From the sequence record NC_009760.1: a stretch of 64,000 nt of DNA; one strand, 5' to 3'. Shown piece by piece: positions 1 through 64,000 of the stretch. Positions within the stretch are counted from its first letter, which is position 1. Each line of letters starts with the position of its first letter. The translations under genes were made by a program, and so were the position numbers. The notes below the pieces were generated by a model. The model did not search any database, had not been told where the DNA came from, and was given only the letters and a program-made list of their open reading frames with translations.

Positions 1-186
1 CTCTTTAGGTTTTGGTTTAAGAGGGGGAGTCGGTATCGTCTTTTGGTCAAGTCGCATCATCGCTTCGTACTTTAACCCATACCTGACCAATTGACGTAGC
101 CTCTTTGATCTATCCTCTATATTTTCAAACGCATCTATAATATCCTTATCTCGTTTCGGGGAGAGTCTTGCTTGTAAATCAGCCAT
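1..186 (-). CDS. ParR-like ribbon-helix-helix partition adaptor (partial, runs off window; not in ORF track)
   Basis: Hand translation from ATG at 186, overlapping the parM stop (ATGGCTGA): MADLQARLSPKRDKDIIDAFENIEDRSKRLRQLVRYGLKYEAMMRLDQKTIPTPPLKPKPKE. Strand-helix-helix pattern followed by a Pro/Lys linker, directly downstream of the actin-like ATPase. Confidence 0.65.
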   Translation of the reverse strand, partial: MADLQARLSPKRDKDIIDAFENIEDRSKRLRQLVRYGLKYEAMMRLDQKTIPTPPLKPKPKE

Positions 187-1171
187 GTGCAATCAGCCTT
201 CCATACTTCGCAAAGCCTCGTGCATTACCGAACTCCGGATTATCATGCTTCAATATAATATCTCCGAACTGACTTTGGAAGAATGGTGTTAATCCAGTAG
301 ACCCGCCACCAGTGAGTAAAATCTCATGAACATCATCCGGATTCACCCACACTGGAATCTCTCCGCTAATACTTCCAACATGCATATCAATTGCAGAAGT
401 AATTAATTCACTGATGTCTGTTGCAATACCTTTAATGTATACCTTGCGCTCACGGTAGATTTCATCTATCTGTGTCAGGTTCTTACGAATACCATACTCT
501 TTAGCTAATAAACGACGTAACTCTTTATGGAAGTTGTTTGTAGCGGTATACAGTGTTGTAGATTCACTACGACTAAACCGACCATTGTTCATAGTTACAA
601 TCTCTGTCGTGCGGTAACCAATGTTTACAATTACCGTTTTCGGTTTAACACGTTCCGTAATGACCTGCCCACTTTCATCGAGAATGTAATCGTAGTAGTC
701 TCCGGCTCCTTGCGGAACGACAACCACTTTCTGAATCGTGCTACGGCACTTGCGTCCTCGGAACGAATAGTCATAGTCCCTGACAAATTCAGTTTCAATC
801 TTATCTTTAACAAGGAAGTATTCTTCCACCGGTACGCCTGTAACCATAAGGTCAATCTTGTTCTGTCCTGTCTCATACAATAGCCCCAGTCCTGTAAGTA
901 ATTTTACTGTCTCGTCTATTGTATCCACTTTGTTAGCTAGGAATGTATACCGGTGATTGGTAGCAAATTCGGAAGCCTTATCTCCTACGTAATACGTTTC
1001 GTCATCATACGTAAGCCACAAGTCTTTCATTGTCTCTCCATGATCTGTAGCGTTCTGTATCTCAAGTGAGGTAGGGAAGCCAATAATATTCGGGAACTTG
1101 AACTCAATGTCATCCTCTAAGTTAATGCCTTTAAACTGTTTGAAACCAATGTCGCAACCAAATATATACAT
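179..1171 (-). CDS. parM: ParM/StbA/Alp actin-like partition ATPase
   Basis: Phosphate-1 GCDIGFKQFK, MVTGVP, VVPQGAG, phosphate-2 VNIGYRTTE, adenosine LLTGGGS, C-terminal NARGF. Confidence 0.85.
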   Translation of the reverse strand: MYIFGCDIGFKQFKGINLEDDIEFKFPNIIGFPTSLEIQNATDHGETMKDLWLTYDDETYYVGDKASEFATNHRYTFLANKVDTIDETVKLLTGLGLLYETGQNKIDLMVTGVPVEEYFLVKDKIETEFVRDYDYSFRGRKCRSTIQKVVVVPQGAGDYYDYILDESGQVITERVKPKTVIVNIGYRTTEIVTMNNGRFSRSESTTLYTATNNFHKELRRLLAKEYGIRKNLTQIDEIYRERKVYIKGIATDISELITSAIDMHVGSISGEIPVWVNPDDVHEILLTGGGSTGLTPFFQSQFGDIILKHDNPEFGNARGFAKYGRLIAHG

Positions 1172-1192
1172 GGTAACACCCTCTCATGATTG

Positions 1193-1270
1193 TTGTACTA
1201 CATATCTATGGCATAGGAATTGTCCATTATAACCATTACGCAAAAATAACAGGAATATTATGTAGTACAA
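1193..1270. promoter_or_regulatory. Inverted 12-bp operator pair in the parM/padR divergent spacer
   Basis: TTGTACTACATA (1193-1204) and its exact reverse complement TATGTAGTACAA (1259-1270); each contains the TGTA-N-TACA palindrome. Confidence 0.55.
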
Positions 1271-1323
1271 GTGGATAGACTAGCAGTAAGTGACATTCTC
1301 AAACATGACAGGAGGAAATAAAA

Positions 1324-1755
1324 GTGACAGCTAAAGCAAAGAAACCTAGATATGCAGGTGCATATAATCGGTTATTCCCGGTTAAAGTATCTACGAGTAC
1401 ATTCCTGACAATCTATATTTTACATTTGTTAACACGAAAGGAACGTTTATATGGTAAGGAAATCATCAACGAAATCGAGAACCGCTTCGCCGGTGAGTGG
1501 AAACCTTCGCACGGTTTGGTATATCCGATACTCCGAGAACTTGAAGCGGAGGGTCTAGTAAAAGGTCATTGGATAGGTGAAAGTTCTAAGAAGACGATTC
1601 GTACGTATAGCATCACGAAAAAGGGTAAAGCAGCGTACATAGAGGAGAAGGAGAAGCACAAGGATGCATTCTCGAAATCATTCTTTATGATGGAAACGTT
1701 GTTGGGGGATTTGTATACAGACTTTGAGATGATAGATATAGAGGATTTAAAATAG
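1324..1755 (+). CDS. PadR-family winged-helix transcriptional regulator
   Basis: ILHLL..KERLYGKEII, PSHGLVYPILRELEAEGLV, RTYSITKKGK; GGAGG RBS with GTG start; only convincing + strand gene. Confidence 0.85.
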   Translation: MTAKAKKPRYAGAYNRLFPVKVSTSTFLTIYILHLLTRKERLYGKEIINEIENRFAGEWKPSHGLVYPILRELEAEGLVKGHWIGESSKKTIRTYSITKKGKAAYIEEKEKHKDAFSKSFFMMETLLGDLYTDFEMIDIEDLK

Positions 1756-1773
1756 AGGAGCGAATGCTCCTCT
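1754..1773. terminator. Bidirectional terminator between convergent genes
   Basis: AGAGGAGC-GAAT-GCTCCTCT perfect 8-bp stem. Confidence 0.7.
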
Positions 1774-3530
1774 TATTTGTTGTAGTACGGTTGCAGACAC
1801 ATACGCCAGTGTTTATCGTTTAGGTTCTTGTTACCTGCTTCAATCATAAGTTGTATTACATCTGTGTTCGGAGCGCCACCAATAAAGGTAAAATCCTGTA
1901 TACCACGTTCTTGAATGTAATCACCTAATGACCACGGCAACTTCGCTGCTTCGAACTGCTTATGATAATTCAGCATCGGCTGATTGCGAAGACCAGCAAC
2001 AACCGAACCGCAATAACAATCTGACCAGTGTGCATCTGTTGAAACATAAATACCATTACTGTAATTTGTTTGTACTGCTTTATGGAACTCCACGGCTGAA
2101 CGGTTTCTGTCAGGTGCAGATAGTCGCTCCGGATTCGGTAAGTTCCATTCTACATTCTGACCGACATACCTTTCAATACCAACGATGATAGATGCTTTGA
2201 ATCTACCAGCCATAGCCTTTGTATAGTCGGTTAATGTACCTTGACGGGTTAATATGATTGGTGTACGTGTTTGAGCAGCGTACGAGGCAATGCCGTACGT
2301 CATAAGATGTTCCTCGCCATTTACAACGAGTACCTTCTTCTCACCTGTACCAAACCATGTGGATACATTCCCTGATAGTTCATACCGATCATTCCCGTTA
2401 ATGCGGTCTACCTGTAGTCCCATTGCACGAAGCTCTGCTTCTACGTTACCGCCGATTGACCACTTTGTTCCTACGACAATGGCACGATTTGCGCCAAGTC
2501 TACGTATCTCATTCTTGATTGGCGTTGGTACGCCGTCATATGGTACAGGGAATAGTGGCCCATTAACGGTAGCGGCAAGTGGTACGGCACATAACATTTC
2601 AGGAGAACCTTGCTCGCCTTCCGGTCTAACACGACGCTTCTCAAGTACATCGTACTCTAGAGAAAGCATAGTTGGTAAATCGACTACGCCGTCCTCACGC
2701 TGAATGTTAAATGGATTACTACCACGACGTTGCTTCGCTTGGTATAACCATACGGCTACCTTCGTCGCAATATCGAAACGACCATTTACCATTAGACCAG
2801 CTTCAAGGTTACGCTTTGTAATGTCACCAACCCAGCGACCTTGCATGTCGTCACCTTCACCGCACATCTCATTAAACATCTTCACGCCAAGCAGTGGCCC
2901 CGAACCATACTTACCATCGTACTGAATACTACCGTCAGGTGAACCCATCCATAGACCAAACAATCCGCCCGGATATTTATCTAAGCGTTTCTGTAAGTCG
3001 ATTTCCCATTGACTGCGGTAATCATAACGACCACCACCGATTGTTTGATGGATACGATAACCATATGCAGATTCAGGAGCATAACGTAAACAGATATACC
3101 ATTCTCCCGACCAACGTCCAATGGCACGATTCATCCACGGATTCGTGAATACAGCGTCCGGCATAATTCTATCCCAAACACCTGCGTCACCTTGATAGTA
3201 TTTGTTCCAGTTAAACTTGATTGGATCCCAACCCATTCCCACTTCACGAAGACGTTGTTGTAATTGTCGTATCGCTGTTGTTTGCGGTGCTTCAATACAA
3301 CGTGGGTCTAGGTTCTGAAATTCAGGGCCATCCCAATCCGTTTGTCCAATGTGTAAGTTAAGCGGCCAGTGAAATTCTTTATGCACATACACATCTGTTA
3401 CTTGCTCTTGTGGTTGGGGTAATTGAAGCGGTGCAAGTACGACTGTACCTGTTCCGCCACCCCAGTGATGCCGTGATACAGCAGCAGCCGTTTCATATAC
3501 ATCGGCTCCACTCACAACTTGAAATCCCAT
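1773..3530 (-). CDS. Cell-wall-binding repeat 2 (CWB2) protein with an inserted peptidoglycan-binding-like domain
   Basis: CWB2-like units (SGADVYETA, RINGNDRYELS, RLSAPDRNRSA, TPIILT, FTFIGG); internal NGRFDIATKVAVWLYQ..DGVVDLPT resembles PG_binding_1. Confidence 0.65.
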   Translation of the reverse strand: MGFQVVSGADVYETAAAVSRHHWGGGTGTVVLAPLQLPQPQEQVTDVYVHKEFHWPLNLHIGQTDWDGPEFQNLDPRCIEAPQTTAIRQLQQRLREVGMGWDPIKFNWNKYYQGDAGVWDRIMPDAVFTNPWMNRAIGRWSGEWYICLRYAPESAYGYRIHQTIGGGRYDYRSQWEIDLQKRLDKYPGGLFGLWMGSPDGSIQYDGKYGSGPLLGVKMFNEMCGEGDDMQGRWVGDITKRNLEAGLMVNGRFDIATKVAVWLYQAKQRRGSNPFNIQREDGVVDLPTMLSLEYDVLEKRRVRPEGEQGSPEMLCAVPLAATVNGPLFPVPYDGVPTPIKNEIRRLGANRAIVVGTKWSIGGNVEAELRAMGLQVDRINGNDRYELSGNVSTWFGTGEKKVLVVNGEEHLMTYGIASYAAQTRTPIILTRQGTLTDYTKAMAGRFKASIIVGIERYVGQNVEWNLPNPERLSAPDRNRSAVEFHKAVQTNYSNGIYVSTDAHWSDCYCGSVVAGLRNQPMLNYHKQFEAAKLPWSLGDYIQERGIQDFTFIGGAPNTDVIQLMIEAGNKNLNDKHWRMCLQPYYNK

Positions 3531-3585
3531 GTCATCACCTTGTTTCTTATGTAGTAAGGCGGGTTTGCCTCACTCTATTATAACA

Positions 3586-3614
3586 AGAAAAGAGGCATCC
3601 GAAGATACCCCTTT
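3586..3614 (-). terminator. Intrinsic terminator with a cUUCGg loop
   Basis: Minus strand AAAGGGGTATC-TTCG-GATGCCTCTTTTC. Confidence 0.7.
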
Positions 3615-3616
3615 GT

Positions 3617-4279
3617 TTAAGCGTAATACACTGATGGTGGTTCTTTCATCGGCTGTACATTCATCTTCTCTACTTCATCCACTGTAAAGAACTTTTTGTT
3701 AGCAACCGGAAACCACTGATTTGAAAATTTCCAGTTTGGTGATTGTGAACGAACATCATATCTGTTCGAGTTTAAATTAATAATGCGAACCTGTAACCCG
3801 TATAGTCTTGCGTTTAATAGCGCTATACGATACGCTAGTAAGTCCGGCTCTGCTCCGTAATAAATCAGTGCCTTCGGATCGTTGACCTTCTTCGCAACCG
3901 CTAAGATTAAGCGTCCAGTTCCGCAGTATGGATCCAGTAGCGTTTCTGTATTGTCGTAAAGAGTTACGGCATAATGTAGGTCAACATACTGTGTTACCTT
4001 ATCTCTAGAAATGAGAGTGTCAGATTTGCCAACACGTTGCTCATATACTTCGCCGAACCAATCCCACATATCTTCACGTAGTAGATCAAGGTCTAACTCT
4101 GCATCTAAGCGAGTCATCACATCTTGTCGTAACCACGGTGTATCAATCATCGTTTCGTAGCTAAGTTTATAGGCTACGTATTGAAGCATGGCATCGAACG
4201 CTTGCGTAGCGTCCTCTACCTTATCTTGCTCCATGATGATGTCCATGATTTTATTGAGCATCTTTAACTGCTTTGTCAT
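3617..4279 (-). CDS. N6-DNA-methyltransferase-like SAM-binding protein (apparently truncated)
   Basis: DWFGEVYE, LLDPYCGTGRLILA (motif I), YGAEPD, IALLN; no NPPY/F motif. Confidence 0.6.
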   Translation of the reverse strand: MTKQLKMLNKIMDIIMEQDKVEDATQAFDAMLQYVAYKLSYETMIDTPWLRQDVMTRLDAELDLDLLREDMWDWFGEVYEQRVGKSDTLISRDKVTQYVDLHYAVTLYDNTETLLDPYCGTGRLILAVAKKVNDPKALIYYGAEPDLLAYRIALLNARLYGLQVRIINLNSNRYDVRSQSPNWKFSNQWFPVANKKFFTVDEVEKMNVQPMKEPPSVYYA

Positions 4280-4619
4280 CTTTCTTCTCCTCCTTCTTCC
4301 ATGTCCAAATCTTGATGTCTAATAACTTGCGGAAGAAGATAAGAACGAATGCAACGCCTACTGCTGGAATTTGAATAATCATTAATAATACATCGTACGC
4401 AGTTACATAGTCACGGTTTTGTGCAAGCTGACTTTGAATTGCTTTCTTGTAACTCAGTGTCCACTTCGGCCCATTCCATCTATCTTCGTTGTATAGTCTT
4501 GCAGATTCCATAATGTTTAATAAACGGAACCAGCAGAAGATTAAATAAATTGCAATGATAACTGCTAACCACCAATACATGCCATACCAAGTTGCTGTGA
4601 ATAAGTCTACGATATTCAT
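4251..4619 (-). CDS. Hypothetical membrane protein
   Basis: Two hydrophobic segments; translationally coupled to neighbours. Confidence 0.6.
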   Translation of the reverse strand: MNIVDLFTATWYGMYWWLAVIIAIYLIFCWFRLLNIMESARLYNEDRWNGPKWTLSYKKAIQSQLAQNRDYVTAYDVLLMIIQIPAVGVAFVLIFFRKLLDIKIWTWKKEEKKDDKAVKDAQ

Positions 4620-4768
4620 TATTTCTCCCTCACAATCTTATCTTCATATTTATGGATAATAGCACTCAATGAATTGACTAATGAGTTTGCTAAATCCACA
4701 TTGATCTCGTCTGTTTCCCAGTAACGGTCAATCTTTTCTTTCAGTTCTTGCATATCTACTTCACGCAT
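4619..4768 (-). CDS. Small hypothetical protein (start refined to MREVDMQ)
   Basis: GAGGAGG RBS; ATG overlaps the upstream stop (ATGCGTGA). Confidence 0.55.
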   Translation of the reverse strand: MREVDMQELKEKIDRYWETDEINVDLANSLVNSLSAIIHKYEDKIVREK

Positions 4769-5189
4769 AGTGGTAGACCTCCTCATAATTGATTCTGTCA
4801 ATTCTGTCTTGAGCAAGCTGTTTAGCTGCTGACCAAGAACCGAAGTGACGATAATATGTAGAAGAGTGTGGCAGTCCTGATTCTCTATCACACTCTTTCT
4901 TACTAGGTAGATGCCCATATATATCAGAAAAACGAATCAGCAAGTCAATCATCTCATCGTTATCGAATGCATGTTGCTCGCCGTGTATCTTCTGATTGGC
5001 GCATAGTTCTAAGTTACTAATATCATTGTTATGTTTATTCTCATCTTTGTGATGTACTTGCTCCTCAGAAGTTAAGTACCTGCCAATGTGCTGTTCCATC
5101 ACCAGTCTATGTAGATAAACCCTTCCATCCGAATCAGCATGTGGATGGTCGGGTTGTTTGACTCTAATGTATTGACTCATGCTAATCAC
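4761..5189 (-). CDS. Free-standing HNH homing endonuclease
   Basis: VYLHRLVME, VHHKDENKHNNDISNLEL; C-terminal PHSSTYYRHFGSW repeat typical of homing-endonuclease-associated domains. Confidence 0.8.
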   Translation of the reverse strand: MISMSQYIRVKQPDHPHADSDGRVYLHRLVMEQHIGRYLTSEEQVHHKDENKHNNDISNLELCANQKIHGEQHAFDNDEMIDLLIRFSDIYGHLPSKKECDRESGLPHSSTYYRHFGSWSAAKQLAQDRIDRINYEEVYHYA

Positions 5190-5191
5190 TC

Positions 5192-5785
5192 CTATAACTT
5201 ATGAACAATCATATTGGTAGTTGACGGTACAATATCGAAGTAATGTTCTTGATCCATTATAACAATATTTGCCTCTATAATGGTATCCGGAAGCATTGGT
5301 GTTCCTTCTTGATATGACCGGACAGCTATGTACTGACGATACTGATGCTTACCCATTAAGACCGTTGCCGGCTTTAGATTTTGCTTCGCCATCTCTTCCA
5401 TCTTGTCTTGGATTAATTCCAGTATCTCTTGGCACTCTTCGGTGTATACAATCTCAAGCATATCTTGACCGGAAGCATGACGAGGGAACATAAACTTAGT
5501 TGGTCTTGGCGTCGTAGGTTTCACTTTCGCTGTACCTTTCGTGCTGATAAACCCTGCACCATAACGTTCTACCGTCTTATACTGGTCAAGCACATCGTCT
5601 GTTGTTTTAGCTGGTTCTTTGTTAACTTCAAACACCGGTTGCGGTATCGGTAATCCATTCTCGTCATATAGGTTTTGAGGTTTTAGCGTACCACTATGCT
5701 TCGAAAAATCATATATTACCATGCTGAATCTCTCCTTCATATTGCTCCCAATCCATATCGCCAATGAAGTATTCATTGTAATCAT
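5192..5785 (-). CDS. Hypothetical protein
   Basis: 197-aa ORF in an operon; true start probably internal. Confidence 0.55.
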   Translation of the reverse strand: MITMNTSLAIWIGSNMKERFSMVIYDFSKHSGTLKPQNLYDENGLPIPQPVFEVNKEPAKTTDDVLDQYKTVERYGAGFISTKGTAKVKPTTPRPTKFMFPRHASGQDMLEIVYTEECQEILELIQDKMEEMAKQNLKPATVLMGKHQYRQYIAVRSYQEGTPMLPDTIIEANIVIMDQEHYFDIVPSTTNMIVHKL

Positions 5786-6476
5786 TCGGATACGGCTTCA
5801 CGTATACAATACGCTTAATGCCAGCTTGATTCAACTGACGAGTACAGTACAGACATGGTTCATGTGTTACATACGCTGTTGCGCCTTCTGATGATATACC
5901 AAGGCGTGCGCATTGTAGTAACGCATTCTCTTCTGCATGATTGGTACGAACGCAGTGACCGTCCTTCATTAAGTGACCGATGTCGTCGCAGTGCGGCATA
6001 CCCTTTGGACTACCGTTGTATCCAGTTGCAATGACACGGTTCTCTTTAACAAGAACACAACCGACTCTTGCACGGCTACAGGTTCCACGTTCTGCTACAT
6101 GAAGTGCTTGCTCGATGAAGTATTGATCCCACGGCTTACGAACTCGCTTTGGATTCGGTTTCTTTTCTTCCGGGAATAATTCATGATAACGTTCCTCGGT
6201 ATAATCTTCAAAGCAGTACATACGACCATAAAAGAATTTTAAGTGTCTCATCTCTTCTTCTGTGCAACGTATTAATATACTTATTGCTAAGGCATTAGGC
6301 GCAGGATTCGGTACATTTGTTGCGATATAAGGCTCGACATGTAGCTTTAAGATATTTACATCTAGACCTACTTGCGGATTAGACATCGTTTTCCATTTTC
6401 GAACTGCGTTCATTTCATCTTCCTGCGGAATAGTTAGCATATAATAATGAATGTTACTAACAAGGTATCTAGGCAT
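5709..6476 (-). CDS. dCMP deaminase with N-terminal extension
   Basis: RGTCSRARVGCVLV, IATGYNGSPKG, HAEENA, PCLYC zinc motifs. Confidence 0.9.
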   Translation of the reverse strand: MPRYLVSNIHYYMLTIPQEDEMNAVRKWKTMSNPQVGLDVNILKLHVEPYIATNVPNPAPNALAISILIRCTEEEMRHLKFFYGRMYCFEDYTEERYHELFPEEKKPNPKRVRKPWDQYFIEQALHVAERGTCSRARVGCVLVKENRVIATGYNGSPKGMPHCDDIGHLMKDGHCVRTNHAEENALLQCARLGISSEGATAYVTHEPCLYCTRQLNQAGIKRIVYVKPYPNDYNEYFIGDMDWEQYEGEIQHGNI

Positions 6477-6490
6477 CCTGCTTCACTCCT

Positions 6491-6805
6491 TTAGTGGTAT
6501 AGATGTGGTTCTCCACGACTGTAGTCTTTGTTCTCGTTGTATATTTCAAGACGAAATACATCTTTCATTTCGTTTACAAGGGTATCGTATTGCTCCTCGG
6601 TTGGTTCAAGAACAACCGTAAATTGAAAGTATTGCTTCGTTTGCATACGATACTCAGGATATACTTTGAATACTTTTACATCTCCCGAACTAAGTACAGG
6701 TAGGGATTCGATTTTCTCTATCTCTCGGATCCCTTCAAGACGCTCTGAATATGGCACATCTTTTCGAAGTGGAATTGTAACATACATAACTACTTTACTG
6801 GTCAT
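6491..6805 (-). CDS. Hypothetical protein
   Basis: RBS AAAGGAGTG; operon context. Confidence 0.55.
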   Translation of the reverse strand: MTSKVVMYVTIPLRKDVPYSERLEGIREIEKIESLPVLSSGDVKVFKVYPEYRMQTKQYFQFTVVLEPTEEQYDTLVNEMKDVFRLEIYNENKDYSRGEPHLYH

Positions 6806-7058
6806 ATTGTTTTATCTCCACTGTGAACTTATCCGATGGTTTCGACAATGCTTCTAGCCATGCGTTATGCTGCTCATCTGTTAATTGAAGTTTCATTTTT
6901 ACAACATCATACGGCACATCATAAACCGTATCTATTACTTCCGCCTCGATGTCTTCAAACTGCAAACTCTTTTGATTTAGTGTTGCATCTATCCATGCTT
7001 GACGCTCTGCTGACGATAACATATATGGTACTGGGATATTAACTGTAACTGTATGCAT
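6795..7058 (-). CDS. Hypothetical protein
   Basis: RBS AAGGAGG. Confidence 0.55.
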   Translation of the reverse strand: MHTVTVNIPVPYMLSSAERQAWIDATLNQKSLQFEDIEAEVIDTVYDVPYDVVKMKLQLTDEQHNAWLEALSKPSDKFTVEIKQYDQ

Positions 7059-7102
7059 ATCTTTTCCTCCTTAGACACAAAGAAAGGTGAGCCACAAAGG
7101 AC

Positions 7103-7291
7103 TCACTTCTTCTTGTATCGTTCTAATTCTTCGGGGGATAATGTATACTTCTTCATCTCCCCGCTTAATTCCTTCCACTCGTCAGGTTTTTCATGAGGTA
7201 ATGTTACGCCCGGTGATTTATATTCATAGCAGACAAAACCAGTAGAGTGCATCGTTTGTCTACGAATACCTTTTGACTTTACTTCACTCAT
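7103..7291 (-). CDS. Small hypothetical protein
   Basis: Start overlaps the upstream stop. Confidence 0.5.
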   Translation of the reverse strand: MSEVKSKGIRRQTMHSTGFVCYEYKSPGVTLPHEKPDEWKELSGEMKKYTLSPEELERYKKK

Positions 7292-8259
7292 TTCTGTTTA
7301 TCCCACATGCTAGGTGGTAACTTACCAACTGTACTCATCAATGCTTCATAAGCTGGTATGCTCTCCATATCGAAACGATCCGGATTGTCCGGATCTGATT
7401 CACCGTATCCTTCTTTGATAGCCATTGTTAGTAGGTCAGCGAAAGAAAGTTCTTTATCACGTAATGTGCGCATTGCTTTCTTCCATGATTGAATGTGTGG
7501 GCCATGATACTCATATAACGCTTCCCATTTCTCAGGGTCGATCTGCGTTACGATATTCCACATATCTTTTACAACATCGACAGTTGCGCCCTGCGCTCCT
7601 CGTTCGAATATACGTTGCGTGAAGACGTTTTTGATAAGAGCCTCTTCACTGAACTCCATTAAGAATGGTGGCATGATATAACCAACTGGAAGTAAAGAAC
7701 GAGCCGCTTGCATTTGTTGTTTTGCAATCTCTTCATCTTGTCCTTTCTTCACTCGTGCTACCATCTCAACCGCTTTCAATCCTGTCTCCATGAAGTCCCC
7801 TTTTGCTTCTGATGGTGACTCAAATCCCCACGGCATGTTGGCACGTTGACCACCGGCAATACGAGAAGTACGACCTACGCTATATGTTACTAAGTGGTCA
7901 TACACTGGTTTACCTACGCCAACGAATAAGAATAGAATACTTTCGCCACGGATTGGTTCATAGCTATGTCCAGCCTTCACCATGCCGTTTAAGAAGCGGT
8001 CTACGTTATCCATGTTGTTGTACTTACCTAAGTAAATAGCAGCCTTGAATGCAGAGCTAAGACGGTCAGCGTCCGTTGCACGTAAAGCAATTACACGACC
8101 GGATTGAATTGCACTGAATCCGTCTTTCGTATAGCAAAGGTTAATGAACTTTTCTAGGTCATCTAGTGCCTTGTTTGTATCGACAATATCATCGCTGACA
8201 AATTGTACTCTCCCTGTACTGCGTAATGCTTCTCTGTTTAATACGAAGTCTTTTGTCAT
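7288..8259 (-). CDS. Highly divergent ThyX (flavin-dependent thymidylate synthase) fold protein
   Basis: AGHS, FLFVGV..VYDHL, QRA, ARSLLP, TQR, AQ and IDP occur in ThyX order; canonical RHRx7-8S motif absent. Confidence 0.6.
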   Translation of the reverse strand: MTKDFVLNREALRSTGRVQFVSDDIVDTNKALDDLEKFINLCYTKDGFSAIQSGRVIALRATDADRLSSAFKAAIYLGKYNNMDNVDRFLNGMVKAGHSYEPIRGESILFLFVGVGKPVYDHLVTYSVGRTSRIAGGQRANMPWGFESPSEAKGDFMETGLKAVEMVARVKKGQDEEIAKQQMQAARSLLPVGYIMPPFLMEFSEEALIKNVFTQRIFERGAQGATVDVVKDMWNIVTQIDPEKWEALYEYHGPHIQSWKKAMRTLRDKELSFADLLTMAIKEGYGESDPDNPDRFDMESIPAYEALMSTVGKLPPSMWDKQK

Positions 8260-8270
8260 CTACTTATCCC

Positions 8271-8969
8271 CTATTCTAGTATTCTAATTCGTGCCACAAT
8301 GCCTTCTTCTCTGACACCAGCGTCCTCTAAACATAATCGCTTACCAGCGAATGGTTTGAGTTCTTCATTGCCATACTGCAATAACTTGTCTACATCAAAT
8401 GTATCGTCTGCGGTTGGCATAAACTCATGCAAGTCTTCGTCAGTGAAACTATATCCTCCAACTTCACGAGGGAACAGAATAACATCGCTAACACGTAGTT
8501 CACAAGCACGGTCATATTGGTAACGGATTTCTAAATCAATATCAGAAGAACCCACTCCGCCGTACAATATAATGCCATTCTTTTCTGGTACGATTTCATA
8601 ATCTGTACCAGACCCATTCTTATAAACAACAATCGTGCTTTGCATAATGTCGTTAATGTCATGGTCGAAAACAAATAGTCTTCTTCCATAAGACGGGTCT
8701 TTCTCGAAGTCATACTTCTGTTCATGTCTACCTAGCTTCTTCTCGTGTACAAACGGCATACCCGGAAGTGGCTTAGATAAAAGGCTACTTGGATACATCC
8801 TTTGATTCTTATTTGAACCTAACGTCATAATCGGTACGCTTCCAAACGTAGTTTCTTTTGTTATCGGCGCTTGCAGTTCACCAACCTCTTTACCATTAAT
8901 AAGTGCTTTCACACTTTCGGTTGGAGTAGACCAGCCAATCTTTTCTTTTAACGTTCGTTTAGACATCAT
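8271..8969 (-). CDS. Hypothetical protein
   Basis: 232-aa ORF in an operon. Confidence 0.55.
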   Translation of the reverse strand: MMSKRTLKEKIGWSTPTESVKALINGKEVGELQAPITKETTFGSVPIMTLGSNKNQRMYPSSLLSKPLPGMPFVHEKKLGRHEQKYDFEKDPSYGRRLFVFDHDINDIMQSTIVVYKNGSGTDYEIVPEKNGIILYGGVGSSDIDLEIRYQYDRACELRVSDVILFPREVGGYSFTDEDLHEFMPTADDTFDVDKLLQYGNEELKPFAGKRLCLEDAGVREEGIVARIRILE

Positions 8970-9379
8970 GTATGACTCACTCGCATTCGTTGAGTTGGAT
9001 TCACAATCTTACGAAGGTCTGTAATCCCTCCATCATTGATGTGTTCCTGTTGCTCTTTGTATTCGGCAAAGGCTTGCTCATAAAATAAGCGTGCCGGATC
9101 ATCCTCTGTAAAGTCGAGAACTTTCCTACACGTTAATTCAGTCATACCCCTATTCATGCGCAAATCTTCAATAGTAAACATTGCCAAACATTTACCATTA
9201 TAAATCAATGGAAGCGGTGTGTCCATTGGATAAACACGGTAACCTTCTTTTTCTACTCGAAGCATTCTGTGGTTCGCAATATCCTCTTCGTAGTTCTGAT
9301 ATTCTCTCTTCTGCCATTCGGTCTTTGCGTCCTTTTCAGACGTCACTATATACCAATTAAATTCTGTCTGCATACCCAT
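8966..9379 (-). CDS. DUF2584-like protein
   Basis: MGMQTEFNWYIVT and EKEGYRVYPMDTP resemble the Bacillus DUF2584 family. Confidence 0.55.
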   Translation of the reverse strand: MGMQTEFNWYIVTSEKDAKTEWQKREYQNYEEDIANHRMLRVEKEGYRVYPMDTPLPLIYNGKCLAMFTIEDLRMNRGMTELTCRKVLDFTEDDPARLFYEQAFAEYKEQQEHINDGGITDLRKIVNPTQRMRVSHT

Positions 9380-9430
9380 TTATTCACCTCCTGAAAAACG
9401 GACTAGAGCATTCACCCTAGTCCATTATTA

Positions 9431-9700
9431 TTAGTCTGCTAAATGATACTCAATGTCGTTGTAGCTATTACCGAAGTAGTAGTCAACAACATGAAGTGGA
9501 GCGTGCTTGTGATGTAATTCATCAGTATACGCTGCTTCGATGTAACCTTTCTTCGCTTCGAAGTTATCAATCGGGTTGATTAATACTTCACACTTTGGCG
9601 CTCCCGGGATTGTTACCTTTAGTGCCATGTACTTTGTATTTGCAATGCTATGATTCTTTAGTGCGTCTAATAGTGCTTCCATTGATAATTTAGGTATCAT
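9431..9700 (-). CDS. Hypothetical protein
   Basis: Coupled to the flavodoxin stop. Confidence 0.55.
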   Translation of the reverse strand: MIPKLSMEALLDALKNHSIANTKYMALKVTIPGAPKCEVLINPIDNFEAKKGYIEAAYTDELHHKHAPLHVVDYYFGNSYNDIEYHLAD

Positions 9701-10176
9701 TTTTCTAGCTCCTTTAGTATATGAGATACAAACACCGGGAATTTATCCATGTCTAATTGCTGTGGTGCTTGCTCGACTTTTAATGTGACTGCAAAGTTTG
9801 TATATGCTTCTAACGTCACTGCACATTCATCTACAGCTCCGCAGAAGATTGGGTAACATGTTTCCCCTGTACCGAATGCGCCGGTAACAAGATCACGAAT
9901 GTCATCGTTTTGGAATTTCTCAAGTACCGGCTTAAATTTCGTCGGTAACTCTCCATCGCCCCATGTATATGTTCCGAGTATTACAGCGTCGTATTCATGC
10001 AAGATAGATTCATAGAACTCATTATGCCCGTAAACATCTACCTTACATCCGGCACGCTGGAAGGCTGCGGATAAACCGAGCGCAACCTCCTTTGTATTAC
10101 CGGTGTTGGAACAATATACGATGGCTACCTTATAGTGACGCAAAGTTGTTTTTCTTCGTTGCGCCAGAGTAATCAC
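9697..10176 (-). CDS. Short-chain flavodoxin (RNR-associated)
   Basis: IVYCSNTGNTKEVA, LGTYTWGDGELP, FGTGETCYPIFCGAVD. Confidence 0.9.
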   Translation of the reverse strand: MITLAQRRKTTLRHYKVAIVYCSNTGNTKEVALGLSAAFQRAGCKVDVYGHNEFYESILHEYDAVILGTYTWGDGELPTKFKPVLEKFQNDDIRDLVTGAFGTGETCYPIFCGAVDECAVTLEAYTNFAVTLKVEQAPQQLDMDKFPVFVSHILKELEK

Positions 10177-11173
10177 GGGACTTGTTCTCGAATTGGTCAG
10201 TTTTCGTATGTTCCATCATCTCATCCGAGAAGACTTGAATCCACGGCATCGGGTTGCCACGTTCTTCATAGATATTATCCATGCCTAATTGACGTACACG
10301 TTTGTTTGCAAGGTACTCGATGTAGTGGTCGAACTCTTCTAAGTCTAAACCTTCGATGTCAGCTAAGATTTCGCCCGCCCACTCTTTTTCAGTTGCGACT
10401 GCTTCTTTTAAAGAGTCCACAATGTACTGTGCATTCTCTTGTGTATTTAGTTCCGGATTCTCTGTTAGCAATCTACGGATCAATAAGCCGATGAAGTATG
10501 CATGTTGCATTTCATCACGCTGGATATATGAAATCATTGTACTCGACTTCATCATCTTCTGTTGACTCGCAAGCCAGTAGAAGAAGGCGAATCCTGAATA
10601 GAAGTAGATACCTTCTAAATTAATAGACTGCACCAGCATACGGAACAAGTTTTGTAAGGAAGGATTCTCTGCGAAGTCCTCATATACATCTAATACAAGT
10701 TTGTTACGTTTCGCTAATACAGGGTGTTTCATTGTTTCATTGAAGTATTGATTCTGAACAGGTAAGCGTACAAGTGAACTTGTAATGTAAGAATACGAAG
10801 TTGTATGTGTTGCTTCCTGCTGTGCGATAAATGCAGAGATGTTTGCAAGTGCAGAGTTCGTTGTGAATCGAATCACTTCAAGAATTGCTTTTACTTGTAA
10901 ACTATCAAGGCAAGCAAGTGCAGTACCGACACGCAAGAATGTATCTTGCTCAATTGGAGTCAGTGAATCCCACATCTTCTCGTCTTCTTTCATCTTGATC
11001 TCTACAGGACGCCAGAAGTTTGCTTCTAGTGTTTGACTAATGTCGTACCAAATCTCATCTTCATCGTTCCAGTTTAGTAATCCGGAACATTCTCCGCCAA
11101 CGATTTTCGTTCCACGGTTCGGATGACTTGGTTCTAGTAGTCTAGGTCTTTTCAGTGTTGCAATAGGGTTCAT
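10130..11173 (-). CDS. nrdF: Class I ribonucleotide reductase beta subunit
   Basis: NFWRPVEI, LACLDSLQ, EATHTTSY, LEGIYFYSGF, RDEMQH metal ligands and radical Tyr; start refined to MNPIAT after GGAGG. Confidence 0.9.
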   Translation of the reverse strand: MNPIATLKRPRLLEPSHPNRGTKIVGGECSGLLNWNDEDEIWYDISQTLEANFWRPVEIKMKEDEKMWDSLTPIEQDTFLRVGTALACLDSLQVKAILEVIRFTTNSALANISAFIAQQEATHTTSYSYITSSLVRLPVQNQYFNETMKHPVLAKRNKLVLDVYEDFAENPSLQNLFRMLVQSINLEGIYFYSGFAFFYWLASQQKMMKSSTMISYIQRDEMQHAYFIGLLIRRLLTENPELNTQENAQYIVDSLKEAVATEKEWAGEILADIEGLDLEEFDHYIEYLANKRVRQLGMDNIYEERGNPMPWIQVFSDEMMEHTKTDQFENKSRDYSGATKKNNFASL

Positions 11174-11227
11174 CGGTATTACCTCCATATAAAGTCCCGC
11201 CCTGAAAATGGGCGGGTTCAGTTAGTT

Positions 11228-13531
11228 TTATGCGTGACACGCTTCGCAATCAGCTTTTAATTTCTGTGATTCACCTTTTACGTAGTAAGTTGTTTTGATT
11301 CCCAACTTATGTGCCGTCTTATGGATGTTTAACAGTTCAGCACCGTCAATGTCGCTTGCAACATATAAGTTAAAGCTAATAGATTGGTCAATGTGACGTT
11401 GCTTCTTCGCCGTTTGTTTAACGCTCCATAACTGGTCAATGTGATGACGAGTCTTACGATACACATTGTACGTGTTATGGTCTAAGCCCGGAGCCGTAAC
11501 TTTAAACTTGAAGTTACCTTTCTCCTCTGCACCTTCAACCGCTGTGATTGGATCGTTACCGTCAGTAGAGCCACCAACTTTAGCAGTCGTTGCATTCGGA
11601 GCAAGTGCCATCATCCAGCCATTACGTACGCCGAACTTCGCAACCTTCTCTTTTAACGCTTTCCACTTAGCAGATACATAGTCACGTTGGTCGAAGTATT
11701 CACCAGTATGCCATGCAGAACCTTCGAAGTATTTGTAAGTACCTTTCTCTTTTGCAAGCTCTACGCTTGAGTCGATTACATGGTACGCAAACTCTTCATA
11801 TAATGTATCCGCATAATTTACTGCTGCTTCTGATTCCCAATCTAATCCTAAGATAGCAAGTAGATGATGCCATCCATATGCACCCATTCCAATTGGACGG
11901 TAGCGTTTGTTTGTTATACCAGCTTGCAGTACGCTGATTGTATTGATGTCGATAATGTTATCAAGCATACGAGTAACGATGCGAATAACACGAGCTAATA
12001 CACCAGCCGGTACAGCTTTCGCTAAGTTCACTGATGCTAAGTTACATACAACGTATTCGCCCGGAGAACGTACCATATGGATATTCTCATTTTCGTCAAT
12101 GTACTCGCCAATAATCATAGATGAAACCTGATTCTGTGCGATTTCTGTACAAAGGTTAGAACAATAAATCGCTGTACGACCAATACCATGAACGTGTTTG
12201 TTCGGGTTCATACGGTTTACTTGGTCACGATAGAACATATAAGGCATTCCCGTTTCAAGCTGAATTTCCATAATGCGAACCATGATGTCCATTGCACGAT
12301 GTGTGTCACGAGGTAGTAACGGGTTGTTTACTGCTTCCATATACTTCTCTTCGTAATACTTCGTATCCTTTTCATCATAGAAGTCATCTAGCGTTAATAG
12401 GTTACCATTCTCATCTTTCCATTGCATGTGTTGTTTGATTTGATGAGGACAGAATGTATGCCATTGACCGATTGAACGACCATTTTCATCAACCTCATCT
12501 AACTTCTTCATGAATAGATCCGGTACAGCTACACCTGTGAAGATTTCCCTTGCACGGTCAGCTTCGTCACCATTGTTCAGTCCTAGTTCAAGGAACTTCA
12601 TAATGTCCTTGTGGTCTAGACACATATAGATAGCGAATGCACCTTTACGTTGTCCTAACTGGTCAACTGTGATTGCCGTTTGGTTAAACATCTTAATCCA
12701 CGGCGTTGTACCTGATGATTTACCTTCGAATCCTTTGATTGGTGAACCCAATGCACGAACCTTACTAAAGTATAAGGCAACGCCTCCGCCATCTTTTGAT
12801 AGACGAGCAGCATCCATGTTTGATAGATAGATACCATCTAAGCTATCATCCACTTTATCTATGAAGCAACTAGATAATTGACCGTAGCTCTTACCTGCGT
12901 TAGCGAACGTTGGAGTTGCCGCCGTTGCATATAAGTTACTTAGCGCCCAGTATAATTCTTTGATGTGCGCTAAACGAGTTGCTTTTGGTTCATTAATCAT
13001 TGTTGTTACAGCAATCATCATCAGACGTTCCTGTGGTAACTCGTATAGGCTACCTTGATAATCTGTAGCAGCATAGCGGTCATTTAATAAGAACAACCCA
13101 ATGAAGTTAAATAAACTATCCTTGCTAGGGTCAATCATTCTACCAATCTCATTAATCTCTTCTTCGCTGTACGACGCTAAGATAGCTGGTGAATAGATTC
13201 CCATCTCTGTCAACGTCTTAATTAACTTATAGAAGCTGCCGTATTTTAAGGAACGGCTGTATCCTCGGTTTTCTGATGCCGTTTTGTACATTTGTTGTAG
13301 TTTCATGTTCGCTGCAACGAATGTCCAATCAGGCGCACCCATGTCGATGTTATTTAAGGCATAGAAGATAGAGTTATGAAGTGCTTTATCTTCCGTATGA
13401 GATAAACGTTTTACCTTCTCAATGATCTTCGTTGCGTCAAGGTTGTACTCTTTCGACGCTCGTTCTAATTCTACGACTACGCTTGCAATGACTTCTTCAC
13501 TATGTTCAACTGTAGGGCTTACTGGGTTCAT
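11228..13531 (-). CDS. nrdE: Class I ribonucleotide reductase alpha subunit
   Basis: ATPTFANAG, QLSSCF, GQRKGA, CSNLCTEI, VCNLASVNL, APNATT, IDQSISFNL, C-terminal CEACHA. Confidence 0.92.
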   Translation of the reverse strand: MNPVSPTVEHSEEVIASVVVELERASKEYNLDATKIIEKVKRLSHTEDKALHNSIFYALNNIDMGAPDWTFVAANMKLQQMYKTASENRGYSRSLKYGSFYKLIKTLTEMGIYSPAILASYSEEEINEIGRMIDPSKDSLFNFIGLFLLNDRYAATDYQGSLYELPQERLMMIAVTTMINEPKATRLAHIKELYWALSNLYATAATPTFANAGKSYGQLSSCFIDKVDDSLDGIYLSNMDAARLSKDGGGVALYFSKVRALGSPIKGFEGKSSGTTPWIKMFNQTAITVDQLGQRKGAFAIYMCLDHKDIMKFLELGLNNGDEADRAREIFTGVAVPDLFMKKLDEVDENGRSIGQWHTFCPHQIKQHMQWKDENGNLLTLDDFYDEKDTKYYEEKYMEAVNNPLLPRDTHRAMDIMVRIMEIQLETGMPYMFYRDQVNRMNPNKHVHGIGRTAIYCSNLCTEIAQNQVSSMIIGEYIDENENIHMVRSPGEYVVCNLASVNLAKAVPAGVLARVIRIVTRMLDNIIDINTISVLQAGITNKRYRPIGMGAYGWHHLLAILGLDWESEAAVNYADTLYEEFAYHVIDSSVELAKEKGTYKYFEGSAWHTGEYFDQRDYVSAKWKALKEKVAKFGVRNGWMMALAPNATTAKVGGSTDGNDPITAVEGAEEKGNFKFKVTAPGLDHNTYNVYRKTRHHIDQLWSVKQTAKKQRHIDQSISFNLYVASDIDGAELLNIHKTAHKLGIKTTYYVKGESQKLKADCEACHA

Positions 13532-13547
13532 CTTTCTGTCTCTCTCC

Positions 13548-13736
13548 TTATATGTCCAATTTCTTGTTACATTTAGTGCATATGTAATTCACATGTGTCT
13601 CGACTGACGGGTGAACGATATGTTGTTCATCCTGTCTTCGCTGACGCAACCCTTTGGGAAGAGTCACAATTTTCTCTTCCCGAAAGTCTGCGCCGCCACA
13701 TTTACATCGAATAAACTCTTCGTAAATTGCTGCCAT
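13548..13736 (-). CDS. Small zinc-ribbon protein
   Basis: CKCG...CTKC. Confidence 0.55.
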   Translation of the reverse strand: MAAIYEEFIRCKCGGADFREEKIVTLPKGLRQRRQDEQHIVHPSVETHVNYICTKCNKKLDI

Positions 13737-13737
13737 A

Positions 13738-14376
13738 CTATTCCCCTGCTTTCTTCTTCAAGCGTAATACTTCTTTATGAAGCTCCTCGGCTGTCGCCTT
13801 AAATACATCTCGTTCGTTCTCTAGGTGGCGATTCTCTGCTCGTAGCATCTTAATCTCATGCACCATATCACATATCACATCGAAGTCTTGAGCCACATAT
13901 GTCTTACCTGATTGGTCATTCTTATAACGGAATGGTAATGCAGGATATGTACCATATGTCTTCGCTTCCTCTTCGATCTTCTCTAGCATCGTCTTTGGAA
14001 TCGTCATGGTCTTCTCACCTTTGGAGTTCACCGTACCACGTTCCTTACACTCTGCTAGAATAACCGTATCAGCTACGTCACCCGGCATGAACCATATGTT
14101 ACCGGAACCAAGTTGTCTACGTGCTTGCCATTCCTTTACGGAAGGTAAAGCATTCAACTTCGCGGCTACATATTCCTCAAGTGTCTCACCTGAGTTGTCC
14201 GTTATAGAAGTGACCATGTTACGGTTAATCTTCGAATGTGCTTTCTTACGTTCTTTATCTCCGGGTAATTTTAAGAATCGTTGGTCAGGGCCACACTGCA
14301 AACATTTACTGTTATTCTTACAGCGATTATAATACTCGCAATCCCAAATATCAGTCACGTTTACGCCCCTTTCCAC
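13738..14376 (-). CDS. Hjc-type PD-(D/E)xK Holliday junction resolvase with an N-terminal Cys cluster
   Basis: LEEYVA, RQLGSG, PGDV, LAECKERG. Confidence 0.7.
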   Translation of the reverse strand: MERGVNVTDIWDCEYYNRCKNNSKCLQCGPDQRFLKLPGDKERKKAHSKINRNMVTSITDNSGETLEEYVAAKLNALPSVKEWQARRQLGSGNIWFMPGDVADTVILAECKERGTVNSKGEKTMTIPKTMLEKIEEEAKTYGTYPALPFRYKNDQSGKTYVAQDFDVICDMVHEIKMLRAENRHLENERDVFKATAEELHKEVLRLKKKAGE

Positions 14377-14890
14377 GACCTACGTCGCCTCGTCCTTGTG
14401 CATCCAGTTTCAATGCACCGTTGCCATTGACCATCTTATCACTCTTCTTGAGCAAGTTGTCGATAACAGAATCCATAAACTCTGCTCTCTCCTCCCATCG
14501 CTCTACAAGCGGGATAAGTGGTTCACTATCACCCTTAAATGAAGACGTTTCTAGGTACTGTAAGATTAATGCATCTCGTTCATCTACCGTCATACCTGCT
14601 TTCTTTTTGAAAGTCAGCTTGAGTTGTTTCTTGGCATTTGATAAACGAGTAGAATAACGCTTGAGCATCTTCTTCGCATATCCATAATCAAACCTTGCAC
14701 GAGTATATACTTCGTCAATCTCGGAGTTGATGATTAAAATATCAGTCGCATCGAGATCGGCGGGAACTTCAATTGCTTGAACAGCGTCAATGTAGTAATC
14801 TTCGAACTCATCCCACTGGTCATCGGTTACTTTCCGTATGTCCAGCTTTCCTTCGTCGTCACTTACACGCTGTTGTTTCTTCTTATCCAT
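14351..14890 (-). CDS. Helical hypothetical protein (possibly UvsY-like mediator)
   Basis: Long amphipathic helices; next to the resolvase; function is a guess. Confidence 0.45.
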   Translation of the reverse strand: MDKKKQQRVSDDEGKLDIRKVTDDQWDEFEDYYIDAVQAIEVPADLDATDILIINSEIDEVYTRARFDYGYAKKMLKRYSTRLSNAKKQLKLTFKKKAGMTVDERDALILQYLETSSFKGDSEPLIPLVERWEERAEFMDSVIDNLLKKSDKMVNGNGALKLDAQGRGDVGRGKGRKRD

Positions 14891-14915
14891 TGCACAACCT
14901 CCTTGTTATTACGAG

Positions 14916-15503
14916 TTAGAAGGGATGGATAATCTCTACGACTTCATCAATCGTCTTATCAGACGTGTCGATATGGAACATAGATAGTTTTGGTTGACCC
15001 GCATGTTCCTTCTCAAACGCAAACAGGACTTCATCATACTTCGCTTGTTGCTTCATGATCTCCTGCACGTTTTCGGGAATCGCATCAAAAAGGTCAACCT
15101 TCTCACGATTGATTCTATGGATTAATTCCTGTTCATCTGAGTGATGTAGGTAATATATCTCTACTTCGTCAAACACTTCGAATAACTCCTTGCAGAACAT
15201 TTCGTAATGCGTATCGAAGTCATACTGTTTATACAGTTGAGAATATACCATCTCACTAAAGAAGAAGCGGTCAAAGATGAACACCATATCTTTTGTAAGC
15301 CTTTGGTTTTCTTTCATCTTCTGGAACATATCAAAGAATCCTCTGTAATATGTTGCTATCTTGAGTAAGCCATCTAGACCATCGTCGCTGAAACCAGTTG
15401 GATTAATCCATGTGCTTCCCCATATTTCTTCTCGTAGTCGTCTTGAAACTGTGGACTTCCCGGTTGCCCTCGGCCCTTCTAACATAATTGCCTTCAACGA
15501 CAT
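14916..15503 (-). CDS. Thymidylate/dNMP kinase family
   Basis: P-loop LEGPRATGKST; FDRFFFSEMVY. Confidence 0.8.
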   Translation of the reverse strand: MSLKAIMLEGPRATGKSTVSRRLREEIWGSTWINPTGFSDDGLDGLLKIATYYRGFFDMFQKMKENQRLTKDMVFIFDRFFFSEMVYSQLYKQYDFDTHYEMFCKELFEVFDEVEIYYLHHSDEQELIHRINREKVDLFDAIPENVQEIMKQQAKYDEVLFAFEKEHAGQPKLSMFHIDTSDKTIDEVVEIIHPF

Positions 15504-15575
15504 CTCCTCCTAACGAATATACTGTCACAATTGAGAGTCCATAAAAGAAGTTTACGATAAAACGCATCGTAAACT

Positions 15576-15950
15576 CTAATGTAATGGATTATAGGAATCA
15601 TCATGCAGTTGCACATTTTGACGTAAATGAATCAAAACTGTCTGCACTTCTTGTGATGCTCGCTCTAAGTTTGCTATCGCAAGTTCAGCTTTCTCAATCA
15701 GGTTCGGTAACTCTTCCTCGTCGTTACCCGTGTATAGAATCACGTTTGGCTGGGACTGTGAAGATGTTTCTTGAATCTGTAGTTTACCCTGTTCCACTAG
15801 CGTTTTAATCGCACGATGAACAGTTGCATTGGAGTACCCAGTCTTTTCACCGATACTCATAACAGATTCTTGCAACTTGCCGCCAAGATGATTCCATTTG
15901 ATATATCTCAAAATGTCATGTAATGTTCGCTTATTATTAGTCATACGCAT
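15576..15950 (-). CDS. Winged-helix DNA-binding protein
   Basis: SIGEKTGYSNATVHRAIKTLVEQGKL. Confidence 0.75.
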   Translation of the reverse strand: MRMTNNKRTLHDILRYIKWNHLGGKLQESVMSIGEKTGYSNATVHRAIKTLVEQGKLQIQETSSQSQPNVILYTGNDEEELPNLIEKAELAIANLERASQEVQTVLIHLRQNVQLHDDSYNPLH

Positions 15951-15998
15951 AATACGTCACCACTCCTACTATATGTTGTGGCTCGGTCATGTAAAATC

Positions 15999-16027
15999 AG
16001 TATACTATGCTAGAAAAAATTCAGCAA
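15999..16027 (-). promoter_or_regulatory. SigmaA-type promoter for the wHTH gene
   Basis: TTGCTG-N17-TATACT on the minus strand. Confidence 0.45.
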
Positions 16028-16029
16028 TC

Positions 16030-16575
16030 TTAAAACACCTTATTTTTCTTAGCCTTACGAAGTTCAGTCGTCAGACGTTGCTTCGGTTCTTTTGCGGTTT
16101 TGTCCGTTAGGATAGAGATGCTTTCTTGCATATCAATCACTTGTTTATCTGTTGCTAATTCTACCTTATCGAAGAAGATAACTAAGTTAGGGGATAACAT
16201 AGCAAGCATCTTCTCGACGATAGCTTTTCTTTCTTCTTGCTTACGTTTTGTTTTTACGAAGCGAAGATGCAGATAATACACGTCATCTTCTGTGAGATTC
16301 ATGCGCTTCCACGCTGCTCTCAGTTTATCCGCACACTCTTTTGAAATTGGATCTTTTGTCACAACGACAATCTTCGGATTATATGAACCCGTACCAAACT
16401 CAATGATTGCATTCGGGAATTTCTTTCTTGCCATCATATGCAGGTCATCAATGCGCACATGCGTGCGAAGATAATCCAGTGCATACTTACGGTCTTCTTT
16501 CTCTTGCCCTTTTGTTACAGCTAGTAAACTACTTTGAATACTTTTCATAAACTCTTTGTCTGTTGAACGATACAT
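16030..16575 (-). CDS. Degenerate family-4 UDG-fold protein
   Basis: IEFGTGSYNPKIVVV, LTEDDVYYL, LSPNLVIFF follow UDG4 topology; no GEGPG, Fe-S cysteines or HP motif; start refined to MYRSTD. Confidence 0.45.
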   Translation of the reverse strand: MYRSTDKEFMKSIQSSLLAVTKGQEKEDRKYALDYLRTHVRIDDLHMMARKKFPNAIIEFGTGSYNPKIVVVTKDPISKECADKLRAAWKRMNLTEDDVYYLHLRFVKTKRKQEERKAIVEKMLAMLSPNLVIFFDKVELATDKQVIDMQESISILTDKTAKEPKQRLTTELRKAKKNKVF

Positions 16576-16586
16576 ACTATCTCTCC

Positions 16587-17024
16587 TCACCAATAACTCA
16601 TTATTGTCATCATCATAATATAGTAAACGAAGACGATGAACAACTCGCCCCATCCTCCTGTTTTAAACTTCGCTAATGAATACATTTTCTTAGACGGCCA
16701 TAGCAAAGGTACGCCTTTCTTATTGAATAAATCTAGCAATAAATGTGTCATGTATCCTACGAAAAACATGAAGATAAAGCTAGGTACGATGAAGAGGAGA
16801 CTGAATATGACTGCACCTAGAAGAGAATGCGTAAAATTCTTCCTGTGTGGTTTAAAGAATAACCATAATGGAATCACCCTACCTAAATACGATTGTTTTA
16901 AATCCGTATCGGCAAATAATCCTCCGGCTGTACATATCAGTATATAAAACGGGTGTAGCTCCAATTTAGATGCCAATGCACCGCCTGTAATAGCAGCAAC
17001 GGCAATATGTGCTTTACCTGTCAT
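16587..17024 (-). CDS. YdjM-like membrane metal-dependent hydrolase
   Basis: MTGKAH, LFADTD, PHRKNFTHSL, THLLLDLFNKKGVPLLWP. Confidence 0.8.
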   Translation of the reverse strand: MTGKAHIAVAAITGGALASKLELHPFYILICTAGGLFADTDLKQSYLGRVIPLWLFFKPHRKNFTHSLLGAVIFSLLFIVPSFIFMFFVGYMTHLLLDLFNKKGVPLLWPSKKMYSLAKFKTGGWGELFIVFVYYIMMMTIMSYW

Positions 17025-17052
17025 ACCATCCCCTCTCTCGGCTTATTACACC

Positions 17053-17082
17053 TAGTATAGACAAATGTAATACTCTTTATTC
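17053..17082 (-). promoter_or_regulatory. SigmaG/F-type promoter, copy a
   Basis: GAATA-N18-TATACTA with AGTATTACA in the spacer. Confidence 0.55.
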
Positions 17083-18219
17083 AAAGAATGTAACAGTATA
17101 TTTACCCGGTGTATATTTCGGCTCAATGTCTGTTACGGTATGTGAATGCGATACAAGTTTCTGTGTGATCTGTACCGTCATTGGTAACTTTAATTCATGT
17201 GCTAATTCTTTTGCACGTTTCACTGCCGCACCTTTTGTTTCGAATCCACCTTCTTGTAGTTCCATGTTTGTGTATTCAAACTCATTACGACTAAGCGGGA
17301 TACGTGTACCATAAGAATAAATCTCATAGTAAGTCTTCCACTTTCTTGTGCCTTCTGTTGGATAATCCCACGATGTACATAGCTTCGTTTCCTCTGCCGG
17401 CATCGCTGTATTAATCGCACAAATGCGACCCATATCCACATCTTCTAAGTCTGCCGCTACACGAGCAGCGTGATTACGACTTAACGCTTCTACCTGTATC
17501 TTATTATCCTTTCTAGAGCCAATTAAGATACTTGGTAAAGGTTTGTTATTCGGTTCTTCTTTCTTAGCACCTAGTGTTCTCTTCCCAACCGGTACTCCGC
17601 TTTTTGTTTTTGCTACTGGCTTCTTCTTCGTTTTTGGTAATGGTTTCTTTGTTGGTGTAGCCAATTGACTCGCTCCTTTCAGGTTATCGTAAATATCTTG
17701 GTCATCTAGTCCTAACTTAGACTGTGTAAATGCTCTTGTTGGATTGTAATGATCCCATTCATGAAACAGTAATTGCAACTGACGACGGCTCTCTTGTTCT
17801 TTTCGTTTTTCCGCCTGTGGACGCTTCCACTGTTTCGGTTTCTTATTATCATATGTTAACTGTGCTGACGTCATTTTTATCGGTTCTTGACCTGCACGAA
17901 CCTTATCTAAGCGTGCTAAAAATATCTGCGTATGCACAAGCGGGCCAGCTTTCAATAATTTAATCTGATGTGCCAGTGCCGCATGAAGTTTTTTAAATCC
18001 TTTTCCGTCCGATGTCATAAACGAATGACCGCTTACCCAATGTCTAATATGTGTAATTGCAGTACGCTCCCACGCAAGAGTTTCTTCTTGGCGGTTTATC
18101 TTCACTTGATGATTGATGGCAAATTGATGCTGATTATATCTCTTACCATCTGTTGTAATAAATACTTGTCTTCCTTTCGCATCTATTTCAGATTCGAGAC
18201 GGTCAAATAAGATTGCCAT
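17077..18219 (-). CDS. Hypothetical basic protein
   Basis: 380 aa, Lys-rich centre, internal repeat GRQVFITTDGKR / GHSFMTSDGKG. Confidence 0.6.
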   Translation of the reverse strand: MAILFDRLESEIDAKGRQVFITTDGKRYNQHQFAINHQVKINRQEETLAWERTAITHIRHWVSGHSFMTSDGKGFKKLHAALAHQIKLLKAGPLVHTQIFLARLDKVRAGQEPIKMTSAQLTYDNKKPKQWKRPQAEKRKEQESRRQLQLLFHEWDHYNPTRAFTQSKLGLDDQDIYDNLKGASQLATPTKKPLPKTKKKPVAKTKSGVPVGKRTLGAKKEEPNNKPLPSILIGSRKDNKIQVEALSRNHAARVAADLEDVDMGRICAINTAMPAEETKLCTSWDYPTEGTRKWKTYYEIYSYGTRIPLSRNEFEYTNMELQEGGFETKGAAVKRAKELAHELKLPMTVQITQKLVSHSHTVTDIEPKYTPGKYTVTFFE

Positions 18220-18679
18220 TTTTAATTCGCTCCCTCACATTCATAATCATGATGCCGAGGCGATTCTTACCTTTGCCGGTTACACTTTGACCCCAGTATC
18301 TATCTCTATCGCTATGATGAATCAGTTCCTTATCACCAGTGCTTAATAATAATGTTCGTAGCCATTCATGTTGCTTGAACTTATGTATTAGTCCGACAAA
18401 CATGACATGCTCTTTCATGACATCCCAATCCTCATGAATAGGATAATCCGTACGCTGACCTAATCGTCTTGCTTCAAAAGGATTGTTTGTCGCTAGAATC
18501 TCCTCTACCGGTTCCAAATCAATAAACTTCTGCGCATGATAATAATGTTCTAACGTCGGATATTCTGTGCCAGCAATGACAACAGGGTGTTTACTCATAC
18601 AACTAAACTCCGAGTAGTTATCTGACCCGGAGTAAAATCGAATGGCGTTACTTTTTATATTTGCTTTCAACGTGTTCAA
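18203..18679 (-). CDS. NADAR (YbiA-like) family protein
   Basis: YPTLEHYYHAQKF, ARRLGQR, DWD, KFKQH, LLSTGDKEL, DRYWG, GKNRLG. Confidence 0.9.
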   Translation of the reverse strand: MNTLKANIKSNAIRFYSGSDNYSEFSCMSKHPVVIAGTEYPTLEHYYHAQKFIDLEPVEEILATNNPFEARRLGQRTDYPIHEDWDVMKEHVMFVGLIHKFKQHEWLRTLLLSTGDKELIHHSDRDRYWGQSVTGKGKNRLGIMIMNVRERIKNGNLI

Positions 18680-18971
18680 CCTCCTTCGCTATCTTCAAGA
18701 AATTACGACGAGACACGAGAACACGATACTCTGTCTCTACAAGCTGTTTATCTAACGTCACATATACCATGACCATATCATCTTGTAAGTGACTATTGTT
18801 GTGATACCAAAACGATGCCGTATAAAGAGACGGATCGCTGTCGATAAACTTATAGCCTAATTCGATTCGCTTACCAATCATTTTATTAAAGGTTTCTTTT
18901 CGTTTCCTCTTCTCTGTATTCTGAGCATCTAATATATCCTTTATAGACATATCTCTTACTTGCTTGTTCAT
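18648..18971 (-). CDS. Hypothetical protein
   Basis: Coupled to the primase stop. Confidence 0.55.
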   Translation of the reverse strand: MNKQVRDMSIKDILDAQNTEKRKRKETFNKMIGKRIELGYKFIDSDPSLYTASFWYHNNSHLQDDMVMVYVTLDKQLVETEYRVLVSRRNFLKIAKEVEHVESKYKK

Positions 18972-20242
18972 AGACTCACTCCTAACCGTTTCTCAACCAT
19001 ACTTTTAAATACTACTTTCTCCGATGGATTCTGTATACTCTCAAGTATTGGTAACAGTTCATCTAAGGCTTCCATCTGTGCGTCCTGCATCTTTCTGTCG
19101 AAGTCAGATAATGTTTGTTCTGCTACGACTTGCAACGCTGGTTTTGCATTTCCTTTGATGAAGTTTAGAATCGACGCTTCGTCTTGCTTTAATTTATTCA
19201 TGACCTCTGCCGGATCCATACCAGGAGATACAACAATTTTGACACGGAATCCAAACTCAAGTAAATCTTCAATAGATTCCATCATTGCATCAAAGCCAGC
19301 AGAATCTCCATCATACCAAAAGACAAGATTGCTTGTGATTCGTTTTAGCTTTTCCATTTGTTCACGAGTAAATGCAGTACCGCATGTTGCAATACTATTT
19401 TCTAAGCCCGCTTGGTGGGCGATAATCACATCTGTATATCCTTCGAATACCATTGCATACCCTCTTGAACGAATCGCCTTACGAGCGTGTGTAAGACCAT
19501 AGAGATAATGTCTCTTCTCATAAGCCTCTGACGTATAATCGTTTAGGTACTTTGGCTGTTCATCCTTTAATGTACGATAAGCCATTGCAATTGTTTTAGA
19601 AGTCTTCAGATTGAATCCCTCCTCGACTAAACCAAATACCAATCGACCGGCAACCTTCTGACCAAATAACGGATTACTATTATCGTCCTCGCTTATGTAT
19701 CCCATGCGGAACTTCTTAATAGACTGCTTCGTAATTCCTCGGCTATACACATATTCCATGACTGCTTTATTCGCTAATAAGTTTCTGCAATACTCATAGT
19801 TCAGCTTATGTGTTTTCTTCTTCGCTTGCTCTAACTTATAGTTTACATTCGCTTTCGGCGGTGTAATTCCCGCACGCTCCATTAAAATCATACATGCTTC
19901 CGGGAAAGATACACGTTCCATATTCATAACGAACCCAATGACATTCGGGCCGCCATCCTCAATCTTATGTCCATCCGGAAGCGTTAGGATGTTGGGCTTT
20001 GTTTTCTTCTCATCCGCCCACTTACGTCCGGCACTACACTTCCTGCTAAAACAGAAATAAGACGGGTCTTCGTCCTTCTTCTCAAAGATGTGCAAGTTAC
20101 CATGCTCACCATCGTTATGAAACGGACACGTTGCCTTATTGCTGCTGTTAAATACTACTCCATATTCCTTTGCCACTTCACGTAAGTCATTTTCCTCTAA
20201 TATTTGACGAATATGATCGTCGGTTATCTTACCGATTTTCAT
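18968..20242 (-). CDS. dnaG: DnaG-type DNA primase
   Basis: CHC2 zinc finger CPFH..YFCF..C, PKYLN, TOPRIM VFEGYTD and YDGDSAG; start refined to MKIGK after AGGAGG. Confidence 0.92.
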   Translation of the reverse strand: MKIGKITDDHIRQILEENDLREVAKEYGVVFNSSNKATCPFHNDGEHGNLHIFEKKDEDPSYFCFSRKCSAGRKWADEKKTKPNILTLPDGHKIEDGGPNVIGFVMNMERVSFPEACMILMERAGITPPKANVNYKLEQAKKKTHKLNYEYCRNLLANKAVMEYVYSRGITKQSIKKFRMGYISEDDNSNPLFGQKVAGRLVFGLVEEGFNLKTSKTIAMAYRTLKDEQPKYLNDYTSEAYEKRHYLYGLTHARKAIRSRGYAMVFEGYTDVIIAHQAGLENSIATCGTAFTREQMEKLKRITSNLVFWYDGDSAGFDAMMESIEDLLEFGFRVKIVVSPGMDPAEVMNKLKQDEASILNFIKGNAKPALQVVAEQTLSDFDRKMQDAQMEALDELLPILESIQNPSEKVVFKSMVEKRLGVSL

Positions 20243-20265
20243 GTTGCTACCTCCTTTTACATAAC

Positions 20266-20283
20266 TGTGCGTGCGAACGCACA
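20266..20283. repeat. Conserved GCGA-loop hairpin, copy 1
   Basis: TGTGCGT-GCGA-ACGCACA upstream of the dnaG RBS. Confidence 0.75.
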
Positions 20284-20284
20284 T

Positions 20285-20316
20285 AAAAAAGACACCCTAC
20301 AATGAGAGTGTCTTTT
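20285..20316 (-). terminator. Intrinsic terminator after the lysin gene
   Basis: AAAAGACAC...GTGTCTTTTTT. Confidence 0.7.
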
Positions 20317-20320
20317 GCTT

Positions 20321-21427
20321 TTAGACGACCTTAACGAATTTCTCGCTTGCCGTGATATAGAATACAGCACCTTTTGAGTTCTGTACTTTATATTGCGGTG
20401 AGCCGTCTACATCTACTTGCCCGATGATTGTGAAGCCTTGACCTTTCAAGACAACACCGGACACTTTTGATTTGTCCCAAGTTGGTTGAGAGTAGAAGTT
20501 TAATTGGTCTACGATAGACTCAACACGCTTTCCTACATACCATGCTTGAGTTCCTACTACCTCAACGAACGTATCGCTCGCTGTGATGTAGAATGTTGCA
20601 CCTGCGGAGTTTTGTACCTTATACTGGAACGCATCTCCGACTTGCAGTTTCTCTACGATCTTAGGGAAGACTTGATCTTTTTCAATCGTACCCGCCACAT
20701 CTGCATCAGCCCAAGAAGGTCTGTTGTAGAATCGTAAAGAGTTTGCTTTACATTTCAATTGTTTCCCTGAGTAGTCGCCACCTAAAGAAGTAACATTGTC
20801 ATTATTGACAGGTGGAGGAGCGATTTGATTCGTTTTACCTCCGCTAATGTACCACTCTAAAGTTTTGTCACCCATTAATTTATTACGGTCAACTTTCCCT
20901 ACACCATTCATCCATCCGCCTGTTTCACCATCAGCATATTGCCAGATGTCACATTTGTACTTCGGTTCAGGGCCACCGTAACGTGGAATCCATAAGAAGT
21001 CAGCCTTCACTTTGTTTAATCCATACTTCTCATACATGTGATGAGATACGTAGAATCCAACCATCCAGCCTTTCGACTTACAGCGGTCAATGAATGCTTG
21101 AGATGCAGCAGCGATATTATCAGGGCCACATGATTTCAGCGTATCATCTTCCGTATCCAGTACAAGGAACTTTGCATTCGGGCTTACACGTTTCATGAAG
21201 TCGTCAGCCTCTACAATCGCATCTGCAACAGAGACAAAGCATCCGTAAGCATATGCGGCATGTGGTACGCCACGAGCTTCTAATTCACGTACAAAGCTAT
21301 CATACAAACGATCCTTTAAGTTAGAACCATATTGCACACGGCAAATTGCTAGTCCTAATTGTGGTGCTAGAACGTTCCAATTAATATTGTCGTTCCATTT
21401 CGAAATGTCGATTACTTCTCTACCCAT
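20321..21427 (-). CDS. GH25 muramidase (lysin) with two C-terminal SH3-like wall-binding repeats
   Basis: VIDISKWN, VLDTED, LWIPRYG, DIWQY, VDRN; repeats LRFYNRPSW..YKVQNSAG / LNFYSQPTW..YKVQNSKG. Confidence 0.88.
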   Translation of the reverse strand: MGREVIDISKWNDNINWNVLAPQLGLAICRVQYGSNLKDRLYDSFVRELEARGVPHAAYAYGCFVSVADAIVEADDFMKRVSPNAKFLVLDTEDDTLKSCGPDNIAAASQAFIDRCKSKGWMVGFYVSHHMYEKYGLNKVKADFLWIPRYGGPEPKYKCDIWQYADGETGGWMNGVGKVDRNKLMGDKTLEWYISGGKTNQIAPPPVNNDNVTSLGGDYSGKQLKCKANSLRFYNRPSWADADVAGTIEKDQVFPKIVEKLQVGDAFQYKVQNSAGATFYITASDTFVEVVGTQAWYVGKRVESIVDQLNFYSQPTWDKSKVSGVVLKGQGFTIIGQVDVDGSPQYKVQNSKGAVFYITASEKFVKVV

Positions 21428-21467
21428 ACTATCAGCTCCCTTGTGGGAGATAGAGGTTGGTTACCTC

Positions 21468-21803
21468 TTATAGTTCGTCAACTGACTTCAAGTCACCATA
21501 CGATAGAAATATGCGAAACTCAAATGATAGAGGCGCATAATCTTTTCCGACAACTCGTAAAACATAGTCAGTAACTTCATTATACATGTTCTCTTCGTGT
21601 CCTGCATTAATAAAGAATGTATTTGCTCCGCCACGCTGATGATTAACTCGAATCGCTTTATGTCCGAACTCACCCTCATACGCTTTGATTAACTTACGAT
21701 TGATTTCCTCTACTAACGCCTCTTTGTCGTATCCTGCGTGTACGACAATATTGAAAGCGCCGATTTGCACTTCATTTGCTCCTATCGGTTGTGGTTTTGC
21801 CAT
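21468..21803 (-). CDS. Hypothetical protein
   Basis: Start refined to MAKPQP. Confidence 0.5.
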   Translation of the reverse strand: MAKPQPIGANEVQIGAFNIVVHAGYDKEALVEEINRKLIKAYEGEFGHKAIRVNHQRGGANTFFINAGHEENMYNEVTDYVLRVVGKDYAPLSFEFRIFLSYGDLKSVDEL

Positions 21804-21972
21804 TGTGTTTGGCTCCCTTCTCTTTAATGTCTTTTTGTATTTCTGATACCAACACTGCACAATCATCACAATACCCTGTGTTGTGTAGAGACTCACTTGC
21901 TGGAATCTCCGTTTTACAACGTGTGCAATTTGTCACTACGTTTTCGAAATAACGTTTATCTCTTTTCATCAT
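21772..21972 (-). CDS. Small CxxC protein
   Basis: CTRC...CDDC. Confidence 0.5.
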   Translation of the reverse strand: MMKRDKRYFENVVTNCTRCKTEIPASESLHNTGYCDDCAVLVSEIQKDIKEKGAKHNGKTTTDRSK

Positions 21973-22382
21973 TATCCACCATTTACTACTTTCTTCGGTT
22001 TTACCCAGCTACACTTGTCACATACGAATCCATACTTTGGTGTTCCCGGAATACGATCCATCCAAAGTTCTCCTCCGCAATGACATAACTGGTCATCATT
22101 CATTTCATGGTACTTTAACGTATCGACCTTCGCTTCGATGTAGTTCGCTAAAGTATTTACTTCTTTACATTCCGGACATTCAATCAATTGCTCCATGTCC
22201 GTTTCTTCTTTAATACGTTTCTCTGTTGATTCATGTAATGCGTGGTCTTTATTAATTTCGATAATGCCGTTGTGGAAGATTACTTCCGTCATCTCTTTAT
22301 TTTGTCTGACTGCATACGGCTCACCGTTCTTTAATACAACATGCATCTCATGTGCTTGCGCACACGCTGGACATCTAAACAT
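21972..22382 (-). CDS. Multi-zinc-ribbon protein
   Basis: CPAC, CPEC, CHC, CDKC; GGAGG RBS. Confidence 0.6.
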   Translation of the reverse strand: MFRCPACAQAHEMHVVLKNGEPYAVRQNKEMTEVIFHNGIIEINKDHALHESTEKRIKEETDMEQLIECPECKEVNTLANYIEAKVDTLKYHEMNDDQLCHCGGELWMDRIPGTPKYGFVCDKCSWVKPKKVVNGG

Positions 22383-22393
22383 AATCTAACCTC

Positions 22394-22825
22394 CTAAATA
22401 TTTGAGTGCCACCCTAGTTTACCATCGACGATACCAAATATCTTTTCATGTGTATCTTCATACTGCTTTGAAAAGAACTGCGGGTGGGTTGGTATCTTCT
22501 CTCCCGGATGATTCGGGTCATCTTGCATTGAACCCTCTATGTACGGTACGGGTTTTAATTCTTTACTTGGCGGTTCGGATTCCTGCACTTCGTAACCCGG
22601 CCCATACCAATAGCGTAAGCAAAGCGGTGTACCATCTTGCGTTACATGTAAGTAATCACAAGGCATGTGGTGGGGATCAGGATGTTCGCATATTGCTGTC
22701 CTGTCATTTCTAGCTCCCCAACCTATGAAGCGTTCCTCAAAATGGTCACATTTGCTATCTGCTGGCGTAGGTGTTCGATACCCACGCTGTCGGTTTGTTG
22801 TGCGACCGATTTTAACTTTCGCCAT
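22394..22825 (-). CDS. Hypothetical protein
   Basis: Start refined to MAKVKIG after AAAGGAGAG. Confidence 0.5.
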   Translation of the reverse strand: MAKVKIGRTTNRQRGYRTPTPADSKCDHFEERFIGWGARNDRTAICEHPDPHHMPCDYLHVTQDGTPLCLRYWYGPGYEVQESEPPSKELKPVPYIEGSMQDDPNHPGEKIPTHPQFFSKQYEDTHEKIFGIVDGKLGWHSNI

Positions 22826-22904
22826 CGGAACTCTCCTTTCTTGATAAGACTCACATAGTAATCTTATCAAGAAAAGAAGCCGCCGACTAGGGCGACTGTC
22901 CTTT

Positions 22905-23615
22905 TTATACTGCTTCTTGTTCTTCCTCTTCTTCGTCCTCGTCCCAATCAAAGTCATCGTCGTCACCGACATGCTCTCTGATAACCGTTTTACCTGCAAC
23001 AATCTGACTGATTAATGTTTTGTCAGCCGTCATCGCTAGGTGCGGTTGGTGAGTAACCATGATAATCTGACGGTTAAATGTTTTCGAGATGAACGCTAAG
23101 AACTCACCTAGCTTCACCACATATTCTTCTGATACGTGTTTACCCGGTTCATCTAAGATGATAGGGCCTTGTATCTTCGGTTCGTTGTATACAACCATCA
23201 CCGCAACTTGCAATGCAATCGCTACGATGTCATTGATACCACCACCACGAGAATCTTGTGGTTCATTCTCAATCGGCTCACCATTTTCACCAACTGAACA
23301 TACGAGGAATCGTGCGGCAGGTTTCCCGCCTGATTCCGTCATCTCAATTTTGAATGTGAAATCATGACCGAATATATGTTGTAAGGCACGAGTAACAACC
23401 TTCTCCATACGCTTACGACCAGCTTCACGGGCTGAGTCTGCCGTCTTCACAAGTAGTGCAGAGATTTGTTCCAGCTTCATACGTTCCTGTACTACGCCTT
23501 CAATCTTTGCTTCTAGGTCTTTCTTTTGGTCAGCAAGGATATTGCGCTCTGCTACACGTTTGTTAAAGTCATCTTGCATTCCTACTACTTTATGTGTAAG
23601 TACGCTTAAACGCAT
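22905..23615 (-). CDS. SbcC/Rad50 C-terminal half (signature, Walker B, H-loop)
   Basis: Coiled coil followed by SRGGG, IILDEPGKHVS, IMVTHQ. Confidence 0.85.
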   Translation of the reverse strand: MRLSVLTHKVVGMQDDFNKRVAERNILADQKKDLEAKIEGVVQERMKLEQISALLVKTADSAREAGRKRMEKVVTRALQHIFGHDFTFKIEMTESGGKPAARFLVCSVGENGEPIENEPQDSRGGGINDIVAIALQVAVMVVYNEPKIQGPIILDEPGKHVSEEYVVKLGEFLAFISKTFNRQIIMVTHQPHLAMTADKTLISQIVAGKTVIREHVGDDDDFDWDEDEEEEEQEAV

Positions 23616-24331
23616 CAGTACACCTCCTTATTGTGATAAATCACTTCAAGTTCCTTTAATCCTTTTGGCTTGTATTCCTTAATAGTATCTTGAATACGAC
23701 TTGGTACAGATTCTAATTCATCATCCGTTAATGAGCGATGATCCACACGAACAATAATAGATGCTTCGTCCGGATAATACTCAAAGATAACCTGTACACT
23801 TACGCCCGGAATCTGTTTTAAATGATACTCAAGCATGGAGAGGTTATCATCACTTAACCCCTCCGGCTTTGTTTCTTTATAGTACGGCATACTTAGGCGA
23901 GACATATATTCAATCACACGTTTCGCATCTTTATCATAAGAGAATTGACGACCTAACTTATGTGCCAACATCTTAATGATGATTTGATTGTCCGTCTGAT
24001 TAATTAATCGTTTGAGTTCATCTACATTGTTCTTCTTTAGAAACTGTTCTGTATCTTGCCCGATTGCATTAGATAAGACACTGCCTTTACCCATCATTGT
24101 TCCCGGTACAATATAGTCCTGCGGGATACCCACATTAGCGTTTTTCATGAGCTGATTAACAGCATCCTCAAAATCAGTTTTGGTGTAAGATGCGGCCTCA
24201 GGAGAAGGTTTCTCAAACTGCTTGAATATTTCTGCCTCAAGAGCTTTCGCAGTATCACGACGAATTTGCTGATCTAACTCGGCTGATATATCTCTATATG
24301 GATTGGATGTAGATAATTCATTCTTGCCCAT
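23615..24331 (-). CDS. Hypothetical protein
   Basis: 238 aa between the sbcC halves. Confidence 0.55.
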   Translation of the reverse strand: MGKNELSTSNPYRDISAELDQQIRRDTAKALEAEIFKQFEKPSPEAASYTKTDFEDAVNQLMKNANVGIPQDYIVPGTMMGKGSVLSNAIGQDTEQFLKKNNVDELKRLINQTDNQIIIKMLAHKLGRQFSYDKDAKRVIEYMSRLSMPYYKETKPEGLSDDNLSMLEYHLKQIPGVSVQVIFEYYPDEASIIVRVDHRSLTDDELESVPSRIQDTIKEYKPKGLKELEVIYHNKEVY

Positions 24332-24339
24332 GATGACTC

Positions 24340-24639
24340 CTACTCTTCAAATTCCATATCGTCATCATCGTCTGCTACTTCTTCACCCGGTAAATATTGA
24401 CGAGCGTCTTCCATTACCTCTGTTAAGTTCTTTTCTTTTTCAGCGATAACAGTAGCTAAGTCCTTCGGATCGTAGCCCATGTCTTTAATTTTCTTGGCAG
24501 CTTCCTTACGACGTTTAGATGCTTCCTCTTTACGAGTTTCTAAGCGCACCTTATCACTCTTCGCTTGCTCAAATTCGTTCTTTAACATTTTTAATTGGCG
24601 GTCAAAGTTTGTAGTCATTTGTATTTCCTCCCTATGCAA
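24340..24639 (-). CDS. Small coiled-coil protein (possible missing SbcC coil segment)
   Basis: Heptad-rich; start overlaps the stop of the SbcD-SbcC(N) fusion. Confidence 0.55.
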   Translation of the reverse strand: MHREEIQMTTNFDRQLKMLKNEFEQAKSDKVRLETRKEEASKRRKEAAKKIKDMGYDPKDLATVIAEKEKNLTEVMEDARQYLPGEEVADDDDDMEFEE

Positions 24640-26941
24640 TATGTTCTAACATTTCATTTACTGCGTGTTCAGATACTTCTTGATTACATGTTGGACACTT
24701 GCTACCCATGTCTTTAAAGATGGATTGAATATCTTCTTCTAGCTTCGCAATATCTTGCGTTACAATTTCGATACTGCCATCAATCTCTTTACACACATAG
24801 TCTTCGCCTTCATATTCTTCTAGAAGTTTCTTGAGCGTTGCAATTTCCGCAACTTCTTTCTCGATTGCGTCGATGTCGATATTATCTAATGAAGCATACT
24901 CCGCTAAGTCCTCGGTATGCAGTTCTTCTTTCGCTTCTGATTTAATGTACTCTCTATTTAATTCCTTGAGTTCATTAACCTCTTTATAGATGTACTCGGC
25001 TGCACCTAATAAAGTAAGACCTTGCTCAAGCATTCCGTACTCTTTGTACTCCGAATTAACAGCAGATAAAGTACGTGCTGTTTTAGCGAAGTCATCTTGC
25101 AACTGTTCTAGCTCTGCAATTTCGCGAGCGATTTGCTCTGCTTCATTCACAAGTAACATACCACGTTCAACATAGGCATAATCATTTAACTCTGCATTGA
25201 TTTCCTTGATGGCACGAGACTTCTCTTTTAAGATACGTCTAAAGTCTTTCAAGTCTTCAATCTCATCGTCAAGGTTCTGCGCCGTCGTTAATAATCCTTT
25301 TAGGATATTTAAGCGCTTCTCAATTTCAGGAAGGTCATCATAATTCTTTAGCTTCTCATCCAGTTCTGCAATTTGCTTCTCACTTGCATTACTATCGACA
25401 GTAAGCTTTCGTATTTCCTTCCCCTTCTCTTTGATCGCAGCATCGACGATATGGACGCCCGTGAGTCTTCCGATTGTGTTAGCACGAACAGCAGGTGACT
25501 CTGAGAGTAAGAAGTGACTGTCAAGCTGATTGGAGAAGTTAATAGCTCGTTCAACACCTGTTGACAGTTCCACTTTAGGCATTTGATGAGTATTGGCGAT
25601 GTCGATAGGAATGTTATTCCCAAACCCCTTGAACTCAGTCTCCTTGCCGTTTGTATCACGTACGATGTACTCACCGGATGATGATTTAGTTCGTGAGCGA
25701 GTAATTGAAGACCCGTCTGTAAAACCGACTGTGACCGTAGTCCGACTAGCCCCGTGGCGAATAAAGTCGGCTCCTTTAGGCTCGTTATAGAATACCCATC
25801 GTAACGCACGTATGATGGCTGACTTCCCGGAGTCCGAAGCACCGGTGATTGCATTAAGTCCCTTGTCACTAAAATCAACCCTCGTCTTTTTATGTGATTG
25901 GAAGTTGGTTACCTCCACCCATGCGAGTCCAATTGCTTTCGCCTTCTCGATGTATCCATCTAGCTTACTATCTTGGAAGTTCTTCTCTTGATCTACGATA
26001 GCATCCAGTGCAGTTGATAATAATTTCTTCGAGATACCTTTTGTCTTCGCTAGTATTTCTTTCGGGTCAAACGATTCAAATGTTAAAGCATCCTCAATCG
26101 TTTGCTCGAATGCTGCTAAGTATTTCACCTGTTGTTTCTTCTGCACGATTTGTGTACGGTCAAATACGTCTACACCTTTTTGTGCAACTTGATATTCTAC
26201 ATACTCTACATCGAAGCCATTTGCGTCTACGTCAATCATGGCATACTGCGGAATACGCTTCATACTATCGGCACTTGCTTCATCACGACCAGTAGAACCC
26301 GGATTCGTAAATAGTGTACCGTTGATTTCATGCATATCATAACCCGGATGAAAATGACCATTAAAGACTGCATCAGCTTCCGTTACAACATGTTTTGTTA
26401 ATGTATGTTTTACGTCCGGATGGAACGGTTTTTCAAGTAACATACCGTGAGAGAATAGGAAGTCATAGTCACCTTTCTTCTTCACGTAGTAATCTAACAT
26501 TGGGTTATCATCAATCTCTGAATGATATTGTTTACCATGCAGGAATACGGTGAATGCACCCGTGTCAATCTTATGCGCACGCTTGTCTGTTAACAGCGTA
26601 ACAAGACCCGCATTCGCTAATGAACCGATTGCCGTTTGATTGATTGTATCCATTGAGTAACCATATAAATCATGATTACCGGGTACAAGATATACTCGAA
26701 TACCTTTCTTGCGAATACGTCGCAAGATGCGTTGATGCTCATTATATAATGAATAAGCGACACGAGGCGTATGGAACCAGTCTCCGCCATGAACGATGAA
26801 ATCTACATCATTTGCATACGCAACTTGTTCGATTTCAAGGAACTTATTCAAGATAGCATTGTGATAATCATCAATACGAGAGCCGGGATTACGACCCATG
26901 TCGTGACTATCTGTGAAATATATACCTTTCAAGAGCGTCAT
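24632..26941 (-). CDS. SbcD/Mre11 nuclease fused to the SbcC/Rad50 N-terminal half ending at the zinc hook
   Basis: TDSH, GGDWFH, PGNHD, FSHG, GHFH; then NFQSHK, Walker A GASDSGKS, Q-loop; coiled coil; terminal CPTC. Confidence 0.88.
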   Translation of the reverse strand: MTLLKGIYFTDSHDMGRNPGSRIDDYHNAILNKFLEIEQVAYANDVDFIVHGGDWFHTPRVAYSLYNEHQRILRRIRKKGIRVYLVPGNHDLYGYSMDTINQTAIGSLANAGLVTLLTDKRAHKIDTGAFTVFLHGKQYHSEIDDNPMLDYYVKKKGDYDFLFSHGMLLEKPFHPDVKHTLTKHVVTEADAVFNGHFHPGYDMHEINGTLFTNPGSTGRDEASADSMKRIPQYAMIDVDANGFDVEYVEYQVAQKGVDVFDRTQIVQKKQQVKYLAAFEQTIEDALTFESFDPKEILAKTKGISKKLLSTALDAIVDQEKNFQDSKLDGYIEKAKAIGLAWVEVTNFQSHKKTRVDFSDKGLNAITGASDSGKSAIIRALRWVFYNEPKGADFIRHGASRTTVTVGFTDGSSITRSRTKSSSGEYIVRDTNGKETEFKGFGNNIPIDIANTHQMPKVELSTGVERAINFSNQLDSHFLLSESPAVRANTIGRLTGVHIVDAAIKEKGKEIRKLTVDSNASEKQIAELDEKLKNYDDLPEIEKRLNILKGLLTTAQNLDDEIEDLKDFRRILKEKSRAIKEINAELNDYAYVERGMLLVNEAEQIAREIAELEQLQDDFAKTARTLSAVNSEYKEYGMLEQGLTLLGAAEYIYKEVNELKELNREYIKSEAKEELHTEDLAEYASLDNIDIDAIEKEVAEIATLKKLLEEYEGEDYVCKEIDGSIEIVTQDIAKLEEDIQSIFKDMGSKCPTCNQEVSEHAVNEMLEHIA

Positions 26942-27490
26942 CTATACTTCCCCCTTACCCTTCTTTTTGATATATTCAGCAATATCTTTTACCTTCGACT
27001 TCGCAAGTTGTCTTTTGAAATCTTGGTTATGATACTGACAGATACCATTTTCAACTTGATCTTGTTTGCATCGAGCTACGCCACATTCTCTTTCTTTAAG
27101 CTGAATGTATTGCTCCATGCTATCTATATTCCCTCTTGAGAAATGCAGATTAAAGTTCGCATAATGTTTCATGCACATTCCTTTTGCTTCTGCTCGTAAA
27201 CCGCAATGAGGGATAAAACATTGCACACCATGATAGGAAATGCGGTTTGTTTTACGTGGGTCACCTATTTTCAATCGTCTTTGATTATGCATTGCACATA
27301 TTCCTTTTGCATAAGCGGGACGCTCACAATCCTCAATACTACAGGTCTTGCCTTTGTTTATCAGAACAGGGTCATCAGTTGTACCCGTAAGTCTTAGTCT
27401 CTGATAATGTTTTGGACAATACCCTCTAGCGCCGGTGGCATCCTCTCCACAACCTTCCACTATACATATACGGGTAGCAACTGTACACAT
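26942..27490 (-). CDS. Protein of tandem Cx4C-x8-10-Cx2H zinc-finger repeats
   Basis: Four units, e.g. CIVEGCGEDATGARGYCPKHY, CSIEDCERPAYAKGICAMH. Confidence 0.7.
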   Translation of the reverse strand: MCTVATRICIVEGCGEDATGARGYCPKHYQRLRLTGTTDDPVLINKGKTCSIEDCERPAYAKGICAMHNQRRLKIGDPRKTNRISYHGVQCFIPHCGLRAEAKGMCMKHYANFNLHFSRGNIDSMEQYIQLKERECGVARCKQDQVENGICQYHNQDFKRQLAKSKVKDIAEYIKKKGKGEV

Positions 27491-28231
27491 TTAAATCTCT
27501 CCTCTGTTCTTCTTTTCTATATATTCGTTTGCATCTTTTGCATTGACACCTCTATGGTATCTAAAGTTTAGATGATGTTTATTACATAAGTGGTGTGCAA
27601 CAGTCTCTTCATTGCATCCATCAATTCTGCATATAGGATCCATTTGCCCTCTCAGATTTTCTACGTGATGGACGTCACCATATTTATTAAAACGTTGCAG
27701 ATGCACTTGGCACAAACGTTTACCGTGCGCTTCTTTTTCGCAACCTTCTACGCTACATATCTTACCCGAATTAACATAGTCAGGGTCGTCTGTATTTCCG
27801 TGACGTAACTCACGACGGTAATGTTTCCAACATAAACCCCTAGCCGCCTTCGCTTCATTTTCACACTCGTCTATTGTACAGGTGTTACCTTGCTTACTCA
27901 GGCGTGGACGCTTTCCCGCTTTTTCTTTCTTCCTCTCTTGTTCTGCTCTCCAAGCTGCTGCTTTCTCTCGGTCAGCTTTTAACTTTGCTTGCCATTGTTC
28001 AACTTCCGCTTGTCGAGTTGTTAAGATTGGTGCTAGGTTTACGCAAAAATCTAAATCAGTCTTTGCTTCCCATACACCATCTGTAAGAAGATTCCCGAAG
28101 CGGTCAATGTACCCCTTGCGTCCTTCATCAATCATCAGACCGACTTCCCAGTCACTATGCGATTCACGTTTCAACATACACATCATGAGAAGACCCATTA
28201 CCTTCTGTTCTTTCTTCTCACTCATCGTCAT
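27491..28231 (-). CDS. Protein with three C-terminal Cx4C..Cx2H zinc-finger repeats
   Basis: CTIDECENEAKAARGLCWKHY, CSVEGC..CQVH, CRIDGC..CNKH. Confidence 0.7.
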   Translation of the reverse strand: MTMSEKKEQKVMGLLMMCMLKRESHSDWEVGLMIDEGRKGYIDRFGNLLTDGVWEAKTDLDFCVNLAPILTTRQAEVEQWQAKLKADREKAAAWRAEQERKKEKAGKRPRLSKQGNTCTIDECENEAKAARGLCWKHYRRELRHGNTDDPDYVNSGKICSVEGCEKEAHGKRLCQVHLQRFNKYGDVHHVENLRGQMDPICRIDGCNEETVAHHLCNKHHLNFRYHRGVNAKDANEYIEKKNRGEI

Positions 28232-28583
28232 CGTCCTCAGGTTCGTGTCCTATGATTTGAACACCAATCAGATAATCTTCTGCTGTATCTAAATCATGCT
28301 CTTCGTAATATGGCCCGGTGTAGAAGCGAATGTATTCTACTTCTTCGTATGAATCCTGCTCATACTCTTCCTCTTCGAACGTACAATACTTGTCGTTCTC
28401 TCCGTCGCACGGTCTTACATTTAGACCGGAGAATAAATCTGTATAGCAAGATAGAATATCTCCGCCACGAGAATTACCGCCCATTCTTGCTACTACTTTT
28501 GCCTTCGCAACACCCATTTGGAATGTTAGTTCCACAATATGTGTACTATCTCCGCCGGGAATATACTGCTCCATCTGCATCAT
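28218..28583 (-). CDS. Acidic hypothetical protein
   Basis: AAGGAGG RBS. Confidence 0.55.
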   Translation of the reverse strand: MMQMEQYIPGGDSTHIVELTFQMGVAKAKVVARMGGNSRGGDILSCYTDLFSGLNVRPCDGENDKYCTFEEEEYEQDSYEEVEYIRFYTGPYYEEHDLDTAEDYLIGVQIIGHEPEDDDDE

Positions 28584-28599
28584 AAAACCTCCTTGTTTC

Positions 28600-28628
28600 T
28601 AGTATGTTACATTTTGTAATGCTTATAC
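28600..28628 (-). promoter_or_regulatory. SigmaG/F-type promoter, copy b
   Basis: GTATA-N17-CATACTA containing AGCATTAC-AAAAT-GTAACA. Confidence 0.6.
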
Positions 28629-28892
28629 CTACCATGCCTCATCATCAATAGAAACCTTCTTCTTTTTCTTGAGAAAGGCAAGGTCTTTTAAATCTGTGCG
28701 GTACATACGATGGTCGTCTTCATAGGGTTTATCTAATTCGACCTGCACCGGTGACATGTGATGCTGATAGAGAGTTGGCTGGTCAACATATGTGACTTTG
28801 CCTTTTATATCAATCGACTTCACACGTACACGGTCACCTTCCTTTGGAATGCGAACCTTACCAGTCATCCCAGTCAACCTCCTCTTCACCAT
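28629..28892 (-). CDS. Small SH3/KOW-like hypothetical protein
   Basis: PKEGDRVRVK..KGKVTYV. Confidence 0.5.
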   Translation of the reverse strand: MVKRRLTGMTGKVRIPKEGDRVRVKSIDIKGKVTYVDQPTLYQHHMSPVQVELDKPYEDDHRMYRTDLKDLAFLKKKKKVSIDDEAW

Positions 28893-29061
28893 CTAATAAC
28901 GCAACAAGTGTCGGAATCCAATGCTCCGACACTGTGCCATTGTCATCTCGCTTAACAGTTACATGCGATTGACGATTATAATCAAACGGAAAGTCGATTA
29001 CGACTCCTGTCCACGGCCATGCGATATGTTTGACTCTGCATCCTAATCGACATACATCCAT
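28858..29061 (-). CDS. Small hypothetical protein
   Basis: Coupled ORF. Confidence 0.45.
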   Translation of the reverse strand: MDVCRLGCRVKHIAWPWTGVVIDFPFDYNRQSHVTVKRDDNGTVSEHWIPTLVALLDGEEEVDWDDW

Positions 29062-29249
29062 TAGAATTTCTTCCTTTGTACTTGGTTGTTTAATTCTTCT
29101 TCTTTGCGGTCTAGGTAGTTACGGATACCTTCTTCTGCACTTTTCGCTGTTGATTTATTCATAATCGACATAACGATAGCAGAACCGATTGCACCGCCAA
29201 CCATACTAGAGAACGCAATGATGAAGATAAATGTCCATATAATATACAT
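29061..29249 (-). CDS. Small membrane protein
   Basis: N-terminal hydrophobic helix. Confidence 0.5.
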   Translation of the reverse strand: MYIIWTFIFIIAFSSMVGGAIGSAIVMSIMNKSTAKSAEEGIRNYLDRKEEELNNQVQRKKF

Positions 29250-30001
29250 TAGCAGAATCTCTCCCTCCTTCTAAAACGATACTCGATTATCTCTCGTGAC
29301 TCTAGGTCATAAGCATAAGCGATACCGTCCCATAGGTCTACCATTGTGAGTCGCCAGCCAAAACCTGCGCCCGTGTCAATCGCAATCTTCTTGGCTTTGT
29401 TACTCGTCCATACTCTCGCATCTTCTTCTGTAATTGCTTTATGGATACGATAAGTAGGTGTGTGTCCGAATACGATAGTCTGGTCAAAAGTGTGTGCATT
29501 ACGTGGGTTCGACCATTCTTTACATCCCATAAGTAATACTTCTCTCTTTTGTAAGTCCATATAAGGGACTCGTGGATCAAGACCAGCGTGAACGAAGATA
29601 AAGTTATCGTCTTCATGATAATCAACCATCTTGTTTAATACGCCGGACATAATATCTCCTACGGCTTCTGAACCGAGTTTCTTTTGTGCTATATCAATAG
29701 ATTTAAGAGTGGTAAGTCCTCCAATCGCTTCATGTGAGAATTGTTGTTGCGTCATCTTACCTGTCAGACATTCACGAAGCCATGCATCATGATTGCCCTC
29801 TACGATAACTGCGCCTTCTTGTAGTAACTGGTTACATTCCTCATATACTTCAAAGGATTGGAGTCCTCTATCTCCTAAATCGCCACATATAACTAATTCC
29901 TCCGGGTCAGGATCAACATAATCCAGTAACCGAAGGAATGGTGTGGCGTTTCCGTGTATGTCACTTATTGCGTAACGTTTGTTCAAAATATTCCCCTCCA
30001 T
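29249..30001 (-). CDS. Ser/Thr protein phosphatase-like metallophosphoesterase
   Basis: ISDIHG, GDLGDRG, EGNHD, FVHAG, FGHTP, IDTG. Confidence 0.88.
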   Translation of the reverse strand: MEGNILNKRYAISDIHGNATPFLRLLDYVDPDPEELVICGDLGDRGLQSFEVYEECNQLLQEGAVIVEGNHDAWLRECLTGKMTQQQFSHEAIGGLTTLKSIDIAQKKLGSEAVGDIMSGVLNKMVDYHEDDNFIFVHAGLDPRVPYMDLQKREVLLMGCKEWSNPRNAHTFDQTIVFGHTPTYRIHKAITEEDARVWTSNKAKKIAIDTGAGFGWRLTMVDLWDGIAYAYDLESREIIEYRFRRRERFC

Positions 30002-30029
30002 TGGCGAAACCCCGCCAACGAGACAGGGT

Positions 30030-30383
30030 TTAGTTTGCTTCTACATCAATGACATCGACACGCTTGATGCTTGCTTCTGTACTGAATCCTTCCGGATAAC
30101 GTTCTTTTAGTTTAGCGATATTAGCAATAGCAACTTCTTCTAACGTAAATCCATACTCGGCTGCTATACGAGCAAGATACCACAAGTCATCACCAAGCTC
30201 ATCTCGAACCTTTATCGGGTCAGCAGGGTGTTTATGTCCTACTTCTTTCTTAATGACGTCAGCTACCTCACCTGCTTCACCAGCTATACCTAAACCATAT
30301 GTAGCAATGCGAAGTTCTCTGCTCATTTCATGGTCTTTCGGCGCAGTACGCTCCGTCAACTTTTGATACTCATTAAAGTTCAC
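30030..30383 (-). CDS. MazG-like NTP pyrophosphohydrolase
   Basis: FNEYQK, GIAGEAGEVAD..KK, DELGD.LWY, NIAKLKERYPEGF; GTG start. Confidence 0.85.
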   Translation of the reverse strand: MNFNEYQKLTERTAPKDHEMSRELRIATYGLGIAGEAGEVADVIKKEVGHKHPADPIKVRDELGDDLWYLARIAAEYGFTLEEVAIANIAKLKERYPEGFSTEASIKRVDVIDVEAN

Positions 30384-30385
30384 TA

Positions 30386-30691
30386 CTATTCCCCCTTGAT
30401 CTCTAGCTTGTGCGCCCACAACGTGCTACTGTACTTCTGTATCAGTAAGTCGATGCTTCGACCATCATACATAGCTTGCGCAGCTTTTTGAATAAGTTCA
30501 GCTACTTGTCTACGTTTTGGTGCAGTTTCTACATCGTCTGTGTGCGTATACTGTAATGTATATTCAGCGAACAACTTACCAGCGTTCTTCCCGCTTTTGT
30601 ATCGCTTAATACTAAGAGTGTTGATGTTATCTGCTAGTAATTCATTTGCAACATCGTTTAAGACTGGAATTGTTGCTTCTACTTTTGGCAT
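30386..30691 (-). CDS. Hypothetical protein
   Basis: GAGGTGA RBS. Confidence 0.5.
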   Translation of the reverse strand: MPKVEATIPVLNDVANELLADNINTLSIKRYKSGKNAGKLFAEYTLQYTHTDDVETAPKRRQVAELIQKAAQAMYDGRSIDLLIQKYSSTLWAHKLEIKGE

Positions 30692-30759
30692 ATTCTCACC
30701 TCATTTCATCAGCCCGCACCCTCTATTATAAGGCATGAGGGCTGATGCGACTAGGATTT

Positions 30760-31410
30760 TTAGAAGTCTTCGTCATCAACGGAAGCGGATTTCTTCTTCG
30801 CTGGACGTTTCTTTCTAGCAGGTTTTTCCTCTACTTCTTCATCCGGCTCTTGATCGGCAAGTTCAGCATTCATTGCGTCAATGATTTCTTGCGCTTCCGG
30901 TTCCGTTAATTCATTCATCTTGTCTGTACCAATATTGTCATACAAGAAGTCTTCTAACTGTGTACGGCTAAAGCCTAGCTTTTTACCTAAACGTTTAATC
31001 TTACCAATGCTATCAACAGATGCTAAATCAGGTTCATATGCCTGTAGTTCATCGGCTGTTACCATACCTACGTTTAAGAAGTCACGGAACGCACGACCTT
31101 TGGCACGAGTTAATGCCATACGTGGGAATGATGCTGCTGTCATTTTACCGCAGTTATTCACACTTGCATCGGCTTCTTCCATACCAATGCGTTTACCTTC
31201 TTTGTCGAAGATTTCGGCACGAGCATAACATGTAAACTTATTCTCCGATGACGGATACTGCGTGACATATGCCTCGATATGTCCAAAGCGTGGGTCTTCA
31301 TGTGCAAGGGCAAGCAAACCATTATATAGAATTGCTTCTTTCCCTTTTGGCCCACCAATCTTCATGATAAATTCTTTCTTAAATTCGGGTGTTAATTCTC
31401 TACTTTTCAC
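30760..31410 (-). CDS. Rad52-superfamily single-strand annealing protein
   Basis: EAILYNGLLALAH, CYARAEI, RMALTRAKGRAFRDFLNVG; acidic tail. Confidence 0.65.
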   Translation of the reverse strand: MKSRELTPEFKKEFIMKIGGPKGKEAILYNGLLALAHEDPRFGHIEAYVTQYPSSENKFTCYARAEIFDKEGKRIGMEEADASVNNCGKMTAASFPRMALTRAKGRAFRDFLNVGMVTADELQAYEPDLASVDSIGKIKRLGKKLGFSRTQLEDFLYDNIGTDKMNELTEPEAQEIIDAMNAELADQEPDEEVEEKPARKKRPAKKKSASVDDEDF

Positions 31411-31425
31411 ACTGCAACCTCCTAA

Positions 31426-31740
31426 TTAGCCATTAATCCGTTTGTCATAGCAATAGCCACAAACATCTAATCCCGGATTCCTCGGCTCTGACTTACAATC
31501 AACACACTTCGGTTCTAGCTCTTTATAAATCGCTTCCTTGATCTCTCTCCATTCACCTAGTTGCTTCTGATGATTTGCAACTTCACGTTTGCGACCATCA
31601 ATTACAACTTGTGGTGTCCGCATACTTTCAGGAAGAGATTTAATATAAGCACTCGCTTGTTCACGACGAGTAATCTCCGTATTCACGAGCTTCCGAAGTT
31701 TCTTTAATTGTGCATTAGAAAACGGGCGACCGTTTACCAT
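31426..31740 (-). CDS. Hypothetical protein with C-terminal CxxC/CxxC
   Basis: CVDC...CGYC. Confidence 0.5.
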   Translation of the reverse strand: MVNGRPFSNAQLKKLRKLVNTEITRREQASAYIKSLPESMRTPQVVIDGRKREVANHQKQLGEWREIKEAIYKELEPKCVDCKSEPRNPGLDVCGYCYDKRING

Positions 31741-32198
31741 TTCTCGATTCTACTTTCTACCTGTAATGTTGCAGTTAAGTCGTCGTTTGTACGAATTACT
31801 AATTCAGGAGCATTGTATCCATAAGAACCTTCATAGTATTTTTGGAATGTACCACCACGCCATAATGGTGTCACACGACCTTTTGCAAACGTACCATTCT
31901 TTTTCGTAGGAATTTTATTGAACCATTCTTCAAACTTATTACCCTCTTGAATCTCAATAATAAGTGCTTTGATTTCTTCCTCTTCCGCAGCACGCTCTGC
32001 TTCTGTTGGACGTGTAAAGTCTGTGTCCATATCACAAGTATTAATGCCGTAATCCTCATCTTCTGGATCAGCACCAATCATGCTTTGCAGTTCACGAATG
32101 ATTTCATCCTTGTTTCCTTCTAGGTTGAATACCTTATGACGCTCATCTGTCTTTGTGAATAATACTACCATTTCACTCCACTCCCATCTTCGCCGCAA
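31734..32198 (-). CDS. Hypothetical protein
   Basis: Coupled ORF. Confidence 0.5.
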   Translation of the reverse strand: MRRRWEWSEMVVLFTKTDERHKVFNLEGNKDEIIRELQSMIGADPEDEDYGINTCDMDTDFTRPTEAERAAEEEEIKALIIEIQEGNKFEEWFNKIPTKKNGTFAKGRVTPLWRGGTFQKYYEGSYGYNAPELVIRTNDDLTATLQVESRIEKW

Positions 32199-32647
32199 TT
32201 ACTACAGCTATTTCTTCTTAACCAGCTATACAGATGCTCTTTTAGGTTATCTTCTAGCGGTTTCCCGTAGTCCTTCATAAAGTCAGTGACAACATCGTCA
32301 ATACGCATAATGACGGCACTACGTTCCTCCCCTGTATAGAAACCAGCATCAGTATCACATACGAGTTTGATGATTTCATCCTTAATACCTACATCAATTG
32401 CCGGCTCTACCGGTGCTAACTCATATGCACGAATCATGCTTGAATCAATACCGTATTGCTTCGATGCAATTTCAATTGCAACTGCGGTTGATTCAACGGA
32501 ATACGTACCTAAAATAATACCAGCATGAATGTCACGCCATTCTTGTACCTCATAGAAATTCTCTTCGTCTTGTATAGGCTCCGTTAACACTTGTATGTCA
32601 CGAGTGTATTCTTCGTCTACAACGCATAGATAATCATTTTTGACCAT
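32165..32647 (-). CDS. Hypothetical protein
   Basis: YEVQE..STAVAIEIASKQYGI..IRAYEL segment resembles the N-terminus of 52771..53307. Confidence 0.5.
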   Translation of the reverse strand: MVKNDYLCVVDEEYTRDIQVLTEPIQDEENFYEVQEWRDIHAGIILGTYSVESTAVAIEIASKQYGIDSSMIRAYELAPVEPAIDVGIKDEIIKLVCDTDAGFYTGEERSAVIMRIDDVVTDFMKDYGKPLEDNLKEHLYSWLRRNSCSNCGEDGSGVKW

Positions 32648-33254
32648 GTGGGGTCACCACCTTCAATTGTTTTAGTTGTTCAAATGCTTCTTCCTCTGTT
32701 AATTCTCCCGCATCTAACTTCGCAAGCACTTCATCAATGCTATTCATTGCTTCCGGATTTCGACCAATTTCTGTTTCTACCGTATAGCTATCCAATGGTT
32801 CTACATATTCACTTGAATTTTCCGCCATTAGTTTCTCTAATGTTTTACGTAATTGATCGTCAGGCAAGGATAAGGCATTCTTTATATCATCAACTTTAAT
32901 GTATTCTGCATCCTCTGATGTTTTTACCGTATGGTCTGGTTTACCCGGACGGACGTACAGTGTATCAGCGGCGAAACCATCGTCTGCTGAACATGATCTG
33001 TCGTATGCTGCATTATGTTTCTTTAACAACTGTTCCAGTTCTTTTATTTCACCATCTTGATTATCTTCTTCTTCAATCGAGATGAGCGTTTTCTCTTCAT
33101 CTACATAACAGTTTTCTAATAGTGATACTTTATCTTTGTAATCTGCCTTCCCGCTATCGTAATATTCTTTATCCTTTAGATGCTGTGCTATCTCCGGATG
33201 CAACATACGTGCCGGGAAAGTAACTTCTACATGAAAATATCCCATCTTGTTCAC
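32634..33254 (-). CDS. Acidic hypothetical protein
   Basis: GAGGTGA RBS; directly downstream of promoter copy c. Confidence 0.55.
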   Translation of the reverse strand: MNKMGYFHVEVTFPARMLHPEIAQHLKDKEYYDSGKADYKDKVSLLENCYVDEEKTLISIEEEDNQDGEIKELEQLLKKHNAAYDRSCSADDGFAADTLYVRPGKPDHTVKTSEDAEYIKVDDIKNALSLPDDQLRKTLEKLMAENSSEYVEPLDSYTVETEIGRNPEAMNSIDEVLAKLDAGELTEEEAFEQLKQLKVVTPHGQK

Positions 33255-33265
33255 CTCATTACTTT

Positions 33266-33294
33266 TATTGTTACCATCTGTAACGCTTTTATGC
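33266..33294 (-). promoter_or_regulatory. SigmaF/G-type promoter, copy c
   Basis: GCATA-N14-GGTAACAATA containing AGCGTTAC-AGATG-GTAACA. Confidence 0.6.
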
Positions 33295-33311
33295 AGAGAA
33301 ACAAGAGGCTT

Positions 33312-35285
33312 TTACACCTCTTGAATTAACTCATCCGGCAACTCTTCCATAAAGCGTGAAGGTGTTTGCCAGTTATACGTACGGTTATAATCCATACGAC
33401 GCTCTGCATGAGTGAAATACAATATCTCCTGCGCACGAGTGATACCTACATACGCTAGGCGACGTTCTTCTTCTAATTGAACTGTATCAGATAGACTACG
33501 TGAATGCGGGAATAATCCCTCTTCCATACCAATCATAAATACGACTGGATACTCAAGTCCTTTCGAAGTATGAAGCGTCATTAATTGTACTTTGTCTTGA
33601 TTGACTACTTTATCTTGCTGAGATTGCAGTGCGATTTGGTCAAGGAAGTCTTGTAGATGTGGGTCTTTATTCTCTTGTTCATAACCCTTCGCAATCTTCG
33701 TTAACTCCTTGATATTATCAATACGGCGGAAGTCTTCTTCCTTACCAGTTTCCTGCAACTTCTCAATGTACTGCGTATATTTAAAGATAAGTTCTAACAT
33801 GTCTGTAATCGGTTGGTCAGATACGCTCTTACCTGCTTCATACAATGCATTTAAACGAGCGACTGTATCTGTTAATCCTACGAATGCAGCTTTCGCTTTC
33901 GCTGTCTTCGGATTGAAATACTCCACCACTTCATAGATAGACTTGTTCTTTTCGTTTGCCTTATCTTTGATTTGTTTAATCGTTGTTTTACCAACGCCCG
34001 CTTGCATGTTCAAGATACGGTCACATGCAATATCGTTGTCAGGATTAACAGCTAACTGCATCCATGACATGATGTCCTTGATTTCCTTACGTTCATAGAA
34101 GGAGAATCCGGAAACCATATTGTACGGAATGTTATGGCGGATAAACTGATCCTCAAGGAGACGAGATTGAACGTTCGTGCGATACAGAAGTGCAATGTCT
34201 TCATACTTGTATCCATCGAATGTACATAGGTTCTGAATCTCCTGTGCAATGAAGCGTGCTTCTTGTTCATCGTCCGGCGCTTCATACTTACGTATCTTCT
34301 CACCCATTCCTTTATCCGTGAAGCAAGTTTTATTCATCTGCTTCGTATTATGTTTCATGATGGCGTTACCTGCGGTTACAATCGTATTGGTAGAACGATA
34401 ATTCTGCTCTAGCTTCACGACCTTCGTACCCGGATAATCTTTTTGGAAGTTGAGTATCTTCTCAATGTTCGCTCCACGCCACCCGTATATGCCTTGATAA
34501 TCATCGCCAACGACAAATATGTTATTCTTATCGCCGACAATGTTTTTAATCATACGGTACTGACATTCATTCGTATCTTGATACTCATCACACATAATAT
34601 ACTTGTATCGTCGCTGGAACTTCCTGCGTACTTCCGTATTGCTTTCCAGTAAGATAACCATCTTCATGATTAAGTCATCAAAGTCTACGGCATTGTTACG
34701 TGCCATTCTGTCTTGATAACGCTCATAGATTCTCGCAAATGACTTATCTTGCGGTTCCATTTGCTTACGGAAATCTTTCGGCAGTATCATATCATTCTTC
34801 AAGTTACTAATACGGGACTGCGTTGCATATACGTTCTGCTTTGAGTCATCCATATTGTTACTCTTTAGTAACTCTTTAATGACTTTGTTTGTATCCTCTG
34901 AATCGAAGATCGTCCAGTTCTTTTTCAGACCTGCTTCACTATAATATTGATGTAACCAACGTACAGCTAGAGAGTGGAATGTACCAATCATAATCTTCTT
35001 GGCTCTCGCTTCTCCTACCTCATTGCCGATACGTTCCTTCATTTCTGTTGCTGCTTTATTTGTAAACGTCACGGTTAATATACGGCGTGGGTCAATACCA
35101 TTTTCTAAAATATACCCCACACGCTTTTGAAGAACCCTTGTTTTTCCACTTCCTGCTCCGGCGATAACTAAACTAGGGTTCTTTACTGTTTTAACAACCG
35201 CTTCCTTCTGAGCTGGATTCAGACCATCTAATAACTTACGTATCCGTTTCCGCTTTCTCTTTCTTTCTTCATCCATTACTACCAC
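33312..35285 (-). CDS. pcrA: PcrA/UvrD SF1 helicase
   Basis: LNPAQ, AGAGSGKT, TFTNKAA, DEYQD, VGDDYQ.IY.WRGA, LEQNYRS, LMTLHTSKGLEY, ERRLAYVGITRA. Confidence 0.95.
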   Translation of the reverse strand: MVVMDEERKRKRKRIRKLLDGLNPAQKEAVVKTVKNPSLVIAGAGSGKTRVLQKRVGYILENGIDPRRILTVTFTNKAATEMKERIGNEVGEARAKKIMIGTFHSLAVRWLHQYYSEAGLKKNWTIFDSEDTNKVIKELLKSNNMDDSKQNVYATQSRISNLKNDMILPKDFRKQMEPQDKSFARIYERYQDRMARNNAVDFDDLIMKMVILLESNTEVRRKFQRRYKYIMCDEYQDTNECQYRMIKNIVGDKNNIFVVGDDYQGIYGWRGANIEKILNFQKDYPGTKVVKLEQNYRSTNTIVTAGNAIMKHNTKQMNKTCFTDKGMGEKIRKYEAPDDEQEARFIAQEIQNLCTFDGYKYEDIALLYRTNVQSRLLEDQFIRHNIPYNMVSGFSFYERKEIKDIMSWMQLAVNPDNDIACDRILNMQAGVGKTTIKQIKDKANEKNKSIYEVVEYFNPKTAKAKAAFVGLTDTVARLNALYEAGKSVSDQPITDMLELIFKYTQYIEKLQETGKEEDFRRIDNIKELTKIAKGYEQENKDPHLQDFLDQIALQSQQDKVVNQDKVQLMTLHTSKGLEYPVVFMIGMEEGLFPHSRSLSDTVQLEEERRLAYVGITRAQEILYFTHAERRMDYNRTYNWQTPSRFMEELPDELIQEV

Positions 35286-35296
35286 GTTGCAACCTC

Positions 35297-35422
35297 CTAT
35301 GCTGACTCTTTAATACTTTTCCATGCACCTTGCAACGCACGGTCACCGTCCATAATAGGATTATGTTCCCATACAATATCGCCGGTGTCGTTTATACTTC
35401 CTAAATAAATAACGTTCTCCAT
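35297..35422 (-). CDS. 41-aa ORF absent from the ORF track
   Basis: GGAGGTGA RBS; MENVIYLGSINDTGDIVWEHNPIMDGDRALQGAWKSIKESA. Confidence 0.5.
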   Translation of the reverse strand: MENVIYLGSINDTGDIVWEHNPIMDGDRALQGAWKSIKESA

Positions 35423-35433
35423 TATGTCACCTC

Positions 35434-35652
35434 CTAAAATGGAACATCAATCATGTTTTCTGGTGTTACCTCTACTGCGATGAATCCATGTTCATGTAGT
35501 GCAGGAAGTATATCAAGTTCTGTGTAATTTTCACCTTCACATACTTTACGGATAACTCCTTTAAATTCCTCTTCTGTTGCATTTGTTTCGATTAGTTTCA
35601 TCCACGTAGAACGTTTTGAATCGCTATCAAATAAACGGAATGTGTTGAACAT
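35434..35652 (-). CDS. Small hypothetical protein
   Basis: Start refined to MFNTFR. Confidence 0.5.
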   Translation of the reverse strand: MFNTFRLFDSDSKRSTWMKLIETNATEEEFKGVIRKVCEGENYTELDILPALHEHGFIAVEVTPENMIDVPF

Positions 35653-35653
35653 A

Positions 35654-35902
35654 TTATGCCTCCTGTTCTTCGTATTTATCTTGATACAAGAAGAATGCGG
35701 TACTGTCTGCATGATGACTATGAATGAAGTCCGATAACTCATCATACTTGTGATGAAACCCTTCATTTGAGTATTCATCCTCAAGGTCACTTAATAATCG
35801 TTTAGCAAACTCATTGGCTTTCTTTTCATCCTTGAAGCTGTATTCACCATTATTCACGAATAATCGTTTGACTAATTCTAAGTTCTCTTTATGGTCATCC
35901 AT
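35654..35902 (-). CDS. Small hypothetical protein
   Basis: Start refined to MDDHKE after GGAGG. Confidence 0.5.
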   Translation of the reverse strand: MDDHKENLELVKRLFVNNGEYSFKDEKKANEFAKRLLSDLEDEYSNEGFHHKYDELSDFIHSHHADSTAFFLYQDKYEEQEA

Positions 35903-35912
35903 GATGAACCTC

Positions 35913-36248
35913 CTATAATATACTGTCGTTACATGCCCATATTGCTTTTGATACATAGCGTTTATCAAACTTTTCTACGGTAGGTTCGATTGCTAGTATC
36001 TTTTCTCCACGGATTCTATTTACTGTTGAATCATCAGACTCAATTAGCTTTCGAATACCATTTTCTACACGACGAATCGCATCTGCTTCATCTTGTGCAA
36101 AGATAACAACATTCACCGCCATCCAACTTTGTGCGGAATATTGAACAACATAAGGTTCTCCATCCGGGTCACCAATTAAAAACGATTCATCTTGCTTGCG
36201 ACTCCATCTCATTGAATTAAGAAACGGGTCTGTATATAGTTCAGGCAT
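35913..36248 (-). CDS. Hypothetical protein
   Basis: Start refined to MPELYTD after AAGGAGG. Confidence 0.5.
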   Translation of the reverse strand: MPELYTDPFLNSMRWSRKQDESFLIGDPDGEPYVVQYSAQSWMAVNVVIFAQDEADAIRRVENGIRKLIESDDSTVNRIRGEKILAIEPTVEKFDKRYVSKAIWACNDSIL

Positions 36249-36291
36249 AACAAACCTCCTTACTAGTTTGGCACGGGAATCCCCGTATGAT

Positions 36292-36323
36292 AAAAAGAGA
36301 GGGAGCATTGTTACATGCCCCTC
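36292..36323 (-). terminator. Terminator after recA
   Basis: GAGGGGCAT-GTAACA-ATGCTCCCTC followed by a U tract. Confidence 0.7.
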
Positions 36324-36328
36324 TACTG

Positions 36329-37024
36329 TTATACAATTTCAGTTGTTTCTTTCTTCTCGGCTGGCTTCTTCGCTGGTGTTTTACGTGCAGGTTTCGTCGC
36401 TGGCTTCTTATCTGCTACCGGCTTTTTCGTTGTAATCTTCTTTGCCGACGCTTTCTTCAAAGCAGCTTCTTCCTCTGCGGCAATTTGCTTCTCGATTTTC
36501 TCAAGTTCTTCGATGTCTTTCATTTCATCAGCATCTTGATACTTCGGAAGTAGTTCACCTTGTTTTACTTTCCCGCGAATCTCCTGACGTAACTGTTCAG
36601 CGAACCACGGATTATCCGTCATGAACTCACGGAACTTCGTTTTACCCGGAAACTTCAATGGTACATTCTTCGCCATCTGCGGTACTGGATCATCCTTCTT
36701 ACGAACAAGTGCCTCGGCTGCTTCAATCTGCTCACCGTCTTCTTTCTCGTAATAGAACCATGAGCCTGACTTACGCATGATGCCAGCAGGTTCAACGTTC
36801 TCCATAATCTCAGTAAGCTTATCGACACCCTCACCATAAATAACGTAATATTCACATTTTTTGTAAGGGTTGTCGTATACACATCGGTTCTTCGCAACAC
36901 GAGCGCTGATTTTCAGTCCATCGTCGTCCGTAATTGGGTCACTATCTTGTAGTTTCAGTTTATTCATACCAAAACGTAATGACGCATAGAACGCTAACGC
37001 ACGACCACCAGTTGTCACGTTTGG
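36329..37024 (-). CDS. recA: RecA exon 2
   Basis: PNVTTGGRALAFYAS, KVAKN-like RVAKNR, KSGSWFYY; basic C-terminal tail. Confidence 0.88.
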   Translation of the reverse strand, partial: PNVTTGGRALAFYASLRFGMNKLKLQDSDPITDDDGLKISARVAKNRCVYDNPYKKCEYYVIYGEGVDKLTEIMENVEPAGIMRKSGSWFYYEKEDGEQIEAAEALVRKKDDPVPQMAKNVPLKFPGKTKFREFMTDNPWFAEQLRQEIRGKVKQGELLPKYQDADEMKDIEELEKIEKQIAAEEEAALKKASAKKITTKKPVADKKPATKPARKTPAKKPAEKKETTEIV

Positions 37025-38137
37025 CTTACACATTTAAGTGTAATGGACTATATCTTCATCCTCTATCGAGGAGCCTTGCGCTTCGAATGGTGCTAATCTC
37101 CATCCTACTCTACTCGCTTCCATCGTATGATGTGCTTTCGATAGTCTCTACACCTTCCCTATTGGGCTTGGCACGGTATTGGGAGCCTTCCGTCCACCGT
37201 TAGCCGTCTTACGACGACACCGCTTTTGCTTGCGTTCACAAGGTTATTTTACATACCATTACTGATATGGGTGACCCAAAACTTTTGTATTTGTTGTTTC
37301 ACCTTATCTATATCATTTAACTCATCGTCTTCGATTGTTAATACACGGTATCCTTTACTGTGTAGTTCAGACAACTTACGTTTATCCTTATTTACATTCT
37401 TTTGTTTACTGTGCCAATATACACCGTTTACTTCTATCGCTAGTTTCTTACCTAAATAGAAGTCTACATTCCATCCTTCAACAACGTGATGTGTAAAATA
37501 CACGATGTCTAATTCATCAAGTATTTCTTTTACACGACGTTCAGGTGTTGTTAGATGTGTCGATGTATCAATTTGTGGCTTAAACTTACCGTGTCTTTTC
37601 TTTCTCCATCGTTGGATAGCAACATCACTTACGCCATACTTTTCAGCAAGCTCAATTGATGAATACTTTGGATTATCAATATCCTTAAAGAATGCTTCAT
37701 CTCTTGGTGTCTTCCCCGGACGATAGTGTGGGTTCTTCTCGATATATTGCTTCGTGTCGATACCCAACTTCTTCATTCGTTTCTGTACACCTGCAAGACT
37801 AATACCAATGTTATTGGCTAATTCATTTAAGGATATTTCTCCCTTCCAATCTTTAATCGCTTTACGTTGTTCTGCGTTTAGTCTATCCTTCGGTACTTTT
37901 GTAAGGTCATGCTCATCAGCGTATTTCATAAGAGCATCCTTTCCGATACCTAACTCTTTCGCAAGTTCACGTATGCTAATATCAGGAGAAGCGTAACCGT
38001 CGATAACGATTTGTTTTTGTTCAATAGATGGTGACCATGCTCGTGACATATTATTACCTCCGACTTTAAGTAGTTACATTCGTTTACTTAAAGTCTAACA
38101 TAGGTAAATACTATTGTCACGCACAAATACGAGTCCA
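37025..38137 (-). mobile_element. Group I intron in recA (1113 nt)
   Basis: Junction RFGD|PNVT restores RecA; exon 1 ends in U and the intron ends in G; GTAGAGACTA (37142-37151) and AAGATATAGTCC (37045-37056) core motifs; IGS TTTGG-GTCACC (37270-37280) pairs with both exons. Confidence 0.9.
37249..38049 (-). CDS. Intron-encoded EDxHD (Vsr-like) homing endonuclease, I-Bth0305I-like
   Basis: Three HTH-like repeats, then TPE170, VD196F, IEVNGVYWH213, KD222. Confidence 0.85.
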   Translation of the reverse strand: MSRAWSPSIEQKQIVIDGYASPDISIRELAKELGIGKDALMKYADEHDLTKVPKDRLNAEQRKAIKDWKGEISLNELANNIGISLAGVQKRMKKLGIDTKQYIEKNPHYRPGKTPRDEAFFKDIDNPKYSSIELAEKYGVSDVAIQRWRKKRHGKFKPQIDTSTHLTTPERRVKEILDELDIVYFTHHVVEGWNVDFYLGKKLAIEVNGVYWHSKQKNVNKDKRKLSELHSKGYRVLTIEDDELNDIDKVKQQIQKFWVTHISNGM

Positions 38138-38815
38138 ATCACCGAAGCGTGAGTTTACATCTGTACGTAATTGGTTGATGAAGATTGCATACAAGTCCTT
38201 CTTACCGATAAGAGCAGTCCACTTACGCATTAGCTTACTCATCATACGAGCTTGCAGGGCGATATCAGACTGTGCTAAGTCCGTTTCAACCTCACGTTTC
38301 GGTACTAAACCAGCTACGGAGTTTACAACGAATCCTGATAAGATACCAGAACGCATTAACACTTCTAAACGGTCAATAGATTCCTCTGCACCTTTAAGCG
38401 AGATATCGACATAGATTAGACGGTCTAAGTCAATGCCGTGAACATCTCGTGCATAGTCTGGGTCGAAACTTTCTTCCGACTCAAGCCAAGCCCAAAGTGC
38501 ATCCGGATCTTGCTCCATATCTTCACCAATTGTTTCTAAACATAGTGACGTTTTTCCTGATGAGTTATTACCAAAGATTTCAGTAATACGACCACGAGGG
38601 ATACCGCCACCAGTCATGACATTGATTTCTTCGGAAGGTGTAGGCAAGAACGTTAATTTCTTTGCTACATCTTTTGCGAAACCAACCGCTGTTGAACCCG
38701 CCGTTTTATTAATACCATCCATTAACTTCATCGCAATTTTGCGTTTTTCTTCCTTCGTTAACTTCTTATCGACTTGAGTTTCTTCGGCTGTTTCTATTTG
38801 TTTCTTCTTTGCCAA
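38138..38815 (-). CDS. recA: RecA exon 1
   Basis: GGGIPRGRITEIFGNNSSGKTSL, VVNSVAGLVPK.E, QARMMSK, FINQLR. Confidence 0.9.
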
Positions 38816-38828
38816 TCCGATAACCTCC

Positions 38829-39146
38829 CTATAATACCTTCTTTAGCCGTTGTAGTTTCGGCTTTAGTATACGGTTGCCGAAACTGGCATAGGCTTTCTC
38901 TTTTTTCGAATATGCATCAACGTTTGCGATAATATCATCAACAATTGCAACAGGATTAGCGATGCTTGTTGCTACACCATTAAACGTACCATTTTCTACA
39001 TATTCTCCATGAACTTCTGCTATGTCTTTTGCTACTTGTGCTTTTGCATCCTTCGCACTCATGCCCTCTTCACGATAACTATTAAAGAGATAGACAATCG
39101 ACTGACGAAACATATGCTTTGCACCTAGTTGTTTTGGATTATTCAT
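38829..39146 (-). CDS. Hypothetical protein
   Basis: Operon context upstream of recA. Confidence 0.55.
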   Translation of the reverse strand: MNNPKQLGAKHMFRQSIVYLFNSYREEGMSAKDAKAQVAKDIAEVHGEYVENGTFNGVATSIANPVAIVDDIIANVDAYSKKEKAYASFGNRILKPKLQRLKKVL

Positions 39147-39267
39147 AGATTTTCGAATAACATCTCCTTCCGTTATGATGCGGAACGTCCGTTACACCCC
39201 AAGACGGGGCGAAAGGGTTCTTCGCTTTAGGCTTTAACTCGCCCACTGCAAAGACCCCTTTCGTTTC

Positions 39268-39969
39268 TCAATCTTCGTCTTCTTCGTCGAAGTAGTTGTC
39301 ATCTTCATCATCATCGAAGTCGTCATCATCATAGTCCTCTTCGTAATCCTCATCCTCGTCTTCTTCCTCACGGCGACGTTTACGAGACTTACTAGCAGGT
39401 TTCTTTTTCTTCGCACCATCAGATGCTTTACCGCTTGCACGCTTCTTACGGCGTGGAGCTTCCTCTTCTTCATCTTCATCGTGGTCATCATAATCTTCTT
39501 CCTCATCACGACGACGGCGACGCTCACTACGTGGTTTACGTTCGCTACGCTCGCTCTTGCCACGAGAAGCACCTGCACGTTTAGAACCACTAGACTTCTT
39601 ACGACGACGTGGTTTCTCTTCTTCCTCTTCATCGCCTACGACTTCACTTACAGCCTCGGACAATGCTTTTGGAAGTAAGCTAATCTTACCTGCTTTGAAC
39701 GAGATACGATCCTCTTCTGCGTCATCTGGACGGTACACATCCATTTCACAATTGACGAATGTAACCCAATGACCTACACCTGCATACTCACGTAAATACG
39801 CTGCATCGTGACCAAAGATAGTGACTGCTGGATATACGTTTGGCATATCCCCTTCTCGCACGAATTGTTTACGGCACTCAACAACTACCTTTAAGATAGC
39901 ATCCTTACCGTCCTTGTCATTGTCATGAATGATTCTTTTGATTTGCCCTGCAATATTTGCACTAAACAT
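39268..39969 (-). CDS. ssb: Single-stranded DNA-binding protein with a very long charge-blocked tail
   Basis: OB fold (ANIAGQI, PAVTIFG, VGHWVTF) followed by ~120 aa of alternating K/R and D/E blocks. Confidence 0.7.
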   Translation of the reverse strand: MFSANIAGQIKRIIHDNDKDGKDAILKVVVECRKQFVREGDMPNVYPAVTIFGHDAAYLREYAGVGHWVTFVNCEMDVYRPDDAEEDRISFKAGKISLLPKALSEAVSEVVGDEEEEEKPRRRKKSSGSKRAGASRGKSERSERKPRSERRRRRDEEEDYDDHDEDEEEEAPRRKKRASGKASDGAKKKKPASKSRKRRREEEDEDEDYEEDYDDDDFDDDEDDNYFDEEDED

Positions 39970-40077
39970 ATTGTGAACCTCCTAATTGTTCATTAAGTAT
40001 AGTATTTCCATTTGTAATAATCATATACACGAAAGAAACGCCCTCGTACCTTTATCGCACGAGGGCATCTGCCTTTA

Positions 40078-40350
40078 TTATTTTACTGCTGTTTTCAACT
40101 CTTTACCAGCTTTGAATGCCGGTACTTTTGTTGCAGCAATTTCAATTTCTTCACCAGTTTGTGGGTTACGTCCCTTACGAGCCGCACGGTCACGAGTTTC
40201 GAATGTACCAAAGCCGATTAACTGTACTTTGTTACCTTCTGCTAAAGCGTTTGTGATACCGCCAAATACTGCGTCTACAGCTTTTGTAGCATCCTTTTTA
40301 GAGATTTCTGCTGTTTCAGCTACGTGGTTGATTAATTCAGTTTTGTTCAT
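40078..40350 (-). CDS. hup: HU nucleoid-associated protein
   Basis: [34 protein letters not shown]. Confidence 0.95.
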
Positions 40351-40427
40351 GATAAGTGTCCTCACTTTTTCTCTGATTTGTTTTGTGTTTCTAGTGTCCT
40401 TAGTAGTTGTCATTTCTGACTATCCTC

Positions 40428-40455
40428 ATTTTATCATCCATAAAAGTAATGTCAA
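40428..40455 (-). promoter_or_regulatory. SigmaA promoter for HU/ssb
   Basis: TTGACA-N16-TAAAAT with an extended -10 TG. Confidence 0.65.
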
Positions 40456-40474
40456 GCCTTGACACTAAGCCATT

Positions 40475-40675
40475 TTAGAAAATAATAAACATGACAGCTC
40501 CAATAATGACAACCCACTTAAAGATACCTTTTGCTACTTCCTTGAATCCTTCCCAAAATGATTCTGCACCTTGCTTCATTCGGTCTAGACCTCGAATTGC
40601 TGATGAGCGATGCATTGGTGTGCTTTCCTTTCGCTCAATGACTTCCACTTGGTCAATCGTAATAGTTTCCATCAT
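40475..40675 (-). CDS. Small membrane protein
   Basis: C-terminal hydrophobic helix; AAGGAGG RBS. Confidence 0.55.
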   Translation of the reverse strand: MMETITIDQVEVIERKESTPMHRSSAIRGLDRMKQGAESFWEGFKEVAKGIFKWVVIIGAVMFIIF

Positions 40676-40696
40676 ATAACCTCCTTATACATAACA

Positions 40697-40712
40697 GGGC
40701 GTGCGAACGCCC
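40697..40712. repeat. Conserved GCGA-loop hairpin, copy 2
   Basis: GGGCGT-GCGA-ACGCCC. Confidence 0.75.
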
Positions 40713-40718
40713 CGTCAT

Positions 40719-43262
40719 TTAAATGATGTAGCTTTCTACATCTACCTTTCCGCTTTTACGTTTCTTCTTCCTCTTCGGCGTTGGTTCCTCGTCGAATAGA
40801 TCGGCAACTGGGTCAGCTTTCTTCACTGGTACAGATTGCTCGACTACTGCAAGTTCCTCCTTCGGAGCTTCTACCTGTGCCAAAGGCATAGTCGTCTTGA
40901 TACCCATCTGCTTTTTCAGCTTCTTCGCATCACGAACGAGAACTTTGCTTGCGATGAACTGGTCTTTCTCCTCACCATTGTAGTAGCTCTTTTCTCTATA
41001 ACCACGGACAACGACAATATTATCCTTATAGAGATGCTGACTACAAGATTTAAACACGTCAGGGAAGACCGTAAATTCTAGCGGTTCCAGTTGTGTTTCG
41101 ATTTCCACGAACGCCATATCCTCTTTGCGCTTCGTCTTGATGGTACGTACTTTTGTAATACGACCACCTACATCATACTCCTTCTTGTCACGGCGACCAC
41201 GGGATACATCCATATCAAGCAGTGGCGTAAATGGTAAGTCTTCATAAGGAGAACCGGAAACATAGATACCGATTAATTCGTGTTCCATTTGAAGCATTCG
41301 TTTTTCGTTGAACTGAGCTGGATCGTAAGCGAATGAGTGGTTCGCTTTCTCTTTCGAAGTCAACAGGTCTTCTTCCAGCCCATTCCACACTTTATCTTTA
41401 CGTAATGTAAAGTTGTAGTGGTTCAGTAAGTTATAGCGATTTCGTTCAAACGTATCAAAACAGCCGGCCTCAATGAGTGTACGTATAACACCTCTATTAA
41501 TCGGATTACTCTTCTGTTCTTCGGTCTTCACAAATTTGACAACGCATCTCGTATAGAAATCATCAAAGTCTTTATAGTCGCCATTATTATCTCTTTCACG
41601 TACGATGGCACGAACGGCTTTCTCACCAACGCCAGCGATAGAGAAGATTCCAAACCGGATTGCCCCCGCATCCGGAGAGAAATCGGCGTAAGACTTGTTA
41701 ATATCAGGTGGGAGAATGCGGATACCCATACGTTTTGCTTCTTTTAGATTCTCCATTGTCTTCTCTTTGTCACCGCCACGAACGGACAGTAACGCAGTCA
41801 TGAACTCAACGGGATAATGTACTTTCAGCCACGCAGTTTGGTATGTTTCGTCAGCGTAGCAAGCCGAGTGACTTTTATTAAAAGCGTACCCGGCAAAGGC
41901 TGCCATCTGTGAGAACAGGTTCTTTGCGAATGACTCTTTATAATTGTTTGTCACGGCTCCTACGATTTCGTGGGAATCCATTGCTTTCTTATTCTTCTTG
42001 ATTGTGTTCTCGATGTCTTGCTTACGTAAGAACAAATCATTTCCGTCATAGTCAGACTTTATGATGACGCCCTCATTGCCATCTTTATCTGTATGTTTCG
42101 GCATAGAATCGTACTTCGCAAGTAAGTTCTCGAACTTTTCAATTACATACTTATGACCATACATAAACTCGTCGTATAGCTTCGGCATTTCATCAATCTT
42201 CTTCTTACCGATGACACGACGGAAGTTGTCGGCATGACCTAAATTGTATCCTGCAATTACTTGAACCAGTCCCATGATTTGTTCTTGATAAACCATCTGA
42301 CCACGAGATTGCTTGAGTAAGGCGCGCATATCTGGATGAACATCAGAAAGGTACTCTTTTGGCTTTCGACTACCATTGAGTACATATTGTTGAGCGATTG
42401 TATTACCGTTTTCCAGAGTTGCATCTAGTGGGCCGGGACGGAATAATGCTAGAATATCAATTACTTCTTCTTGTTTTGCAGGTGCTACTTGACGGGTATA
42501 GGCTGTAATCCCTCGTCCTGCAACTTGGAACAGACCATGTGTCTCTCCCTTTGCCATAACTTCGAATGCTTTTGGATCGTCACGACCGATTGAATAAATA
42601 TCAATACGTTTGCCTGTAGATTGTTCAATAAGGTCAATTGTCGTTGAGATGATACGTAACGTGGATGTACGCAACAAGTCCATCTTTAGTAGCCCTACAG
42701 ACTCACAATCGGGATAATCCCACATCGTGATTGGTAACACTGCTTTTGATTTCTCTGTTGGTTTAATCGTTGGGCAATCCAAGTCTAGCGGACGTTTTGA
42801 AATGATGACACCGCCGGCATGAATACCACTCGTATCTATTGCACCCTCTATCTTACCTAGATAGTCATTCAGTTCAGGATACTTTGTCATCAGCTTACGG
42901 AACTGTTTACTTGCCTCGACGAACTTCGATAACGAACCGCCGTAACGAGCATAGTTCTCCGGATGAACAGAGATTTCCATCATGTCTTTGTAGGTACAGT
43001 CTTTTTGGTCTGGCATCTTTCCTTGATCGCCTGTTTCCTTTAATGTCGCTTTTACTTCATCAGCAACCTTGTAGCCATATTCCAATACCTTTTTCGGATT
43101 ATCCGGGTCACGTTTCTCAAGCGCTTTACAAATTTTATCAATCGAAGACTTCAATTTGAACTTCGTGAATGTTAAGACCTGCGCTGTTTTGTCACGTCCA
43201 TAACGCTGTGCTACGAAATCGAGCAACATGTCATGATTGTCACCAGGGAAATCGACGTCAAT
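40719..43262 (-). CDS. dnaE: DNA polymerase III alpha, exon 2 (extends upstream of the track ATG as IDVDFPGDNHD)
   Basis: IDVDF, GIHAGGVII, GLLKMDLL, YQEQIM, YAFNKSH, PPDINKS, OB domain. Confidence 0.9.
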   Translation of the reverse strand: MDVDFPGDNHDMLLDFVAQRYGRDKTAQVLTFTKFKLKSSIDKICKALEKRDPDNPKKVLEYGYKVADEVKATLKETGDQGKMPDQKDCTYKDMMEISVHPENYARYGGSLSKFVEASKQFRKLMTKYPELNDYLGKIEGAIDTSGIHAGGVIISKRPLDLDCPTIKPTEKSKAVLPITMWDYPDCESVGLLKMDLLRTSTLRIISTTIDLIEQSTGKRIDIYSIGRDDPKAFEVMAKGETHGLFQVAGRGITAYTRQVAPAKQEEVIDILALFRPGPLDATLENGNTIAQQYVLNGSRKPKEYLSDVHPDMRALLKQSRGQMVYQEQIMGLVQVIAGYNLGHADNFRRVIGKKKIDEMPKLYDEFMYGHKYVIEKFENLLAKYDSMPKHTDKDGNEGVIIKSDYDGNDLFLRKQDIENTIKKNKKAMDSHEIVGAVTNNYKESFAKNLFSQMAAFAGYAFNKSHSACYADETYQTAWLKVHYPVEFMTALLSVRGGDKEKTMENLKEAKRMGIRILPPDINKSYADFSPDAGAIRFGIFSIAGVGEKAVRAIVRERDNNGDYKDFDDFYTRCVVKFVKTEEQKSNPINRGVIRTLIEAGCFDTFERNRYNLLNHYNFTLRKDKVWNGLEEDLLTSKEKANHSFAYDPAQFNEKRMLQMEHELIGIYVSGSPYEDLPFTPLLDMDVSRGRRDKKEYDVGGRITKVRTIKTKRKEDMAFVEIETQLEPLEFTVFPDVFKSCSQHLYKDNIVVVRGYREKSYYNGEEKDQFIASKVLVRDAKKLKKQMGIKTTMPLAQVEAPKEELAVVEQSVPVKKADPVADLFDEEPTPKRKKKRKSGKVDVESYII

Positions 43263-44385
43263 CGCTTACACCGTCCCTTTCAGGATACTTTAACACTGCT
43301 TCCGCAGTCGGGCTAGACTATACCATTGTCTCTAGTGAGACACCCTTTGGTAGTCGTTGAGGGCTACTAATGTATCCCTGCTGATCGTCCATTGTTACGA
43401 TGACGCTGAGTTGTATCTTCGTCATCATCCTTCTACTTGTTTCTGCTCTCGCTCCATATAGGCAAGAAGGCTTTAGGATGTTCCAGCATATTCAGGGTAC
43501 GCACGGCACATCACTGAACCGTGGGACTATACTTTTAAGTAGCGTTGATACTTTCGAAATAAATATATATTAGCGCCATTGTAGATATAGCGACCAAACT
43601 TTCTTACATCATCTTTTGCCATAAACTCAAGTGAGTAACTGTTCTTCGTGTCAGTATGTCGCTTGTGCAATGTAGGCTTGTGGTCTATGTGTTCAGCAAG
43701 AGTCGTTAAGAACTCTCGTGTACCCATTATCTTTACTGCGTATGTATCATCTCTCTTACCGGAGTATGAGAATGAACCATCGCCATCAAAGTAACCACGA
43801 ATGAAATGATGTACTAAATGTTTCGGTACAATATCTTCGCTAGGAAACTTGAGAATCAGTGACTTGTTTTCGAATACACCCTTCTCAACTAAGTGAGTGT
43901 ACATCGTCTTACTAGTGAATCTAAATCGGCAATACTTTGTACCTACGCCATAAGAGTTACCTTCGTATTCTCCTATTGGATGCGTAGCCCGCAAAGCCTC
44001 TTTAAATCGTGATAGGTGACCTTTATCTTTTATGCCTAATGCAATTCCTACATTGTAATCGTTACGTGTATTGGACACATAACCATCGGCATACATAAAG
44101 CCTAACCAGTAAGCCTTCTCTTGAGTGTCGATTGTTTCGAAAAATGATTCATCAAGTGTGTACTTTCTGCTATTATCTCTTGGAGATCGCATTAGTCCAC
44201 GTTCTTTCAGGGTGCGTTGTAGTTTATTTCTACCGCATCCTGTTGCCTTCCAAGCGTCTAGCAAGGGCATACCATTCTTATAAAATTCGATAGCTTTTTC
44301 TAACTTATCCATGTTATAACCTCCTAATAGGGAAATCAACGTCTATAAATAGACTAACATGGAATTACGCTACGTTCAAGTAATA
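43263..44385 (-). mobile_element. Group I intron in dnaE (~1.1 kb; 5' splice site uncertain)
   Basis: Junction SPPD|IDVDF restores the DnaE motif; ATGCTGGAAC, GATCAGCAG, CTCAACGACTA and ATGGTATAGTCT core motifs; P3 ACCCT/AGGGT; terminal G at 43263. Confidence 0.8.
43527..44312 (-). CDS. LAGLIDADG homing endonuclease
   Basis: YWLGFMYADG and FIRGYFDGDG double motifs; start MDKLEK after AGGAGG. Confidence 0.9.
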   Translation of the reverse strand: MDKLEKAIEFYKNGMPLLDAWKATGCGRNKLQRTLKERGLMRSPRDNSRKYTLDESFFETIDTQEKAYWLGFMYADGYVSNTRNDYNVGIALGIKDKGHLSRFKEALRATHPIGEYEGNSYGVGTKYCRFRFTSKTMYTHLVEKGVFENKSLILKFPSEDIVPKHLVHHFIRGYFDGDGSFSYSGKRDDTYAVKIMGTREFLTTLAEHIDHKPTLHKRHTDTKNSYSLEFMAKDDVRKFGRYIYNGANIYLFRKYQRYLKV

Positions 44386-45888
44386 ATCGGGCGGACTATC
44401 ACGGTATGGTGATAAGAAACGCTCAAACATTAAACCATATTGTATCGGGTCAAGACGAGTAATGTCCAACAAGAACGCCATCATACTTCCGGCTGCGGAA
44501 CCTCGACCGGGGCCTACTAGGAACTCCGGATAAAAGGCATACTTCGCATTCGGTTTCGATACGACTTTTCGTTTGACTTTCTTCTTCTTGCCTGTCTGCT
44601 TATCCTTTACTACTTTCACAACAACTTCATGTACTTCTGCTTCAATCCATTCTTTATTCTGCGGATAGGATAACCACTTATTACGGTCGGAAGCCCAAAG
44701 TAAAATATCCCATAGCAGTAAGAAGTATGAAGGGTACTTTTTCATTGTTACGATACGTAGTTCATGTTCTACACGTTCGATATATTCTTTTACGTTAATC
44801 TTGTAGCCATTTACTTCTACAAACTCCACGTAGCCGATTAAGTTATCGAATAGTAGTTTCTTGAGATAAGATGCATCAGTATGACCATCAGGACAATACG
44901 GGAACTCAGGCATCAAGTCCTTATTGAGTTCAATATCTACATTACAATTGTCGGCAATCCAACAAGTATTCTCGATGGCGCTGTGAGGTACATTATTTTC
45001 ATCAGCCCATTGATACACTTCATCTGCACTTGCTAGATGATACGTGTTTGTTCCGGAGTACGGTGCGCAATCATATACGCTTTGCTTACGACTAATCGCA
45101 ACCAGTGCATGGTGAGCGTCTTTATCGTCCGGCTTTACATAGTGTACATCTTTTGCATACACTAATGGAACCCCTGTGTCATTGGAAATTCTTATCAATG
45201 CTTCGTTTACAATTTCTTGCTCACGGGATCCGTTATCTTGTATCTCTAAGAAATAGCGATAGAAAAGATTATTACGACGCAGTATCTCTTGTTTTGCCTC
45301 CTCTTCCTTACCTTCTAAGATAAGCTGGGACGTTTCACTCGCAAGACATCCTGTTGTCGCAATGATGTTCTTACCTAGCCCGTTACTTTCGATATAGTTC
45401 ATATCGGTACGAGGCAATGGTTTTGGTGCATAATACACATACTGGTTCGCATCTGAAATAAGGTGCTGTAAATCAGCCCATCCTTGATTGTTTACTGGAA
45501 TCATTGTAATGTGACGAGATGCGTTCCAGTTTCCTCTTGCGCAATCTGCTTTACTAATAACAGTTCTATCTTTTGCTTCGTACATTTCACATGCAGGAAT
45601 AAACTTAATCCCCTCTTCCTCACATGCTTTCTTGAACTGAATAACGCCACTGATATTACCGTGGTCAGTTAAGATAATCGTATCAATGCCAAGTTGTTTC
45701 GCACGCTTCGCTGTCTCTTTCGGTTTACACATTGCATCGGCAATCGAGAAGATACTATGCATATGAATGTGAACGATACGACGTGGCTTCTTGTTAGATT
45801 TGACTGCATCTAAGTCGTCCGAGAAATCGAATATTTCATCGTCGCTTACTACGTTTAGTTTTTTCTTTCTCTTTGTTTTTGTTACCAT
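44386..45888 (-). CDS. dnaE: DNA polymerase III alpha, exon 1 (PHP domain and start of palm)
   Basis: HIHMHSIFS.AD, LTDHGN, GPGRGSAAGS, FERFLSP; start refined to MVTKTK. Confidence 0.9.
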
Positions 45889-46357
45889 GATTCGTCCAAC
45901 CTCCCTCTGCTTTGCTCCACCATAATACCATATAAGTGAGTCCTGCATAGAGGCTCAAGAAATAATGCTCATATGTTCGGTGACCTTTCTGTTCATTACA
46001 TGTACGGCAACAACATGCTAAATTCTTTGTTAAAATCGAGCCACCTAATCGTTTGGGTCTAACATGATCGACAGTTAACTCTGGATGATCCTTATGCATT
46101 TGTGTACCGCATAAGTAACACGTATAGTTATCACGTTCAAATGCTTCCTGCTTAAATACAGCTTCATCTTCATAGTGATACAATACTTGAATAGTAGTAG
46201 GGTCTAACCAAATGGATTTATCCGACTGAACAGAATGAGCCGCCCTGCTAGGCGTTGTGTACCCAGCAGGATTGCCATTCTTATTTAAAACACGGATACG
46301 TTTAGAACTCGTCGTCGTCCGAGATTGGTTCTTTTTCTTCTTCATCTTCGTCCTCAT
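45836..46357 (-). CDS. HNH endonuclease (McrA-like)
   Basis: FERDNYTCYLCG, TVDHVRPKRLGG, CRTCNEQKG. Confidence 0.85.
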   Translation of the reverse strand: MRTKMKKKKNQSRTTTSSKRIRVLNKNGNPAGYTTPSRAAHSVQSDKSIWLDPTTIQVLYHYEDEAVFKQEAFERDNYTCYLCGTQMHKDHPELTVDHVRPKRLGGSILTKNLACCCRTCNEQKGHRTYEHYFLSLYAGLTYMVLWWSKAEGGWTNHGNKNKEKEKTKRSKRR

Positions 46358-46988
46358 CGTCCCAAGCTACCCATTCATCTTCCTCTTCCTCGGCTGCTGA
46401 CGCAACTTCTTCCTCTGCTAATTCAATCGCAATTGGAGGATTATGAAGACTCGTCGGATTCTCTCTAAACTTCTTGTCTTCCATTTCAATTTGGTCAGGA
46501 GATGGTAACTCACCTTTTAGTTCACTAATCTTCCATGAACCATACGTAAGAGTTGGCGTAACCGCACAATCCACTACGCTCACAAGATGAGATGCTTTCT
46601 TTAATTGTCCTACTACATATTCGTATTCTTCCTTCGTAACTCGTGCAACTACGTGTCTTGTATCAGGCATCGTAATCCAGTATATCGTTTGCATGATAAC
46701 TGGGTTTGCACTATGGATATTATCAACATACATTGTTTTTGATGTCGCTGTAATATCCGCAATATCTACCTTGATAACTTCTGTTTCGGATACTTCTTTG
46801 CAGACAATCTTACGATTTCGTGCATTTTCAGGTAGATCAGCAGTCGTATCCTTAATTGGTAATTTCTTTTTCACGTCGGCAGTAGGCTTCGGCTTTGCTT
46901 TCTTGCGTTTAGCCTCTTCTTCCTCGATAATTTCTACTACGTCCACCGACTTGTCTTTTGCGGCCTTGACCTTCTTCTTCGTTCCCAT
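46302..46988 (-). CDS. Hypothetical protein with a basic N-terminus and acidic C-terminus
   Basis: GGAGG RBS; strong charge asymmetry. Confidence 0.6.
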   Translation of the reverse strand: MGTKKKVKAAKDKSVDVVEIIEEEEAKRKKAKPKPTADVKKKLPIKDTTADLPENARNRKIVCKEVSETEVIKVDIADITATSKTMYVDNIHSANPVIMQTIYWITMPDTRHVVARVTKEEYEYVVGQLKKASHLVSVVDCAVTPTLTYGSWKISELKGELPSPDQIEMEDKKFRENPTSLHNPPIAIELAEEEVASAAEEEEDEWVAWDDEDEDEEEKEPISDDDEF

Positions 46989-47089
46989 CTCGATTCCTCC
47001 CTACATAATGCTTCCTAACTTCTTGTCTCGCAATTTCTCCTGCAACCACCCGCAGAACTGTTTGTACTAATGCTTTTAACAATTTGTCA

Positions 47090-48175
47090 TCACCCTGTCG
47101 CCAAAATACAAGTGTGAGCCACACTGCTTTCCGGTCGAAGTGTAAGTGGTTGTTTATCACGAACACCAACTGTAATCATATCAGAATCAATATGTTTTAC
47201 AACATCAATTATTCGTTTCACGCTGACACTAACCTCAGTTGCTTCACCTTGTAGCTTGGTCATTATGAACTCGGAGAAATTACCCTCCTGTGAATTTCCT
47301 GTTAGCGTTACTTTTCCCTTTTCAAACTGTAATATACCACTACCATCAATCATGATAGAGGCACGGTCAAGTAAGCCCAACAGTTCGTCTCTGTCCGCTA
47401 GGAACTGTAAATCAAACTCTTTACCGGGTAAGACGTTATCTGTGTTCGGGAAGTTACCCGCAAGTGTTGGAAGATGATACGTCGCAAGTCCAGTCTTCAC
47501 AATAAAATGATTGTTTTCACATGCTTGCATCGTTACCTTCTCATCATCTGCTACTACCTTCGCACAATTGACGAGCGACTTCTTACCCAGCACCACATTA
47601 AATGGGTCTGACTTAATCTTTCGCTTGTAATTCGCAATCGTAAAGCCGTCTGTACTAGTCAATTTCAGAAGATTACCATCTGATACAAACTGTATGCCCT
47701 GTAAGATAGGACGACTTGCTTCACGGCTAGAATCTGCCGCAAATGCTACGTTATTAATCAGCTTCTTAAACACTAGACCTGACATATCAAATGAGAACTT
47801 CGATTGTAGCTTCGGTGTTTTCGGGAAGCTCTCTTCTTGATACGAAATAAACGTCTGCTGTCCTTTCGCTGGCTTCGTCTTGAGTTGCAGGCCACCGCCT
47901 TTGCTAATGGCAAACATGACAGTCTGTACGTCTAGCTTCGATACGTATGCAATGAACTTCTTCGCTTTCACTACAAATTTACCAGTTTCTTTTACACCAG
48001 CAGGAACCCATACTTCGGTTGTGTTACTGCCGTCTGTCGTTGTTAGCTTAATACGGTTGGTTTTCTTACTGGCATAAATCTTAATACCTTCATGCCCTTG
48101 TGTCTCTGTACCAATGGTATCTTTGACAACCTGCAATCCTTTCTTTAGTTCGTCGAGTGCCACGTCAACTTTCAT
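47090..48175 (-). CDS. dnaN: DNA polymerase III beta sliding clamp
   Basis: 361 aa; FAAD..SRPILQGI, TSTDG, GNFPNT. Confidence 0.85.
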   Translation of the reverse strand: MKVDVALDELKKGLQVVKDTIGTETQGHEGIKIYASKKTNRIKLTTTDGSNTTEVWVPAGVKETGKFVVKAKKFIAYVSKLDVQTVMFAISKGGGLQLKTKPAKGQQTFISYQEESFPKTPKLQSKFSFDMSGLVFKKLINNVAFAADSSREASRPILQGIQFVSDGNLLKLTSTDGFTIANYKRKIKSDPFNVVLGKKSLVNCAKVVADDEKVTMQACENNHFIVKTGLATYHLPTLAGNFPNTDNVLPGKEFDLQFLADRDELLGLLDRASIMIDGSGILQFEKGKVTLTGNSQEGNFSEFIMTKLQGEATEVSVSVKRIIDVVKHIDSDMITVGVRDKQPLTLRPESSVAHTCILATG

Positions 48176-48201
48176 CGTAAAACCTCCTTAAACATGCAAA
48201 A

Positions 48202-48221
48202 AAGCCCGTGCGAGCGGGCTT
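48202..48221. repeat. Conserved GCGA-loop hairpin, copy 3 (also a minus-strand terminator)
   Basis: AAGCCCGT-GCGA-GCGGGCTT; U tract on the minus strand. Confidence 0.7.
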
Positions 48222-48225
48222 CATC

Positions 48226-48723
48226 TTATTTATTCAACATTGCTTTTAATTCAGGGTCAGCATACGGTTTACCCCATGCAGCTAACATGATCTTTGCTTC
48301 TTCTGCGTATTCAACAGGAAAACGACCGCTTACTTTCGTAATGTCACGCTGTAATCGAGAGTCATTATGTTTCTTCTTCTCGAATCCCGGTGGTGGCGTA
48401 ATCGTATTATAATCGACATGTAATTTCTCATGGTCGATACGTAGCGTAAGAAGTCTTGTTTCTCCCGATGGAGCTTTATTTAAACGCTTTGCGACAGCTT
48501 CGCATACTGTATGGAATCTACTTAATTCATGTACAATTGCATCTTTGTCTTTTGCGTTATCATACTTCCCTTTTATCTGTACGCCTTTCACATTCACAAT
48601 GACTTCAAGGTTATCAGATAAAGGGAACGACTTAATAGCTTCATCGTATACTTCTTCTTTTACACGGAACCCATAGGCTCCACGAATACTATTTTGTGAT
48701 GACTGCGATAATGTCTCGTTCAT
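48226..48723 (-). CDS. Hypothetical protein
   Basis: Operon context. Confidence 0.55.
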   Translation of the reverse strand: MNETLSQSSQNSIRGAYGFRVKEEVYDEAIKSFPLSDNLEVIVNVKGVQIKGKYDNAKDKDAIVHELSRFHTVCEAVAKRLNKAPSGETRLLTLRIDHEKLHVDYNTITPPPGFEKKKHNDSRLQRDITKVSGRFPVEYAEEAKIMLAAWGKPYADPELKAMLNK

Positions 48724-49003
48724 TGATTACCAAGAACTCCTCTCCATCTAAGCTAACTGGTACACCAGCCATGCGAGAGTAAATAACACGTTGTCCCGGT
48801 TCTACATCCATTGGGATACGTCCGCCGTCAGGTTTACGTTGACCGTCACCAATGGCAACAACAACACCTTCGAATTTTGGATCTTTATCACCTGTTGGTA
48901 AGATAATACCACTTGCTGTTGTATCAGATTCTTTTTCTAGCTTGATTACTGCTCTAGCTCCTAATACTTGAATGCCTTCATATCCATCTAAAAACTTTGC
49001 CAT
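48689..49003 (-). CDS. groES: GroES co-chaperonin
   Basis: TTASGIILP, GVVVAIGDG, VEPGQRVIYS..AG, ERDIIAVI. Confidence 0.9.
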   Translation of the reverse strand: MAKFLDGYEGIQVLGARAVIKLEKESDTTASGIILPTGDKDPKFEGVVVAIGDGQRKPDGGRIPMDVEPGQRVIYSRMAGVPVSLDGEEFLVINERDIIAVITK

Positions 49004-49015
49004 TTCCTATTCCTC

Positions 49016-49462
49016 CTACTTGACTGCATGTGCTTTAATTGTTGATTTTGCTGCGATAAGAGACTTTTCCCAGTTCTCTCCTCGCAACATCTCATCTAAG
49101 TATACATAAAGAGCCGCATTCTTTCCAGCTTCGTCTAAGTCATACTTGTCATCGTCAATCGTGCGGAACACATGGCGTACTTCTTTTAACTTGTTTTGTC
49201 CTGCCGAAATGTTTCCGATTTTCATGCCGAAACTATTCAAGAACTTCTCGAACGTAGCTGGCTCCATTTCTTGGCTGAATGCTTGTTGGTAAGAGCCGTT
49301 TTCTCCCAAGTATTCAACCGTAGCAATGATTTCATACGGCTCTTCTTTTGTGCGCGCGCCTGTTACAAAAGCAATACGTTCATCTAATAAATACGCTGCT
49401 CCTGCAAAATATAATGTATGTTTTGTTCCGATTAATTCACTACGTTGTGATGCAAATAACAT
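49016..49462 (-). CDS. Hypothetical protein
   Basis: GGGAGGG RBS. Confidence 0.55.
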   Translation of the reverse strand: MLFASQRSELIGTKHTLYFAGAAYLLDERIAFVTGARTKEEPYEIIATVEYLGENGSYQQAFSQEMEPATFEKFLNSFGMKIGNISAGQNKLKEVRHVFRTIDDDKYDLDEAGKNAALYVYLDEMLRGENWEKSLIAAKSTIKAHAVK

Positions 49463-49481
49463 ATCACATGCCCTCCCTATA

Positions 49482-50105
49482 TTACGCTAACATATCTGCG
49501 ATTGGTTTGATGCTTCCCCATAAGTCATTCGTTCTTGCCTTGAACTCTTCTGTATCTAAGAAGTTACGTGGATGATAAACAGGAATGACAGGAATGCTTT
49601 TATTCCCTAAATCAAAATCAAACTCTTCACCGATTGCTGTATCTATTTTAATTGGTTGTTGTGCTAATGCTGATATAGCTGTCGTACCTAATGCAATGAT
49701 AACCGTTGGCTTCGTTACCACTATTTCATTATGCAGATACTTATACCAGTCTTTAATCAAACTCATATTAACCGCTTCTACTGGTTCTTTAAATACTTGT
49801 GTCCAGTATACATCGCTAATCTTAATCCCGACACGATCTAACAGGTTCATTAAGTAGAAACCATACATGCCAAATCCACTAAAGCCGAAAATCTCTTCTG
49901 ACTGTTCCGGTTTGTCGCTCACAATCATTACTTCCGGTGTCATTGTTCCACTTGAGATTACTGTGCCTTGACGTGGTAAATACTGATGCATTAACCCTAT
50001 TGACTCGTAATGAAGAAACATCTCCCGTGAGACACGGGAGACATCTGATTCCTTCATTCCTTGTTCAACAAGAGACTGTATGACTCTATGCTGCGTCATA
50101 GACAT
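49482..50105 (-). CDS. Family-4 UDG-fold protein with an altered active site
   Basis: EVMIVSDKP (vs GEGPG), DVYWTQVFK, KPTVIIALG, IPVYHP; no Fe-S cysteines. Confidence 0.7.
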   Translation of the reverse strand: MSMTQHRVIQSLVEQGMKESDVSRVSREMFLHYESIGLMHQYLPRQGTVISSGTMTPEVMIVSDKPEQSEEIFGFSGFGMYGFYLMNLLDRVGIKISDVYWTQVFKEPVEAVNMSLIKDWYKYLHNEIVVTKPTVIIALGTTAISALAQQPIKIDTAIGEEFDFDLGNKSIPVIPVYHPRNFLDTEEFKARTNDLWGSIKPIADMLA

Positions 50106-51163
50106 TACTTACCGAATAAAGTCTTTTTAATGTGAGCTTTTACTTCGACAACTTTAACTTTACCGTTTTTCGCTTTCGGTGGTTTGATACCGTGTTTCTT
50201 CATGATAGCTTGGATTTCCGCTTTTGTTTCAAGAGCGTCGATGTCCTCAGGAGTTAACTCATCTTCTTCGTCTTCCTCATCATCATCGTAGTCCTCTTCA
50301 TCATCTTCTTCTTCGTCATCCTCTTCCTCATCGTCAGACTCGTCTTCGTCCTCATCTTCTTCCTCTTCCTCGTCGTCCTCTTCTTCTTCATCGTCATCTT
50401 CTGCATCTTCTTCGTAGCCTTCTTCTTCATCCTCTACGTCTTCTACAGAATCGTTTTCGATTTCAGCATCGTCTTCTTCCTCTTCGTCGCCCGGTAATGC
50501 GAATCCAAGATATTCAGCTAATGCTTCTGCTAATTCATCCAGTTTAGAACGAGAGTTGATACCTTCAAGAGCTAGAGGTTTTGCGAATGCCCAAAGTTTC
50601 TTTGTACCTAATTTACGTAACTCTTCATAGTTTGTTACGCCTTCTGGTGCTTCCACTGTATCTTCCTCTTCTTCATCATCGTCGCCGTCTACATCTTCGA
50701 ACTCATCTTCGTCTTCCTCGTCCTCTTCAACTTCCTCGACAGGCTCTTGTTTTGCTTTCTTTTTCTTTTTAGCTGGCTTTTCTTCTACTTCTTCCTCGTC
50801 GTCATCAGCAGCTAAATCTTCGTTCTCTTCTGCTGGTGCTACTTTGCCTGCTGCAAGTTCTTGTAAGTAAGTTGTTAATGCCACTAATTCTTCTTGCGTT
50901 AATTTCGTTGGATCTTTACCTACTAATGCTTTCGCATCAATACCGCCTTGTAATGATTCTAACTTCACTGTTTTACCGGCACTTGCATGTTTAATTTTGC
51001 TTGATACTTTTACTGTTTCGCCAACGATTTCACCGATTTCTTCACCAGCTTTTGTTGTTGCGATGAACTTGTCACCCTTTTTAATAATATGGAATGCATC
51101 CTTTGCAATTGCTACGATACCTGCGAATACTGTTGCACCTGATTTACTTTTTAATTGAGTCAT
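50105..51163 (-). CDS. Extremely acidic protein with small helical (HeH/Rho-N-like) domains
   Basis: Long D/E runs flanking ELRKLGTKKLWAFAK..SKLDELAEAL and TKAEIQAIMKKHGI. Confidence 0.7.
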   Translation of the reverse strand: MTQLKSKSGATVFAGIVAIAKDAFHIIKKGDKFIATTKAGEEIGEIVGETVKVSSKIKHASAGKTVKLESLQGGIDAKALVGKDPTKLTQEELVALTTYLQELAAGKVAPAEENEDLAADDDEEEVEEKPAKKKKKAKQEPVEEVEEDEEDEDEFEDVDGDDDEEEEDTVEAPEGVTNYEELRKLGTKKLWAFAKPLALEGINSRSKLDELAEALAEYLGFALPGDEEEEDDAEIENDSVEDVEDEEEGYEEDAEDDDEEEEDDEEEEEDEDEDESDDEEEDDEEEDDEEDYDDDEEDEEDELTPEDIDALETKAEIQAIMKKHGIKPPKAKNGKVKVVEVKAHIKKTLFGK

Positions 51164-51389
51164 TTTGACTTCCTCCTCGATTTTGGTTTAATACTTTTTG
51201 ATATTCACTTGCCATCTCGTCACTGCCATAGAAAGGAGTTTGGCACTCCTCTCCCGTGACGACTTCCTCTTTACTGCCACGTATCAATCTTATTAAATCT
51301 TTTACTATGTCTATCGTCCACTCGAATACGAGTATCAAGACGACAGATAAGACGAACGCTACAATTATTGCAATCACGTCTGCTATCAA
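51144..51389 (-). CDS. Small membrane protein
   Basis: N-terminal TM helix. Confidence 0.5.
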   Translation of the reverse strand: MIADVIAIIVAFVLSVVLILVFEWTIDIVKDLIRLIRGSKEEVVTGEECQTPFYGSDEMASEYQKVLNQNRGGSQNDSIKK

Positions 51390-51401
51390 GAGGAAAACCT
51401 C

Positions 51402-52358
51402 CTATGATTCAAGCGACGACTCCGTGTTCTTCATTAACTTCATTGCATCAGCTAATTGATTCGATAGAACCACCAGCTTCTTATCAAGTATATCTTCATA
51501 CTCGGATGCTCTGTCTTGTAAATCCACCACACGTTTTGCATATCGCTGAACAGTTTTGACACTGGCTGTGCCTTTGCCAAGTAAGTCTGCAAAGTCGGCA
51601 AGCAATTGATTTGCTTCCTCTGACATTTGTGACTCAACCTGACGTTGTACCATATCACGTTGATCGCTCGTATCAATCATTGGAATAACTTCCATAATCG
51701 ACTTCGACGTTCCCGTATGGTAATCCTCTAAGTCATCAATCACGCCACGTAGGTTCTCTAACGTGTTACGTTGATTACGAGGAATGAATGTAGCCCTACC
51801 ATTCGGCATGATGCTTACATGGTTCATGTCATTTACGACACGACGTACAAGATTGTTTACAGTATCCTTAGTATGGAACTGCATCCATTCATTATACAAA
51901 GCTTGTGTATCAGACAGCAATACATCATACGGGTATTCTGTTAAGAAACTTGAATCCCAACTAATGTCCATTGTGCCTGTTTTCTTTTGAAGAATGAATT
52001 TCCCCACTGTAGCATAGCCCAGTTGCTCATTCTTCTTATCCACTAGCTCTCGTACCAAGTGACGAATCACCATATTGCCATCGGACTTCACTTCACGAAC
52101 CATCAGTCGTGCTTCGCTCGGTTTTCCTCCGAAGTCTATTGTCACCGTTGACGTTGCTTTTGCAGTCGCCCGGCGGTAAGCATCATGAGCCTTAATTTCC
52201 TGAGGCATGAACTTCGGGTCTAAGCTATTTCTAGCAAAGATTTGCCCTAAGTCATCCTTATGGATACGAAGGTCTGAAATGGTATGGAACTCTAAGAACC
52301 CTAATAATTCGGAAGTTTGCAAGTCTGCATTACTTCTTACTGCTGCTACGTTTGCCAT
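51402..52358 (-). CDS. DUF6744-like protein
   Basis: LLGFLEFHTI, DAYRRAT and C-terminal coiled coil; family call from memory. Confidence 0.45.
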   Translation of the reverse strand: MANVAAVRSNADLQTSELLGFLEFHTISDLRIHKDDLGQIFARNSLDPKFMPQEIKAHDAYRRATAKATSTVTIDFGGKPSEARLMVREVKSDGNMVIRHLVRELVDKKNEQLGYATVGKFILQKKTGTMDISWDSSFLTEYPYDVLLSDTQALYNEWMQFHTKDTVNNLVRRVVNDMNHVSIMPNGRATFIPRNQRNTLENLRGVIDDLEDYHTGTSKSIMEVIPMIDTSDQRDMVQRQVESQMSEEANQLLADFADLLGKGTASVKTVQRYAKRVVDLQDRASEYEDILDKKLVVLSNQLADAMKLMKNTESSLES

Positions 52359-52381
52359 AACTGTTTCCCCTCTCCTAGTAG

Positions 52382-52759
52382 TTACTTAATTTCAAGAGAC
52401 AACTTCATGTAGGTATCAAAGCCCATCTCGATGTCAAAGAATGCACCGTATTCAGTTGTCGTGTAGCTAACCGTTTCTGTATTGAATAGCAACGGTAATA
52501 CATGGTTTAAGTTTGTAGATGGGTCTGTATCTAACCCTTCACGCTTCATAATCTCTTCTGCCTTTGGCGTTACATATCCATAATGTAATTCCACATTATC
52601 TACTTCAGCAGAATAGACCAAATCCACTTTTACAATACCTTTCGTGCGAACGAAAGTAGAAGCTAGAGCTTCAATCATCCCTTGTAAATCATTATGTGTT
52701 AAGCTGATTTGTACCTTGTCAGCTTTAATCAGAGTGCCAAGTCTGTTTGTATATGCCAT
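52382..52759 (-). CDS. Hypothetical protein
   Basis: Start refined to MAYTNR after GGAGG. Confidence 0.5.
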   Translation of the reverse strand: MAYTNRLGTLIKADKVQISLTHNDLQGMIEALASTFVRTKGIVKVDLVYSAEVDNVELHYGYVTPKAEEIMKREGLDTDPSTNLNHVLPLLFNTETVSYTTTEYGAFFDIEMGFDTYMKLSLEIK

Positions 52760-52770
52760 GCTATAACCTC

Positions 52771-53307
52771 CTACCATAGTACGTAATCGTCTTTTAAATG
52801 AACGAGTTTCTTCGATAATAAATGACCGATTACATTTGTTCCGCCTACAAAGAATCTCACTACTTTCCATTCATCATTCTCAACAACAATGGAGTAGATA
52901 TAAGCGTCTTGTCTATCCAAGATATAATTTGTTTCATCTCTTGTTAAGATGTAATTGTTACTATTTAATCCCTTGAATGCTTTTCTCGGAATTAAATCTG
53001 CTTCGTGCATAAAGTCCTGTATATTATCCACTGTCGGTGCAGATGATTTCACCGGTGGTTCAGGCTTCTTGTATTCAATTATTTCCGGTACAACTTCGTA
53101 CGCTTTTAAATATGATATTGGAAGGTTCTCACTATGTGCGACAGACTTCATGGCTTCATGTACTGACCTCGCCTGTATCTTCTTTAGCAAGATTTCCGTA
53201 TCAAACGGTTCATTTGCTTCTGTTGTATTACCTTTGTCATCGACATCGTAAATACGAGCGTCTGCATACTTTTCATCCACCATGACTAGATATGTCTTCA
53301 CAATCAT
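52771..53307 (-). CDS. Hypothetical protein
   Basis: AAGGAGG RBS; directly downstream of promoter copy d. Confidence 0.55.
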   Translation of the reverse strand: MIVKTYLVMVDEKYADARIYDVDDKGNTTEANEPFDTEILLKKIQARSVHEAMKSVAHSENLPISYLKAYEVVPEIIEYKKPEPPVKSSAPTVDNIQDFMHEADLIPRKAFKGLNSNNYILTRDETNYILDRQDAYIYSIVVENDEWKVVRFFVGGTNVIGHLLSKKLVHLKDDYVLW

Positions 53308-53323
53308 CCCTCCTTGTTACTTA

Positions 53324-53353
53324 TAGTGTTACCAAATGTAATGCTAATTATGC
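53324..53353 (-). promoter_or_regulatory. SigmaF/G-type promoter, copy d
   Basis: GCATA-N15-GGTAACACTA containing AGCATTAC-ATTTG-GTAACA. Confidence 0.65.
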
Positions 53354-53788
53354 AGCAAACTCTACATAAAATTCATTCATGTCTACCTTCGCTGCACCTA
53401 CAAGATACCCAATCACACCATTCGTATTAATCGTGTCATCAGATACAATCCAGTGACCGTGTATATTTTCTTTCACGGCATAGAATCTCAATGTACGACC
53501 TGCTTCTACAGATAACACCTGTACATGGTCGAGTGTGTGAAGATACTGTGCATTACCAGGAACACGGTCAGTCTTACGAAGAAGATTCGCGGCTATAATG
53601 AAATCTTCAAATGACATGTCGGTACGATCATCGTTACCCTCTTCCATCATTGCGTTGATAGTGTTTAACATCCTATCTTTGACAGCATCATCTATACCCA
53701 TTTCACCATCGAAATACTCGTCCTCATAATCAAAATCCATATCCTCATTAACTTGCGGATTCATCTTCATCACCTTCATCGTCTCCAC
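53348..53788 (-). CDS. Acidic hypothetical protein
   Basis: Operon context. Confidence 0.5.
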   Translation of the reverse strand: METMKVMKMNPQVNEDMDFDYEDEYFDGEMGIDDAVKDRMLNTINAMMEEGNDDRTDMSFEDFIIAANLLRKTDRVPGNAQYLHTLDHVQVLSVEAGRTLRFYAVKENIHGHWIVSDDTINTNGVIGYLVGAAKVDMNEFYVEFAA

Positions 53789-53996
53789 AAATTACTAAAT
53801 GGAAGTATTCTTCTGTAACCAGTTTATCCATTGTTGTTTCATGCGTACATGTGTAACATTCAACGTCTGTCGGTTGTAGTTCTTCTGTTGGGCTGACATT
53901 AATTGTCTTACCGCTTCCATCACATACAACAACGGCTGTCATATTTTTGTGGTACTTAAATATTCCACCGCCACATTCCGGGCATACTTTTGTCAT
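53748..53996 (-). CDS. Small zinc-ribbon protein
   Basis: CPECG...CYTC; GAGGAGG RBS. Confidence 0.55.
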   Translation of the reverse strand: MTKVCPECGGGIFKYHKNMTAVVVCDGSGKTINVSPTEELQPTDVECYTCTHETTMDKLVTEEYFHLVICGDDEGDEDESAS

Positions 53997-54074
53997 ACAA
54001 ATCTAACCTCCTCTGGTTCTTACCACTGGTTATCTATATGAACTAGGGCATTACCCTAGAGAATCTACGTAATA

Positions 54075-54090
54075 GTGCGTGCGAACGCAC
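54075..54090. repeat. Conserved GCGA-loop hairpin, copy 4
   Basis: GTGCGT-GCGA-ACGCAC. Confidence 0.75.
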
Positions 54091-54099
54091 AAAAGATGT

Positions 54100-54507
54100 T
54101 TAAAACATGTGTCTTCCTTTACGTTTTGCTTCCTTCATCGCCTTACGTCGTGCTTCACGATTTTGATATAGTTCAACCGGGTACTTCATTGATTCGTTTA
54201 TCTTTTCTATAAACTGTTCATCTAAACTTTGTGCAACTCTTGGAGCAGCGATAATTTCAATTTGCTCCTGTATATCCTGCAATACGATATGGTTACTTAT
54301 CTTCGCTAATTCCGCCATTGCCTCAGGACTTAATTTACCACTTTGAGAACCAACAACGATGTATTTCTTTTCTTTTTCATTTATTTCTGATATTCCTTCA
54401 TAAAACGCCTCTAATGCATCAGGATCCATTCGGCCACTCGCATCATCAACGATGATTAATTGCTCTCTTTCCACGGTTCTCCCTCGCTTCTTTACGGCGT
54501 TGCGCAC
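54100..54507 (-). CDS. Hypothetical protein
   Basis: Probable GTG start near 54474. Confidence 0.5.
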   Translation of the reverse strand: MRNAVKKRGRTVEREQLIIVDDASGRMDPDALEAFYEGISEINEKEKKYIVVGSQSGKLSPEAMAELAKISNHIVLQDIQEQIEIIAAPRVAQSLDEQFIEKINESMKYPVELYQNREARRKAMKEAKRKGRHMF

Positions 54508-54736
54508 GGTTCTTAAAATTCATCGCATCAATTTGACGTTGCTCTGCTAAGACCATCGCTTCTTGCCATCCATGTAAATGTACATCACTCGGATCAACCG
54601 CAAGCATTTTGCCTCGTCCTCCTGTTGCACCAAACATTTCAACAACAACACCTTTTGGTATGTTTAGATAAGAATAGGCAGCGGAGTGTGCCGGATTAAA
54701 CCCGACAACACCCGTGCCTATAGAACGCCTCATCAC
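54446..54736 (-). CDS. Hypothetical protein
   Basis: Shares an NR..RRK basic ending with its downstream neighbour. Confidence 0.45.
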   Translation of the reverse strand: MMRRSIGTGVVGFNPAHSAAYSYLNIPKGVVVEMFGATGGRGKMLAVDPSDVHLHGWQEAMVLAEQRQIDAMNFKNRAQRRKEARENRGKRAINHR

Positions 54737-55236
54737 TTCGCCACCAGATGCGCCATATCTTTTGCATCTGTCGCTTTGATTTCGATTTCTTCTGTGCGGT
54801 CAAACTCTTCATCCGTTAATGCCATGAACTGAATCATAGCAGGTTTGAATTGTCGCCACGCACCACGTTCATGACACCATGCGACAACTTGACCATTCTT
54901 CCAATTGTGAGGTTCAATTAAACGTTTTGATATACCGCCTTTTGCATCTTTGTATTCAATCGCTAACTTCTTACGTTGCGTTGCACTCATTACAATATAA
55001 GCGATAAACATCGACGGGTCATCTGTTTGTAGGTCGGAAGTATTTGCCACTTTTGTAGACTCTCCCGGCTTCTCGTATGACTTCTCGATGTTGGTGTTGA
55101 TGAACGCTTTATACATGTTCGCCATCACACCGTCTGGATCGTTTTCCTTTTCTACTTTGTATGCTTCCACCATAAGTTTCTGAATACGACTAAGCTGTCT
55201 ATATTCAACTCCGTTATCTGCCACTAATCTCATCAA
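54733..55236 (-). CDS. WYL-domain protein
   Basis: LAIEYKDAKGGISKRLIEPH, VVAWCHERGAWRQFK. Confidence 0.75.
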   Translation of the reverse strand: MMRLVADNGVEYRQLSRIQKLMVEAYKVEKENDPDGVMANMYKAFINTNIEKSYEKPGESTKVANTSDLQTDDPSMFIAYIVMSATQRKKLAIEYKDAKGGISKRLIEPHNWKNGQVVAWCHERGAWRQFKPAMIQFMALTDEEFDRTEEIEIKATDAKDMAHLVAK

Positions 55237-55684
55237 ACTTCGCCTCCTGTAATGTATCTTGGAACTCCATTAAATAATACGATGCAATTTGTGCTGGCAA
55301 GAAGCCCTCGTCCGGGCGTTCTGTCACATACTTGCTATATGATTTTAGTAAGAAACGTAACTGCATTTCATTACAGTCCTTCCAATTTCTCGGCCAGTTT
55401 TGTTTTGGATGAACATTCATATCCATTAGGTACTCATCTAGGTAACCATGACTTAATGCTTCTTTAATTACATCTTCATGATATGCTAGTGTATCTTTAC
55501 CCGGCTTCTTGCCGTAGTTTGGTAAATCACGCACATCGAATGTCTCCATTTCAGGCTCATCTACAACCTGATAGTTGTATTTCATCTTCTCTTCTAATTC
55601 ATCATGCATATAAGAATGAAAGATGGTAATGCCTCCATAGACGGTTAACACTTCTGCTGGTACACGTTTAGATATATACGGCAT
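55214..55684 (-). CDS. Hypothetical protein
   Basis: Coupled ORF. Confidence 0.5.
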   Translation of the reverse strand: MPYISKRVPAEVLTVYGGITIFHSYMHDELEEKMKYNYQVVDEPEMETFDVRDLPNYGKKPGKDTLAYHEDVIKEALSHGYLDEYLMDMNVHPKQNWPRNWKDCNEMQLRFLLKSYSKYVTERPDEGFLPAQIASYYLMEFQDTLQEAKFDEISGR

Positions 55685-56031
55685 TATTCAACACTCATTT
55701 CCGGATATAGTTTCGTTGCTGACTCAAAGATGGCATTATTACGTGGATCAGAATCATTCATGAGTTTATCAGCAGCATGTTTCGCAATCGCAACCATCTG
55801 CTCTTTTGTATACTCACCGTTTTGGAATACGTTCTCTACTTCCGATAAAATGTCCATGTAGTCATAACGTACATGTCCATCGAACGGGAAAACTTCTACA
55901 CTTTGCACTTCTGCATTAGGCCCCCATGCACCTTCGATACCTGCTTGCACGCCTTTACAAAGACTAGAATCCGAAATCATATCTACTTTATCTAATGTCA
56001 TTGCCACAAGAAATGTCTTCTTCATTACCAC
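55684..56031 (-). CDS. Hypothetical protein
   Basis: Coupled ORF. Confidence 0.5.
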   Translation of the reverse strand: MVMKKTFLVAMTLDKVDMISDSSLCKGVQAGIEGAWGPNAEVQSVEVFPFDGHVRYDYMDILSEVENVFQNGEYTKEQMVAIAKHAADKLMNDSDPRNNAIFESATKLYPEMSVE

Positions 56032-56492
56032 TTCATCCCCTCTTTTGGCGTATATTCTTTTATATTATGCATCGCCGTTTTTGCCTTCTCCATCCCTCCG
56101 CTTACACGTTCATGAAGATATTCATTATGTTGATTATTGATATGACTTGTAATGGTTGCTATATTTTCGTTCGCCATACTCACGGCATCAATCAATCCAT
56201 TAATCGCTCGCTCCATATGCGCAAGTGACATACGAGTATTCCGTACTCGTTCAACTTCTATTTCATCATTGAGTGCAACATTCGCTTCACGAGCTAGTTG
56301 CGAAAGTTCCCACTCACCCATTGCTTGAATGACTTTATTGGATACGATAGGTCGATAGTTCTTTTGTATATCTGTATTTTGAAAGGCTTTCTGCAACTGA
56401 TACAATTCTTCTTCTGTTGCATTTAGCATCGTAATAAATAACGTAGGTCTGTCCGATAAACTTACAGGACTTGTTTGATTAATTTCTTCCAC
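56025..56492 (-). CDS. Hypothetical coiled-coil protein
   Basis: Coupled ORF. Confidence 0.5.
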   Translation of the reverse strand: MEEINQTSPVSLSDRPTLFITMLNATEEELYQLQKAFQNTDIQKNYRPIVSNKVIQAMGEWELSQLAREANVALNDEIEVERVRNTRMSLAHMERAINGLIDAVSMANENIATITSHINNQHNEYLHERVSGGMEKAKTAMHNIKEYTPKEGMKW

Positions 56493-57226
56493 TCTTCGTC
56501 ATCCTCCAATACCTTGACTACTTCAAAGTTCGTTGCTTCCATGCGTGCCTTCATCCAGTTTAATGTTAAGATGATATTCTTCATTGCATCTTCTAAGGAT
56601 TGCACTTGGTTATCTACAGCTTCGATACCTACCCTATCATTACCACGAACTGCTTCATTACGAAGATTTGTTAACCTATCGAAATGACGTTGAAACTGGT
56701 CAGATGAACTCATCTCTAGATTTACATCCACATACATATGGTCGGGTTTATACACATCCCAACGTATTCCTGTTACCCACGGTATCATTGTTCTAATACT
56801 ATGCGGGTTGCCATACCCGTTTAGTGTATACCCATAAGTCACTTGTGTGAGTTCATCAAATATCTTCCACTGCGTTGACTCATCCAGTGCCAATGCAGAT
56901 GGTGGTAATGCAAGGTCATCCTTGATTGTTAACTCTAAATCAACACAATACGTTTCACTCTTACTAGGGTCGATTTCGAAGTTATAAAAGCAATGCATAA
57001 GGTCTTCCTCTTCGAATAGACTGCCCGAACCTGCATCTACCTGTAATGGTCGTACATACTGCATATCTGTAAAGTTTACAATTGCTTCGGGGAATGCAAT
57101 GAGTAATGCGCCATTTTGATTATTCTCATAAATGAATCCCCTTGATCCACACTCGACACCAATATTGTTTTCACCATTGGGCCAAAAGTCCTGACTTGCT
57201 TCTACCCAGTTCTTTAAGTGAATCAT
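56462..57226 (-). CDS. Hypothetical protein
   Basis: 254 aa, operon context. Confidence 0.55.
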   Translation of the reverse strand: MIHLKNWVEASQDFWPNGENNIGVECGSRGFIYENNQNGALLIAFPEAIVNFTDMQYVRPLQVDAGSGSLFEEEDLMHCFYNFEIDPSKSETYCVDLELTIKDDLALPPSALALDESTQWKIFDELTQVTYGYTLNGYGNPHSIRTMIPWVTGIRWDVYKPDHMYVDVNLEMSSSDQFQRHFDRLTNLRNEAVRGNDRVGIEAVDNQVQSLEDAMKNIILTLNWMKARMEATNFEVVKVLEDDEEWKKLIKQVL

Positions 57227-57409
57227 TTAGCACGCCACCCTTCCTCGCTGTGCTGTACTGCTGATAATTGCAGTTGGTTCCTTCGCTAACAACTTTTGGT
57301 CTGCCTCACCTGTTGTTTTAGCGTATATAAAATCTGAATGTGGATAACCATCCACGTAATACTTAATGTAATACTCAAACATGACTACTAACCTCCTTTT
57401 GTCGTACAA
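57227..57409 (-). CDS. Small hypothetical protein (true start likely MFEYY)
   Basis: AAAGGAGG RBS precedes the internal Met. Confidence 0.45.
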   Translation of the reverse strand: MYDKRRLVVMFEYYIKYYVDGYPHSDFIYAKTTGEADQKLLAKEPTAIISSTAQRGRVAC

Positions 57410-57412
57410 AAA

Positions 57413-57430
57413 GAGCCGTGCGAACGGCTC
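57413..57430. repeat. Conserved GCGA-loop hairpin, copy 5 (also a minus-strand terminator)
   Basis: GAGCCGT-GCGA-ACGGCTC; U tract on the minus strand. Confidence 0.75.
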
Positions 57431-57452
57431 CCTGATTTTACATGACTAAGCG

Positions 57453-57731
57453 TTATCCGATTGCTGGATAATTATCTCTTACGAACTCTGAAATGAAGTA
57501 TGGTGTTTCTTCTTTTGTATCGTTAGCAAGATAGAATCCCATTTCTTCTTCACCACTATCTGGATTATAGATGTACTGCACGGTTGTTTGACAGATGTCA
57601 TATGCCTTTTCATCCGCTACATCTAAGAACTGATAGAACAGTGTCTCATCGTCCGCTAATTGAATCTTTAATGCCAATGTATTTGTAATGCTAGATGTTG
57701 CCGTGTTATCCCCTTGTAGTACAGCCGCCAT
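57453..57731 (-). CDS. Acidic hypothetical protein
   Basis: AAAGGAG RBS; downstream of promoter copy e. Confidence 0.55.
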   Translation of the reverse strand: MAAVLQGDNTATSSITNTLALKIQLADDETLFYQFLDVADEKAYDICQTTVQYIYNPDSGEEEMGFYLANDTKEETPYFISEFVRDNYPAIG

Positions 57732-57758
57732 ACGACCACTCCTTTGCTATGTTACTTT

Positions 57759-57787
57759 TAGTATTACCATTTGAAATACTCTTATGC
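57759..57787 (-). promoter_or_regulatory. SigmaF/G-type promoter, copy e
   Basis: GCATA-N14-GGTAATACTA containing AGTATTTC-AAATG-GTAATA. Confidence 0.6.
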
Positions 57788-58210
57788 ATGTTGTGGTAAA
57801 TAATTCTCATGCTCCGCCATGACCTGCTGACGGTACTTGCTATGTGGCTTAAACCAAACATCATAGACCATCTTTCTAAGTCTCCGGTCACCGAATAACC
57901 GTGCTGGTGGTACTGGTCGTTTCTCGTCGATATACATTGTTACTAATGTTCTGTCACGATTATCCACGACAATGTTCCATTCGTGATAATATCGTACTTC
58001 GGTGTGTTCTGTATCGCCGGGTCTACCGTAGATTGAGAACAACAGCATGTAGTTCGCTCGTTTTGTTAACTCTGCGCTACCTACCTTCTGAAATCTTTTA
58101 CGTGCTTGTTTCTTTTTCGTAGCCTCTGCCATACGTTGACGGAAGCGGTCTTCAAAGTGTTCACTTGCTTCGTAATACGTTGTTTGATAGTAGTACCGTC
58201 TTTTTACCAT
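57782..58210 (-). CDS. Basic hypothetical protein, possible RelE/BECR-fold RNase
   Basis: SEHFEDRFRQR at the N-terminus and WNIVVDNRDRTLVTMY at the C-terminus; start refined to MVKRRY. Confidence 0.4.
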   Translation of the reverse strand: MVKRRYYYQTTYYEASEHFEDRFRQRMAEATKKKQARKRFQKVGSAELTKRANYMLLFSIYGRPGDTEHTEVRYYHEWNIVVDNRDRTLVTMYIDEKRPVPPARLFGDRRLRKMVYDVWFKPHSKYRQQVMAEHENYLPQHA

Positions 58211-58238
58211 ATCTCTCACCTCCTCTATAGTATAAAGC

Positions 58239-58267
58239 AAAAGACACGGCATAAGTCACCGTGTCTT
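58239..58267 (-). terminator. Terminator closing the non-coding locus
   Basis: AAGACACGG..CCGTGTCTTTT. Confidence 0.7.
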
Positions 58268-58556
58268 GCTGTAAGCGAGGAATAAGTTATCGAACCATCC
58301 TCATTATAACATCGTGAAATACTGTATAACAGGTACAATATTTTACAATATCATACGTTTTTATCCATCAACCGAATAACCGTATCCTCCGTTCTGTTCG
58401 CGACCATACTAGGATTCCTCGAATTATTATGTATCAGAAATGGGTACACGATAAACCAACCCTTGTTACCCATTAGGATGAGCCAATCTAAAAAGGGCGA
58501 AAAGCAAATGCTCATTCAATACACGATACGCTCATATACTCAATGAGAATTTGATA

Positions 58557-58673
58557 TAGTGCAACGGGCAGGATTCGAACCTGCGACTTTCTGTATACTC
58601 CGGTGACCTCTGTCATGAGCAGTAGTGACCCATCTCCGTATACAGACTGTTTTACCCCTAAACTACCGGAAGC
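58557..58673 (-). ncRNA. tRNA-like RNA with a 49-nt element in place of the anticodon loop
   Basis: D arm GTTT/AAAC, canonical T arm GCAGG-TTCGAAT-CCTGC, extended stem TCTGTATAC/GTATACAGA, poorly paired acceptor stem, no CCA. Confidence 0.6.
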
Positions 58674-58813
58674 ATGGAGAAGAGATACTATGCAGTGCAT
58701 CCCTTCAACAGTGTGTAAAATTTACATAACGATGAATCGGTTAAAGTCATCGTGACATTTTAGCGAGCCTATCGGTTAAATATGGCTCTTGTGGTGGGCT
58801 TTGCCCATGATAT

Positions 58814-58840
58814 AAAAAGGAGAGGATATTTCACCTCTCC
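58814..58840 (-). terminator. Internal terminator in the non-coding locus
   Basis: GGAGAGG-TGAAATAT-CCTCTCC followed by TTTTT. Confidence 0.65.
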
Positions 58841-59116
58841 GCTCCGAGTCATGTGATCCTATACAAATAACTCATAAGACTAAACTAACAATAATCGTAG
58901 AACCCAATACCAATAATAACCTATAGATAGAGACTAACACTTTGAAACCAATTAATATTTTTAGCTAATTAGACCATTGAAAATTAATGAGATACAAAAA
59001 ACATAGCCAACATATCAAGGCAGGTGTGATTTGCTTTGGAGATAGAAATTTAGGCGGGCATTACGCCCATAGGAGGGAACACACGCAGGACTCCCCAGTT
59101 CTCGTGCATTCGCCTT

Positions 59117-59193
59117 TAGGTCATCATGTAAGGTTTCGAACCCCATTCTCTGACATTGTTAGGTCAGCGCTTTACCTATTAAGCTACGATGAC
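59117..59193 (-). tRNA. Aberrant tRNA/pseudo-tRNA (8-nt anticodon loop CTAACAAT)
   Basis: Acceptor GTCATCG/TGATGAC, D stem GCTT/AAGC, anticodon stem CTGAC/GTCAG, T loop TTCGAAA; 2 extra nt before the acceptor 3' strand; ends CCTA. Confidence 0.6.
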
Positions 59194-59254
59194 ATGAACT
59201 CCGGTTACCCGGAGAACAATATAAATCAGTTTTTGTGTATGTAACGGTAACCTT

Positions 59255-59283
59255 ATTATATAAGGCTTATGTCACAATTGCAA
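59255..59283 (-). promoter_or_regulatory. SigmaA promoter driving the non-coding locus
   Basis: TTGCAA-N17-TATAAT. Confidence 0.75.
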
Positions 59284-59299
59284 CACCTTTTTGTAACAT

Positions 59300-60046
59300 T
59301 TATTTATTATGATGATACTCATAATATGGTGTACGTGAACCAGCAATAAAGAAGTTCAAATACGGATCAGGTGTAAGTTCTGCATCCTGCGTCGCACGTC
59401 GTACTTTCATACTCGTACCACAATCATGACAGTTTACTTCTTTGACACCTTCAGGTACGAAATGATTTGCTTCTGTTTTACAACGATTGTTTGGACACTT
59501 GTAGCGTACTTTATATCGCTTCGTGCCGTCACTATCTATTTTGAATCCTGTCTTCGATGGATCGTTCTCTTCTACGACAGGTTCTTCCTTCTTATTCATA
59601 GCAGCCTTCATGCGTTCACCGATTGTTGTACCGAAACCATTTGATTCTTCGTGTACCACTTCTAATGAATCATGTTTCTTGTTTTCTGCTATCGGATTAA
59701 ACGGCTCATATGATTCTGCTATTTCTCTAGCGGCTCTTAGTGCTTGTGGTGGTATATGTTGCACGGGTAAATCAACATCAATATCAGGCATCGTTTGTCG
59801 CTTACTCACACGTTGTGATGGTGATACATATTCCACCTGCATACCCTTCTCTACAATCGTAGGGTCTGAATCACCTAATAGCTTACTGAAATCCATGATA
59901 GGTCGTTCTGCTTGTGCAAATTGGAATGCGTGCATCAATGCTTTCTCTACTGCAAATTGTTTTAGTTGATCGCTTGGATTCGGAATCTCAAGTTTAATCT
60001 CCGGCTCCGATTTAATATGTAGCTTCATTTTCTCTACTGTGTCCAT
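59300..60046 (-). CDS. Hypothetical protein with a C-terminal zinc ribbon
   Basis: CPNNRC...CHDCG; start refined to MDTVEK. Confidence 0.6.
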   Translation of the reverse strand: MDTVEKMKLHIKSEPEIKLEIPNPSDQLKQFAVEKALMHAFQFAQAERPIMDFSKLLGDSDPTIVEKGMQVEYVSPSQRVSKRQTMPDIDVDLPVQHIPPQALRAAREIAESYEPFNPIAENKKHDSLEVVHEESNGFGTTIGERMKAAMNKKEEPVVEENDPSKTGFKIDSDGTKRYKVRYKCPNNRCKTEANHFVPEGVKEVNCHDCGTSMKVRRATQDAELTPDPYLNFFIAGSRTPYYEYHHNK

Positions 60047-60078
60047 TACGGTTCCTCCTCGACAACAGAAAAGGCACT

Positions 60079-60786
60079 CTAATTGAGTACCTTTAACTGC
60101 ACGTTTCGTACACCCCAAGATTCAGATGCTTGAAATGACGGCATTAATAAGTCTACACGATTTCCTTTAATAGCGCCACCGGTATCTAGTGCCATCGCCT
60201 CACCGTATCCTTCCACCCATACTTTACTACCGAGCGGAATGACACTAGGGTCAACGGCAATCACTTTTGCTCCGGGATTCGCTGATAGGTCATACCCTGT
60301 CTTCGTTAATACTCGTCCTCCATATGTACCACCATTTTCACTCGGATGCGCTGTATAAGCCGTAGCCTTTACAGTGAGTGTTCGCCCGCCGTCTGATGGT
60401 GGTATATCACCGGCAGGTTCAGCCTTTTTTGCTTGTAAGTTCTTGACTTCCTTACGAGCGTTGTCTAAGTCAGCTTGTGCTTTAGACAATTCATTTTGGA
60501 GACTGTCAATACGTTCTTTTGACTGTTGCAGTTCTGTTTCTTTATTGTTCAGGCTATTGTCGAGAATGGTTTTCTCTTCTGTCGCCTTTGCAACTTCGTT
60601 CTCCAATCCTGCAATGGTATTATTCTGCGTAGAGACTTTCTTCTCCATAACAGAAATGACTTTCTCCTTTTCGAGAAGCGCCTTGTCGTACTTCTTAAAT
60701 TCGCCTTCTACTTGAAATGCGGAATAGATTACAAAACCTATTGTAAGTATTACTGCGAATAATGTTGCGACTTGGTTCCTATTCAT
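60079..60786 (-). CDS. Membrane-anchored coiled-coil protein with a 3D (MltA-like) domain
   Basis: N-terminal TM helix, heptads, ATAYT, IAVDPSVIPLGS, DTGGAIKGNRVDL. Confidence 0.88.
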   Translation of the reverse strand: MNRNQVATLFAVILTIGFVIYSAFQVEGEFKKYDKALLEKEKVISVMEKKVSTQNNTIAGLENEVAKATEEKTILDNSLNNKETELQQSKERIDSLQNELSKAQADLDNARKEVKNLQAKKAEPAGDIPPSDGGRTLTVKATAYTAHPSENGGTYGGRVLTKTGYDLSANPGAKVIAVDPSVIPLGSKVWVEGYGEAMALDTGGAIKGNRVDLLMPSFQASESWGVRNVQLKVLN

Positions 60787-60814
60787 TCGAACAGTCCTTT
60801 CTGAAAATAACAAT

Positions 60815-60836
60815 AGCCCCCAGTTATGCCGGGGGC
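60815..60836 (-). terminator. GC-rich hairpin downstream of the VWA gene
   Basis: GCCCCCGG-CATAA-CTGGGGGC on the minus strand. Confidence 0.5.
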
Positions 60837-60862
60837 AAGGTTACATTCTAGTATAACATACA

Positions 60863-62524
60863 TTAAGGCTGTGCGTTTGGATCCGGTTGAGCATCGAATT
60901 TAGAATCATCTTCTACTAAGTTAAAGATTTGCTTCGCATTCACTGGGTCTAAGTCAGCAATAGAGGATAGTGTAATGATTTGGTCACTAAACTTCTCTAC
61001 TGTTGCACGAGATGCGCCACCGTCTAAGTTGATTAAGACAGTTAACACATTGAACTGCAATTGCTCTTTTTTCTTCTTAAATTCTTTCAACCACTCATCT
61101 GTGATACCGCAATCGCCATCGGTGATAAATACAATGTCACCTTTCTTATAGCGGTCACTTTCTAGACAACGAATAGATTCATCTAATACCGGCATGAATG
61201 TTGTACCACCGCTACTATCTAACTCTGCAATGTCCATGATGTCGTCAGGATCCAACTCACCGGCTGGTATGTTTTTAACATGACTTGCTACAATCTGATG
61301 CTGATACGGAATGTATCCGAAGTTACGCTTCTCTTTCTGCGCGACTTCTAACATCGCTAATGTAAGTGCAGTTGACCAGTCATCCTTGTTTCCTCTCATC
61401 GAACCCGATTTATCATGGTCTATGATAATGGGGCCACGACCAACTTTCTTTATACCATCTTTCTTGTATAACTGTAGTTGTTTCTCGGAGAACTCTTTCA
61501 TGAATTGGTTACGTGTTGCTGGACTTGCTAACTTCATTAGTGACGTTGGCGTAACACGAGATAAATCATTTCCTGTTTCGATTGTACGAACAGAGTGACC
61601 ATCTGGTGTACGCTGCGTCTTCTTCTGCAAGGCAATAGCTTTCATGCGACCAACTAGGTCTGTTAAATTATTAAGGCGTGGACTGCGACGAATACGTTCA
61701 ATTGCCTTCTTACGTCGGTCAATCGAGATACGCATCGTACTAGACGTACCATCCAAGCCCCATGATTCCATTGTGTCACGGACTTCACGAACTTCTTCAA
61801 ACGCCTTCTTCGACGCTTGTTCCATTGCTTGTTCCATGCCTTGCTTCATTTCTTCCTGACCTGATTTGTTTAGGTCAATTTCATCTTCTAGATCTTGTAT
61901 TTGCTGTTGCAAGCGTGCTAGTTCCTCGGCTTCTCTTTGTGTTAAACCTTTACCGCCGGGGCCACCCTTTTCATTTAATTCATCGACACGGTTCTGTGCA
62001 TCTCGTGCCTTGTTTAATTGGTCAATCAACTCACCAGCGTCACCGCCGTCTTGCTTTTCACCAGTTTGTTGCTGTTGTATATACTGCTGTTTGAAATACT
62101 GGATTTTCTCCATTGCCTGATTCTGCATAACTTCTGTACCAATGGCACTGTTCATCACATCAAACTTTGTATTCTTACGAAGCTGGTCATACTGCTCTGA
62201 CTCCATCAGTCCTTCCATCATTTGATGGTTTAACCGAGAGAAGGCATCCATGTCCTCTTCGTCGTGCATACGTGCTTTGTAGCTGAACAAACTTTGGTAA
62301 ATATCTTCTGACAGGTTACCGAAAGGAGCATACTCGTCTAAACCACTTTGCATGTTCTCTTGCATAACCTCGTACTGATCTACCGTGTCATGAAATAACT
62401 CACGGTCAAATTCCGTCATCTTGATACTATTCTTATGCTTCTGTAACGGGTCAATGTCCTTTTTCAATCCTAACGTTTCTTGTACTAAGTTACCCTCATT
62501 ACGTTTTCTACGTCCCCAGCTCAT
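60863..62524 (-). CDS. VWA-domain protein (ViaA/CoxE-like)
   Basis: MIDAS-like DHDKSGSM, SSGGTTF, DIVFITDG; ETGNDLSRVTP. Confidence 0.85.
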   Translation of the reverse strand: MSWGRRKRNEGNLVQETLGLKKDIDPLQKHKNSIKMTEFDRELFHDTVDQYEVMQENMQSGLDEYAPFGNLSEDIYQSLFSYKARMHDEEDMDAFSRLNHQMMEGLMESEQYDQLRKNTKFDVMNSAIGTEVMQNQAMEKIQYFKQQYIQQQQTGEKQDGGDAGELIDQLNKARDAQNRVDELNEKGGPGGKGLTQREAEELARLQQQIQDLEDEIDLNKSGQEEMKQGMEQAMEQASKKAFEEVREVRDTMESWGLDGTSSTMRISIDRRKKAIERIRRSPRLNNLTDLVGRMKAIALQKKTQRTPDGHSVRTIETGNDLSRVTPTSLMKLASPATRNQFMKEFSEKQLQLYKKDGIKKVGRGPIIIDHDKSGSMRGNKDDWSTALTLAMLEVAQKEKRNFGYIPYQHQIVASHVKNIPAGELDPDDIMDIAELDSSGGTTFMPVLDESIRCLESDRYKKGDIVFITDGDCGITDEWLKEFKKKKEQLQFNVLTVLINLDGGASRATVEKFSDQIITLSSIADLDPVNAKQIFNLVEDDSKFDAQPDPNAQP

Positions 62525-62778
62525 TTCGCTACCTCTTTCAAGTTCGTTTCTTTTTCAATTGATATTTTAATGAGTTCTTTGTCTTTGTTACGATACTGAA
62601 TGTATCCTTCATCTGTATCTGTTAATGATGTAGCTTCGACATCAGTCTCCGTTTTCAGAGCAGCTACGATGATGTTTAAGACATGTTCTGCATTAAACCC
62701 ACTGATATGTGTAAAGAAGAACTTCTTGTACTTTGTGACTGTTGAAATTCGATAAGGATGCAATTGGTTTTCGTCCAT
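62521..62778 (-). CDS. Small hypothetical protein
   Basis: GGGAGG RBS; lies between the AAA and VWA genes. Confidence 0.55.
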   Translation of the reverse strand: MDENQLHPYRISTVTKYKKFFFTHISGFNAEHVLNIIVAALKTETDVEATSLTDTDEGYIQYRNKDKELIKISIEKETNLKEVAK

Positions 62779-62869
62779 TGTATAGCCTCCCTAGTTAGAA
62801 TCAGGAGAAGGCGCTAAGTTCCATAAGTCTCTTAGTTGCTTCTCCATAAATTCACTTACATTTAATTTC

Positions 62870-64000
62870 TTATCCCCACTGCCGAGAAGACTTGCGGTTC
62901 GTTTGACGTAAGCATGTAGTAGAGATTTCATTTACGATTTCTTCTACTTTTACTAAGTACGCATCTAACTTATCAAGTTCTGCGTCAGATGCGCCGTTAC
63001 GTTCTGCTTCTTTGATTTCATCAGACATCTTATCTAACATTTCGGATAGAGAAGAATTTGTTTGAACAGCAGTTCCGGCACGCTCTGTGCGGTTCTCAAT
63101 TTCCATTGTAGACTTCTTCAATTCTTCCGCTTTCTTCACGAACTCTTTCATCTTCGATTCATGCGGATTCATATACTTGCCTAACTCTTTATCAAGAATT
63201 TCTAGCTCCTTGCGGTCTTTGTTCCAAAGTACGTTACGTAGTGCCATGAAGTCACTACCATTTACTGTGTCACGACCTTCTAATAGAGCATTAGCCATCA
63301 TGATAAGCTGTGCTTTGTAATAACGTCGGTCAGAGATAACCATGTTATTAGTGCCTAATGTACGTACTAAACGCTCGAAGTCTTTCGCAATACGAGCAGG
63401 GAAATCAACCATATGTACCGCTTGTTGCAGTAAGTCGATTTCATCTAACGTGATTGTTGTTTTCGGTAAGATACCTTTCTTCTTCGATGCACGACCTGCT
63501 GTAACCATTTTGATACGGTTCTGTGGGTCTTGGATATATTCAATCCAGTGACGGAACATGAATCGGTCATAGAACGCCTCTAATCCTTCGTCCTCCGGAT
63601 ATTCATTTGACGCACCCATAACGATACGTAATTCAACTGGTACAGCTTTCCCATCGTTATAGAAGATACCTTCATTCAGCATAGATAACAGATAGTTCAG
63701 TGACGGTTCATTCGATTTGAAAATCTCATCAAGGAAACCGACATGTGCTTCTGGCAACTTGCCTGTTGTGATACGTAAGAACTTATCGTTCTCCATACCT
63801 TTTACGGAATACGGGCCAACTAAATCCGCTGGGTCAGTTGTACGGTTCATTAACCATTTGAATGTGCGAGCCTTTTCAACGTGACTTGAGAATAAATCAG
63901 CAAGCATCGACTTACCTGTTCCCGGAGGCCCTAAGAATAGAATGTTTTCTCCTGCAATTAATGCACGAAGAATATCTTTAATTACATGCTCACGTTCGAA
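62870..64000 (-). CDS. MoxR/RavA-family AAA+ ATPase (5' end outside window)
   Basis: Frame is open to 64000: FEREHVIKDILRALIAGENILFLGPPGTGKS, then FLDEIFKS, GASNE, FYDRF, SDRR. Confidence 0.9.
   Translation of the reverse strand, partial: FEREHVIKDILRALIAGENILFLGPPGTGKSMLADLFSSHVEKARTFKWLMNRTTDPADLVGPYSVKGMENDKFLRITTGKLPEAHVGFLDEIFKSNEPSLNYLLSMLNEGIFYNDGKAVPVELRIVMGASNEYPEDEGLEAFYDRFMFRHWIEYIQDPQNRIKMVTAGRASKKKGILPKTTITLDEIDLLQQAVHMVDFPARIAKDFERLVRTLGTNNMVISDRRYYKAQLIMMANALLEGRDTVNGSDFMALRNVLWNKDRKELEILDKELGKYMNPHESKMKEFVKKAEELKKSTMEIENRTERAGTAVQTNSSLSEMLDKMSDEIKEAERNGASDAELDKLDAYLVKVEEIVNEISTTCLRQTNRKSSRQWG

Follow-up and report, generated by a model that had tools for sequence, protein, structure and literature searches.

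A divergent ThyX-fold protein of phage 0305phi8-36 and its relatives in Bacillota: candidate thymidylate synthases lacking the canonical ThyX signature

The gp219 protein of Bacillus thuringiensis phage 0305phi8-36, deposited as a "hypothetical protein," probably functions as a thymidylate synthase and represents a ThyX-derived subfamily that had not been described, as judged from sequence comparison and a predicted structure. The literature describes ThyA or ThyX as present in all self-sufficient organisms, save for a few that depend on thymidine kinase (PMC1971073). Alicyclobacillus (a whole genus, associated with food spoilage), Hydrogenibacillus, and part of Brevibacillus appear to have neither synthase, and a single unannotated family, to which gp219 belongs, fills the gap. 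In about 40 genomes of free-living Bacillota with neither ThyA nor ThyX, this family is the sole thymidylate-synthase candidate. Comparative genomics and the predicted fold indicate that several bacterial lineages probably rely on it as their only thymidylate synthase. A literature search covering the gp219 family, divergent or ThyX-like FDTS, and thymidylate synthesis in Alicyclobacillus or 0305phi8-36 found no prior description.

Genomic context of gp219

The window analyzed here, a stretch of 64,000 nucleotides, corresponds to bases 124001-188000 of the 218,948-bp phage genome (NC_009760). A first-pass annotation made from the letters alone had proposed a ThyX-fold enzyme without the ThyX signature at positions 7288-8259. 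The open reading frame is indeed there: exactly one minus-strand frame spans this interval, with its ATG at 8259 and its stop codon at 7288-7290, and it encodes the 323 amino acids of gp219 (ORF219). That gp219 is a ThyX-fold protein and the candidate thymidylate synthase of the phage is suggested by this frame, its identity with the deposited record, an AlphaFold2 model and its fold matches, and 194 homologues.

The gene belongs to a co-oriented block, also on the minus strand, whose members match those recognized in the first pass. At lower window coordinates lies gp215, a dCMP deaminase that would supply dUMP (5709-6476; Pfam dCMP_cyt_deam_1, 97.6 bits, and the record annotation). On the other side are the flavodoxin gp223 (9697-10176, with the record start at window position 10143; Pfam Flavodoxin_1, 56.7 bits; PHROG 883), the small (beta) subunit of ribonucleotide reductase (RNR), gp224 (10130-11188; Pfam Ribonuc_red_sm, 229.7 bits), and its large (alpha) subunit, gp225 (11228-13531; Pfam Ribonuc_red_lgC, 460.9 bits). 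The block also holds the Holliday-junction resolvase gp227 and a dNMP/thymidylate-kinase-like gene, gp229 (14916-15503; Pfam Thymidylate_kin, 27 bits; PHROG 761 "thymidylate kinase," 79.5 bits). The claim that the window holds no other thymidylate synthase can be extended, as six-frame searches of the whole 218,948-bp genome for ThyA (PF00303) and ThyX (PF02511) returned none.

The flavodoxin was considered as a sign of flavin chemistry in gp219 and rejected, since the phage's authors assigned gp223 to RNR (PMC2147016) and cellular orthologues of gp219 have no such neighbor.

Sequence and predicted structure link gp219 to ThyX

Direct searches with gp219 found no match in Pfam, PHROGs, NCBIfam, or PDB sequences (phmmer), and two profiles of the gp219 family (A1 and A2) likewise matched no PDB sequence. 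The gp219, Alicyclobacillus acidocaldarius, and Brevibacillus fluminis proteins gave no Thy1 match even at E<=1, falling below the Pfam Thy1 GA of 24.8 bits and NCBIfam thyX, and the Pfam Thy1 profile did not pick up the family members in Alicyclobacillaceae genomes. The Heliobacterium members are the only ones in the family to pass the Thy1 cut-off, and they do so barely (25.1-26.3 bits versus 24.8).

More distant relatives bridge this gap. In the ESM Atlas, the clusters nearest to the gp219 family carry the name Thy1, and the automatic naming of some related Atlas clusters in this way shows that parts of the wider clade were already recognizable. An exhaustive profile search of 1.84 billion representative proteins recovered only 32 clusters, the distant ones being proteins of 190-340 amino acids on short phage-like contigs. 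These include an intermediate ThyX-like clade of metagenomic phage proteins (P0130-P0151, 190-340 amino acids, on short phage-like contigs only), whose members exceed the Pfam Thy1 threshold with matches of 24-91 bits. The clade shares with gp219 a Gly-x-Arg in place of Ser-x-Arg, a Q-R-L-W...G-A-Q block, and a C-terminal Trp motif; it differs in having no N-terminal extension, and some of its members retain Arg78 or an R-Y-R version of the RHR motif.

Aligned directly by hhalign with ten canonical ThyX sequences, the gp219 family gave a marginal result (E about 2e-4, probability 48%), so the link was made through the intermediate clade. The gp219 family (A1) aligns with this clade at an E value of 3.6e-43, and the clade aligns with canonical ThyX sequences from genomes at 3.6e-16 (probability 98.7%). 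The resemblance to ThyX that was first read from the order of motifs thus goes beyond chance. By these profile comparisons gp219 is a very divergent relative of ThyX (Pfam Thy1 PF02511; Thermotoga maritima TM0449, PDB 1o26/1o28), to which it is joined by transitive homology.

The predicted structure agrees with the proposed fold. An AlphaFold2 model of gp219 built from 45 homologues is confident (pLDDT 88.7, pTM 0.86), and Foldseek returned 45 significant PDB matches for it, all of them ThyX/FDTS or the ThyX paralogue PolB. In this model the core of the monomer has the ThyX fold. The predicted ThyX core domain comprises residues 48-255 (7495-8118, minus strand), flanked by family-specific extensions (residues 1-47 and 256-323); relative to ThyX, gp219 has about 48 extra N-terminal and about 65 extra C-terminal residues. 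The C-terminal extension ends in a conserved Pro-x-x-Met-Trp motif. No match to the ThyA family PF00303 was found for gp219, and no ThyA structure was among the fold matches.

The ThyX signature appears to be replaced by a fixed alternative

To compare active sites, residues were mapped from gp219 through the intermediate proteins P0139 and P0144 to T. maritima chains (4kar/3g4a) by MAFFT and hhalign. This mapping is based on alignment only, without inspection of coordinates, and the numbering of the T. maritima PDB chains includes a 12-residue tag.

Several residues of the ThyX site have equivalents in gp219. His53 corresponds to H98, Arg90 to R139, Arg147 to R187, Arg174 to R216, and Ala179-Gln180 to A222-Q223. 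In the alignments, gp219 therefore retains the arginines that bind or activate dUMP (Arg90, Arg147, and Arg174) together with His53. H98 opens an H-S-Y-E-P-I-R-x-E segment (H98-E106; 7942-7968, minus strand) that is invariant in 121 sequences and was mapped with alignments A1 and A2 and the chain alignment. The counterpart of Arg147, which contacts the dUMP phosphate, lies within Q184-P191 (7687-7710, minus strand), and that of Arg174, the residue that activates dUMP in ThyX (PMC8316439), lies within R216-T226 (7582-7614, minus strand). The motifs noticed in the first pass (G97-H98, A186-R187...L190-P191, R216...A222-Q223, and D241-P242) are all present.

The signature loop has been rebuilt (T125-N141; 7837-7887, minus strand; MAFFT and hhalign mapping). 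In place of RHR(x)7S, gp219 has T125-Y126-S127 at the positions of Arg78-His79-Arg80 and G137 at that of Ser88, with G137-Q138-R139 replacing S-x-R as the first-pass annotation had observed; T125 and G137 occur in 121/121 homologues. A 2-residue insertion in this loop brings two further invariant arginines, R130 and R133. Elsewhere, Glu86 is replaced by A135, Tyr91 by A140, Glu144 by Q184, Asn163 by S204, Arg165 by an invariant glutamate (E206), His178 by G221, and Glu182 by A225, so that R216...A222-Q223-G224-A225-T226 stands where ThyX has R...AQxEI, a loss that had also been read correctly. The family has T, Y, S/T, S, E, and G in place of the FAD-binding residues Arg78, His79, Arg80, Asn163, Arg165, and His178. 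Flavin binding by gp219 is therefore not assured.

These replacements are as constant as the residues that were kept. T125, R130, R133, G137, Q138, R139, A140, N141, Q184, R187, E206, R216, and Q223, as well as H98, do not vary among 121 homologues. An alignment of 45 phage and cellular sequences has about 80 invariant columns, and the other invariant residues of the family include R104 and K117, which, like R130 and R133, might bind a flavin. As far as the alignments tell, the substrate-handling arginines survive, the flavin-phosphate contacts and the Ser/Tyr pair are lost, and the replacement is a fixed alternative signature rather than decay.

Loss of Ser88 had been taken to imply loss of thymidylate synthase chemistry, a premise that proves too strong. 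S88 and Y91 are proposed to help the carbinolamine hydroxyl leave, a step that is slowed by the S88A, R90A, and Y91A substitutions; for S88A, abolition of the reaction is not reported (PMC8316439). T. maritima ThyX has been crystallized with S88A and with S88C (3g4a, 3g4c).

The gp219 family takes the place of ThyA and ThyX where both are missing

A word-indexed search recovered 194 members of the gp219 family, all of them named hypothetical by their sources. They occur on phage-like contigs of about 210 kb, in phage KKP_3916, on Bacillota chromosomes, and in Heliobacteria, which have many copies. A single chromosomal copy is present in every Alicyclobacillus species matched, in some Brevibacillus and Paenibacillus, and in Hydrogenibacillus and Carbobacillus.

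The distribution of the family was compared with those of ThyA and ThyX across 106 genomes (45 Alicyclobacillaceae and 61 Brevibacillaceae). Among the Alicyclobacillaceae, 33 genomes carry the family and 31 of these have neither ThyA nor ThyX, the exceptions being one carrier with ThyX and one with a truncated ThyA; ThyA is present in 11 of the 12 non-carriers. The Brevibacillaceae include 9 carriers, 7 of them without ThyA and ThyX, and 51/52 non-carriers have ThyA or ThyX. Pooled, the family is found in 39/41 genomes that lack both synthases, and ThyA or ThyX is found in 62/64 genomes that lack the family (Fisher p = 5.6e-23, with genomes treated as independent and shared ancestry ignored). 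The gene tree resolves this complementarity into no more than about three or four independent lineages. Hydrogenibacillus schlegelii and Carbobacillus altaicus follow the same pattern, with the family present and ThyA and ThyX absent. In the Alicyclobacillaceae and Brevibacillaceae the family and ThyA exclude each other apart from a few co-carriers. Co-occurrence with ThyA or ThyX was seen in three genomes of the set (G009, G074, and G099), two Paenibacillus, Gordonibacter, and Heliobacterium, and two genomes (G024 and G078) have none of the three.

Alicyclobacillus mengziensis carries a gp219-family gene alongside a relic thyA-folA pair. The relic thyA encodes 200 amino acids and has an internal deletion, with profile positions 132-212 missing, and only the first 44 of 159 positions are left of the adjacent folA. 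This appears to be a displacement of thyA-folA caught in progress.

Other reasons for the missing synthases were considered and rejected. Thymidine kinase (TK), which could provide salvage, is found in 27/33 Alicyclobacillaceae carriers; its presence is untied to the type of synthase, and six carriers lack it. Incomplete assemblies do not explain the pattern either, as several carriers are complete chromosomes and the absence recurs in 31/33 and 7/9 carrier genomes. A prophage location for the Alicyclobacillus and Brevibacillus copies was likewise rejected because the A. acidocaldarius and B. fluminis copies are solitary amid housekeeping genes, beside mnmA or trmB.

Folate context and proposed reaction

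ThyA and the gp219 family would catalyze the same net reaction, dUMP to dTMP, but ThyA (PF00303) is unrelated in fold and mechanism, and the two differ in their folate context. In all 11 Alicyclobacillaceae genomes with ThyA, folA adjoins thyA, whereas 28/33 carriers of the gp219 family in the same group have no FolA. Frequent absence of FolA is a feature shared with ThyX users, in which DHFR is often missing, as ThyX leaves tetrahydrofolate unoxidized (PMC1971073). This absence favors a reductive, ThyX-type reaction for the gp219 family. Dependence on flavin is something we infer, since the canonical FAD contacts are gone.

We propose that gp219 most likely makes thymidylate, by means of a rebuilt cofactor site, and not an exotic base. 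In the phage, RNR (gp224/225) and the dCMP deaminase gp215 would supply dUMP, which gp219 would convert to dTMP by adding a methyl group at C5, the carbon coming from methylene-tetrahydrofolate, and the kinase-like gp229 would phosphorylate dTMP towards dTTP. The enzyme would presumably assemble into an oligomer like ThyX, which is a homotetramer whose active sites are each built from three subunits. Its hydride may come from reduced flavin rather than from tetrahydrofolate, in keeping with how often FolA is missing. The invariant residues that are new to the family (R130, R133, Q138, N141, H122, R104, and E206) may rebuild the lost cofactor and phosphate site.

A more far-reaching reading, which we consider possible but doubtful, is that the family constitutes operationally a third kind of thymidylate synthase. 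It would be a phage-born offshoot of ThyX that discarded the canonical FAD-binding and Ser/Tyr apparatus, makes dTMP with its cofactor arranged in another way or with hydride from another source (such as a flavin bound differently, reduced flavin or flavodoxin that diffuses in, or a reductant other than flavin), and ousted ThyA, together with FolA, from free-living Bacillota on at least three occasions, one of them affecting all of the genus Alicyclobacillus.

Were a thymidylate synthase function confirmed, both the RHRx7S motif by which ThyX is defined and the list of its "essential" residues would need revision, the truly indispensable parts of the site being the three arginines and His53. 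The annotation of thymidylate synthesis could then be put right for hundreds of genomes and jumbo-phage contigs, and the decaying thyA-folA relic would represent a clear case of a phage gene ousting a core metabolic operon. In addition, ThyX is pursued as an antibacterial target, and the specificity of inhibitors would have to be considered in the light of a variant whose cofactor pocket has been rebuilt.

Alternative explanations

The first-pass annotation had offered two possibilities, a new ThyX subfamily or a repurposed enzyme that makes a non-canonical pyrimidine nucleotide. The former is upheld by the predicted fold, the transitive homology, and replacements that are invariant in 121 homologues. 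The latter, in which the phage enzyme would produce, e.g., 5-hydroxymethyl-dUMP or another C5-modified dUMP or dCMP to replace thymine or cytosine in virion DNA, now looks improbable. Chemically it is conceivable: S88 and Y91, whose proposed role is to help the carbinolamine hydroxyl leave and thereby to drive the reductive route to the methyl group, are lost, the FAD-binding residues are changed, and the reaction might arrest at the exocyclic methylene or hydroxymethyl stage, much as phage ThyA homologues are generally known to have gone this way (PMC7824862). However, single-copy chromosomal orthologues with 55-60% identity have the identical invariant active-site signature and are the only thymidylate synthase candidates in about 40 free-living genomes. 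BamHI, BstNI, and SpeI also digest virion DNA to the fragments that the sequence predicts, and Sanger sequencing and PCR were normal (PMC3357382), which speaks against non-canonical bases. Moreover, the dCMP deaminase and the thymidylate-kinase-like enzyme of the phage make up the usual route to dTTP, and no glycosyl- or other transferase of the hypermodification type was recognized beside gp219.

Alternatively, the family could be a ThyX-fold methyltransferase acting on another substrate (UMP, CMP, or an RNA or nucleotide-sugar precursor), with thymidylate coming from salvage or from another enzyme and the anticorrelation with ThyA and ThyX being a coincidence of lineage. PolB (PDB 4p5a/4p5b), the UMP/dUMP methylase and ThyX paralogue of polyoxin biosynthesis, provides a precedent with UMP. 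The presence of TK in 27/33 carriers and the small number of independent lineages behind the anticorrelation are compatible with such a role, which we nevertheless hold to be unlikely. Six carriers have no TK, the pattern is repeated in Alicyclobacillus, two Brevibacillaceae groups, and Hydrogenibacillus/Carbobacillus, and a carrier genome, that of A. mengziensis, contains the decaying thyA-folA operon. PolB itself has kept enough of the signature for its depositors to name it ThyX and is part of an antibiotic gene cluster, whereas the gp219 family is found in replication/nucleotide modules or solitary in chromosomes without another thymidylate synthase; its phage and prophage copies sit with RNR, dCMP deaminase, and dNMP kinase rather than with antibiotic or RNA-modification genes. 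Least probable is a catalytically dead ThyX relic kept for structure or regulation (e.g., as a nucleotide sensor). Loss of the canonical RHR, Ser, Tyr, and FAD-binding residues would be expected of such a relic, but the roughly 80 columns invariant in 45 sequences take in the three substrate arginines, and the substituted positions are invariant as well, which argues for an active site under selection and not in decay, and the complementarity with ThyA and ThyX is likewise at odds with a dead protein.

Phage context and origin of the gene

The genomic role and position of the gp219 family parallel those of ThyX, as in phages it lies beside RNR, dCMP deaminase, and dNMP kinase genes and in cells it replaces ThyA. 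Heliobacterium mobile has a normal ThyX together with five to seven gp219-family copies in prophage-like modules. As read from open reading frames and Pfam matches, the order in the Heliobacterium prophage is PolA, nuclease, Hjc, NrdG, NrdD, the gp219-family gene, DNA methylase, and dNMP kinase.

A quick maximum-likelihood tree rooted on the intermediate clade places the Heliobacterium copies at the base, followed by contigs of jumbo-phage size. The cellular clades (Alicyclobacillus, Hydrogenibacillus/Carbobacillus, and Brevibacillus) are nested among phage-like sequences, which suggests that the gene was transferred from phage to cell at least three times, with moderate support and long outgroup branches that call for caution. 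The sister of the Alicyclobacillus clade is phage KKP_3916, which is itself without ThyA and ThyX and carries its gp219-family gene near its RNR. Overall, the gene lies beside RNR genes in three unrelated elements.

A second type of RHR-less ThyX

Loss of the RHR motif extends to a second kind of ThyX, encoded in Paenibacillus radicibacter (locus L077, on contig C39 of genome G109) and in a member of the Brevibacillaceae (locus L068, on contig C33 of genome G074). Both proteins carry K-Y-V/I at the R-H-R position and a 12-residue insertion, and both retain S-R-R-Y. They nevertheless score 124-130 bits against the Pfam Thy1 profile, so the RHR motif is not universal even within ThyX proteins that the profile recognizes.

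Homologues of gp219 in heliobacteria and on a putative plasmid

In the genomes of Heliobacterium chlorum, Heliobacterium mobile, and Heliophilum fasciatum, the gp219 family, the divergent ThyX-like family of phage 0305phi8-36, is present in 3 to 10 or more copies (loci L039, L042-L049, L053-L057, and L061). The H. mobile copy in L039 is part of a prophage-like module (L039:1879-11098) with the gene order PolA, PD-(D/E)XK nuclease, Hjc, NrdG, NrdD, ThyX-like gene, DNA methylase, and dNMP kinase. Two H. mobile copies are disrupted: one by an in-frame TAA, the other by a split or truncation.

A gp219 homologue with 54% identity is also encoded on a sequence that was submitted as "plasmid pla" of Paenibacillus sp. 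EC2-1 (L006) and, at 206,502 bp, is similar in size to 0305phi8-36. It may belong to the 0305phi8-36 lineage, either as a phage-plasmid or as a prophage that has not integrated.

Relic and split thyA genes

The chromosome of Alicyclobacillus mengziensis, a genome that holds a gp219-family gene, retains a relic thyA-folA operon (L080:1631-2499, corresponding to G002:C1:4158130-4158998). The relic thyA is 200 aa long and has lost Pfam positions 132-212 from its interior, and the folA frame 3' of it preserves the first 44 of 159 DHFR positions and nothing more. In the Alicyclobacillaceae genome G022, thyA is split by an in-frame TAG (G022:C6:1903-3047) and a gp219-family gene is absent; searches of two further genomes, G024 and G078, found no ThyA, ThyX, or gp219-family member. 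For G024 and G078, the assemblies may be incomplete, or these genomes may add to the cases that lack an explanation.

Genes around gp219 in the phage genome

The flavodoxin gp223 (window 9697-10176, minus strand) matches the general Flavodoxin_1 family and not the NrdI family, and the RNR small subunit in the window is annotated as class Ia. The electron acceptor of gp223 may be either RNR, as has been assumed (PMC2147016), or the ThyX-like gp219. Two uncharacterized genes, both on the minus strand, lie in the interval between the flavodoxin and ThyX-like genes: gp220 (8271-8969; 232 aa), directly upstream of gp219 and with no match in Pfam or PHROG, and gp221 (8966-9379), a DUF2584 protein.

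Downstream of the nucleotide metabolism block, a short HsdM-like N6-adenine methylase fragment of 220 aa (3617-4279, minus strand) adjoins the gene for a CWB2 cell-wall-binding virion protein (1773-3530, minus strand).

Follow-up and report, generated by a model that had tools for sequence, protein, structure and literature searches.

The stretch of DNA analysed here (the window, 64,000 nucleotides) corresponds to bases 124001-188000 of Bacillus phage 0305phi8-36 (NC_009760.1), a jumbo phage of Bacillus thuringiensis. Its short intergenic gaps contain a set of closely similar promoter-like sites, which are listed in Table 1 together with neighbouring elements. The family was defined by an iterated nhmmer search of the whole phage, taking as members all matches with E ≤ 1e-4. 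There are eight clear members, the next match having E = 1.5, and six of them (a, b, c, d, e and g) lie in the window, with f and h outside it. All eight are intergenic and on the coding strand, with a start codon 16-30 nt downstream, and sites a-e occupy gaps of 46-66 bp between annotated minus-strand genes. Terminator-like hairpins are found directly 5' of c, g, f and h; no terminator precedes a, b, d or e. A sequence 5' of gp62 (at about 60841-60860) consists of just a -10 and GTAAC followed by a hairpin, and is not counted as a member.

Table 1 Promoter-like sites and associated features of phage 0305phi8-36. Positions are those of the window, except for gp193.
Feature	Position	Strand	Context	Sequence and remarks
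Weak possible ninth member	1253..1290	+	5' of gp208 (PadR-family regulator)	GAATA-N15-GGATAGACTA-N3-GTAAG; nhmmer E = 4.5-9
Site a	17053..17082	-	5' of gp232 (YdjM-family hydrolase)	GAATA-N18-TATACTA; sigG-like
Site b	28600..28628	-	5' of gp11	GTATA-N17-CATACTA; exact published sigG consensus
Site c	33266..33294	-	5' of gp22	GCATA-N14-GGTAACAATA; exact published sigF consensus
Terminator-like hairpin and T-run	33302..33323	-	directly 5' of site c, after gp23 helicase gene	
Site g	40000..40028	-	5' of gp32	N14; exact sigF-consensus match
Terminator-like hairpin	40036..40070	-	directly 5' of site g, after HU gene gp33	14-bp stem
Site d	53324..53353	-	5' of gp48	GCATA-N15-GGTAACACTA; exact sigF consensus
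Site e	57759..57787	-	5' of gp59	GCATA-N14-GGTAATACTA; exact sigF consensus
Site f	outside window		5' of gp68	sigF-like, one mismatch
Site h	outside window		5' of gp72	sigF-like, one mismatch
gp193	NC_009760.1 113986-114849 (outside window)			divergent sigma-70-family protein

A preliminary description of this DNA had presented sites a-e as a five-site regulon. All five were recovered at the same coordinates, on the minus strand and with the same strings, and c, d and e again proved identical at 21 of 29 positions of an ungapped core that runs from the spacer through the GTAA after the -10. The number of sites was however too low: there are eight in the phage, and site g in the window had been missed.

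The sites resemble promoters of the Bacillus subtilis forespore. The sigF consensus has a -35 of GTATA (GYATA) and a -10 of GGNAANAMTR (PMC3416734, Table 4), separated by 14-15 nt (PMC5942855), and the sigG consensus is GNATA-N17/18-CAWAMTA (PMC3416734). Sites c, d, e and g match sigF at all 15 specified positions. The -35 is GCATA in c, d and e and GTATA in f, g and h, the spacer is 14 nt in c, e, f and g and 15 nt in d and h, and the -10 has a single mismatch in each of f and h. Site b matches sigG exactly, and site a has one mismatch, its -10 beginning with T instead of C; its GTAA begins 4 nt past the -10. The forespore-type fit that had been proposed is thus borne out in -35, spacer length and -10. 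It also exceeds chance: the whole phage holds four exact sigF-consensus matches against 0.17 expected, and the window holds four exact matches to GYATA-N14/15-GGNAANAMTR, where about 0.7 would be expected per spacer length even allowing one mismatch. The sites form a real, non-random and conserved family, promoter-like in placement and fitting the sigF/sigG consensus.

Relatives of the phage were used to see which parts of the sites are retained. Six uncultivated relatives, with helicase identities of 56-97% and GC contents of 41-51%, keep the -35, the -10 and the downstream GTAA at orthologous positions, with the spacer sequence changing freely. At the position of site g, after the HU gene, a site is present in seven relatives and diverged in relative L015; the form of site b, shifted by 2 nt, is retained in three (L012, L013 and L019). 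Relative L020 has no site at all. A conserved -35 and -10 around a variable spacer fits two-part recognition by a sigma factor better than a single contiguous polymerase site. It also bears on the idea that the block acts within polycistronic mRNA, as a processing site or translational operator, and is not a signal in the DNA. Read-through RNA would indeed include the block at a, b, d and e, where there is no upstream terminator. However, conservation falls on the -35-like and -10-like blocks, with a variable spacer between them, and not on paired columns, there is no shared stable fold (z-scores of -1.5 to +1.4) and no Rfam match was obtained. An RNA element is extremely improbable, and this reading was rejected on the grounds of fold and Rfam result.

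The preliminary description also proposed that the sites share an overlapping palindromic operator, TTAC-N5-GTAA. The palindrome is present in b, c and d, and in e with one mismatch, but as a shared operator it does not stand up, since the GTAA arm lies inside the -10 and the TTAC arm is lost in many orthologous sites. The GTAA arm reads GTGA in f and GAAA in g, and is broken also in the site-g and site-c counterparts of L013 (L013_g and L013_c). No TTAC arm is present at the post-RecA sites of L013, L014, L016, L019 and L021 or at L016_g and L015_g; in relatives that keep the -35 and -10 it is replaced by a terminator hairpin and T-run or by other sequence. A clean inverted repeat of 5+5 around a variable centre survives only at b-type sites, in three genomes; there the repeat block has moved by 2 nt, with the span between the -35 and the end of the -10 unchanged at 24 nt. 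The suggested likeness to the 17-bp TnrA/GlnR box (TGTNA-N7-TNACA) likewise fails on inspection, holding for c only, with one mismatch against two in d and three in e, and the right half of the box being lost in sites with AATAC instead of AACA.

These elements matter for a further explanation, namely that the sites are host sigA promoters on which a phage activator binds the spacer ATTACA (in the manner of sigma appropriation by T4 MotA), or promoters gated by a dimeric repressor on TTAC-N5-GTAA. In seven of the eight sites, and in L012, L013 and L019, the -10 does have ATTACA or a near match to it at a constant interval, the retention of the shifted b-type repeat at constant promoter span points the same way, and there are several small DNA-binding proteins among the phage gene products (gp208 PadR, gp230 wHTH, gp84 XRE, gp53 WYL and gp69 Myb-like). 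Set against this, the -10 is poor as a sigA hexamer, and a sigma-70/sigA-type scan (TTGACA-N16-18-TATAAT, at least 9 of 12 matches) called none of the six window sites; the arms of the palindrome are lost or broken as described, and one of them is inseparable from the -10. We regard this explanation as improbable. ATTACA was also considered as a sigA -35 in its own right, with a -10 17 nt downstream, and was rejected on inspection because the hexamers there are poor.

Repeated intergenic motifs have been described before in the right arm of the same phage, where Hardies et al. listed 14 '21-bp phage-specific promoter candidates' and proposed this class as the target of gp99 (Hardies et al., 2007; PMC2147016). 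A separate family of hairpins, with the core CGTTCGCACG and, after it, a T-rich tract and TGTA, was found in exactly 14 intergenic gaps, and two of its members lie directly 5' of sites f and h. This hairpin family presumably is the 21-bp motif. The present class, with eight copies as against the 14 published, is very probably different from the 21-bp candidates, which it resembles in being a repeated intergenic motif of the same arm. As to a promoter class of the left arm (the late region), all that was noted is hairpins with a T-run and a TATA-like sequence after them, together with a TCAATT[C/G]TGACA motif.

The eight sites could instead be the promoters of gp99, the single-chain YonO-like RNA polymerase of the phage, in which case the hairpin family would be terminators and not gp99 promoters. 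The hairpins do resemble a stem with a T-run, gp99 is encoded in the early region, conservation runs through the start region (GTAA) as it does in phage-polymerase promoters, and the promoter of YonO is still undefined (PMC5467207). However, a conserved -35 and -10 with a fixed-length spacer of free sequence is a signature of sigma recognition, and YonO-type enzymes are without sigma-binding domains (PMC5467207; PMC7824862). The earlier assignment of gp99 to the 21-bp class, if that class is the hairpin family, also speaks against it, and we consider gp99 quite improbable as the reader of these sites.

Phage 0305phi8-36 is reported in the literature as having no sigma factors. The phage sigma factor that the preliminary description had allowed for nevertheless exists in gp193, of the sigma-70 family, although its gene is found outside the window and its relation to sigF and sigG is not close. 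It matches PHROG 351 'RNA polymerase sigma factor' over its full length (E = 1.3e-12). Within its family, TIGR02937 is found in 14 of 15 members, Sigma70_r4_2 in 11 and Sigma70_r4 in six, and gp193 is 23-25% identical to PGAP-annotated sigma-70 family genes across about 90% of its length. The AF2 model shows a pair of helical domains with a disordered linker between them. In a fold search of the PDB each of the best 50 matches is a sigma-factor chain or an RNA polymerase complex that contains a sigma, and the best named viral fold matches are phage SigF, SigB/F/G and SigG-type sigmas. By sequence profiles the protein is more cryptic: it falls below the curated Pfam and NCBIfam cut-offs, the sigB/F/G subfamily model gives no match, and a profile of the gp193 family searched against PDB sequences gave only chance HTH matches. 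Among about 70 phage proteins scanned, none has a sigma-70 domain above the Pfam threshold and none is a close sigF/sigG homologue. Taken as a whole, gp193 is a member of the sigma-70 family, though it has been overlooked as a sigma factor.

Given the two-part, sigma-70-like architecture of the sites, the most likely reader would be a bacterial core RNA polymerase carrying an alternative sigma factor with sigF/sigG-like specificity. The reading that we favour, with somewhat less than even confidence, is that they make up a single promoter class, recognised by the host core RNA polymerase together with gp193. The promoters would have a -35 of G[C/T/A]ATA, a spacer of 14-15 nt and a 10-nt -10 of the GGNAANAMTR type, with a and b as two variants of sigG-like geometry, and they would head replication, recombination and nucleotide-metabolism operons in the right arm. 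We infer from the sequence that they fire, with transcription probably starting in the conserved GTAA, 4-8 nt past the -10; a sigF-type promoter would have its start 6-8 nt past the -10. The gp193 operon has a terminator and a sigA-type promoter (TTGAAA-17-TATACT) upstream; host sigA polymerase would first transcribe gp193, which would then redirect the host core to the eight promoters, so that gp193 and not host sigF or sigG is the putative reader. The gene lies in the other arm, adjoining structural genes and some 30-80 kb away from the promoters, and its product could therefore equally be a late-gene sigma.

Among relatives, homologues of gp193 are found on the same contigs as the motif in L013 and L014. 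Another relative, from the spore-former Paenibacillus, is a plasmid of 206.5 kb. It encodes a homologue with 41% identity to gp193, yet 42 kb of it contained just a single, diverged site; this, like the lack of any site in L020, counts against gp193. In B. velezensis pAD3, which shows RuvC-sigma synteny and a 23%-identical sigma, the motif is absent from the 40 kb examined. A phage collection searched with gp22, gp48, gp99 and gp193 returned the phage itself or very distant matches only, and IMG/VR gave no match beyond the phage itself.

For so divergent a sigma as gp193 to have promoters that agree exactly with the host sigF consensus would be rather a coincidence, and this speaks for the alternative that the host forespore sigmas themselves read the sites, sigF acting at c, d, e, f, g and h and sigG at a and b, with expression in the forespore of a sporulating host. 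This might serve, for example, to bring a plasmid-like prophage or a trapped genome into the spore. Four exact sigF matches with correct spacing and one exact sigG match are in keeping with this, as are the failure to find a close sigF/sigG homologue in the Pfam scans, the relative that is a plasmid of a spore-former, and the partition gene and plasmid-like genes of the phage. However, sigF and sigG are inactive in vegetative cells. The operons that follow the sites code for helicase partners, a recombinase, an SbcC-like nuclease, UDG and RecQ, which are needed for the vegetative lytic cycle, and because c and g follow strong terminators, their operons would be silent in vegetative cells if only the host sigmas read them. 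The phage sites also differ from B. subtilis forespore promoters in preceding replication and recombination genes, in being far more uniform than the host regulon, and in sharing features beyond the sigF consensus, namely the spacer ATTACA and the GTAA after the -10. Moreover, the host of the Paenibacillus relative also has sigF and sigG, yet the motif is not kept there, apart from the one diverged site in 42 kb. We therefore judge it unlikely that the host sigmas are the readers. We would give a low probability to the broader proposal that a lineage of phages or plasmid-prophages of about 210 kb in spore-forming Bacillales has wired part of its replication and recombination to host sigF/sigG, and expresses it inside the developing spore without a sigF/sigG homologue of its own; if true, it would amount to a dedicated 'ride into the spore' programme.

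The reading by gp193 has partial precedents. Fah, a gamma-like phage of B. anthracis, encodes a sigF relative, sigma-Fah, with which host polymerase is brought to one of the late promoters of the phage (Minakhin et al., 2005, as summarised in PMC4113786). By that summary, Fah is likewise a phage of the B. cereus group that combines a sigF-type promoter with a phage-encoded sigma, but sigma-Fah is a close sigF homologue under SpoIIAB control, unlike the highly divergent gp193. A further difference is that 0305phi8-36 has eight sites in a region of non-structural genes, and that its link between sigma and sites is predicted. In cascades of the SPO1 type, the phage sigmas gp28 and gp33/34 read phage-specific middle and late promoter classes. 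These share with the present system a highly conserved, repeated two-part motif heading phage operons and a phage-encoded sigma; the motif sequence is however unrelated, and 0305phi8-36 also has its own YonO-like RNA polymerase.

Phage 0305phi8-36 is the founding member of a lineage of jumbo phages that is poorly understood. The literature describes the phage as having no sigma factor, and proposes that a polymerase of its own reads a different motif. The present analysis adds a second conserved class of putative promoters with sigma-F-like architecture, together with a cryptic sigma-70-family gene. The uncultivated relatives and the plasmid-borne relative provide comparative material that the authors of 2007 lacked. 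The question raised is whether a very divergent sigma factor has converged on, or kept, a sigF-like specificity, or whether the phage uses the sporulation sigmas of its host. Together, the promoter class and gp193 would give a three-way model of transcription in this lineage, shared between host sigA, a phage sigma and the phage YonO-like polymerase.

The five sites of the preliminary description (a to e, upstream of gp232, gp11, gp22, gp48 and gp59, respectively) were reproduced in full, both in position and in sequence, as was the identity of c, d and e at 21 of 29 positions over an ungapped core, which runs from the spacer to the GTAA just after the -10 element. All five are real, but as a set they are incomplete. 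An nhmmer model was built from the five sites and used, with one iteration, to search the whole phage, giving eight members at E ≤ 1e-4; the next match is intragenic (E = 1.5). The added members are g, upstream of gp32, and f and h, which lie upstream of gp68 and gp72, past the right edge of the window. Every member is on the coding strand and falls within 141-193 kb of the phage. Sites a to e each occupy a short gap separating two annotated genes, with 16-30 nt between the end of the -10 and the start codon. A strong terminator-like hairpin ends 7 nt upstream of the -35 of both c and g, and a hairpin of the CGTTCGCACG family with a T-run precedes f and h. Judged from the sequence, this order of stop signal, motif and ribosome-binding site looks like the start of a transcription unit.

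The window is identical (100%) to bases 124001-188000 of Bacillus phage 0305phi8-36 (NC_009760.1 / EF583821.1), whose genome is 218,948 bp and whose host is B. thuringiensis; the genome outside it was examined piecewise, as separate loci. It belongs to the 'right arm', where nearly all genes are on the minus strand and are mostly concerned with replication, recombination and nucleotide metabolism, or are of unknown function. For gp232, gp229, gp230, gp46 and gp62 the annotations in the table are sharper than those in the sequence record. The 1.1-kb gap that separates gp60 from gp61 contains two tRNA-like elements, which attain the gathering score of the Rfam tRNA model and agree with the record's tRNA-like notes.

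Features located in the window and elsewhere in the phage
Feature	Position	Strand	Description
Site g	window 40000-40028		promoter-like site upstream of gp32
gp232	window 16587-17024	minus	YdjM family, 3.5e-23
gp229	window 14916-15503	minus	thymidylate/cytidylate-kinase-like P-loop
gp230	window 15576-15950	minus	winged-helix regulator domain
gp46	window 51402-52358	minus	DUF6744, 3e-49
gp62	window 60079-60786	minus	C-terminal 3D (MltA-like) domain behind coiled coil
tRNA-like elements	window 58565-58668, 59122-59193	minus	
Terminator-like hairpin	window 33302-33323		upstream of c
Terminator-like hairpin	window 40036-40070		upstream of g
HU gene (gp33) promoter	window 40428-40455	minus	TTGACA-16-TAAAAT with upstream TG
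CGTTCGCACG hairpins	window ~20267-20282, 40697-40712, 52640-52655, 54075-54090, 57414-57429	minus	
CGTTCGCACG hairpin variant	window 48202-48221	minus	
CGTTCGCACG hairpins	189-212.5 kb and terminal repeat	minus	~14 further copies
TCAATT[C/G]TGA[C/G]A	window 15532, 59279	minus	
TCAATT[C/G]TGA[C/G]A	phage 16088, 21334, 45352, 77220	plus	
gp193	NC_009760.1 113986-114849 (L004:29986-30849)	plus	287 aa, adjoins RuvC, outside window

The consensus for sigF is GTATA at -35 and GGNAANAMTR at -10, and that for sigG is GNATA and CAWAMTA (PMC3416734 Table 4); the sigF spacer is 14-15 nt (PMC5942855). The likeness to forespore promoters that had been noticed earlier is borne out: an exact match to GYATA-N14/15-GGNAANAMTR is seen in four sites (c, e and g with N14, d with N15), f and h each depart from this sigF form at one position, b has the exact sigG form, and a differs from the latter by one mismatch. 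The chance level in the window is ~0.7 matches per spacer length, even allowing one mismatch, and in the whole phage there are 4 exact sigF-form matches against 0.17 expected. A scan for sigma-70/sigA-type promoters picked up none of the sites; reading by sigA together with an activator fits the -10 poorly and is improbable.

The TTAC-N5-GTAA palindrome, previously suggested as a shared operator, is present in b, c and d, but is not a defining shared feature. Its GTAA arm falls inside the -10 element, of which it forms positions 2-5; f has GTGA there, and g has GAAA. The other arm, TTAC, becomes TTTC in e and h, and is absent from many orthologous sites where the promoter blocks are intact. 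In the phage and the relatives nearer to it, most sites have ATTACA at a constant distance from the -10. The b-type sites of three genomes retain a 5+5 inverted repeat whose centre varies; the repeat block is shifted by 2 nt there, with the -35 and the end of the -10 still spanning 24 nt. It is on these grounds that a spacer-binding factor was considered, and such a factor may act at a subset of the sites. The suggested resemblance to a TnrA/GlnR box is true of c only. A reading of the conserved block as an RNA element was not supported: Rfam gave no match, and the sites share no stable fold.

No close relative of 0305phi8-36 was found in the phage collection or IMG/VR. Homologues of the gp23 helicase in a large protein database lie on contigs of ~206-214 kb from Logan, JGI, ENA and NCBI assemblies, and 22-kb helicase neighbourhoods were compared in eight relatives. 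The motif recurs in six of them (L012, L013, L014, L016, L019 and L021; helicase identity 97 to 56%, GC content 41-51%); the orthologous positions that it occupies follow the HU gene, the helicase and also RecA, and precede the gp11 homologue. Conservation covers the -35, the -10, above all its A-N-A-C-T-A, and a GTAA that comes three or four bases after it. The spacer varies: at the sites that follow RecA it consists of a terminator hairpin's descending arm and a T-run, and in L016 and L021 its sequence is unrelated. A pair of conserved blocks whose separation is constant, while the sequence between them is free to change, is the signature of two-part recognition of the sigma type. Recognition by gp99, the YonO-like RNA polymerase of the phage, is a poor fit to this pattern and is very unlikely; the YonO promoter is itself still undefined (PMC5467207). 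In the same 22-kb neighbourhoods the motif is absent from L020, and L015, a Paenibacillus plasmid, lacks the motif proper and has one diverged site.

It is worth adding that the lineage has many uncultivated relatives of ~206-214 kb. The Paenibacillus relative (L015/L018; NZ_CP186007.1, Paenibacillus sp. EC2-1) was deposited as a complete plasmid of 206,502 bp, which suggests a plasmid-prophage lifestyle. The B. velezensis element pAD3 (L017; NZ_AP024502.1) is far more distant, and retains a RuvC-sigma gene pair.

Previous analyses found no recognisable sigma factor in 0305phi8-36 (Hardies et al., 2007; PMC2147016), and it has been listed with a YonO-like polymerase and without a sigma (Iyer et al., 2021). 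Pfam found no sigma domain above threshold in ~70 phage proteins, the exception being gp193, annotated as hypothetical in the record, with a weak match to Sigma70_r4_2. Over its full length gp193 matches PHROGs family 351, 'RNA polymerase sigma factor' (E = 1.3e-12), and within its family TIGR02937 is matched by 14 of 15 members, Sigma70_r4_2 by 11 and Sigma70_r4 by 6. Searches with tblastn gave 23-25% identity over ~90% of the length to sigma-70 family genes (PGAP) on large Clostridium and Bacillus plasmids, and also a match to the annotated sigma of jumbo phage vB_BauM_KLEB27-3; the plasmid of C. baratii str. Sullivan has homologues of both gp193 and gp99. For a homologue 87% identical to gp193, the AlphaFold model (mean pLDDT 77) shows a pair of helical domains with a disordered linker between them. 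The model's best 50 fold matches in the PDB are all sigma-factor chains or RNA polymerase complexes containing sigma, with weak E-values, since the relative placement of the two domains is not fixed, and the best named matches in a viral fold library are phage sigmas of SigF, SigB/F/G and SigG type. The conclusion is therefore that the phage encodes a divergent sigma-70-family protein, gp193.

At the head of the operon containing gp193 (gp179 onwards) are a terminator and a good promoter of the sigA type. A two-part motif of the group-3-sigma type, together with a phage sigma whose own promoter is of the host type, thus points to a simple cascade, in which gp193 would be expressed from the host-type promoter and would then read the eight sites. 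We prefer this cascade tentatively, with a confidence a little short of even. The chief reservation is the great divergence of gp193, given which it is surprising that its promoters should have the exact consensus of host sigF. This coincidence is also the best argument that host sigF or sigG reads the sites, an idea given some added interest by the lineage, which has partition and plasmid-like genes and counts the plasmid of a spore-former among its members. Host reading is nevertheless unlikely: the downstream genes are of a housekeeping kind, c and g are isolated by terminators, there are further conserved blocks beyond the sigF consensus, and the Paenibacillus relative has lost the motif.

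Other recurrent elements were also found. Hardies et al. (2007; PMC2147016) described a 21-bp motif in 14 noncoding segments, and proposed it as the target of gp99. When all right-arm gaps were examined, exactly 14 proved to have a hairpin with the core CGTTCGCACG and, after it, a T-rich tract and TGTA. There are ~20 copies of the hairpin in total, all on the minus strand, with a fixed core and a variable, covarying outer stem; the more distant relatives do not have the family. These hairpins are probably the '21-bp promoter' class, look equally like terminators, and are distinct from the eight-site family. A partly palindromic motif, TCAATT[C/G]TGA[C/G]A (one copy being TGTCA-N4-TGACA), recurs immediately ahead of ribosome-binding sites in the 5' leaders of both arms, and in those of relatives too. 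The gaps between structural genes in the left arm (for example upstream of gp141, gp146, gp147, gp162 and gp167) have a GC-rich hairpin, a T-run and a TATA-like sequence directly preceding the ribosome-binding site. The HU gene has a near-consensus sigA promoter, and an equivalent is present in the relatives checked (L014, L015, L016, L020 and L021).

A literature search found no paper on transcription of 0305phi8-36. The closest known system to its putative promoter class and gp193 is phage Fah, in which a sigF-like sigma drives a late phage promoter under SpoIIAB control (PMC4113786); sigma cascades of the SPO1 type work in the same way as Fah. What is new here is a candidate promoter class not reported before, together with a sigma that the annotation had missed, in a phage described as lacking sigma factors.

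Follow-up and report, generated by a model that had tools for sequence, protein, structure and literature searches.

The window analysed here, a stretch of 64,000 nucleotides corresponding to genome positions 124001-188000 of Bacillus phage 0305phi8-36 (NC_009760.1), contains genes for an endolysin, a DNA primase, a DNA polymerase and a processivity factor, together with six copies of a hairpin element (Table 1). Read in gene sense, on the - strand, the element has the core CGT-TCGC-ACG enclosed by an outer stem that covaries; 8 nt follow, and then T-G-T-A. On the + strand the core reads CGTGCGARCG, which matches the window six times against 0.13 expected, always on that strand, and a count of six was reached in none of 100 shuffles. 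The original prediction described a family of five such hairpins, all of which are present at the positions and with the sequences it gave; the family is real, but its count was low, as a sixth copy at 52643-52652 (CTTTCGT-GCGA-ACGAAAG, in ORF047) had been missed. Several finer points of that description also hold: four of its five copies have an RBS nearby, GTTATGTAwAAGGAGG is common to copies 1 and 2, clean T runs occur among the five only at 48207 and 57417, and the variant at 48207 pairs as T.G on the + strand but gives a C.A mismatch when read in gene sense. The downstream TGTA, the genome-wide distribution, the gp99 polymerase and a promoter candidate published in 2007, all discussed below, were absent from it. 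At the gathering threshold, Rfam 15 has no match at the element sites in the window, where it returns two tRNA-like matches only (58565-58668 and 59122-59193).

Table 1. Element copies and neighbouring features in the window (positions in the window; scores from the covariance model)
Feature	Extent	Strand	Hairpin or core	Downstream tetranucleotide	Candidate start G	Score (bits)	Context
Element copy 1	20256..20287	-	hairpin 20266-20283, core 20270-20279	TGTA 20258-20261	20260	32.9	between endolysin ORF237 and DNA primase ORF236; G to ATG 17 nt
Canonical intrinsic terminator of endolysin ORF237	20287..20316	-	12-bp hairpin, then U6				RNA fold -26.4 kcal/mol, z -4.4; 3 nt from its end to copy 1 downstream
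Weak candidate copy, membership uncertain	31709..31740	-	AAACGG-TCGC-CCGTTT, then 8 nt	TGCA		15.1 in one search; 17.3 (E 0.005) in another	overlaps ORF019 start
Element copy 2	40686..40717	-	core 40700-40709	TGTA 40688-40691	40690	35	9 nt past DNA polymerase ORF240 stop, 14 nt ahead of ORF034 start
Element copy 3	48193..48224	-	core 48207-48216 (A/G variant)	TGCA 48195-48198	48197	26	between ORF040 and processivity factor ORF039; T6 tail
Element copy 4	52629..52660	-	core 52643-52652	TGTA 52631-52634	52633	32.6	inside annotated ORF047
Element copy 5	54064..54095	-	core 54078-54087	CGTA 54066-54069	54068	27.1	between ORF051 and ORF050
Element copy 6	57403..57434	-	core 57417-57426	TGTA 57405-57408	57407	29.5	between ORF059 and ORF058; T5 tail

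Distribution and placement of the element

Across the genome, CGTGCGARCG occurs in 20 copies (19 distinct ones and a terminal-repeat duplicate), every one of them on the + strand and none on the opposite strand. All 20 fall in the arm from 144 to 213 kb, where the genes are all on the - strand, and element orientation follows gene orientation in each case; the genome-wide scan found no copy in the left arm. The sequence is the most over-represented 10-mer in the genome (18 against 0.2 expected), and a count of repeated motifs gave no second motif of comparable copy number. Eighteen copies, again all in the right arm, are strong, with a conserved span of about 22 nt, and the roughly 20 copies of this phage are located between early and replication genes. 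The G of the downstream TGTA, 9 nt past the core (8 nt, T, G), is kept in 19/19 distinct copies. Two degenerate tandem cores lie 70-100 bp inside the terminal-repeat boundary.

Intergenic copies are placed between a stop codon and an RBS, with short spacing to the latter. Their distance to the upstream stop is terminator-like (median about 9 nt), and the gap from the conserved G to the next start codon is 14-34 nt in 7 of the 17 intergenic copies, the terminal-repeat copy excluded. These short gaps, in which no sigma-70-like site was found, leave too little room for another promoter, which speaks against a terminator at those seven copies. Copy 1 is the only conserved element ahead of the primase RBS, 3 nt after the canonical terminator. 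In the relatives L124 and L127 a canonical terminator directly follows one copy. T-rich tails, taken as five or more T among the 8 nt that follow a 6-bp stem, accompany 12 of 19 copies in 0305phi8-36 and 4-5 of 9-10 in L117-L119, as against 0/5 in L124 and 0/4 in L125. A simple terminator scan flagged seven copies on the gene strand within the 199-213 kb stretch scanned; on the + strand, opposite to the genes, it picked up the hairpins of copies 3 and 5 in the window.

Covariation, loop and strand clues

The covariation analysis covered 67 distinct copies of the CG..CG class from 8 genomes. Pairing was found in 92.8% of cells compared with 65.4% in shuffles, and the covariation score of 0.712, against 0.174 in shuffles, was matched by none of 500 of them, which bears out the earlier claim that the outer stems vary and yet stay paired. 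C9, G10, T12, C15, C17 and G18 are invariant in 67/67 copies, so that the conservation of loop and core extends across related phages, and G28 is present in at least 90%. At the outer column pairs 7-20 and 8-19, Watson-Crick pairing is complete (100%), and each of the two shows four pair types. The 4-nt loop is closed by T-A in 50 copies, by C-G in 12 and by G-C in three.

Which nucleic acid is recognised can be approached from the same alignment. The gene-sense loop is T-N-N-C in 67/67 copies, corresponding to 5'-G-N-N-A-3' on the template strand; the rule is one of the CG..CG class and does not extend to L127 (sense-strand loop A-K-A) or L123 (TAAAR). In the three innermost variable pairs, G.U is found in 0/201 cells and C.A, equivalent to G.T on the template strand, in two. 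Together, the pattern of these pairs and the constant template loop hint at DNA as the recognised form. The outer stem, with six internal G.T wobbles in gene sense and no A.C, favours folding of RNA or of the non-template strand, with the T-rich tail biasing this count. Predicted DNA hairpin energies differ between the strands by only 0.25 kcal/mol.

Relatives and the phage RNA polymerase

The only RNA polymerase encoded by the phage is gp99 (ORF099, genome positions 208026-211682, 20 kb beyond the window), a YonO/QDE-1-like single-subunit enzyme with the two-barrel domain RdRP (Pfam PF05183). It has not been reported as a virion protein, the right-arm virion genes in the literature being only orfs 205, 209 and 81. 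The architecture described above recurs at matching sites in ten related phage genomes of about 210 kb that share gp99. Nine relatives were examined for the link to the polymerase, with gp99 identities between 85% and 33%, and in each the polymerase region holds copies on the gene strand (gene-strand/opposite-strand counts of 10/0, 10/0, 10/0, 9/0, 4/0, 5/0, 7/0, 7/1 and 3-4/0); the first copy stands some 0.1-1.5 kb ahead of the polymerase gene, and the same-strand genes before it contain none. Behind the polymerase gene is a copy with a stem of 15-17 bp. A search of the 1 kb preceding the gp99 gene gave no sigma-70-like promoter.

Every genome examined that has a gp99-type polymerase holds its own lineage-specific version of the element, the hairpin core shifting with the polymerase lineage from TCGC through TAGC, CGC-TGTC-GCG and TGAC/TGTC to CGAC-AKA-GTCG. 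Core and loop positions are unchanged at matching sites where the polymerases are only 41-61% identical, and there the outer stems compensate. An equal pattern of co-divergence would be produced by any other lineage-specific phage protein.

A candidate promoter and its alternatives

We propose that each hairpin forms the upstream half of a promoter for gp99, roughly 30 bp long and resembling the hairpin promoters of phage N4, a reading to which we give about an even chance. Host RNA polymerase would first transcribe the terminal-repeat genes and the gp99 gene. The product would then recognise the element, probably as a hairpin that either extrudes when the DNA is supercoiled or is displayed by the template (+) strand, reading the invariant C-G and G-C pairs beneath the loop and starting RNA at the conserved G (Table 1). 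In this way the element may direct transcription of early, middle and replication genes in the right arm, and T-rich copies might also halt transcripts that host polymerase carries in from upstream. An earlier proposal of a phage-specific promoter for orf99 (Hardies et al., 2007), whose copy number no other motif in the genome matches, supports this reading. Architecture, covariation, the rules of strand and position and the lineage-specific versions are shown by the sequences themselves; which protein binds, where RNA starts and that DNA and not RNA is recognised we infer. Metatranscriptome contig depth, a poor measure in samples that hold mixed strains, gives weak support: in two of three runs it rises 5- to 8-fold downstream of 54078 and 1.45-fold across 52643, while a DNA run is flat, and at 57417 depth does not rise. 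Against the promoter reading stand the terminator-like distance to upstream stop codons, the T-rich tails of 12 copies, the terminator reading that Hardies et al. gave to the copy after orf81, the outer-stem wobbles, the canonical terminators next to a copy in L124 and L127, the loop exceptions of L127 and L123, the near-equal hairpin energies of the two strands, and a gp99 that is neither a reported virion protein nor preceded by a sigma-70-like promoter in the 1 kb searched.

The original prediction took the hairpins for a protein-recognised element rather than ordinary terminators. This general claim is supported, by six invariant positions in 67 copies with a covarying outer stem, the fixed TG and the lack of T-rich tails in two lineages, and the interpretation as a whole is supported in part; among the four roles it offered, a template-strand DNA hairpin of the N4 type fits best, given the G-N-N-A loop in 67/67 copies, the lack of G.U in the three innermost variable pairs and an N4-like layout. 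That the copies are nothing but Rho-independent terminators, alike only through spread by duplication, strikes us as highly improbable. They do share with intrinsic terminators a GC-rich hairpin right after a stop codon and, in some copies, a T run, and those at 48207, 57417 and 189535 look like textbook cases. However, missing tails in some lineages (L124 and L125) and in window copies 1, 2 and 5, seven copies at most 34 nt from a start codon and the position of copy 1 behind a terminator all speak against it, as do a loop and closing pairs that stay invariant at matching sites despite diverged polymerases, a TG at a fixed distance, which is no terminator feature, and the copy inside ORF047. 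A terminator or attenuator specific to one polymerase, at which hairpin and conserved tail stop or pause gp99, or host polymerase with a phage factor, and so insulate or grade expression of the arm, has several points on its side: elements directly after stop codons, the many T-rich tails including the seven flagged copies, the long stem behind the polymerase gene, the conserved 26-nt terminator motif of the two-barrel virion RNAP of P23-45, and the view of Hardies et al. (2007), who took the copy after orf81 for a terminator. We still regard it as quite unlikely, as it would leave seven downstream genes with no promoter in 34 nt or less and no second repeated motif to supply a promoter set, and as depth goes up, not down, past 54078; the tails of L124 and L125 and the copy within an ORF count against it as well.

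Signals acting elsewhere than in initiation or termination have also to be considered. An endoribonuclease of phage or host could read the loop and closing pairs in polycistronic mRNA and cut at the fixed UG/UA, leaving the upstream message with a protective 3' hairpin and freeing the downstream cistron, much as in Cas6/Csy4-type cleavage or histone stem-loop 3' processing. The hairpin does lie within upstream transcripts, several upstream ORFs end in it (in L117 and L118 the stop codon TAG is in the loop), and conservation of the loop, of its closing pairs and of a dinucleotide at a set spacing would suit a protein-guided cut; the outer-stem wobbles (six versus none) and the unequal depth on either side of 54078, if due to differential stability, fit too. 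Yet little upstream RNA should reach copy 1, right behind a strong terminator, G.U is absent from the three innermost variable pairs in 67 copies, and U-N-N-C is not known as a stable or recognised class of RNA loop. The analysis turned up no nuclease for a processing or stability signal, which would moreover leave the promoters of the phage-encoded polymerase unexplained, and we hold it to be unlikely, if worth keeping in mind. To a signal at the DNA level with no part in transcription, for example a hairpin for primase or replication priming or a recombination or packaging site, we assign very little probability: the inner stem is strictly Watson-Crick, the tandem cores lie near the terminal-repeat boundary and the phage encodes two primases, but neither the strict placement from stop codon to RBS, with gene-matched orientation and short RBS spacing, nor the lack of copies in the left arm would be expected of it. 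An antitermination site of the lambda nut/boxB type, which joins a boxA to a boxB hairpin, acts on host RNAP and occurs once or twice in an operon, is considered unlikely: there are nineteen copies, and no boxA-like companion was noticed beside them.

Significance

How single-subunit two-barrel polymerases of the YonO-like and crAss-like kinds recognise promoters is an open question, and the promoters of gp99 have never been defined by experiment. The element offers a well-defined candidate of about 30 bp, in some 19 copies, whose natural variants in specificity span at least six polymerase lineages, and puts the question within reach of direct tests on a single purified protein and short oligonucleotides. 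In its broadest form, which we rate at somewhat less than an even chance, our proposal is that the first definable promoters of YonO/QDE-1-like polymerases are template-strand G-N-N-A DNA hairpins with a start 9 nt past the core, convergent with those of the unrelated N4 virion polymerase, and that each 0305phi8-36-like lineage has co-evolved its own hairpin code. Hairpin recognition, if true, would mean that DNA-hairpin promoters have arisen a second time, independently, and would tie the preference of the QDE-1 family for single-stranded DNA to a physiological mechanism of initiation. Should the element prove to be a processing or termination signal instead, it would still represent a conserved, lineage-specific regulatory code in a poorly known group of jumbo phages.

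Comparison with known systems

Hardies et al. (2007; Virol J 4:97, PMC2147016) proposed 21-bp phage-specific promoter candidates in 14 copies for orf99, which very probably are the motif described here, judging from copy number and placement rather than from the logo in their Fig. 6. Both sets belong to the same right arm of the same phage and to non-coding segments that have just the room a promoter needs; we count 18-19 copies and a conserved span of about 22 nt, and the text of that paper mentions neither hairpin nor covariation nor relatives. gp99 belongs to the same broad two-barrel superfamily as P23-45 gp96/gp64, crAss phi14:2 gp66 and SPbeta YonO. The P23-45 enzymes likewise use phage-specific conserved motifs, but these are described as boxes rich in AT or GC and not as hairpins; the early transcripts of crAss gp66 yielded no common motif, and the YonO study left its promoter undefined. 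QDE-1 and gp66 prefer single-stranded DNA templates.

The closest parallel is the N4 virion RNAP, whose promoters have a conserved GC-rich core within variable inverted repeats, a template loop requiring 5'G and 3'A, a template A-run as spacer and C at template +1 (PMC4496689). The two systems differ in loop size (4 nt here, 3 nt in N4), in the closing pair (mostly T-A here, whereas N4 requires C-G), in the distance from loop centre to conserved G (about 14.5 nt as against 11 nt) and in copy number (about 19 versus three), and gp99, the candidate enzyme here, is two-barrel rather than T7-like and not reported in the virion. The N4 enzyme is packaged in the virion and needs supercoiling and SSB, and the G and A of its template loop form a sheared G:A pair. 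What they share is a GC-rich core on a small loop, inverted repeats that are free in sequence and yet paired, a template loop with G...A ends, a T-rich non-template spacer followed by a conserved base, here a candidate start, that is G in RNA, an early-genome location, and a phage-encoded non-sigma polymerase.

The element and its copy number

The window is 100% identical to positions 124001-188000 (+ strand) of the genome of 0305phi8-36, a Bacillus thuringiensis jumbo phage (NC_009760/EF583821; 218,948 bp, with 6,479-bp terminal repeats). Since the genes of its right arm (144-213 kb) lie nearly all on the - strand, as judged by GC and AT skew, the ORF list and the deposited annotation, the hairpins as first written represent the template strand. 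The five copies listed in the original prediction are correct, and a sixth had been missed. The window has six occurrences of CGTGCGARCG where 0.13 would be expected, always on the + strand, and none of 100 shuffles got to six. A genome-wide count showed that this core is over-represented on one strand only: 20 copies, every one of them on the + strand, all at 144-213 kb apart from a terminal-repeat duplicate at position 71 (19 distinct copies). The top over-represented 10-mer of the genome is CGTTCGCACG (18 versus 0.2 expected). In a position-weight scan the right arm yields 18 copies on its - strand that stand clear of the background as strong matches, with scores of 23.6-33.3 bits; the terminal-repeat copy scores 15.6 bits. 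A covariance model scores the six window copies at 26-35 bits and adds one weak candidate. A comparison with Rfam gave no family match at the elements.

In gene sense, the element runs from three to six variable paired nucleotides through CGT-TCGC-ACG and the complementary arm to a mostly T-rich spacer, which fills the 8 nt between core and T-G-T-A. The G of this last motif is conserved in 19/19 distinct copies, and the surrounding T, T and A in 17/19 each. Cores lie a median of ~9 nt downstream of the preceding stop codon, and the conserved G lies 14-99 nt from the next start codon (with a single exception of 179 nt), a distance of at most 34 nt in 7 of the 17 intergenic copies, the terminal-repeat copy being left out. 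Copy 1 follows the 12-bp hairpin and U6 of the endolysin gene by 3 nt and sits 4 nt upstream of the primase RBS. Two degenerate tandem cores, CATTCGCACG and CGTTCGCACG, are found 70-100 bp inside the terminal-repeat boundary, lacking TGTA; their position is kept in three relatives (L116, L117 and L118), and they may mark the end of an immediate-early unit or be tied to repeat formation.

Coordinates of the features described (window coordinates unless a genome or locus is named; L009 and L122 are 0305phi8-36 stretches, L120 and L121 SPbeta-like phages)
Feature	Location	Property
Element cores, copies 1-6 (first nt)	20270, 40700, 48207, 52643, 54078, 57417	
Element copy 1	20256-20287	
Core of copy 4, the sixth to be found	52643-52652	within annotated ORF047
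Weak covariance-model candidate	31709-31740(-)	
Degenerate tandem cores	genome 71-110 and 212540-212579	30 nt apart
Second repeated motif, gene sense	L122:3805-4273 (genome ~211.79-212.26 kb)	GTATCRCRYACGTTATGTC; six copies, beyond the window
Large gene-free regions	L117:6832-7332, 9576-10653; L118:15940-16430, 18647-19690; genome ~202.3-203.4 kb	0.5 and 1.1 kb
Sigma-70-type promoter	L009:33872-33900 (genome ~203.87-203.90 kb); L118:18095-18220; L119:18181-18302	TTGACA-17-TATACT
Repeated box	53302-53347; genome 189470-189505	ATTACATTTGGTRAYACTA; ~20 nt
tRNA-like genes	58565-58668 and 59122-59193 (-)	30.5 and 36 bits
gp99 gene (ORF099)	genome 208026-211682	
YonO start-site primer interval (SPbeta)	L121:4600-4793	
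SPbeta hairpin	L121:4585-4600	TGGAGA-TTCC-TCTCCA
BUCT082 hairpin	L120:7255-7272	GAGGGAT-TAGC-ATCCCTC; 3' of HU gene
Tandem elements, L127	L127:17042-17170	three; 43-nt period

Covariation and loop

That the outer stems vary yet stay paired is borne out when 67 distinct copies, drawn from eight genomes, are aligned without gaps: 92.8% of cells are paired, versus 65.4% in shuffles and at most 49% with partners slid; the covariation score is 0.712 versus 0.174, a value attained by none of 500 shuffles. Both pairs adjoining the core show four pair types each and are Watson-Crick in 100% of copies, and the innermost pair is most often T-A (50 copies), followed by C-G (12), G-C (three) and C.A (two). 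G.U is absent from all three, gene-sense wobble being confined to the outermost, T-tail-biased positions. The strand asymmetry of wobble pairs is mixed, with two C.A and no G.T in the core and, in a count biased by the T-rich tail, six gene-sense G.T and no A.C in the outer stem. Loops comprise TAGC, TCGC, TGTC, TGAC, TGGC, TTAC and TATC, and the loop conservation at issue for related phages holds as a pattern in the eight genomes aligned: T-N-N-C in gene sense, G-N-N-A on the template strand, in 67/67 copies. By nearest-neighbour energies the template-strand DNA hairpin is on average only 0.25 kcal/mol more stable, which does not discriminate.

The polymerase gp99 and its relatives

The product of ORF099, gp99, matches Pfam RdRP PF05183 over residues 46-733 and belongs with the YonO-like two-barrel polymerases. 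A search for related gp99 loci in viral contigs gave no match, and relatives were obtained through a protein search, which returned 25 homologues with identities of 98-33%; metagenomic contigs of ~210 kb account for many of them. A HIRAN-like C-terminal domain in gp99 was rejected: it was a 0.80 atlas lead alone, with a Pfam match in 0/25 homologues and no PDB sequence match.

Nine polymerase loci, each with 10-kb flanks, were compared, and in all nine the gene strand carries elements of this kind (gene strand/opposite strand: 10/0, 10/0, 10/0, 9/0, 4/0, 5/0, 7/0, 7/1 and 3-4/0). In every locus the first copy lies ~0.1-1.5 kb upstream of the polymerase gene and another just 3' of it, and no element was found among the same-strand genes further upstream of the first copy. 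The nine copies of the most distant relative, L127, keep the design with an invariant 4-bp stem and a 3-nt loop. Core and polymerase diverge together, a pattern that any other lineage-specific phage protein would fit equally. An exact-pattern scan of viral contigs for core, N8 and TGTA returned 106 single matches, which is chance level, and the two jumbo contigs inspected had one copy each.

Versions of the element in relatives' polymerase loci
Locus	gp99 identity	Core or loops	After 8-nt spacer
L116	85%	CGTTCGCACG; sites matching 0305phi8-36	TGTA
L117-L119	61-54%	CGT-TAGC-ACG; variants CGG-TAGC-CCG, CGC-TGGC-GCG, CGT-TATC-ACG	TGTA
L123	46%	CGG-TAAAR-CCG (weak)	varies
L124	44%	CGC-TGTC-GCG	TGA
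L125	41%	loops TAGC, TGGC	YGAT
L126	46%	loops TGAC, TGTC	TGTT
L127	33%	CGAC-A(T/G)A-GTCG	TGA or TGT

Locus L126 belongs to CP186007, a 206.5-kb 'plasmid' of Paenibacillus sp. EC2-1. Along with the hairpin elements it has a ParA-like gene and a gp99-type polymerase, and it appears to be a phage of the 0305phi8-36 type that persists in plasmid form. The tandem elements of L127 head a ~960-nt gene-free region. In SPbeta, the YonO start site has been experimentally determined (B. subtilis 168 position 2225998); we located it to the interval bracketed by the published primers, a region that contains the stretch CCCTTCTTTTCTGTATC. Hairpins with T-N-N-C loops also lie at or just upstream of the primer region in SPbeta and BUCT082.

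Neighbouring motifs and regions

The second repeated motif, with four of six copies in tandem at 23-25-nt spacing, lies between the terminal-repeat boundary and ORF100/gp99, its last copy abutting the hairpin element that precedes gp99. L116-L118 also have this motif, which has GTTATGT in common with the hairpin element's tail and may represent a further class of promoter, an operator array or a set of iterons. Relatives have in common two large gene-free regions, each starting at a hairpin element, which are candidates for non-coding RNAs; the tiny ORF243 and ORF244 of 0305phi8-36 fall within one of them and may be spurious. The near-consensus sigma-70-type promoter, also kept in relatives, occupies an intergenic gap that has no hairpin element, so the early region contains gaps of the host type and gaps of the element type in alternation. 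The repeated box lies directly upstream of the ORF048 and ORF068 RBSs, and metatranscriptome contig depth rises ~2.8-fold across its window copy. Both tRNA-like genes score high enough to reach the tRNA threshold of Rfam; the deposited record lists them only as tRNA-like elements.

Transcript depth

Close relatives of 0305phi8-36 occur at high depth in food-fermentation metatranscriptomes, with transcription leftward. Contig word depth at copy 5 (54078) is 131-295 upstream and 1126-2047 downstream; across copy 4 (52643) it rises 1.45-fold in two of three runs, and across copy 6 (57417) it is unchanged. A DNA run has flat depth (13.9). Because this is a coarse contig-level measure from mixed strains, with no transcript or read ends, it lends weak support to promoter activity or differential stability; the pattern argues against termination at 54078. 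In the three runs examined over 52000-58000 (X3, X4 and X6), the RNA libraries contain several close strains at very high depth, and the points where conserved sequence gives way to strain-variable sequence fall at hairpin elements (e.g., 57428-57451).

Possible functions of the element

A sigma-70 promoter can be set aside, as its start would land in the Shine-Dalgarno sequence and promoter scans returned no sites at elements. CGTTAGC resembles the SPO1 late -35 box, CGTTAGA, and was ruled out as such by a spacing of only 12-13 nt to a GATAAT-like box. The original view that the element is no ordinary terminator stands: a plain terminator is unlikely because loop, closing pairs and TG are conserved, because the T-rich tail depends on lineage (12/19 copies in 0305phi8-36, 0/5 in L124, 0/4 in L125), because one copy lies within an ORF, and because downstream genes would be left without promoters.

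We put at about even odds the reading that the element serves gp99 as a hairpin promoter and that transcription starts at the conserved G. This reading draws on an N4-like layout, a phage-encoded polymerase from a family that favours single-stranded DNA as its template in vitro (bioRxiv 10.1101/2020.03.07.982082), and an earlier proposal by Hardies et al. 2007. Promoters of this family are undefined (PMC5467207). An RNA processing or stability site is an improbable alternative, and a terminator or attenuator specific to the polymerase slightly more so. Elements stand close behind upstream stop codons, some upstream ORFs terminate within the hairpin, outer stems contain gene-sense wobble, and a canonical terminator directly follows one copy in L124 and in L127, observations that leave room for these readings; a terminator also has a precedent in P23-45, where a two-barrel phage polymerase has a conserved terminator motif, and has against it the depth at 54078. 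Under the hairpin-promoter reading, T-rich copies may additionally terminate host-polymerase transcripts.

Comparison with known systems

Hardies et al. 2007 (PMC2147016) proposed that orf99 uses a phage-specific promoter of 21 bp, present in 14 copies in the right arm, and termed the copy after orf81 a terminator. Since no other motif has such a copy number, this is very probably our element, an identification made from copy number and not from their logo; both the motif and the suggestion that it is a promoter very probably date from that paper, which had no experiment on it. To this the present analysis adds covariation in the hairpin, the TG at a fixed distance, the G-N-N-A loop of the template strand, the lineage-specific versions across the family (ten genomes) and the arguments against terminators.

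Promoters of the N4 virion polymerase have a GC-rich conserved core between variable inverted repeats whose pairing is obligatory, a template loop in which 5' G and 3' A are required and form a sheared pair, a template-strand A-run spacer and a template C at +1 (PMC4496689). Our element differs in loop size, closing pair and polymerase family, and virion packaging of gp99 has not been reported, so we place it outside the N4 promoter family; its layout is nevertheless closely parallel, and on several tested features it behaves like the N4 hairpin promoter.

Follow-up and report, generated by a model that had tools for sequence, protein, structure and literature searches.

Does a gene with the outline of a tRNA, in which a long structured insert takes the place of the anticodon loop, encode a broken tRNA, a tRNA with an intron, or an RNA that is maintained for some other role? 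The gene in question, here called T1, lies in a window (the whole stretch of DNA analysed) of 64,000 nucleotides, which corresponds to bases 124001-188000 of the record of the Bacillus jumbo phage 0305phi8-36 (EF583821 / NC_009760). The existence of T1 is already known. GenBank carries a misc_feature at 182560-182673 (minus strand) described as a tRNAscan-SE "intron-containing Arg-tRNA" with a Cove score of 22.4, along with a second feature, 560 nt upstream of T1, described as "pseudo tRNA, Cove 30.20, anticodon AAC", and the 2007 paper of Hardies et al. refers to T1 as a "tRNA-like sequence of unclear significance". What is new here is the proposal, which we hold to be probable, that T1 encodes a structured RNA of tRNA shape that does not decode, is maintained by selection and sits on a gain-and-loss cassette.

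Read 5' to 3' on the minus strand, T1 is composed of an acceptor-like stem, a D arm, an extended anticodon arm, a variable loop, a T arm and a discriminator A, with the following positions in the window.

58560..58673, minus strand: tRNA-shaped RNA T1 (114 nt), matched by the Rfam tRNA model and by ARAGORN with introns allowed, and present as a GenBank misc_feature; body invariant in 14 other contigs
58649..58663, minus strand: D arm, 4-bp stem, loop AGGGGUA with the GG elbow nucleotides (Rfam, sequence reading, pair counts)
58638..58646, minus strand: 5' strand of the 9-bp stem, UCUGUAUAC, made up of the 5-bp anticodon stem and a 4-bp extension (sequence reading)
58599..58637, minus strand: 39-nt insert within the 9-bp stem (alignments and variant list)
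58606..58626, minus strand: apical 7-bp helix, 58620-58626 with 58606-58612 (compensatory pairs, permutation test)
58613-58619, minus strand: invariant 7-nt apical loop CUCAUGA, which caps the 7-bp helix
58590..58598, minus strand: 3' strand of the 9-bp stem, GUAUACAGA (sequence reading, pair counts)
58568..58584, minus strand: T arm GCAGG-UUCGAAU-CCUGC, consensus (Rfam, sequence reading, pair counts)

The Rfam tRNA model (RF00005) matches 58565-58668 (minus strand) at 30.5 bits against a gathering score of 29, and together with the D arm and canonical T arm, which can be read directly from the letters, this bears out the initial annotation of a real tRNA-like element. The alignment covers model positions 5-66 only, with the outer acceptor outside it, and the features of the RF00005 family that are present in T1 are the D and T arms with their elbow nucleotides. 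The retained core thus comprises the D arm, T arm, elbow nucleotides, a variable loop of 5 nt and the 5-bp anticodon stem, the two halves of which are separated by 47 nt in the Rfam alignment. The initial annotation had correctly described a 9-bp extended stem enclosing the 39-nt string at 58599-58637, and had given the insert as 49 nt, a figure to be corrected to 47 nt if counted between the halves of the canonical stem, or to 39 nt if counted within the 9-bp stem. As a whole, the lengthened anticodon arm forms an irregular hairpin of ~57 nt that runs from the 9-bp stem through an internal loop, a 3-bp helix, a second internal loop and the 7-bp helix to CUCAUGA. This loop is built like an anticodon loop, with U in second place followed by CAU and a purine. 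It is the sole 7-nt loop of the anticodon arm and is set ~14 bp farther out from the core than a true anticodon; a 7-nt anticodon loop on the 5-bp stem is absent. The AGA and GAG bulges flanking a 3-bp helix, also proposed initially, can be drawn in the arm, but that fold is neither the minimum-energy one nor the one supported by covariation.

The acceptor stem is irregular, as the initial annotation had noted. In the ARAGORN register 4 of the 7 positions required of an acceptor stem are Watson-Crick pairs, the others being U.U, U.U and C/C (in order G-C, C-G, U.U, U.U, C-G, C/C, G-C), and an extra base precedes the D stem; in the Rfam register there are 3 Watson-Crick pairs and 1 G.U. CCA is likewise confirmed as not encoded, with CUA coming after the discriminator A58560. 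With default settings ARAGORN makes no call at T1, and with introns allowed it reports Thr-AGU and places an intron of 40 nt at position 34/35, so the gene-finder check suggested at the outset gave a positive Rfam match and calls that depend on an intron and disagree on the anticodon. The ARAGORN tmRNA mode found no tmRNA, in agreement with the initial view that T1 is not one, and within 58200-59350 the Rfam intron, ribozyme, Y_RNA and YrlA models gave no match at E up to 10. The cloverleaf (-27.3 kcal/mol) lies 3.8 above the minimum-energy fold (-31.1 kcal/mol), and the folding stability of T1 is no better than that of shuffled sequence (z = -0.05). A hammerhead-like reading of CUCAUGA and GAAA was rejected, as by eye it fails at the essential G5 and no Rfam ribozyme matches. 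For a spurious 62-aa ORF that lies over T1, no protein homologues were found.

Among phage records, blastn returned 0305phi8-36 itself alone, and exact-pattern scans of viral contigs and genome contigs with a 19-mer of the D arm and a 29-mer of the insert returned nothing; outside the phage family, no T1 homologue was found in phage records, IMG/VR or the species genomes. A run index pointed to near-identical sequence in samples from food fermentations, sediment, soil and elsewhere. We recovered relatives from public assemblies through the exact gp60 protein and members of its cluster, which gave loci L246-L263 on phage contigs of ~211 kb (L250 being the reference copy), and L278 came from a later lookup. 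T1 is carried by 14 contigs besides the reference (15 copies in all), with a tRNA body that is identical in every one, and is cleanly absent from two loci, L248 and L261; identity or near-identity in 14 other contigs is more than chance would give. Inside T1, only two sites vary in the contigs of four runs, both among copies with insert allele A: 58639, where A is replaced by G in the RNA and an A-U pair in the extended stem becomes G-U, and 58588 in the variable loop. The 0305phi8-36 family itself is much larger than published: many public runs contain contigs of whole-genome size (~211 kb). One of the relatives (P0046 and P0079, Paenibacillus sp. EC2-1, 206.5 kb) has been deposited as a plasmid, a hint that it may exist as a phage-plasmid or in a carrier state.

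These relatives allow T1 to be compared with its surroundings. Between L246 and L278, T1 shows 0/114 differences, against 36/79 upstream, 50/345 in the downstream intergenic stretch and 98/430 (23%) in the gp60 coding sequence, and the gp60 protein of the L278 phage is only 76% identical. The reference and L246, on the other hand, differ at 4/430 positions of gp60 and yet carry different insert alleles, which indicates that the alleles move between lineages. This pattern of identity calls for purifying selection, recent cassette exchange, or both, and the perfect identity across divergent phages could in part reflect recent lateral exchange of the cassette as opposed to selection on every base.

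Structural selection is visible in the insert, which occurs as two alleles that differ at 13/39 positions on an identical body, its 3' part CACCGGA being invariant. When the fold was predicted from the reference allele alone and the other allele then fitted to it, three pairs proved to be compensatory (A-U to U-A, U.G to A-U and U-A to G-C) and two were broken. The three pairs lie in the 7-bp apical helix and account for six of the 13 allele differences; with 13 substitutions placed at random, three or more compensatory pairs arise with P ~0.0045 (permutation). A slightly re-registered model of the arm has 88.6% of cells paired as compared to 33-46% in slid controls, with compensatory change in 3/7 apical pairs and one mismatch per allele in that helix, and the 9-bp stem is paired 100% across all alleles, its single change being the one from A-U to G-U at 58639. 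The homologue search for covariation that the initial annotation had recommended thus bore fruit, and the compensatory changes argue for selection on structure as part of the explanation. As there are only two insert alleles, the covariation rests on a single divergence event.

T1 is not the sole irregular tRNA-like gene in this family. A companion, T2, lies upstream of it, and more distant relatives, found through gp60 homologues with 46-62% identity, have others; coordinates with an L prefix refer to the contigs of relatives.

59119..59194, minus strand: companion tRNA-like T2 with an 8-nt anticodon loop, CUAACAAU (Rfam 36 bits; ARAGORN)
58819..58840, minus strand: terminator-like hairpin between T2 and T1, conserved in relatives
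L276:3296-3370: aberrant tRNA-like of 67 nt with a 6-nt loop, upstream of a gp60 homologue
L279:315-403: T2-like tRNA-like with an enlarged loop, upstream of a gp60 homologue
L269:1109-1195 and ~1215-1290: long-variable-arm tRNA with an odd loop (in L269-L271), the L269 loop containing UCCUGCAA
L266: ~3060-3150: aberrant tRNA-like upstream of a gp60 homologue

The T2 loop reads CUAACGAU in L248, and across 7 distinct sequences 147/147 of its pair cells are paired, including an anticodon-stem series that passes from U-A through U.G to C-G. Since all of its stem substitutions keep pairing, T2 too is under structural selection, and it might have a four-base anticodon or a role other than decoding. 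Alignment of the T1 and T2 cassettes revealed no common flanking motif beyond the tRNA features. In L256 a 192-nt insertion (L256:1463-1654) follows directly after T1, flanked by the 7-nt direct repeat ACTATCA, and its fold contains an acceptor-like stem of 7 bp along with a T-arm-like hairpin; it is absent among the Rfam matches of that stretch at E up to 1, and is a third tRNA-like cassette. The presence of aberrant tRNA-like genes near the same locus in relatives shows that the family keeps a variable array in which the anticodon regions are systematically non-canonical.

Downstream of T1, the nearest gene is one annotated as hypothetical.

57782..58210, minus strand: gp60, immediately downstream of T1, with a predicted RelE/ParE/colicin D-like fold

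Pfam and PHROGs are uninformative for gp59-gp61, and gp60 has no family match in either. Its AlphaFold2 model (pLDDT 86.5) has as its best structural match in VIA-align the colicin D tRNase domain (Z 6.1), and 50/50 of the matches listed are RelE/ParE-type toxins, RelE-like ribonucleases, or colicin D/E5 and CdiA nuclease domains; clusters of DUF4258 are found among the AlphaFold DB matches of the model, and the family alignment shows conserved His and Arg residues. The Foldseek E-values for gp60 are weak, and a Z below 8 can reflect a common arrangement, which together make the fold assignment tentative and leave it silent on activity. Within the leader of gp60 (58235-58310, minus strand), an extended -10 (TGTTATAAT) is followed by a hairpin whose loop reads GGUUCGAU and then by UUACAGCAA, and a strong terminator-like hairpin stands immediately ahead of the ribosome-binding site (fold z = -3); the leaders of relatives retain the arrangement of CAAGAC and terminator, and the leader might act as an attenuator or yield a small RNA. 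Further along, gp63 (vWA) and gp66 (bpMoxR AAA+) form a NorD/NorQ-like pair (60863-63907, minus strand) that is conserved across the phage family. The model of gp63 (pLDDT 78.5) has a long-helix domain and a vWA domain, and homologues of this protein occur in many bacteria and in Moorella phage MTATph1, whose homologue has an ATPase gene as its neighbour.

If T1 moves between phages, then its identity might be a consequence of that movement, and its function, if any, might go no further than transcript punctuation. In such an account T1 would be a cassette for recombination or mobility, or else a processing signal acting in cis, conserved through recent lateral exchange. We consider this unlikely, and the evidence for exchange is set out with the extent of the cassette.

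58548..58715, minus strand: presence/absence cassette containing T1, approximate extent (contig of run X1; L248 and L261)

A contig from one metatranscriptomic run (X1) joins 58547 to 58716 with the whole of T1 missing, and the breakpoints of presence and absence thus fall at the ends of T1. Moreover, the T1 allele departs from the gp60 phylogeny, the third tRNA-like of L256 is inserted exactly at the 3' end of T1 with its flanking 7-nt direct repeat, and T2 is likewise skipped in one contig. However, punctuation needs no long arm, and the pairing of the arm survives three double substitutions; no transposase or homing endonuclease adjoins T1, and mobility is in any case compatible with function. 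As a separate observation, the intergenic block at 58343-58554, downstream of T1, shows ~8% substitutions together with 1-nt indels among otherwise near-identical strains, and the boundary of this variable block lies within a few bases of the T1 3' end.

A decaying pseudogene is quite improbable. Here T1 would be a former tRNA, Arg-like in its 3' half, that was disrupted by an insertion and now drifts neutrally, and its mismatched acceptor, missing CCA and lack of a usable anticodon loop are what such decay should leave behind, as are its low scores (Cove 22.4 in GenBank, 30.5 bits in Rfam), its lack of excess folding stability and its dispensability, being missing from some strains. The ancestry of the body is mixed: 77/94 called tRNAs among the metagenome matches of a D-arm 17-mer are tRNA-Gly, 82/106 genome-scan matches of a 23-mer spanning the variable loop and T arm are tRNA-Arg, and two Bacillales tRNA-Arg(UCU) genes have 25 consecutive bases in common with the 3' half of T1. 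Both scans returned ordinary tRNAs, mostly Gly in the metagenome scan and mostly Arg in the genome scan. A D arm of tRNA-Gly type with a T arm of tRNA-Arg type suggests that the body is tRNA-derived, yet chimeric or diverged. Neutral drift is at odds with the 0/114 differences in T1 between phages with flanks that differ by 14-46%, and with a body that is invariant in 15/15 copies while the insert shows compensatory pairs; the acceptor mismatches are themselves invariant in all copies. The initial annotation had named a lack of structural conservation in relatives as the mark of a decaying pseudogene, and what the relatives display instead is strong conservation of structure.

Splicing of T1 is very unlikely. 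The initial annotation had offered a protein-spliced mini-intron as one possibility, and two gene finders model T1 in this manner, as a decoding tRNA (Arg-ACG in tRNAscan-SE, Thr-AGU in ARAGORN) from which a 40-nt insert is spliced out; conserved exons with a fast-evolving, structure-keeping insert are also the mode in which tRNA introns evolve. But the two programs disagree on splice sites and anticodon, the tRNAscan-SE anticodon being ACG, GCG or ACA depending on the allele, and the cuts proposed by both fall within a perfect helix and none in bulges. A direct repeat, CGGAG, flanks the insert, so that a 40-nt piece could be excised equally well in several registers. A bulge-helix-bulge with both cuts positioned to give a 7-nt loop is absent, and the version with a 3-bp helix leaves a loop of ~20 nt; in the phage, PF01974, PF01139 and PF09414 (EndA, RtcB and RNA ligase) gave no match in searches whose controls worked. 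Furthermore, an insert of 40 nt is too short for a group I intron, as had been noted initially (the catalytic core takes at least 200 nt, and there is no Rfam match), ribozyme families are likewise unmatched, and the acceptor stem is defective. As a point in favour of transcription, the T1 locus is found in contigs of a metatranscriptomic run, in which depth differs several-fold between adjacent contigs, and the insert-less joint is absent from this run, a weak point given that contigs drop rare forms; the same holds for the contigs of four runs, none of which has a joint that removes just the insert.

The remaining proposal, that T1 is the tRNA-shaped, Y-RNA-like partner of a Ro60-like protein, is suggested by the vWA protein gp63 2 kb from T1, by the hairpin followed by UUACAGCAA in the gp60 leader and by UCCUGCAA as the loop of the tRNA-like in L269-L271, and we regard it as extremely improbable because TROVE (PF05731) and DUF2828 (PF11443) are unmatched in the phage genome, gp63 homologues have VWA_2 and VWA_CoxE alone, the gp63 model matches vWA domains (among them NorD from the NorQ-NorD pair) rather than Ro60, the CNGCA(A) motif is absent from the T1 insert and from T2 and is found once, in the gp60 leader, the Y_RNA and YrlA models are unmatched, and MoxR-vWA homologues in other phages, including the gp63 relatives in Moorella phage MTATph1 and one gut contig, have no tRNA-like nearby.

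Taken together, T1 is best read as an accessory tRNA mimic that is dispensable and forms one cassette within a variable array of aberrant tRNA-like genes. On balance we expect that the phage does encode a small RNA here, shaped like a tRNA but non-decoding, and that selection maintains it. One of the two possibilities offered in the initial annotation was likewise a tRNA mimic that keeps the elbow and does not decode, and this idea fits the invariant arms and elbow, the displaced 7-nt loop, the irregular acceptor and the compensatory changes in the arm. As candidate roles for such a mimic it had named a decoy for anticodon nucleases and a ligand of a T-box, RNase P or a synthetase. That the region is dispensable follows from natural strains without T1 and from a viable deletion (181,412-189,531, ~eight kb) reported in 2012, in which both tRNA-likes, the MoxR and vWA genes and others are lost with a growth defect only (PMC3357382). 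We envisage that T1 RNA would derive from the gp61-gp60 intergenic transcription unit, and that its tRNA core would confer tRNA-like folding and stability and possibly tRNA-type processing, similar to the tRNA scaffold chimeras, although the poor acceptor stem makes processing by RNase P or RNase Z uncertain. T1 might then occupy a protein that recognizes the tRNA shape, with the long arm supplying specificity, and so act as a mimic or decoy and not as an adaptor in translation; candidate targets would be a host tRNA-directed nuclease or the adjacent gp60.

At present we can only speculate, from the predicted fold, that gp60 is the partner of T1, although a nuclease directed at tRNA would make sense as the neighbour of tRNA mimics. 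In the specific form in which T1, perhaps with T2 and the other aberrant tRNA-likes of the family, would be the RNA partner of gp60, with gp60 as a nuclease that attacks tRNA and the RNA as its tRNA-mimic inhibitor or decoy, we consider the idea a long shot. If true, the pair would amount to a phage-borne analogue of an RNA antitoxin, or to a means by which the phage is spared while host tRNAs are cut. More generally, pseudo-tRNA calls are abundant in phage genomes and are usually ignored, and the natural strains with and without T1 make the question of its role directly testable. By its invariant core and compensatory long arm, T1 would join the growing number of tRNA-shaped, non-decoding RNAs of phages.

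How does T1 compare with systems that are already known? With canonical tRNA (RF00005) it shares the D arm, the elbow, the 5-bp anticodon stem, the 5-nt variable loop and a consensus T arm, and it differs in having 47 nt and not 7 between the halves of the anticodon stem, three acceptor mismatches, an extra junction base, no CCA, and a Gly-type D arm combined with an Arg-type T arm. Similar to the bulge-helix-bulge pre-tRNAs of archaea and eukaryotes, T1 has a long helix on its anticodon stem, conserved tRNA parts and a variable insert that keeps its structure; however, it has neither the 3-4-3 motif nor two cut sites that would yield a loop of 7 nt, its phage lacks a splicing endonuclease and a ligase, and it occurs in a bacterial host. 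YrlA and Y RNAs, which associate with Ro60/Rsr, also join a tRNA-like module to a long helix and are non-decoding tRNA mimics. YrlA is circularly permuted and ends in its long helix, whereas T1 ends at its acceptor, its arm lacks CNGCA(A) and the phage has no TROVE or DUF2828 gene. The species 1 and 2 RNAs of the phage T4 tRNA cluster are small, stable and dispensable, with partial tRNA-like features; they and T1 are both dispensable small RNAs, and their architecture is different.

Finally, the Ponchon and Dardel chimeras establish that a tRNA body can have its anticodon stem-loop replaced by an insert and still be processed and remain stable in bacteria (PMC3753655). Like these engineered tRNA scaffolds, T1 keeps the acceptor, D and T arms and has a hairpin-closed insert in place of the anticodon stem-loop; unlike them it is natural and phage-encoded and has an imperfect acceptor. 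Should the target of T1 turn out to be a tRNA-recognizing nuclease or defence protein, T1 would represent a natural use of the tRNA scaffold principle in the conflict between phage and host.
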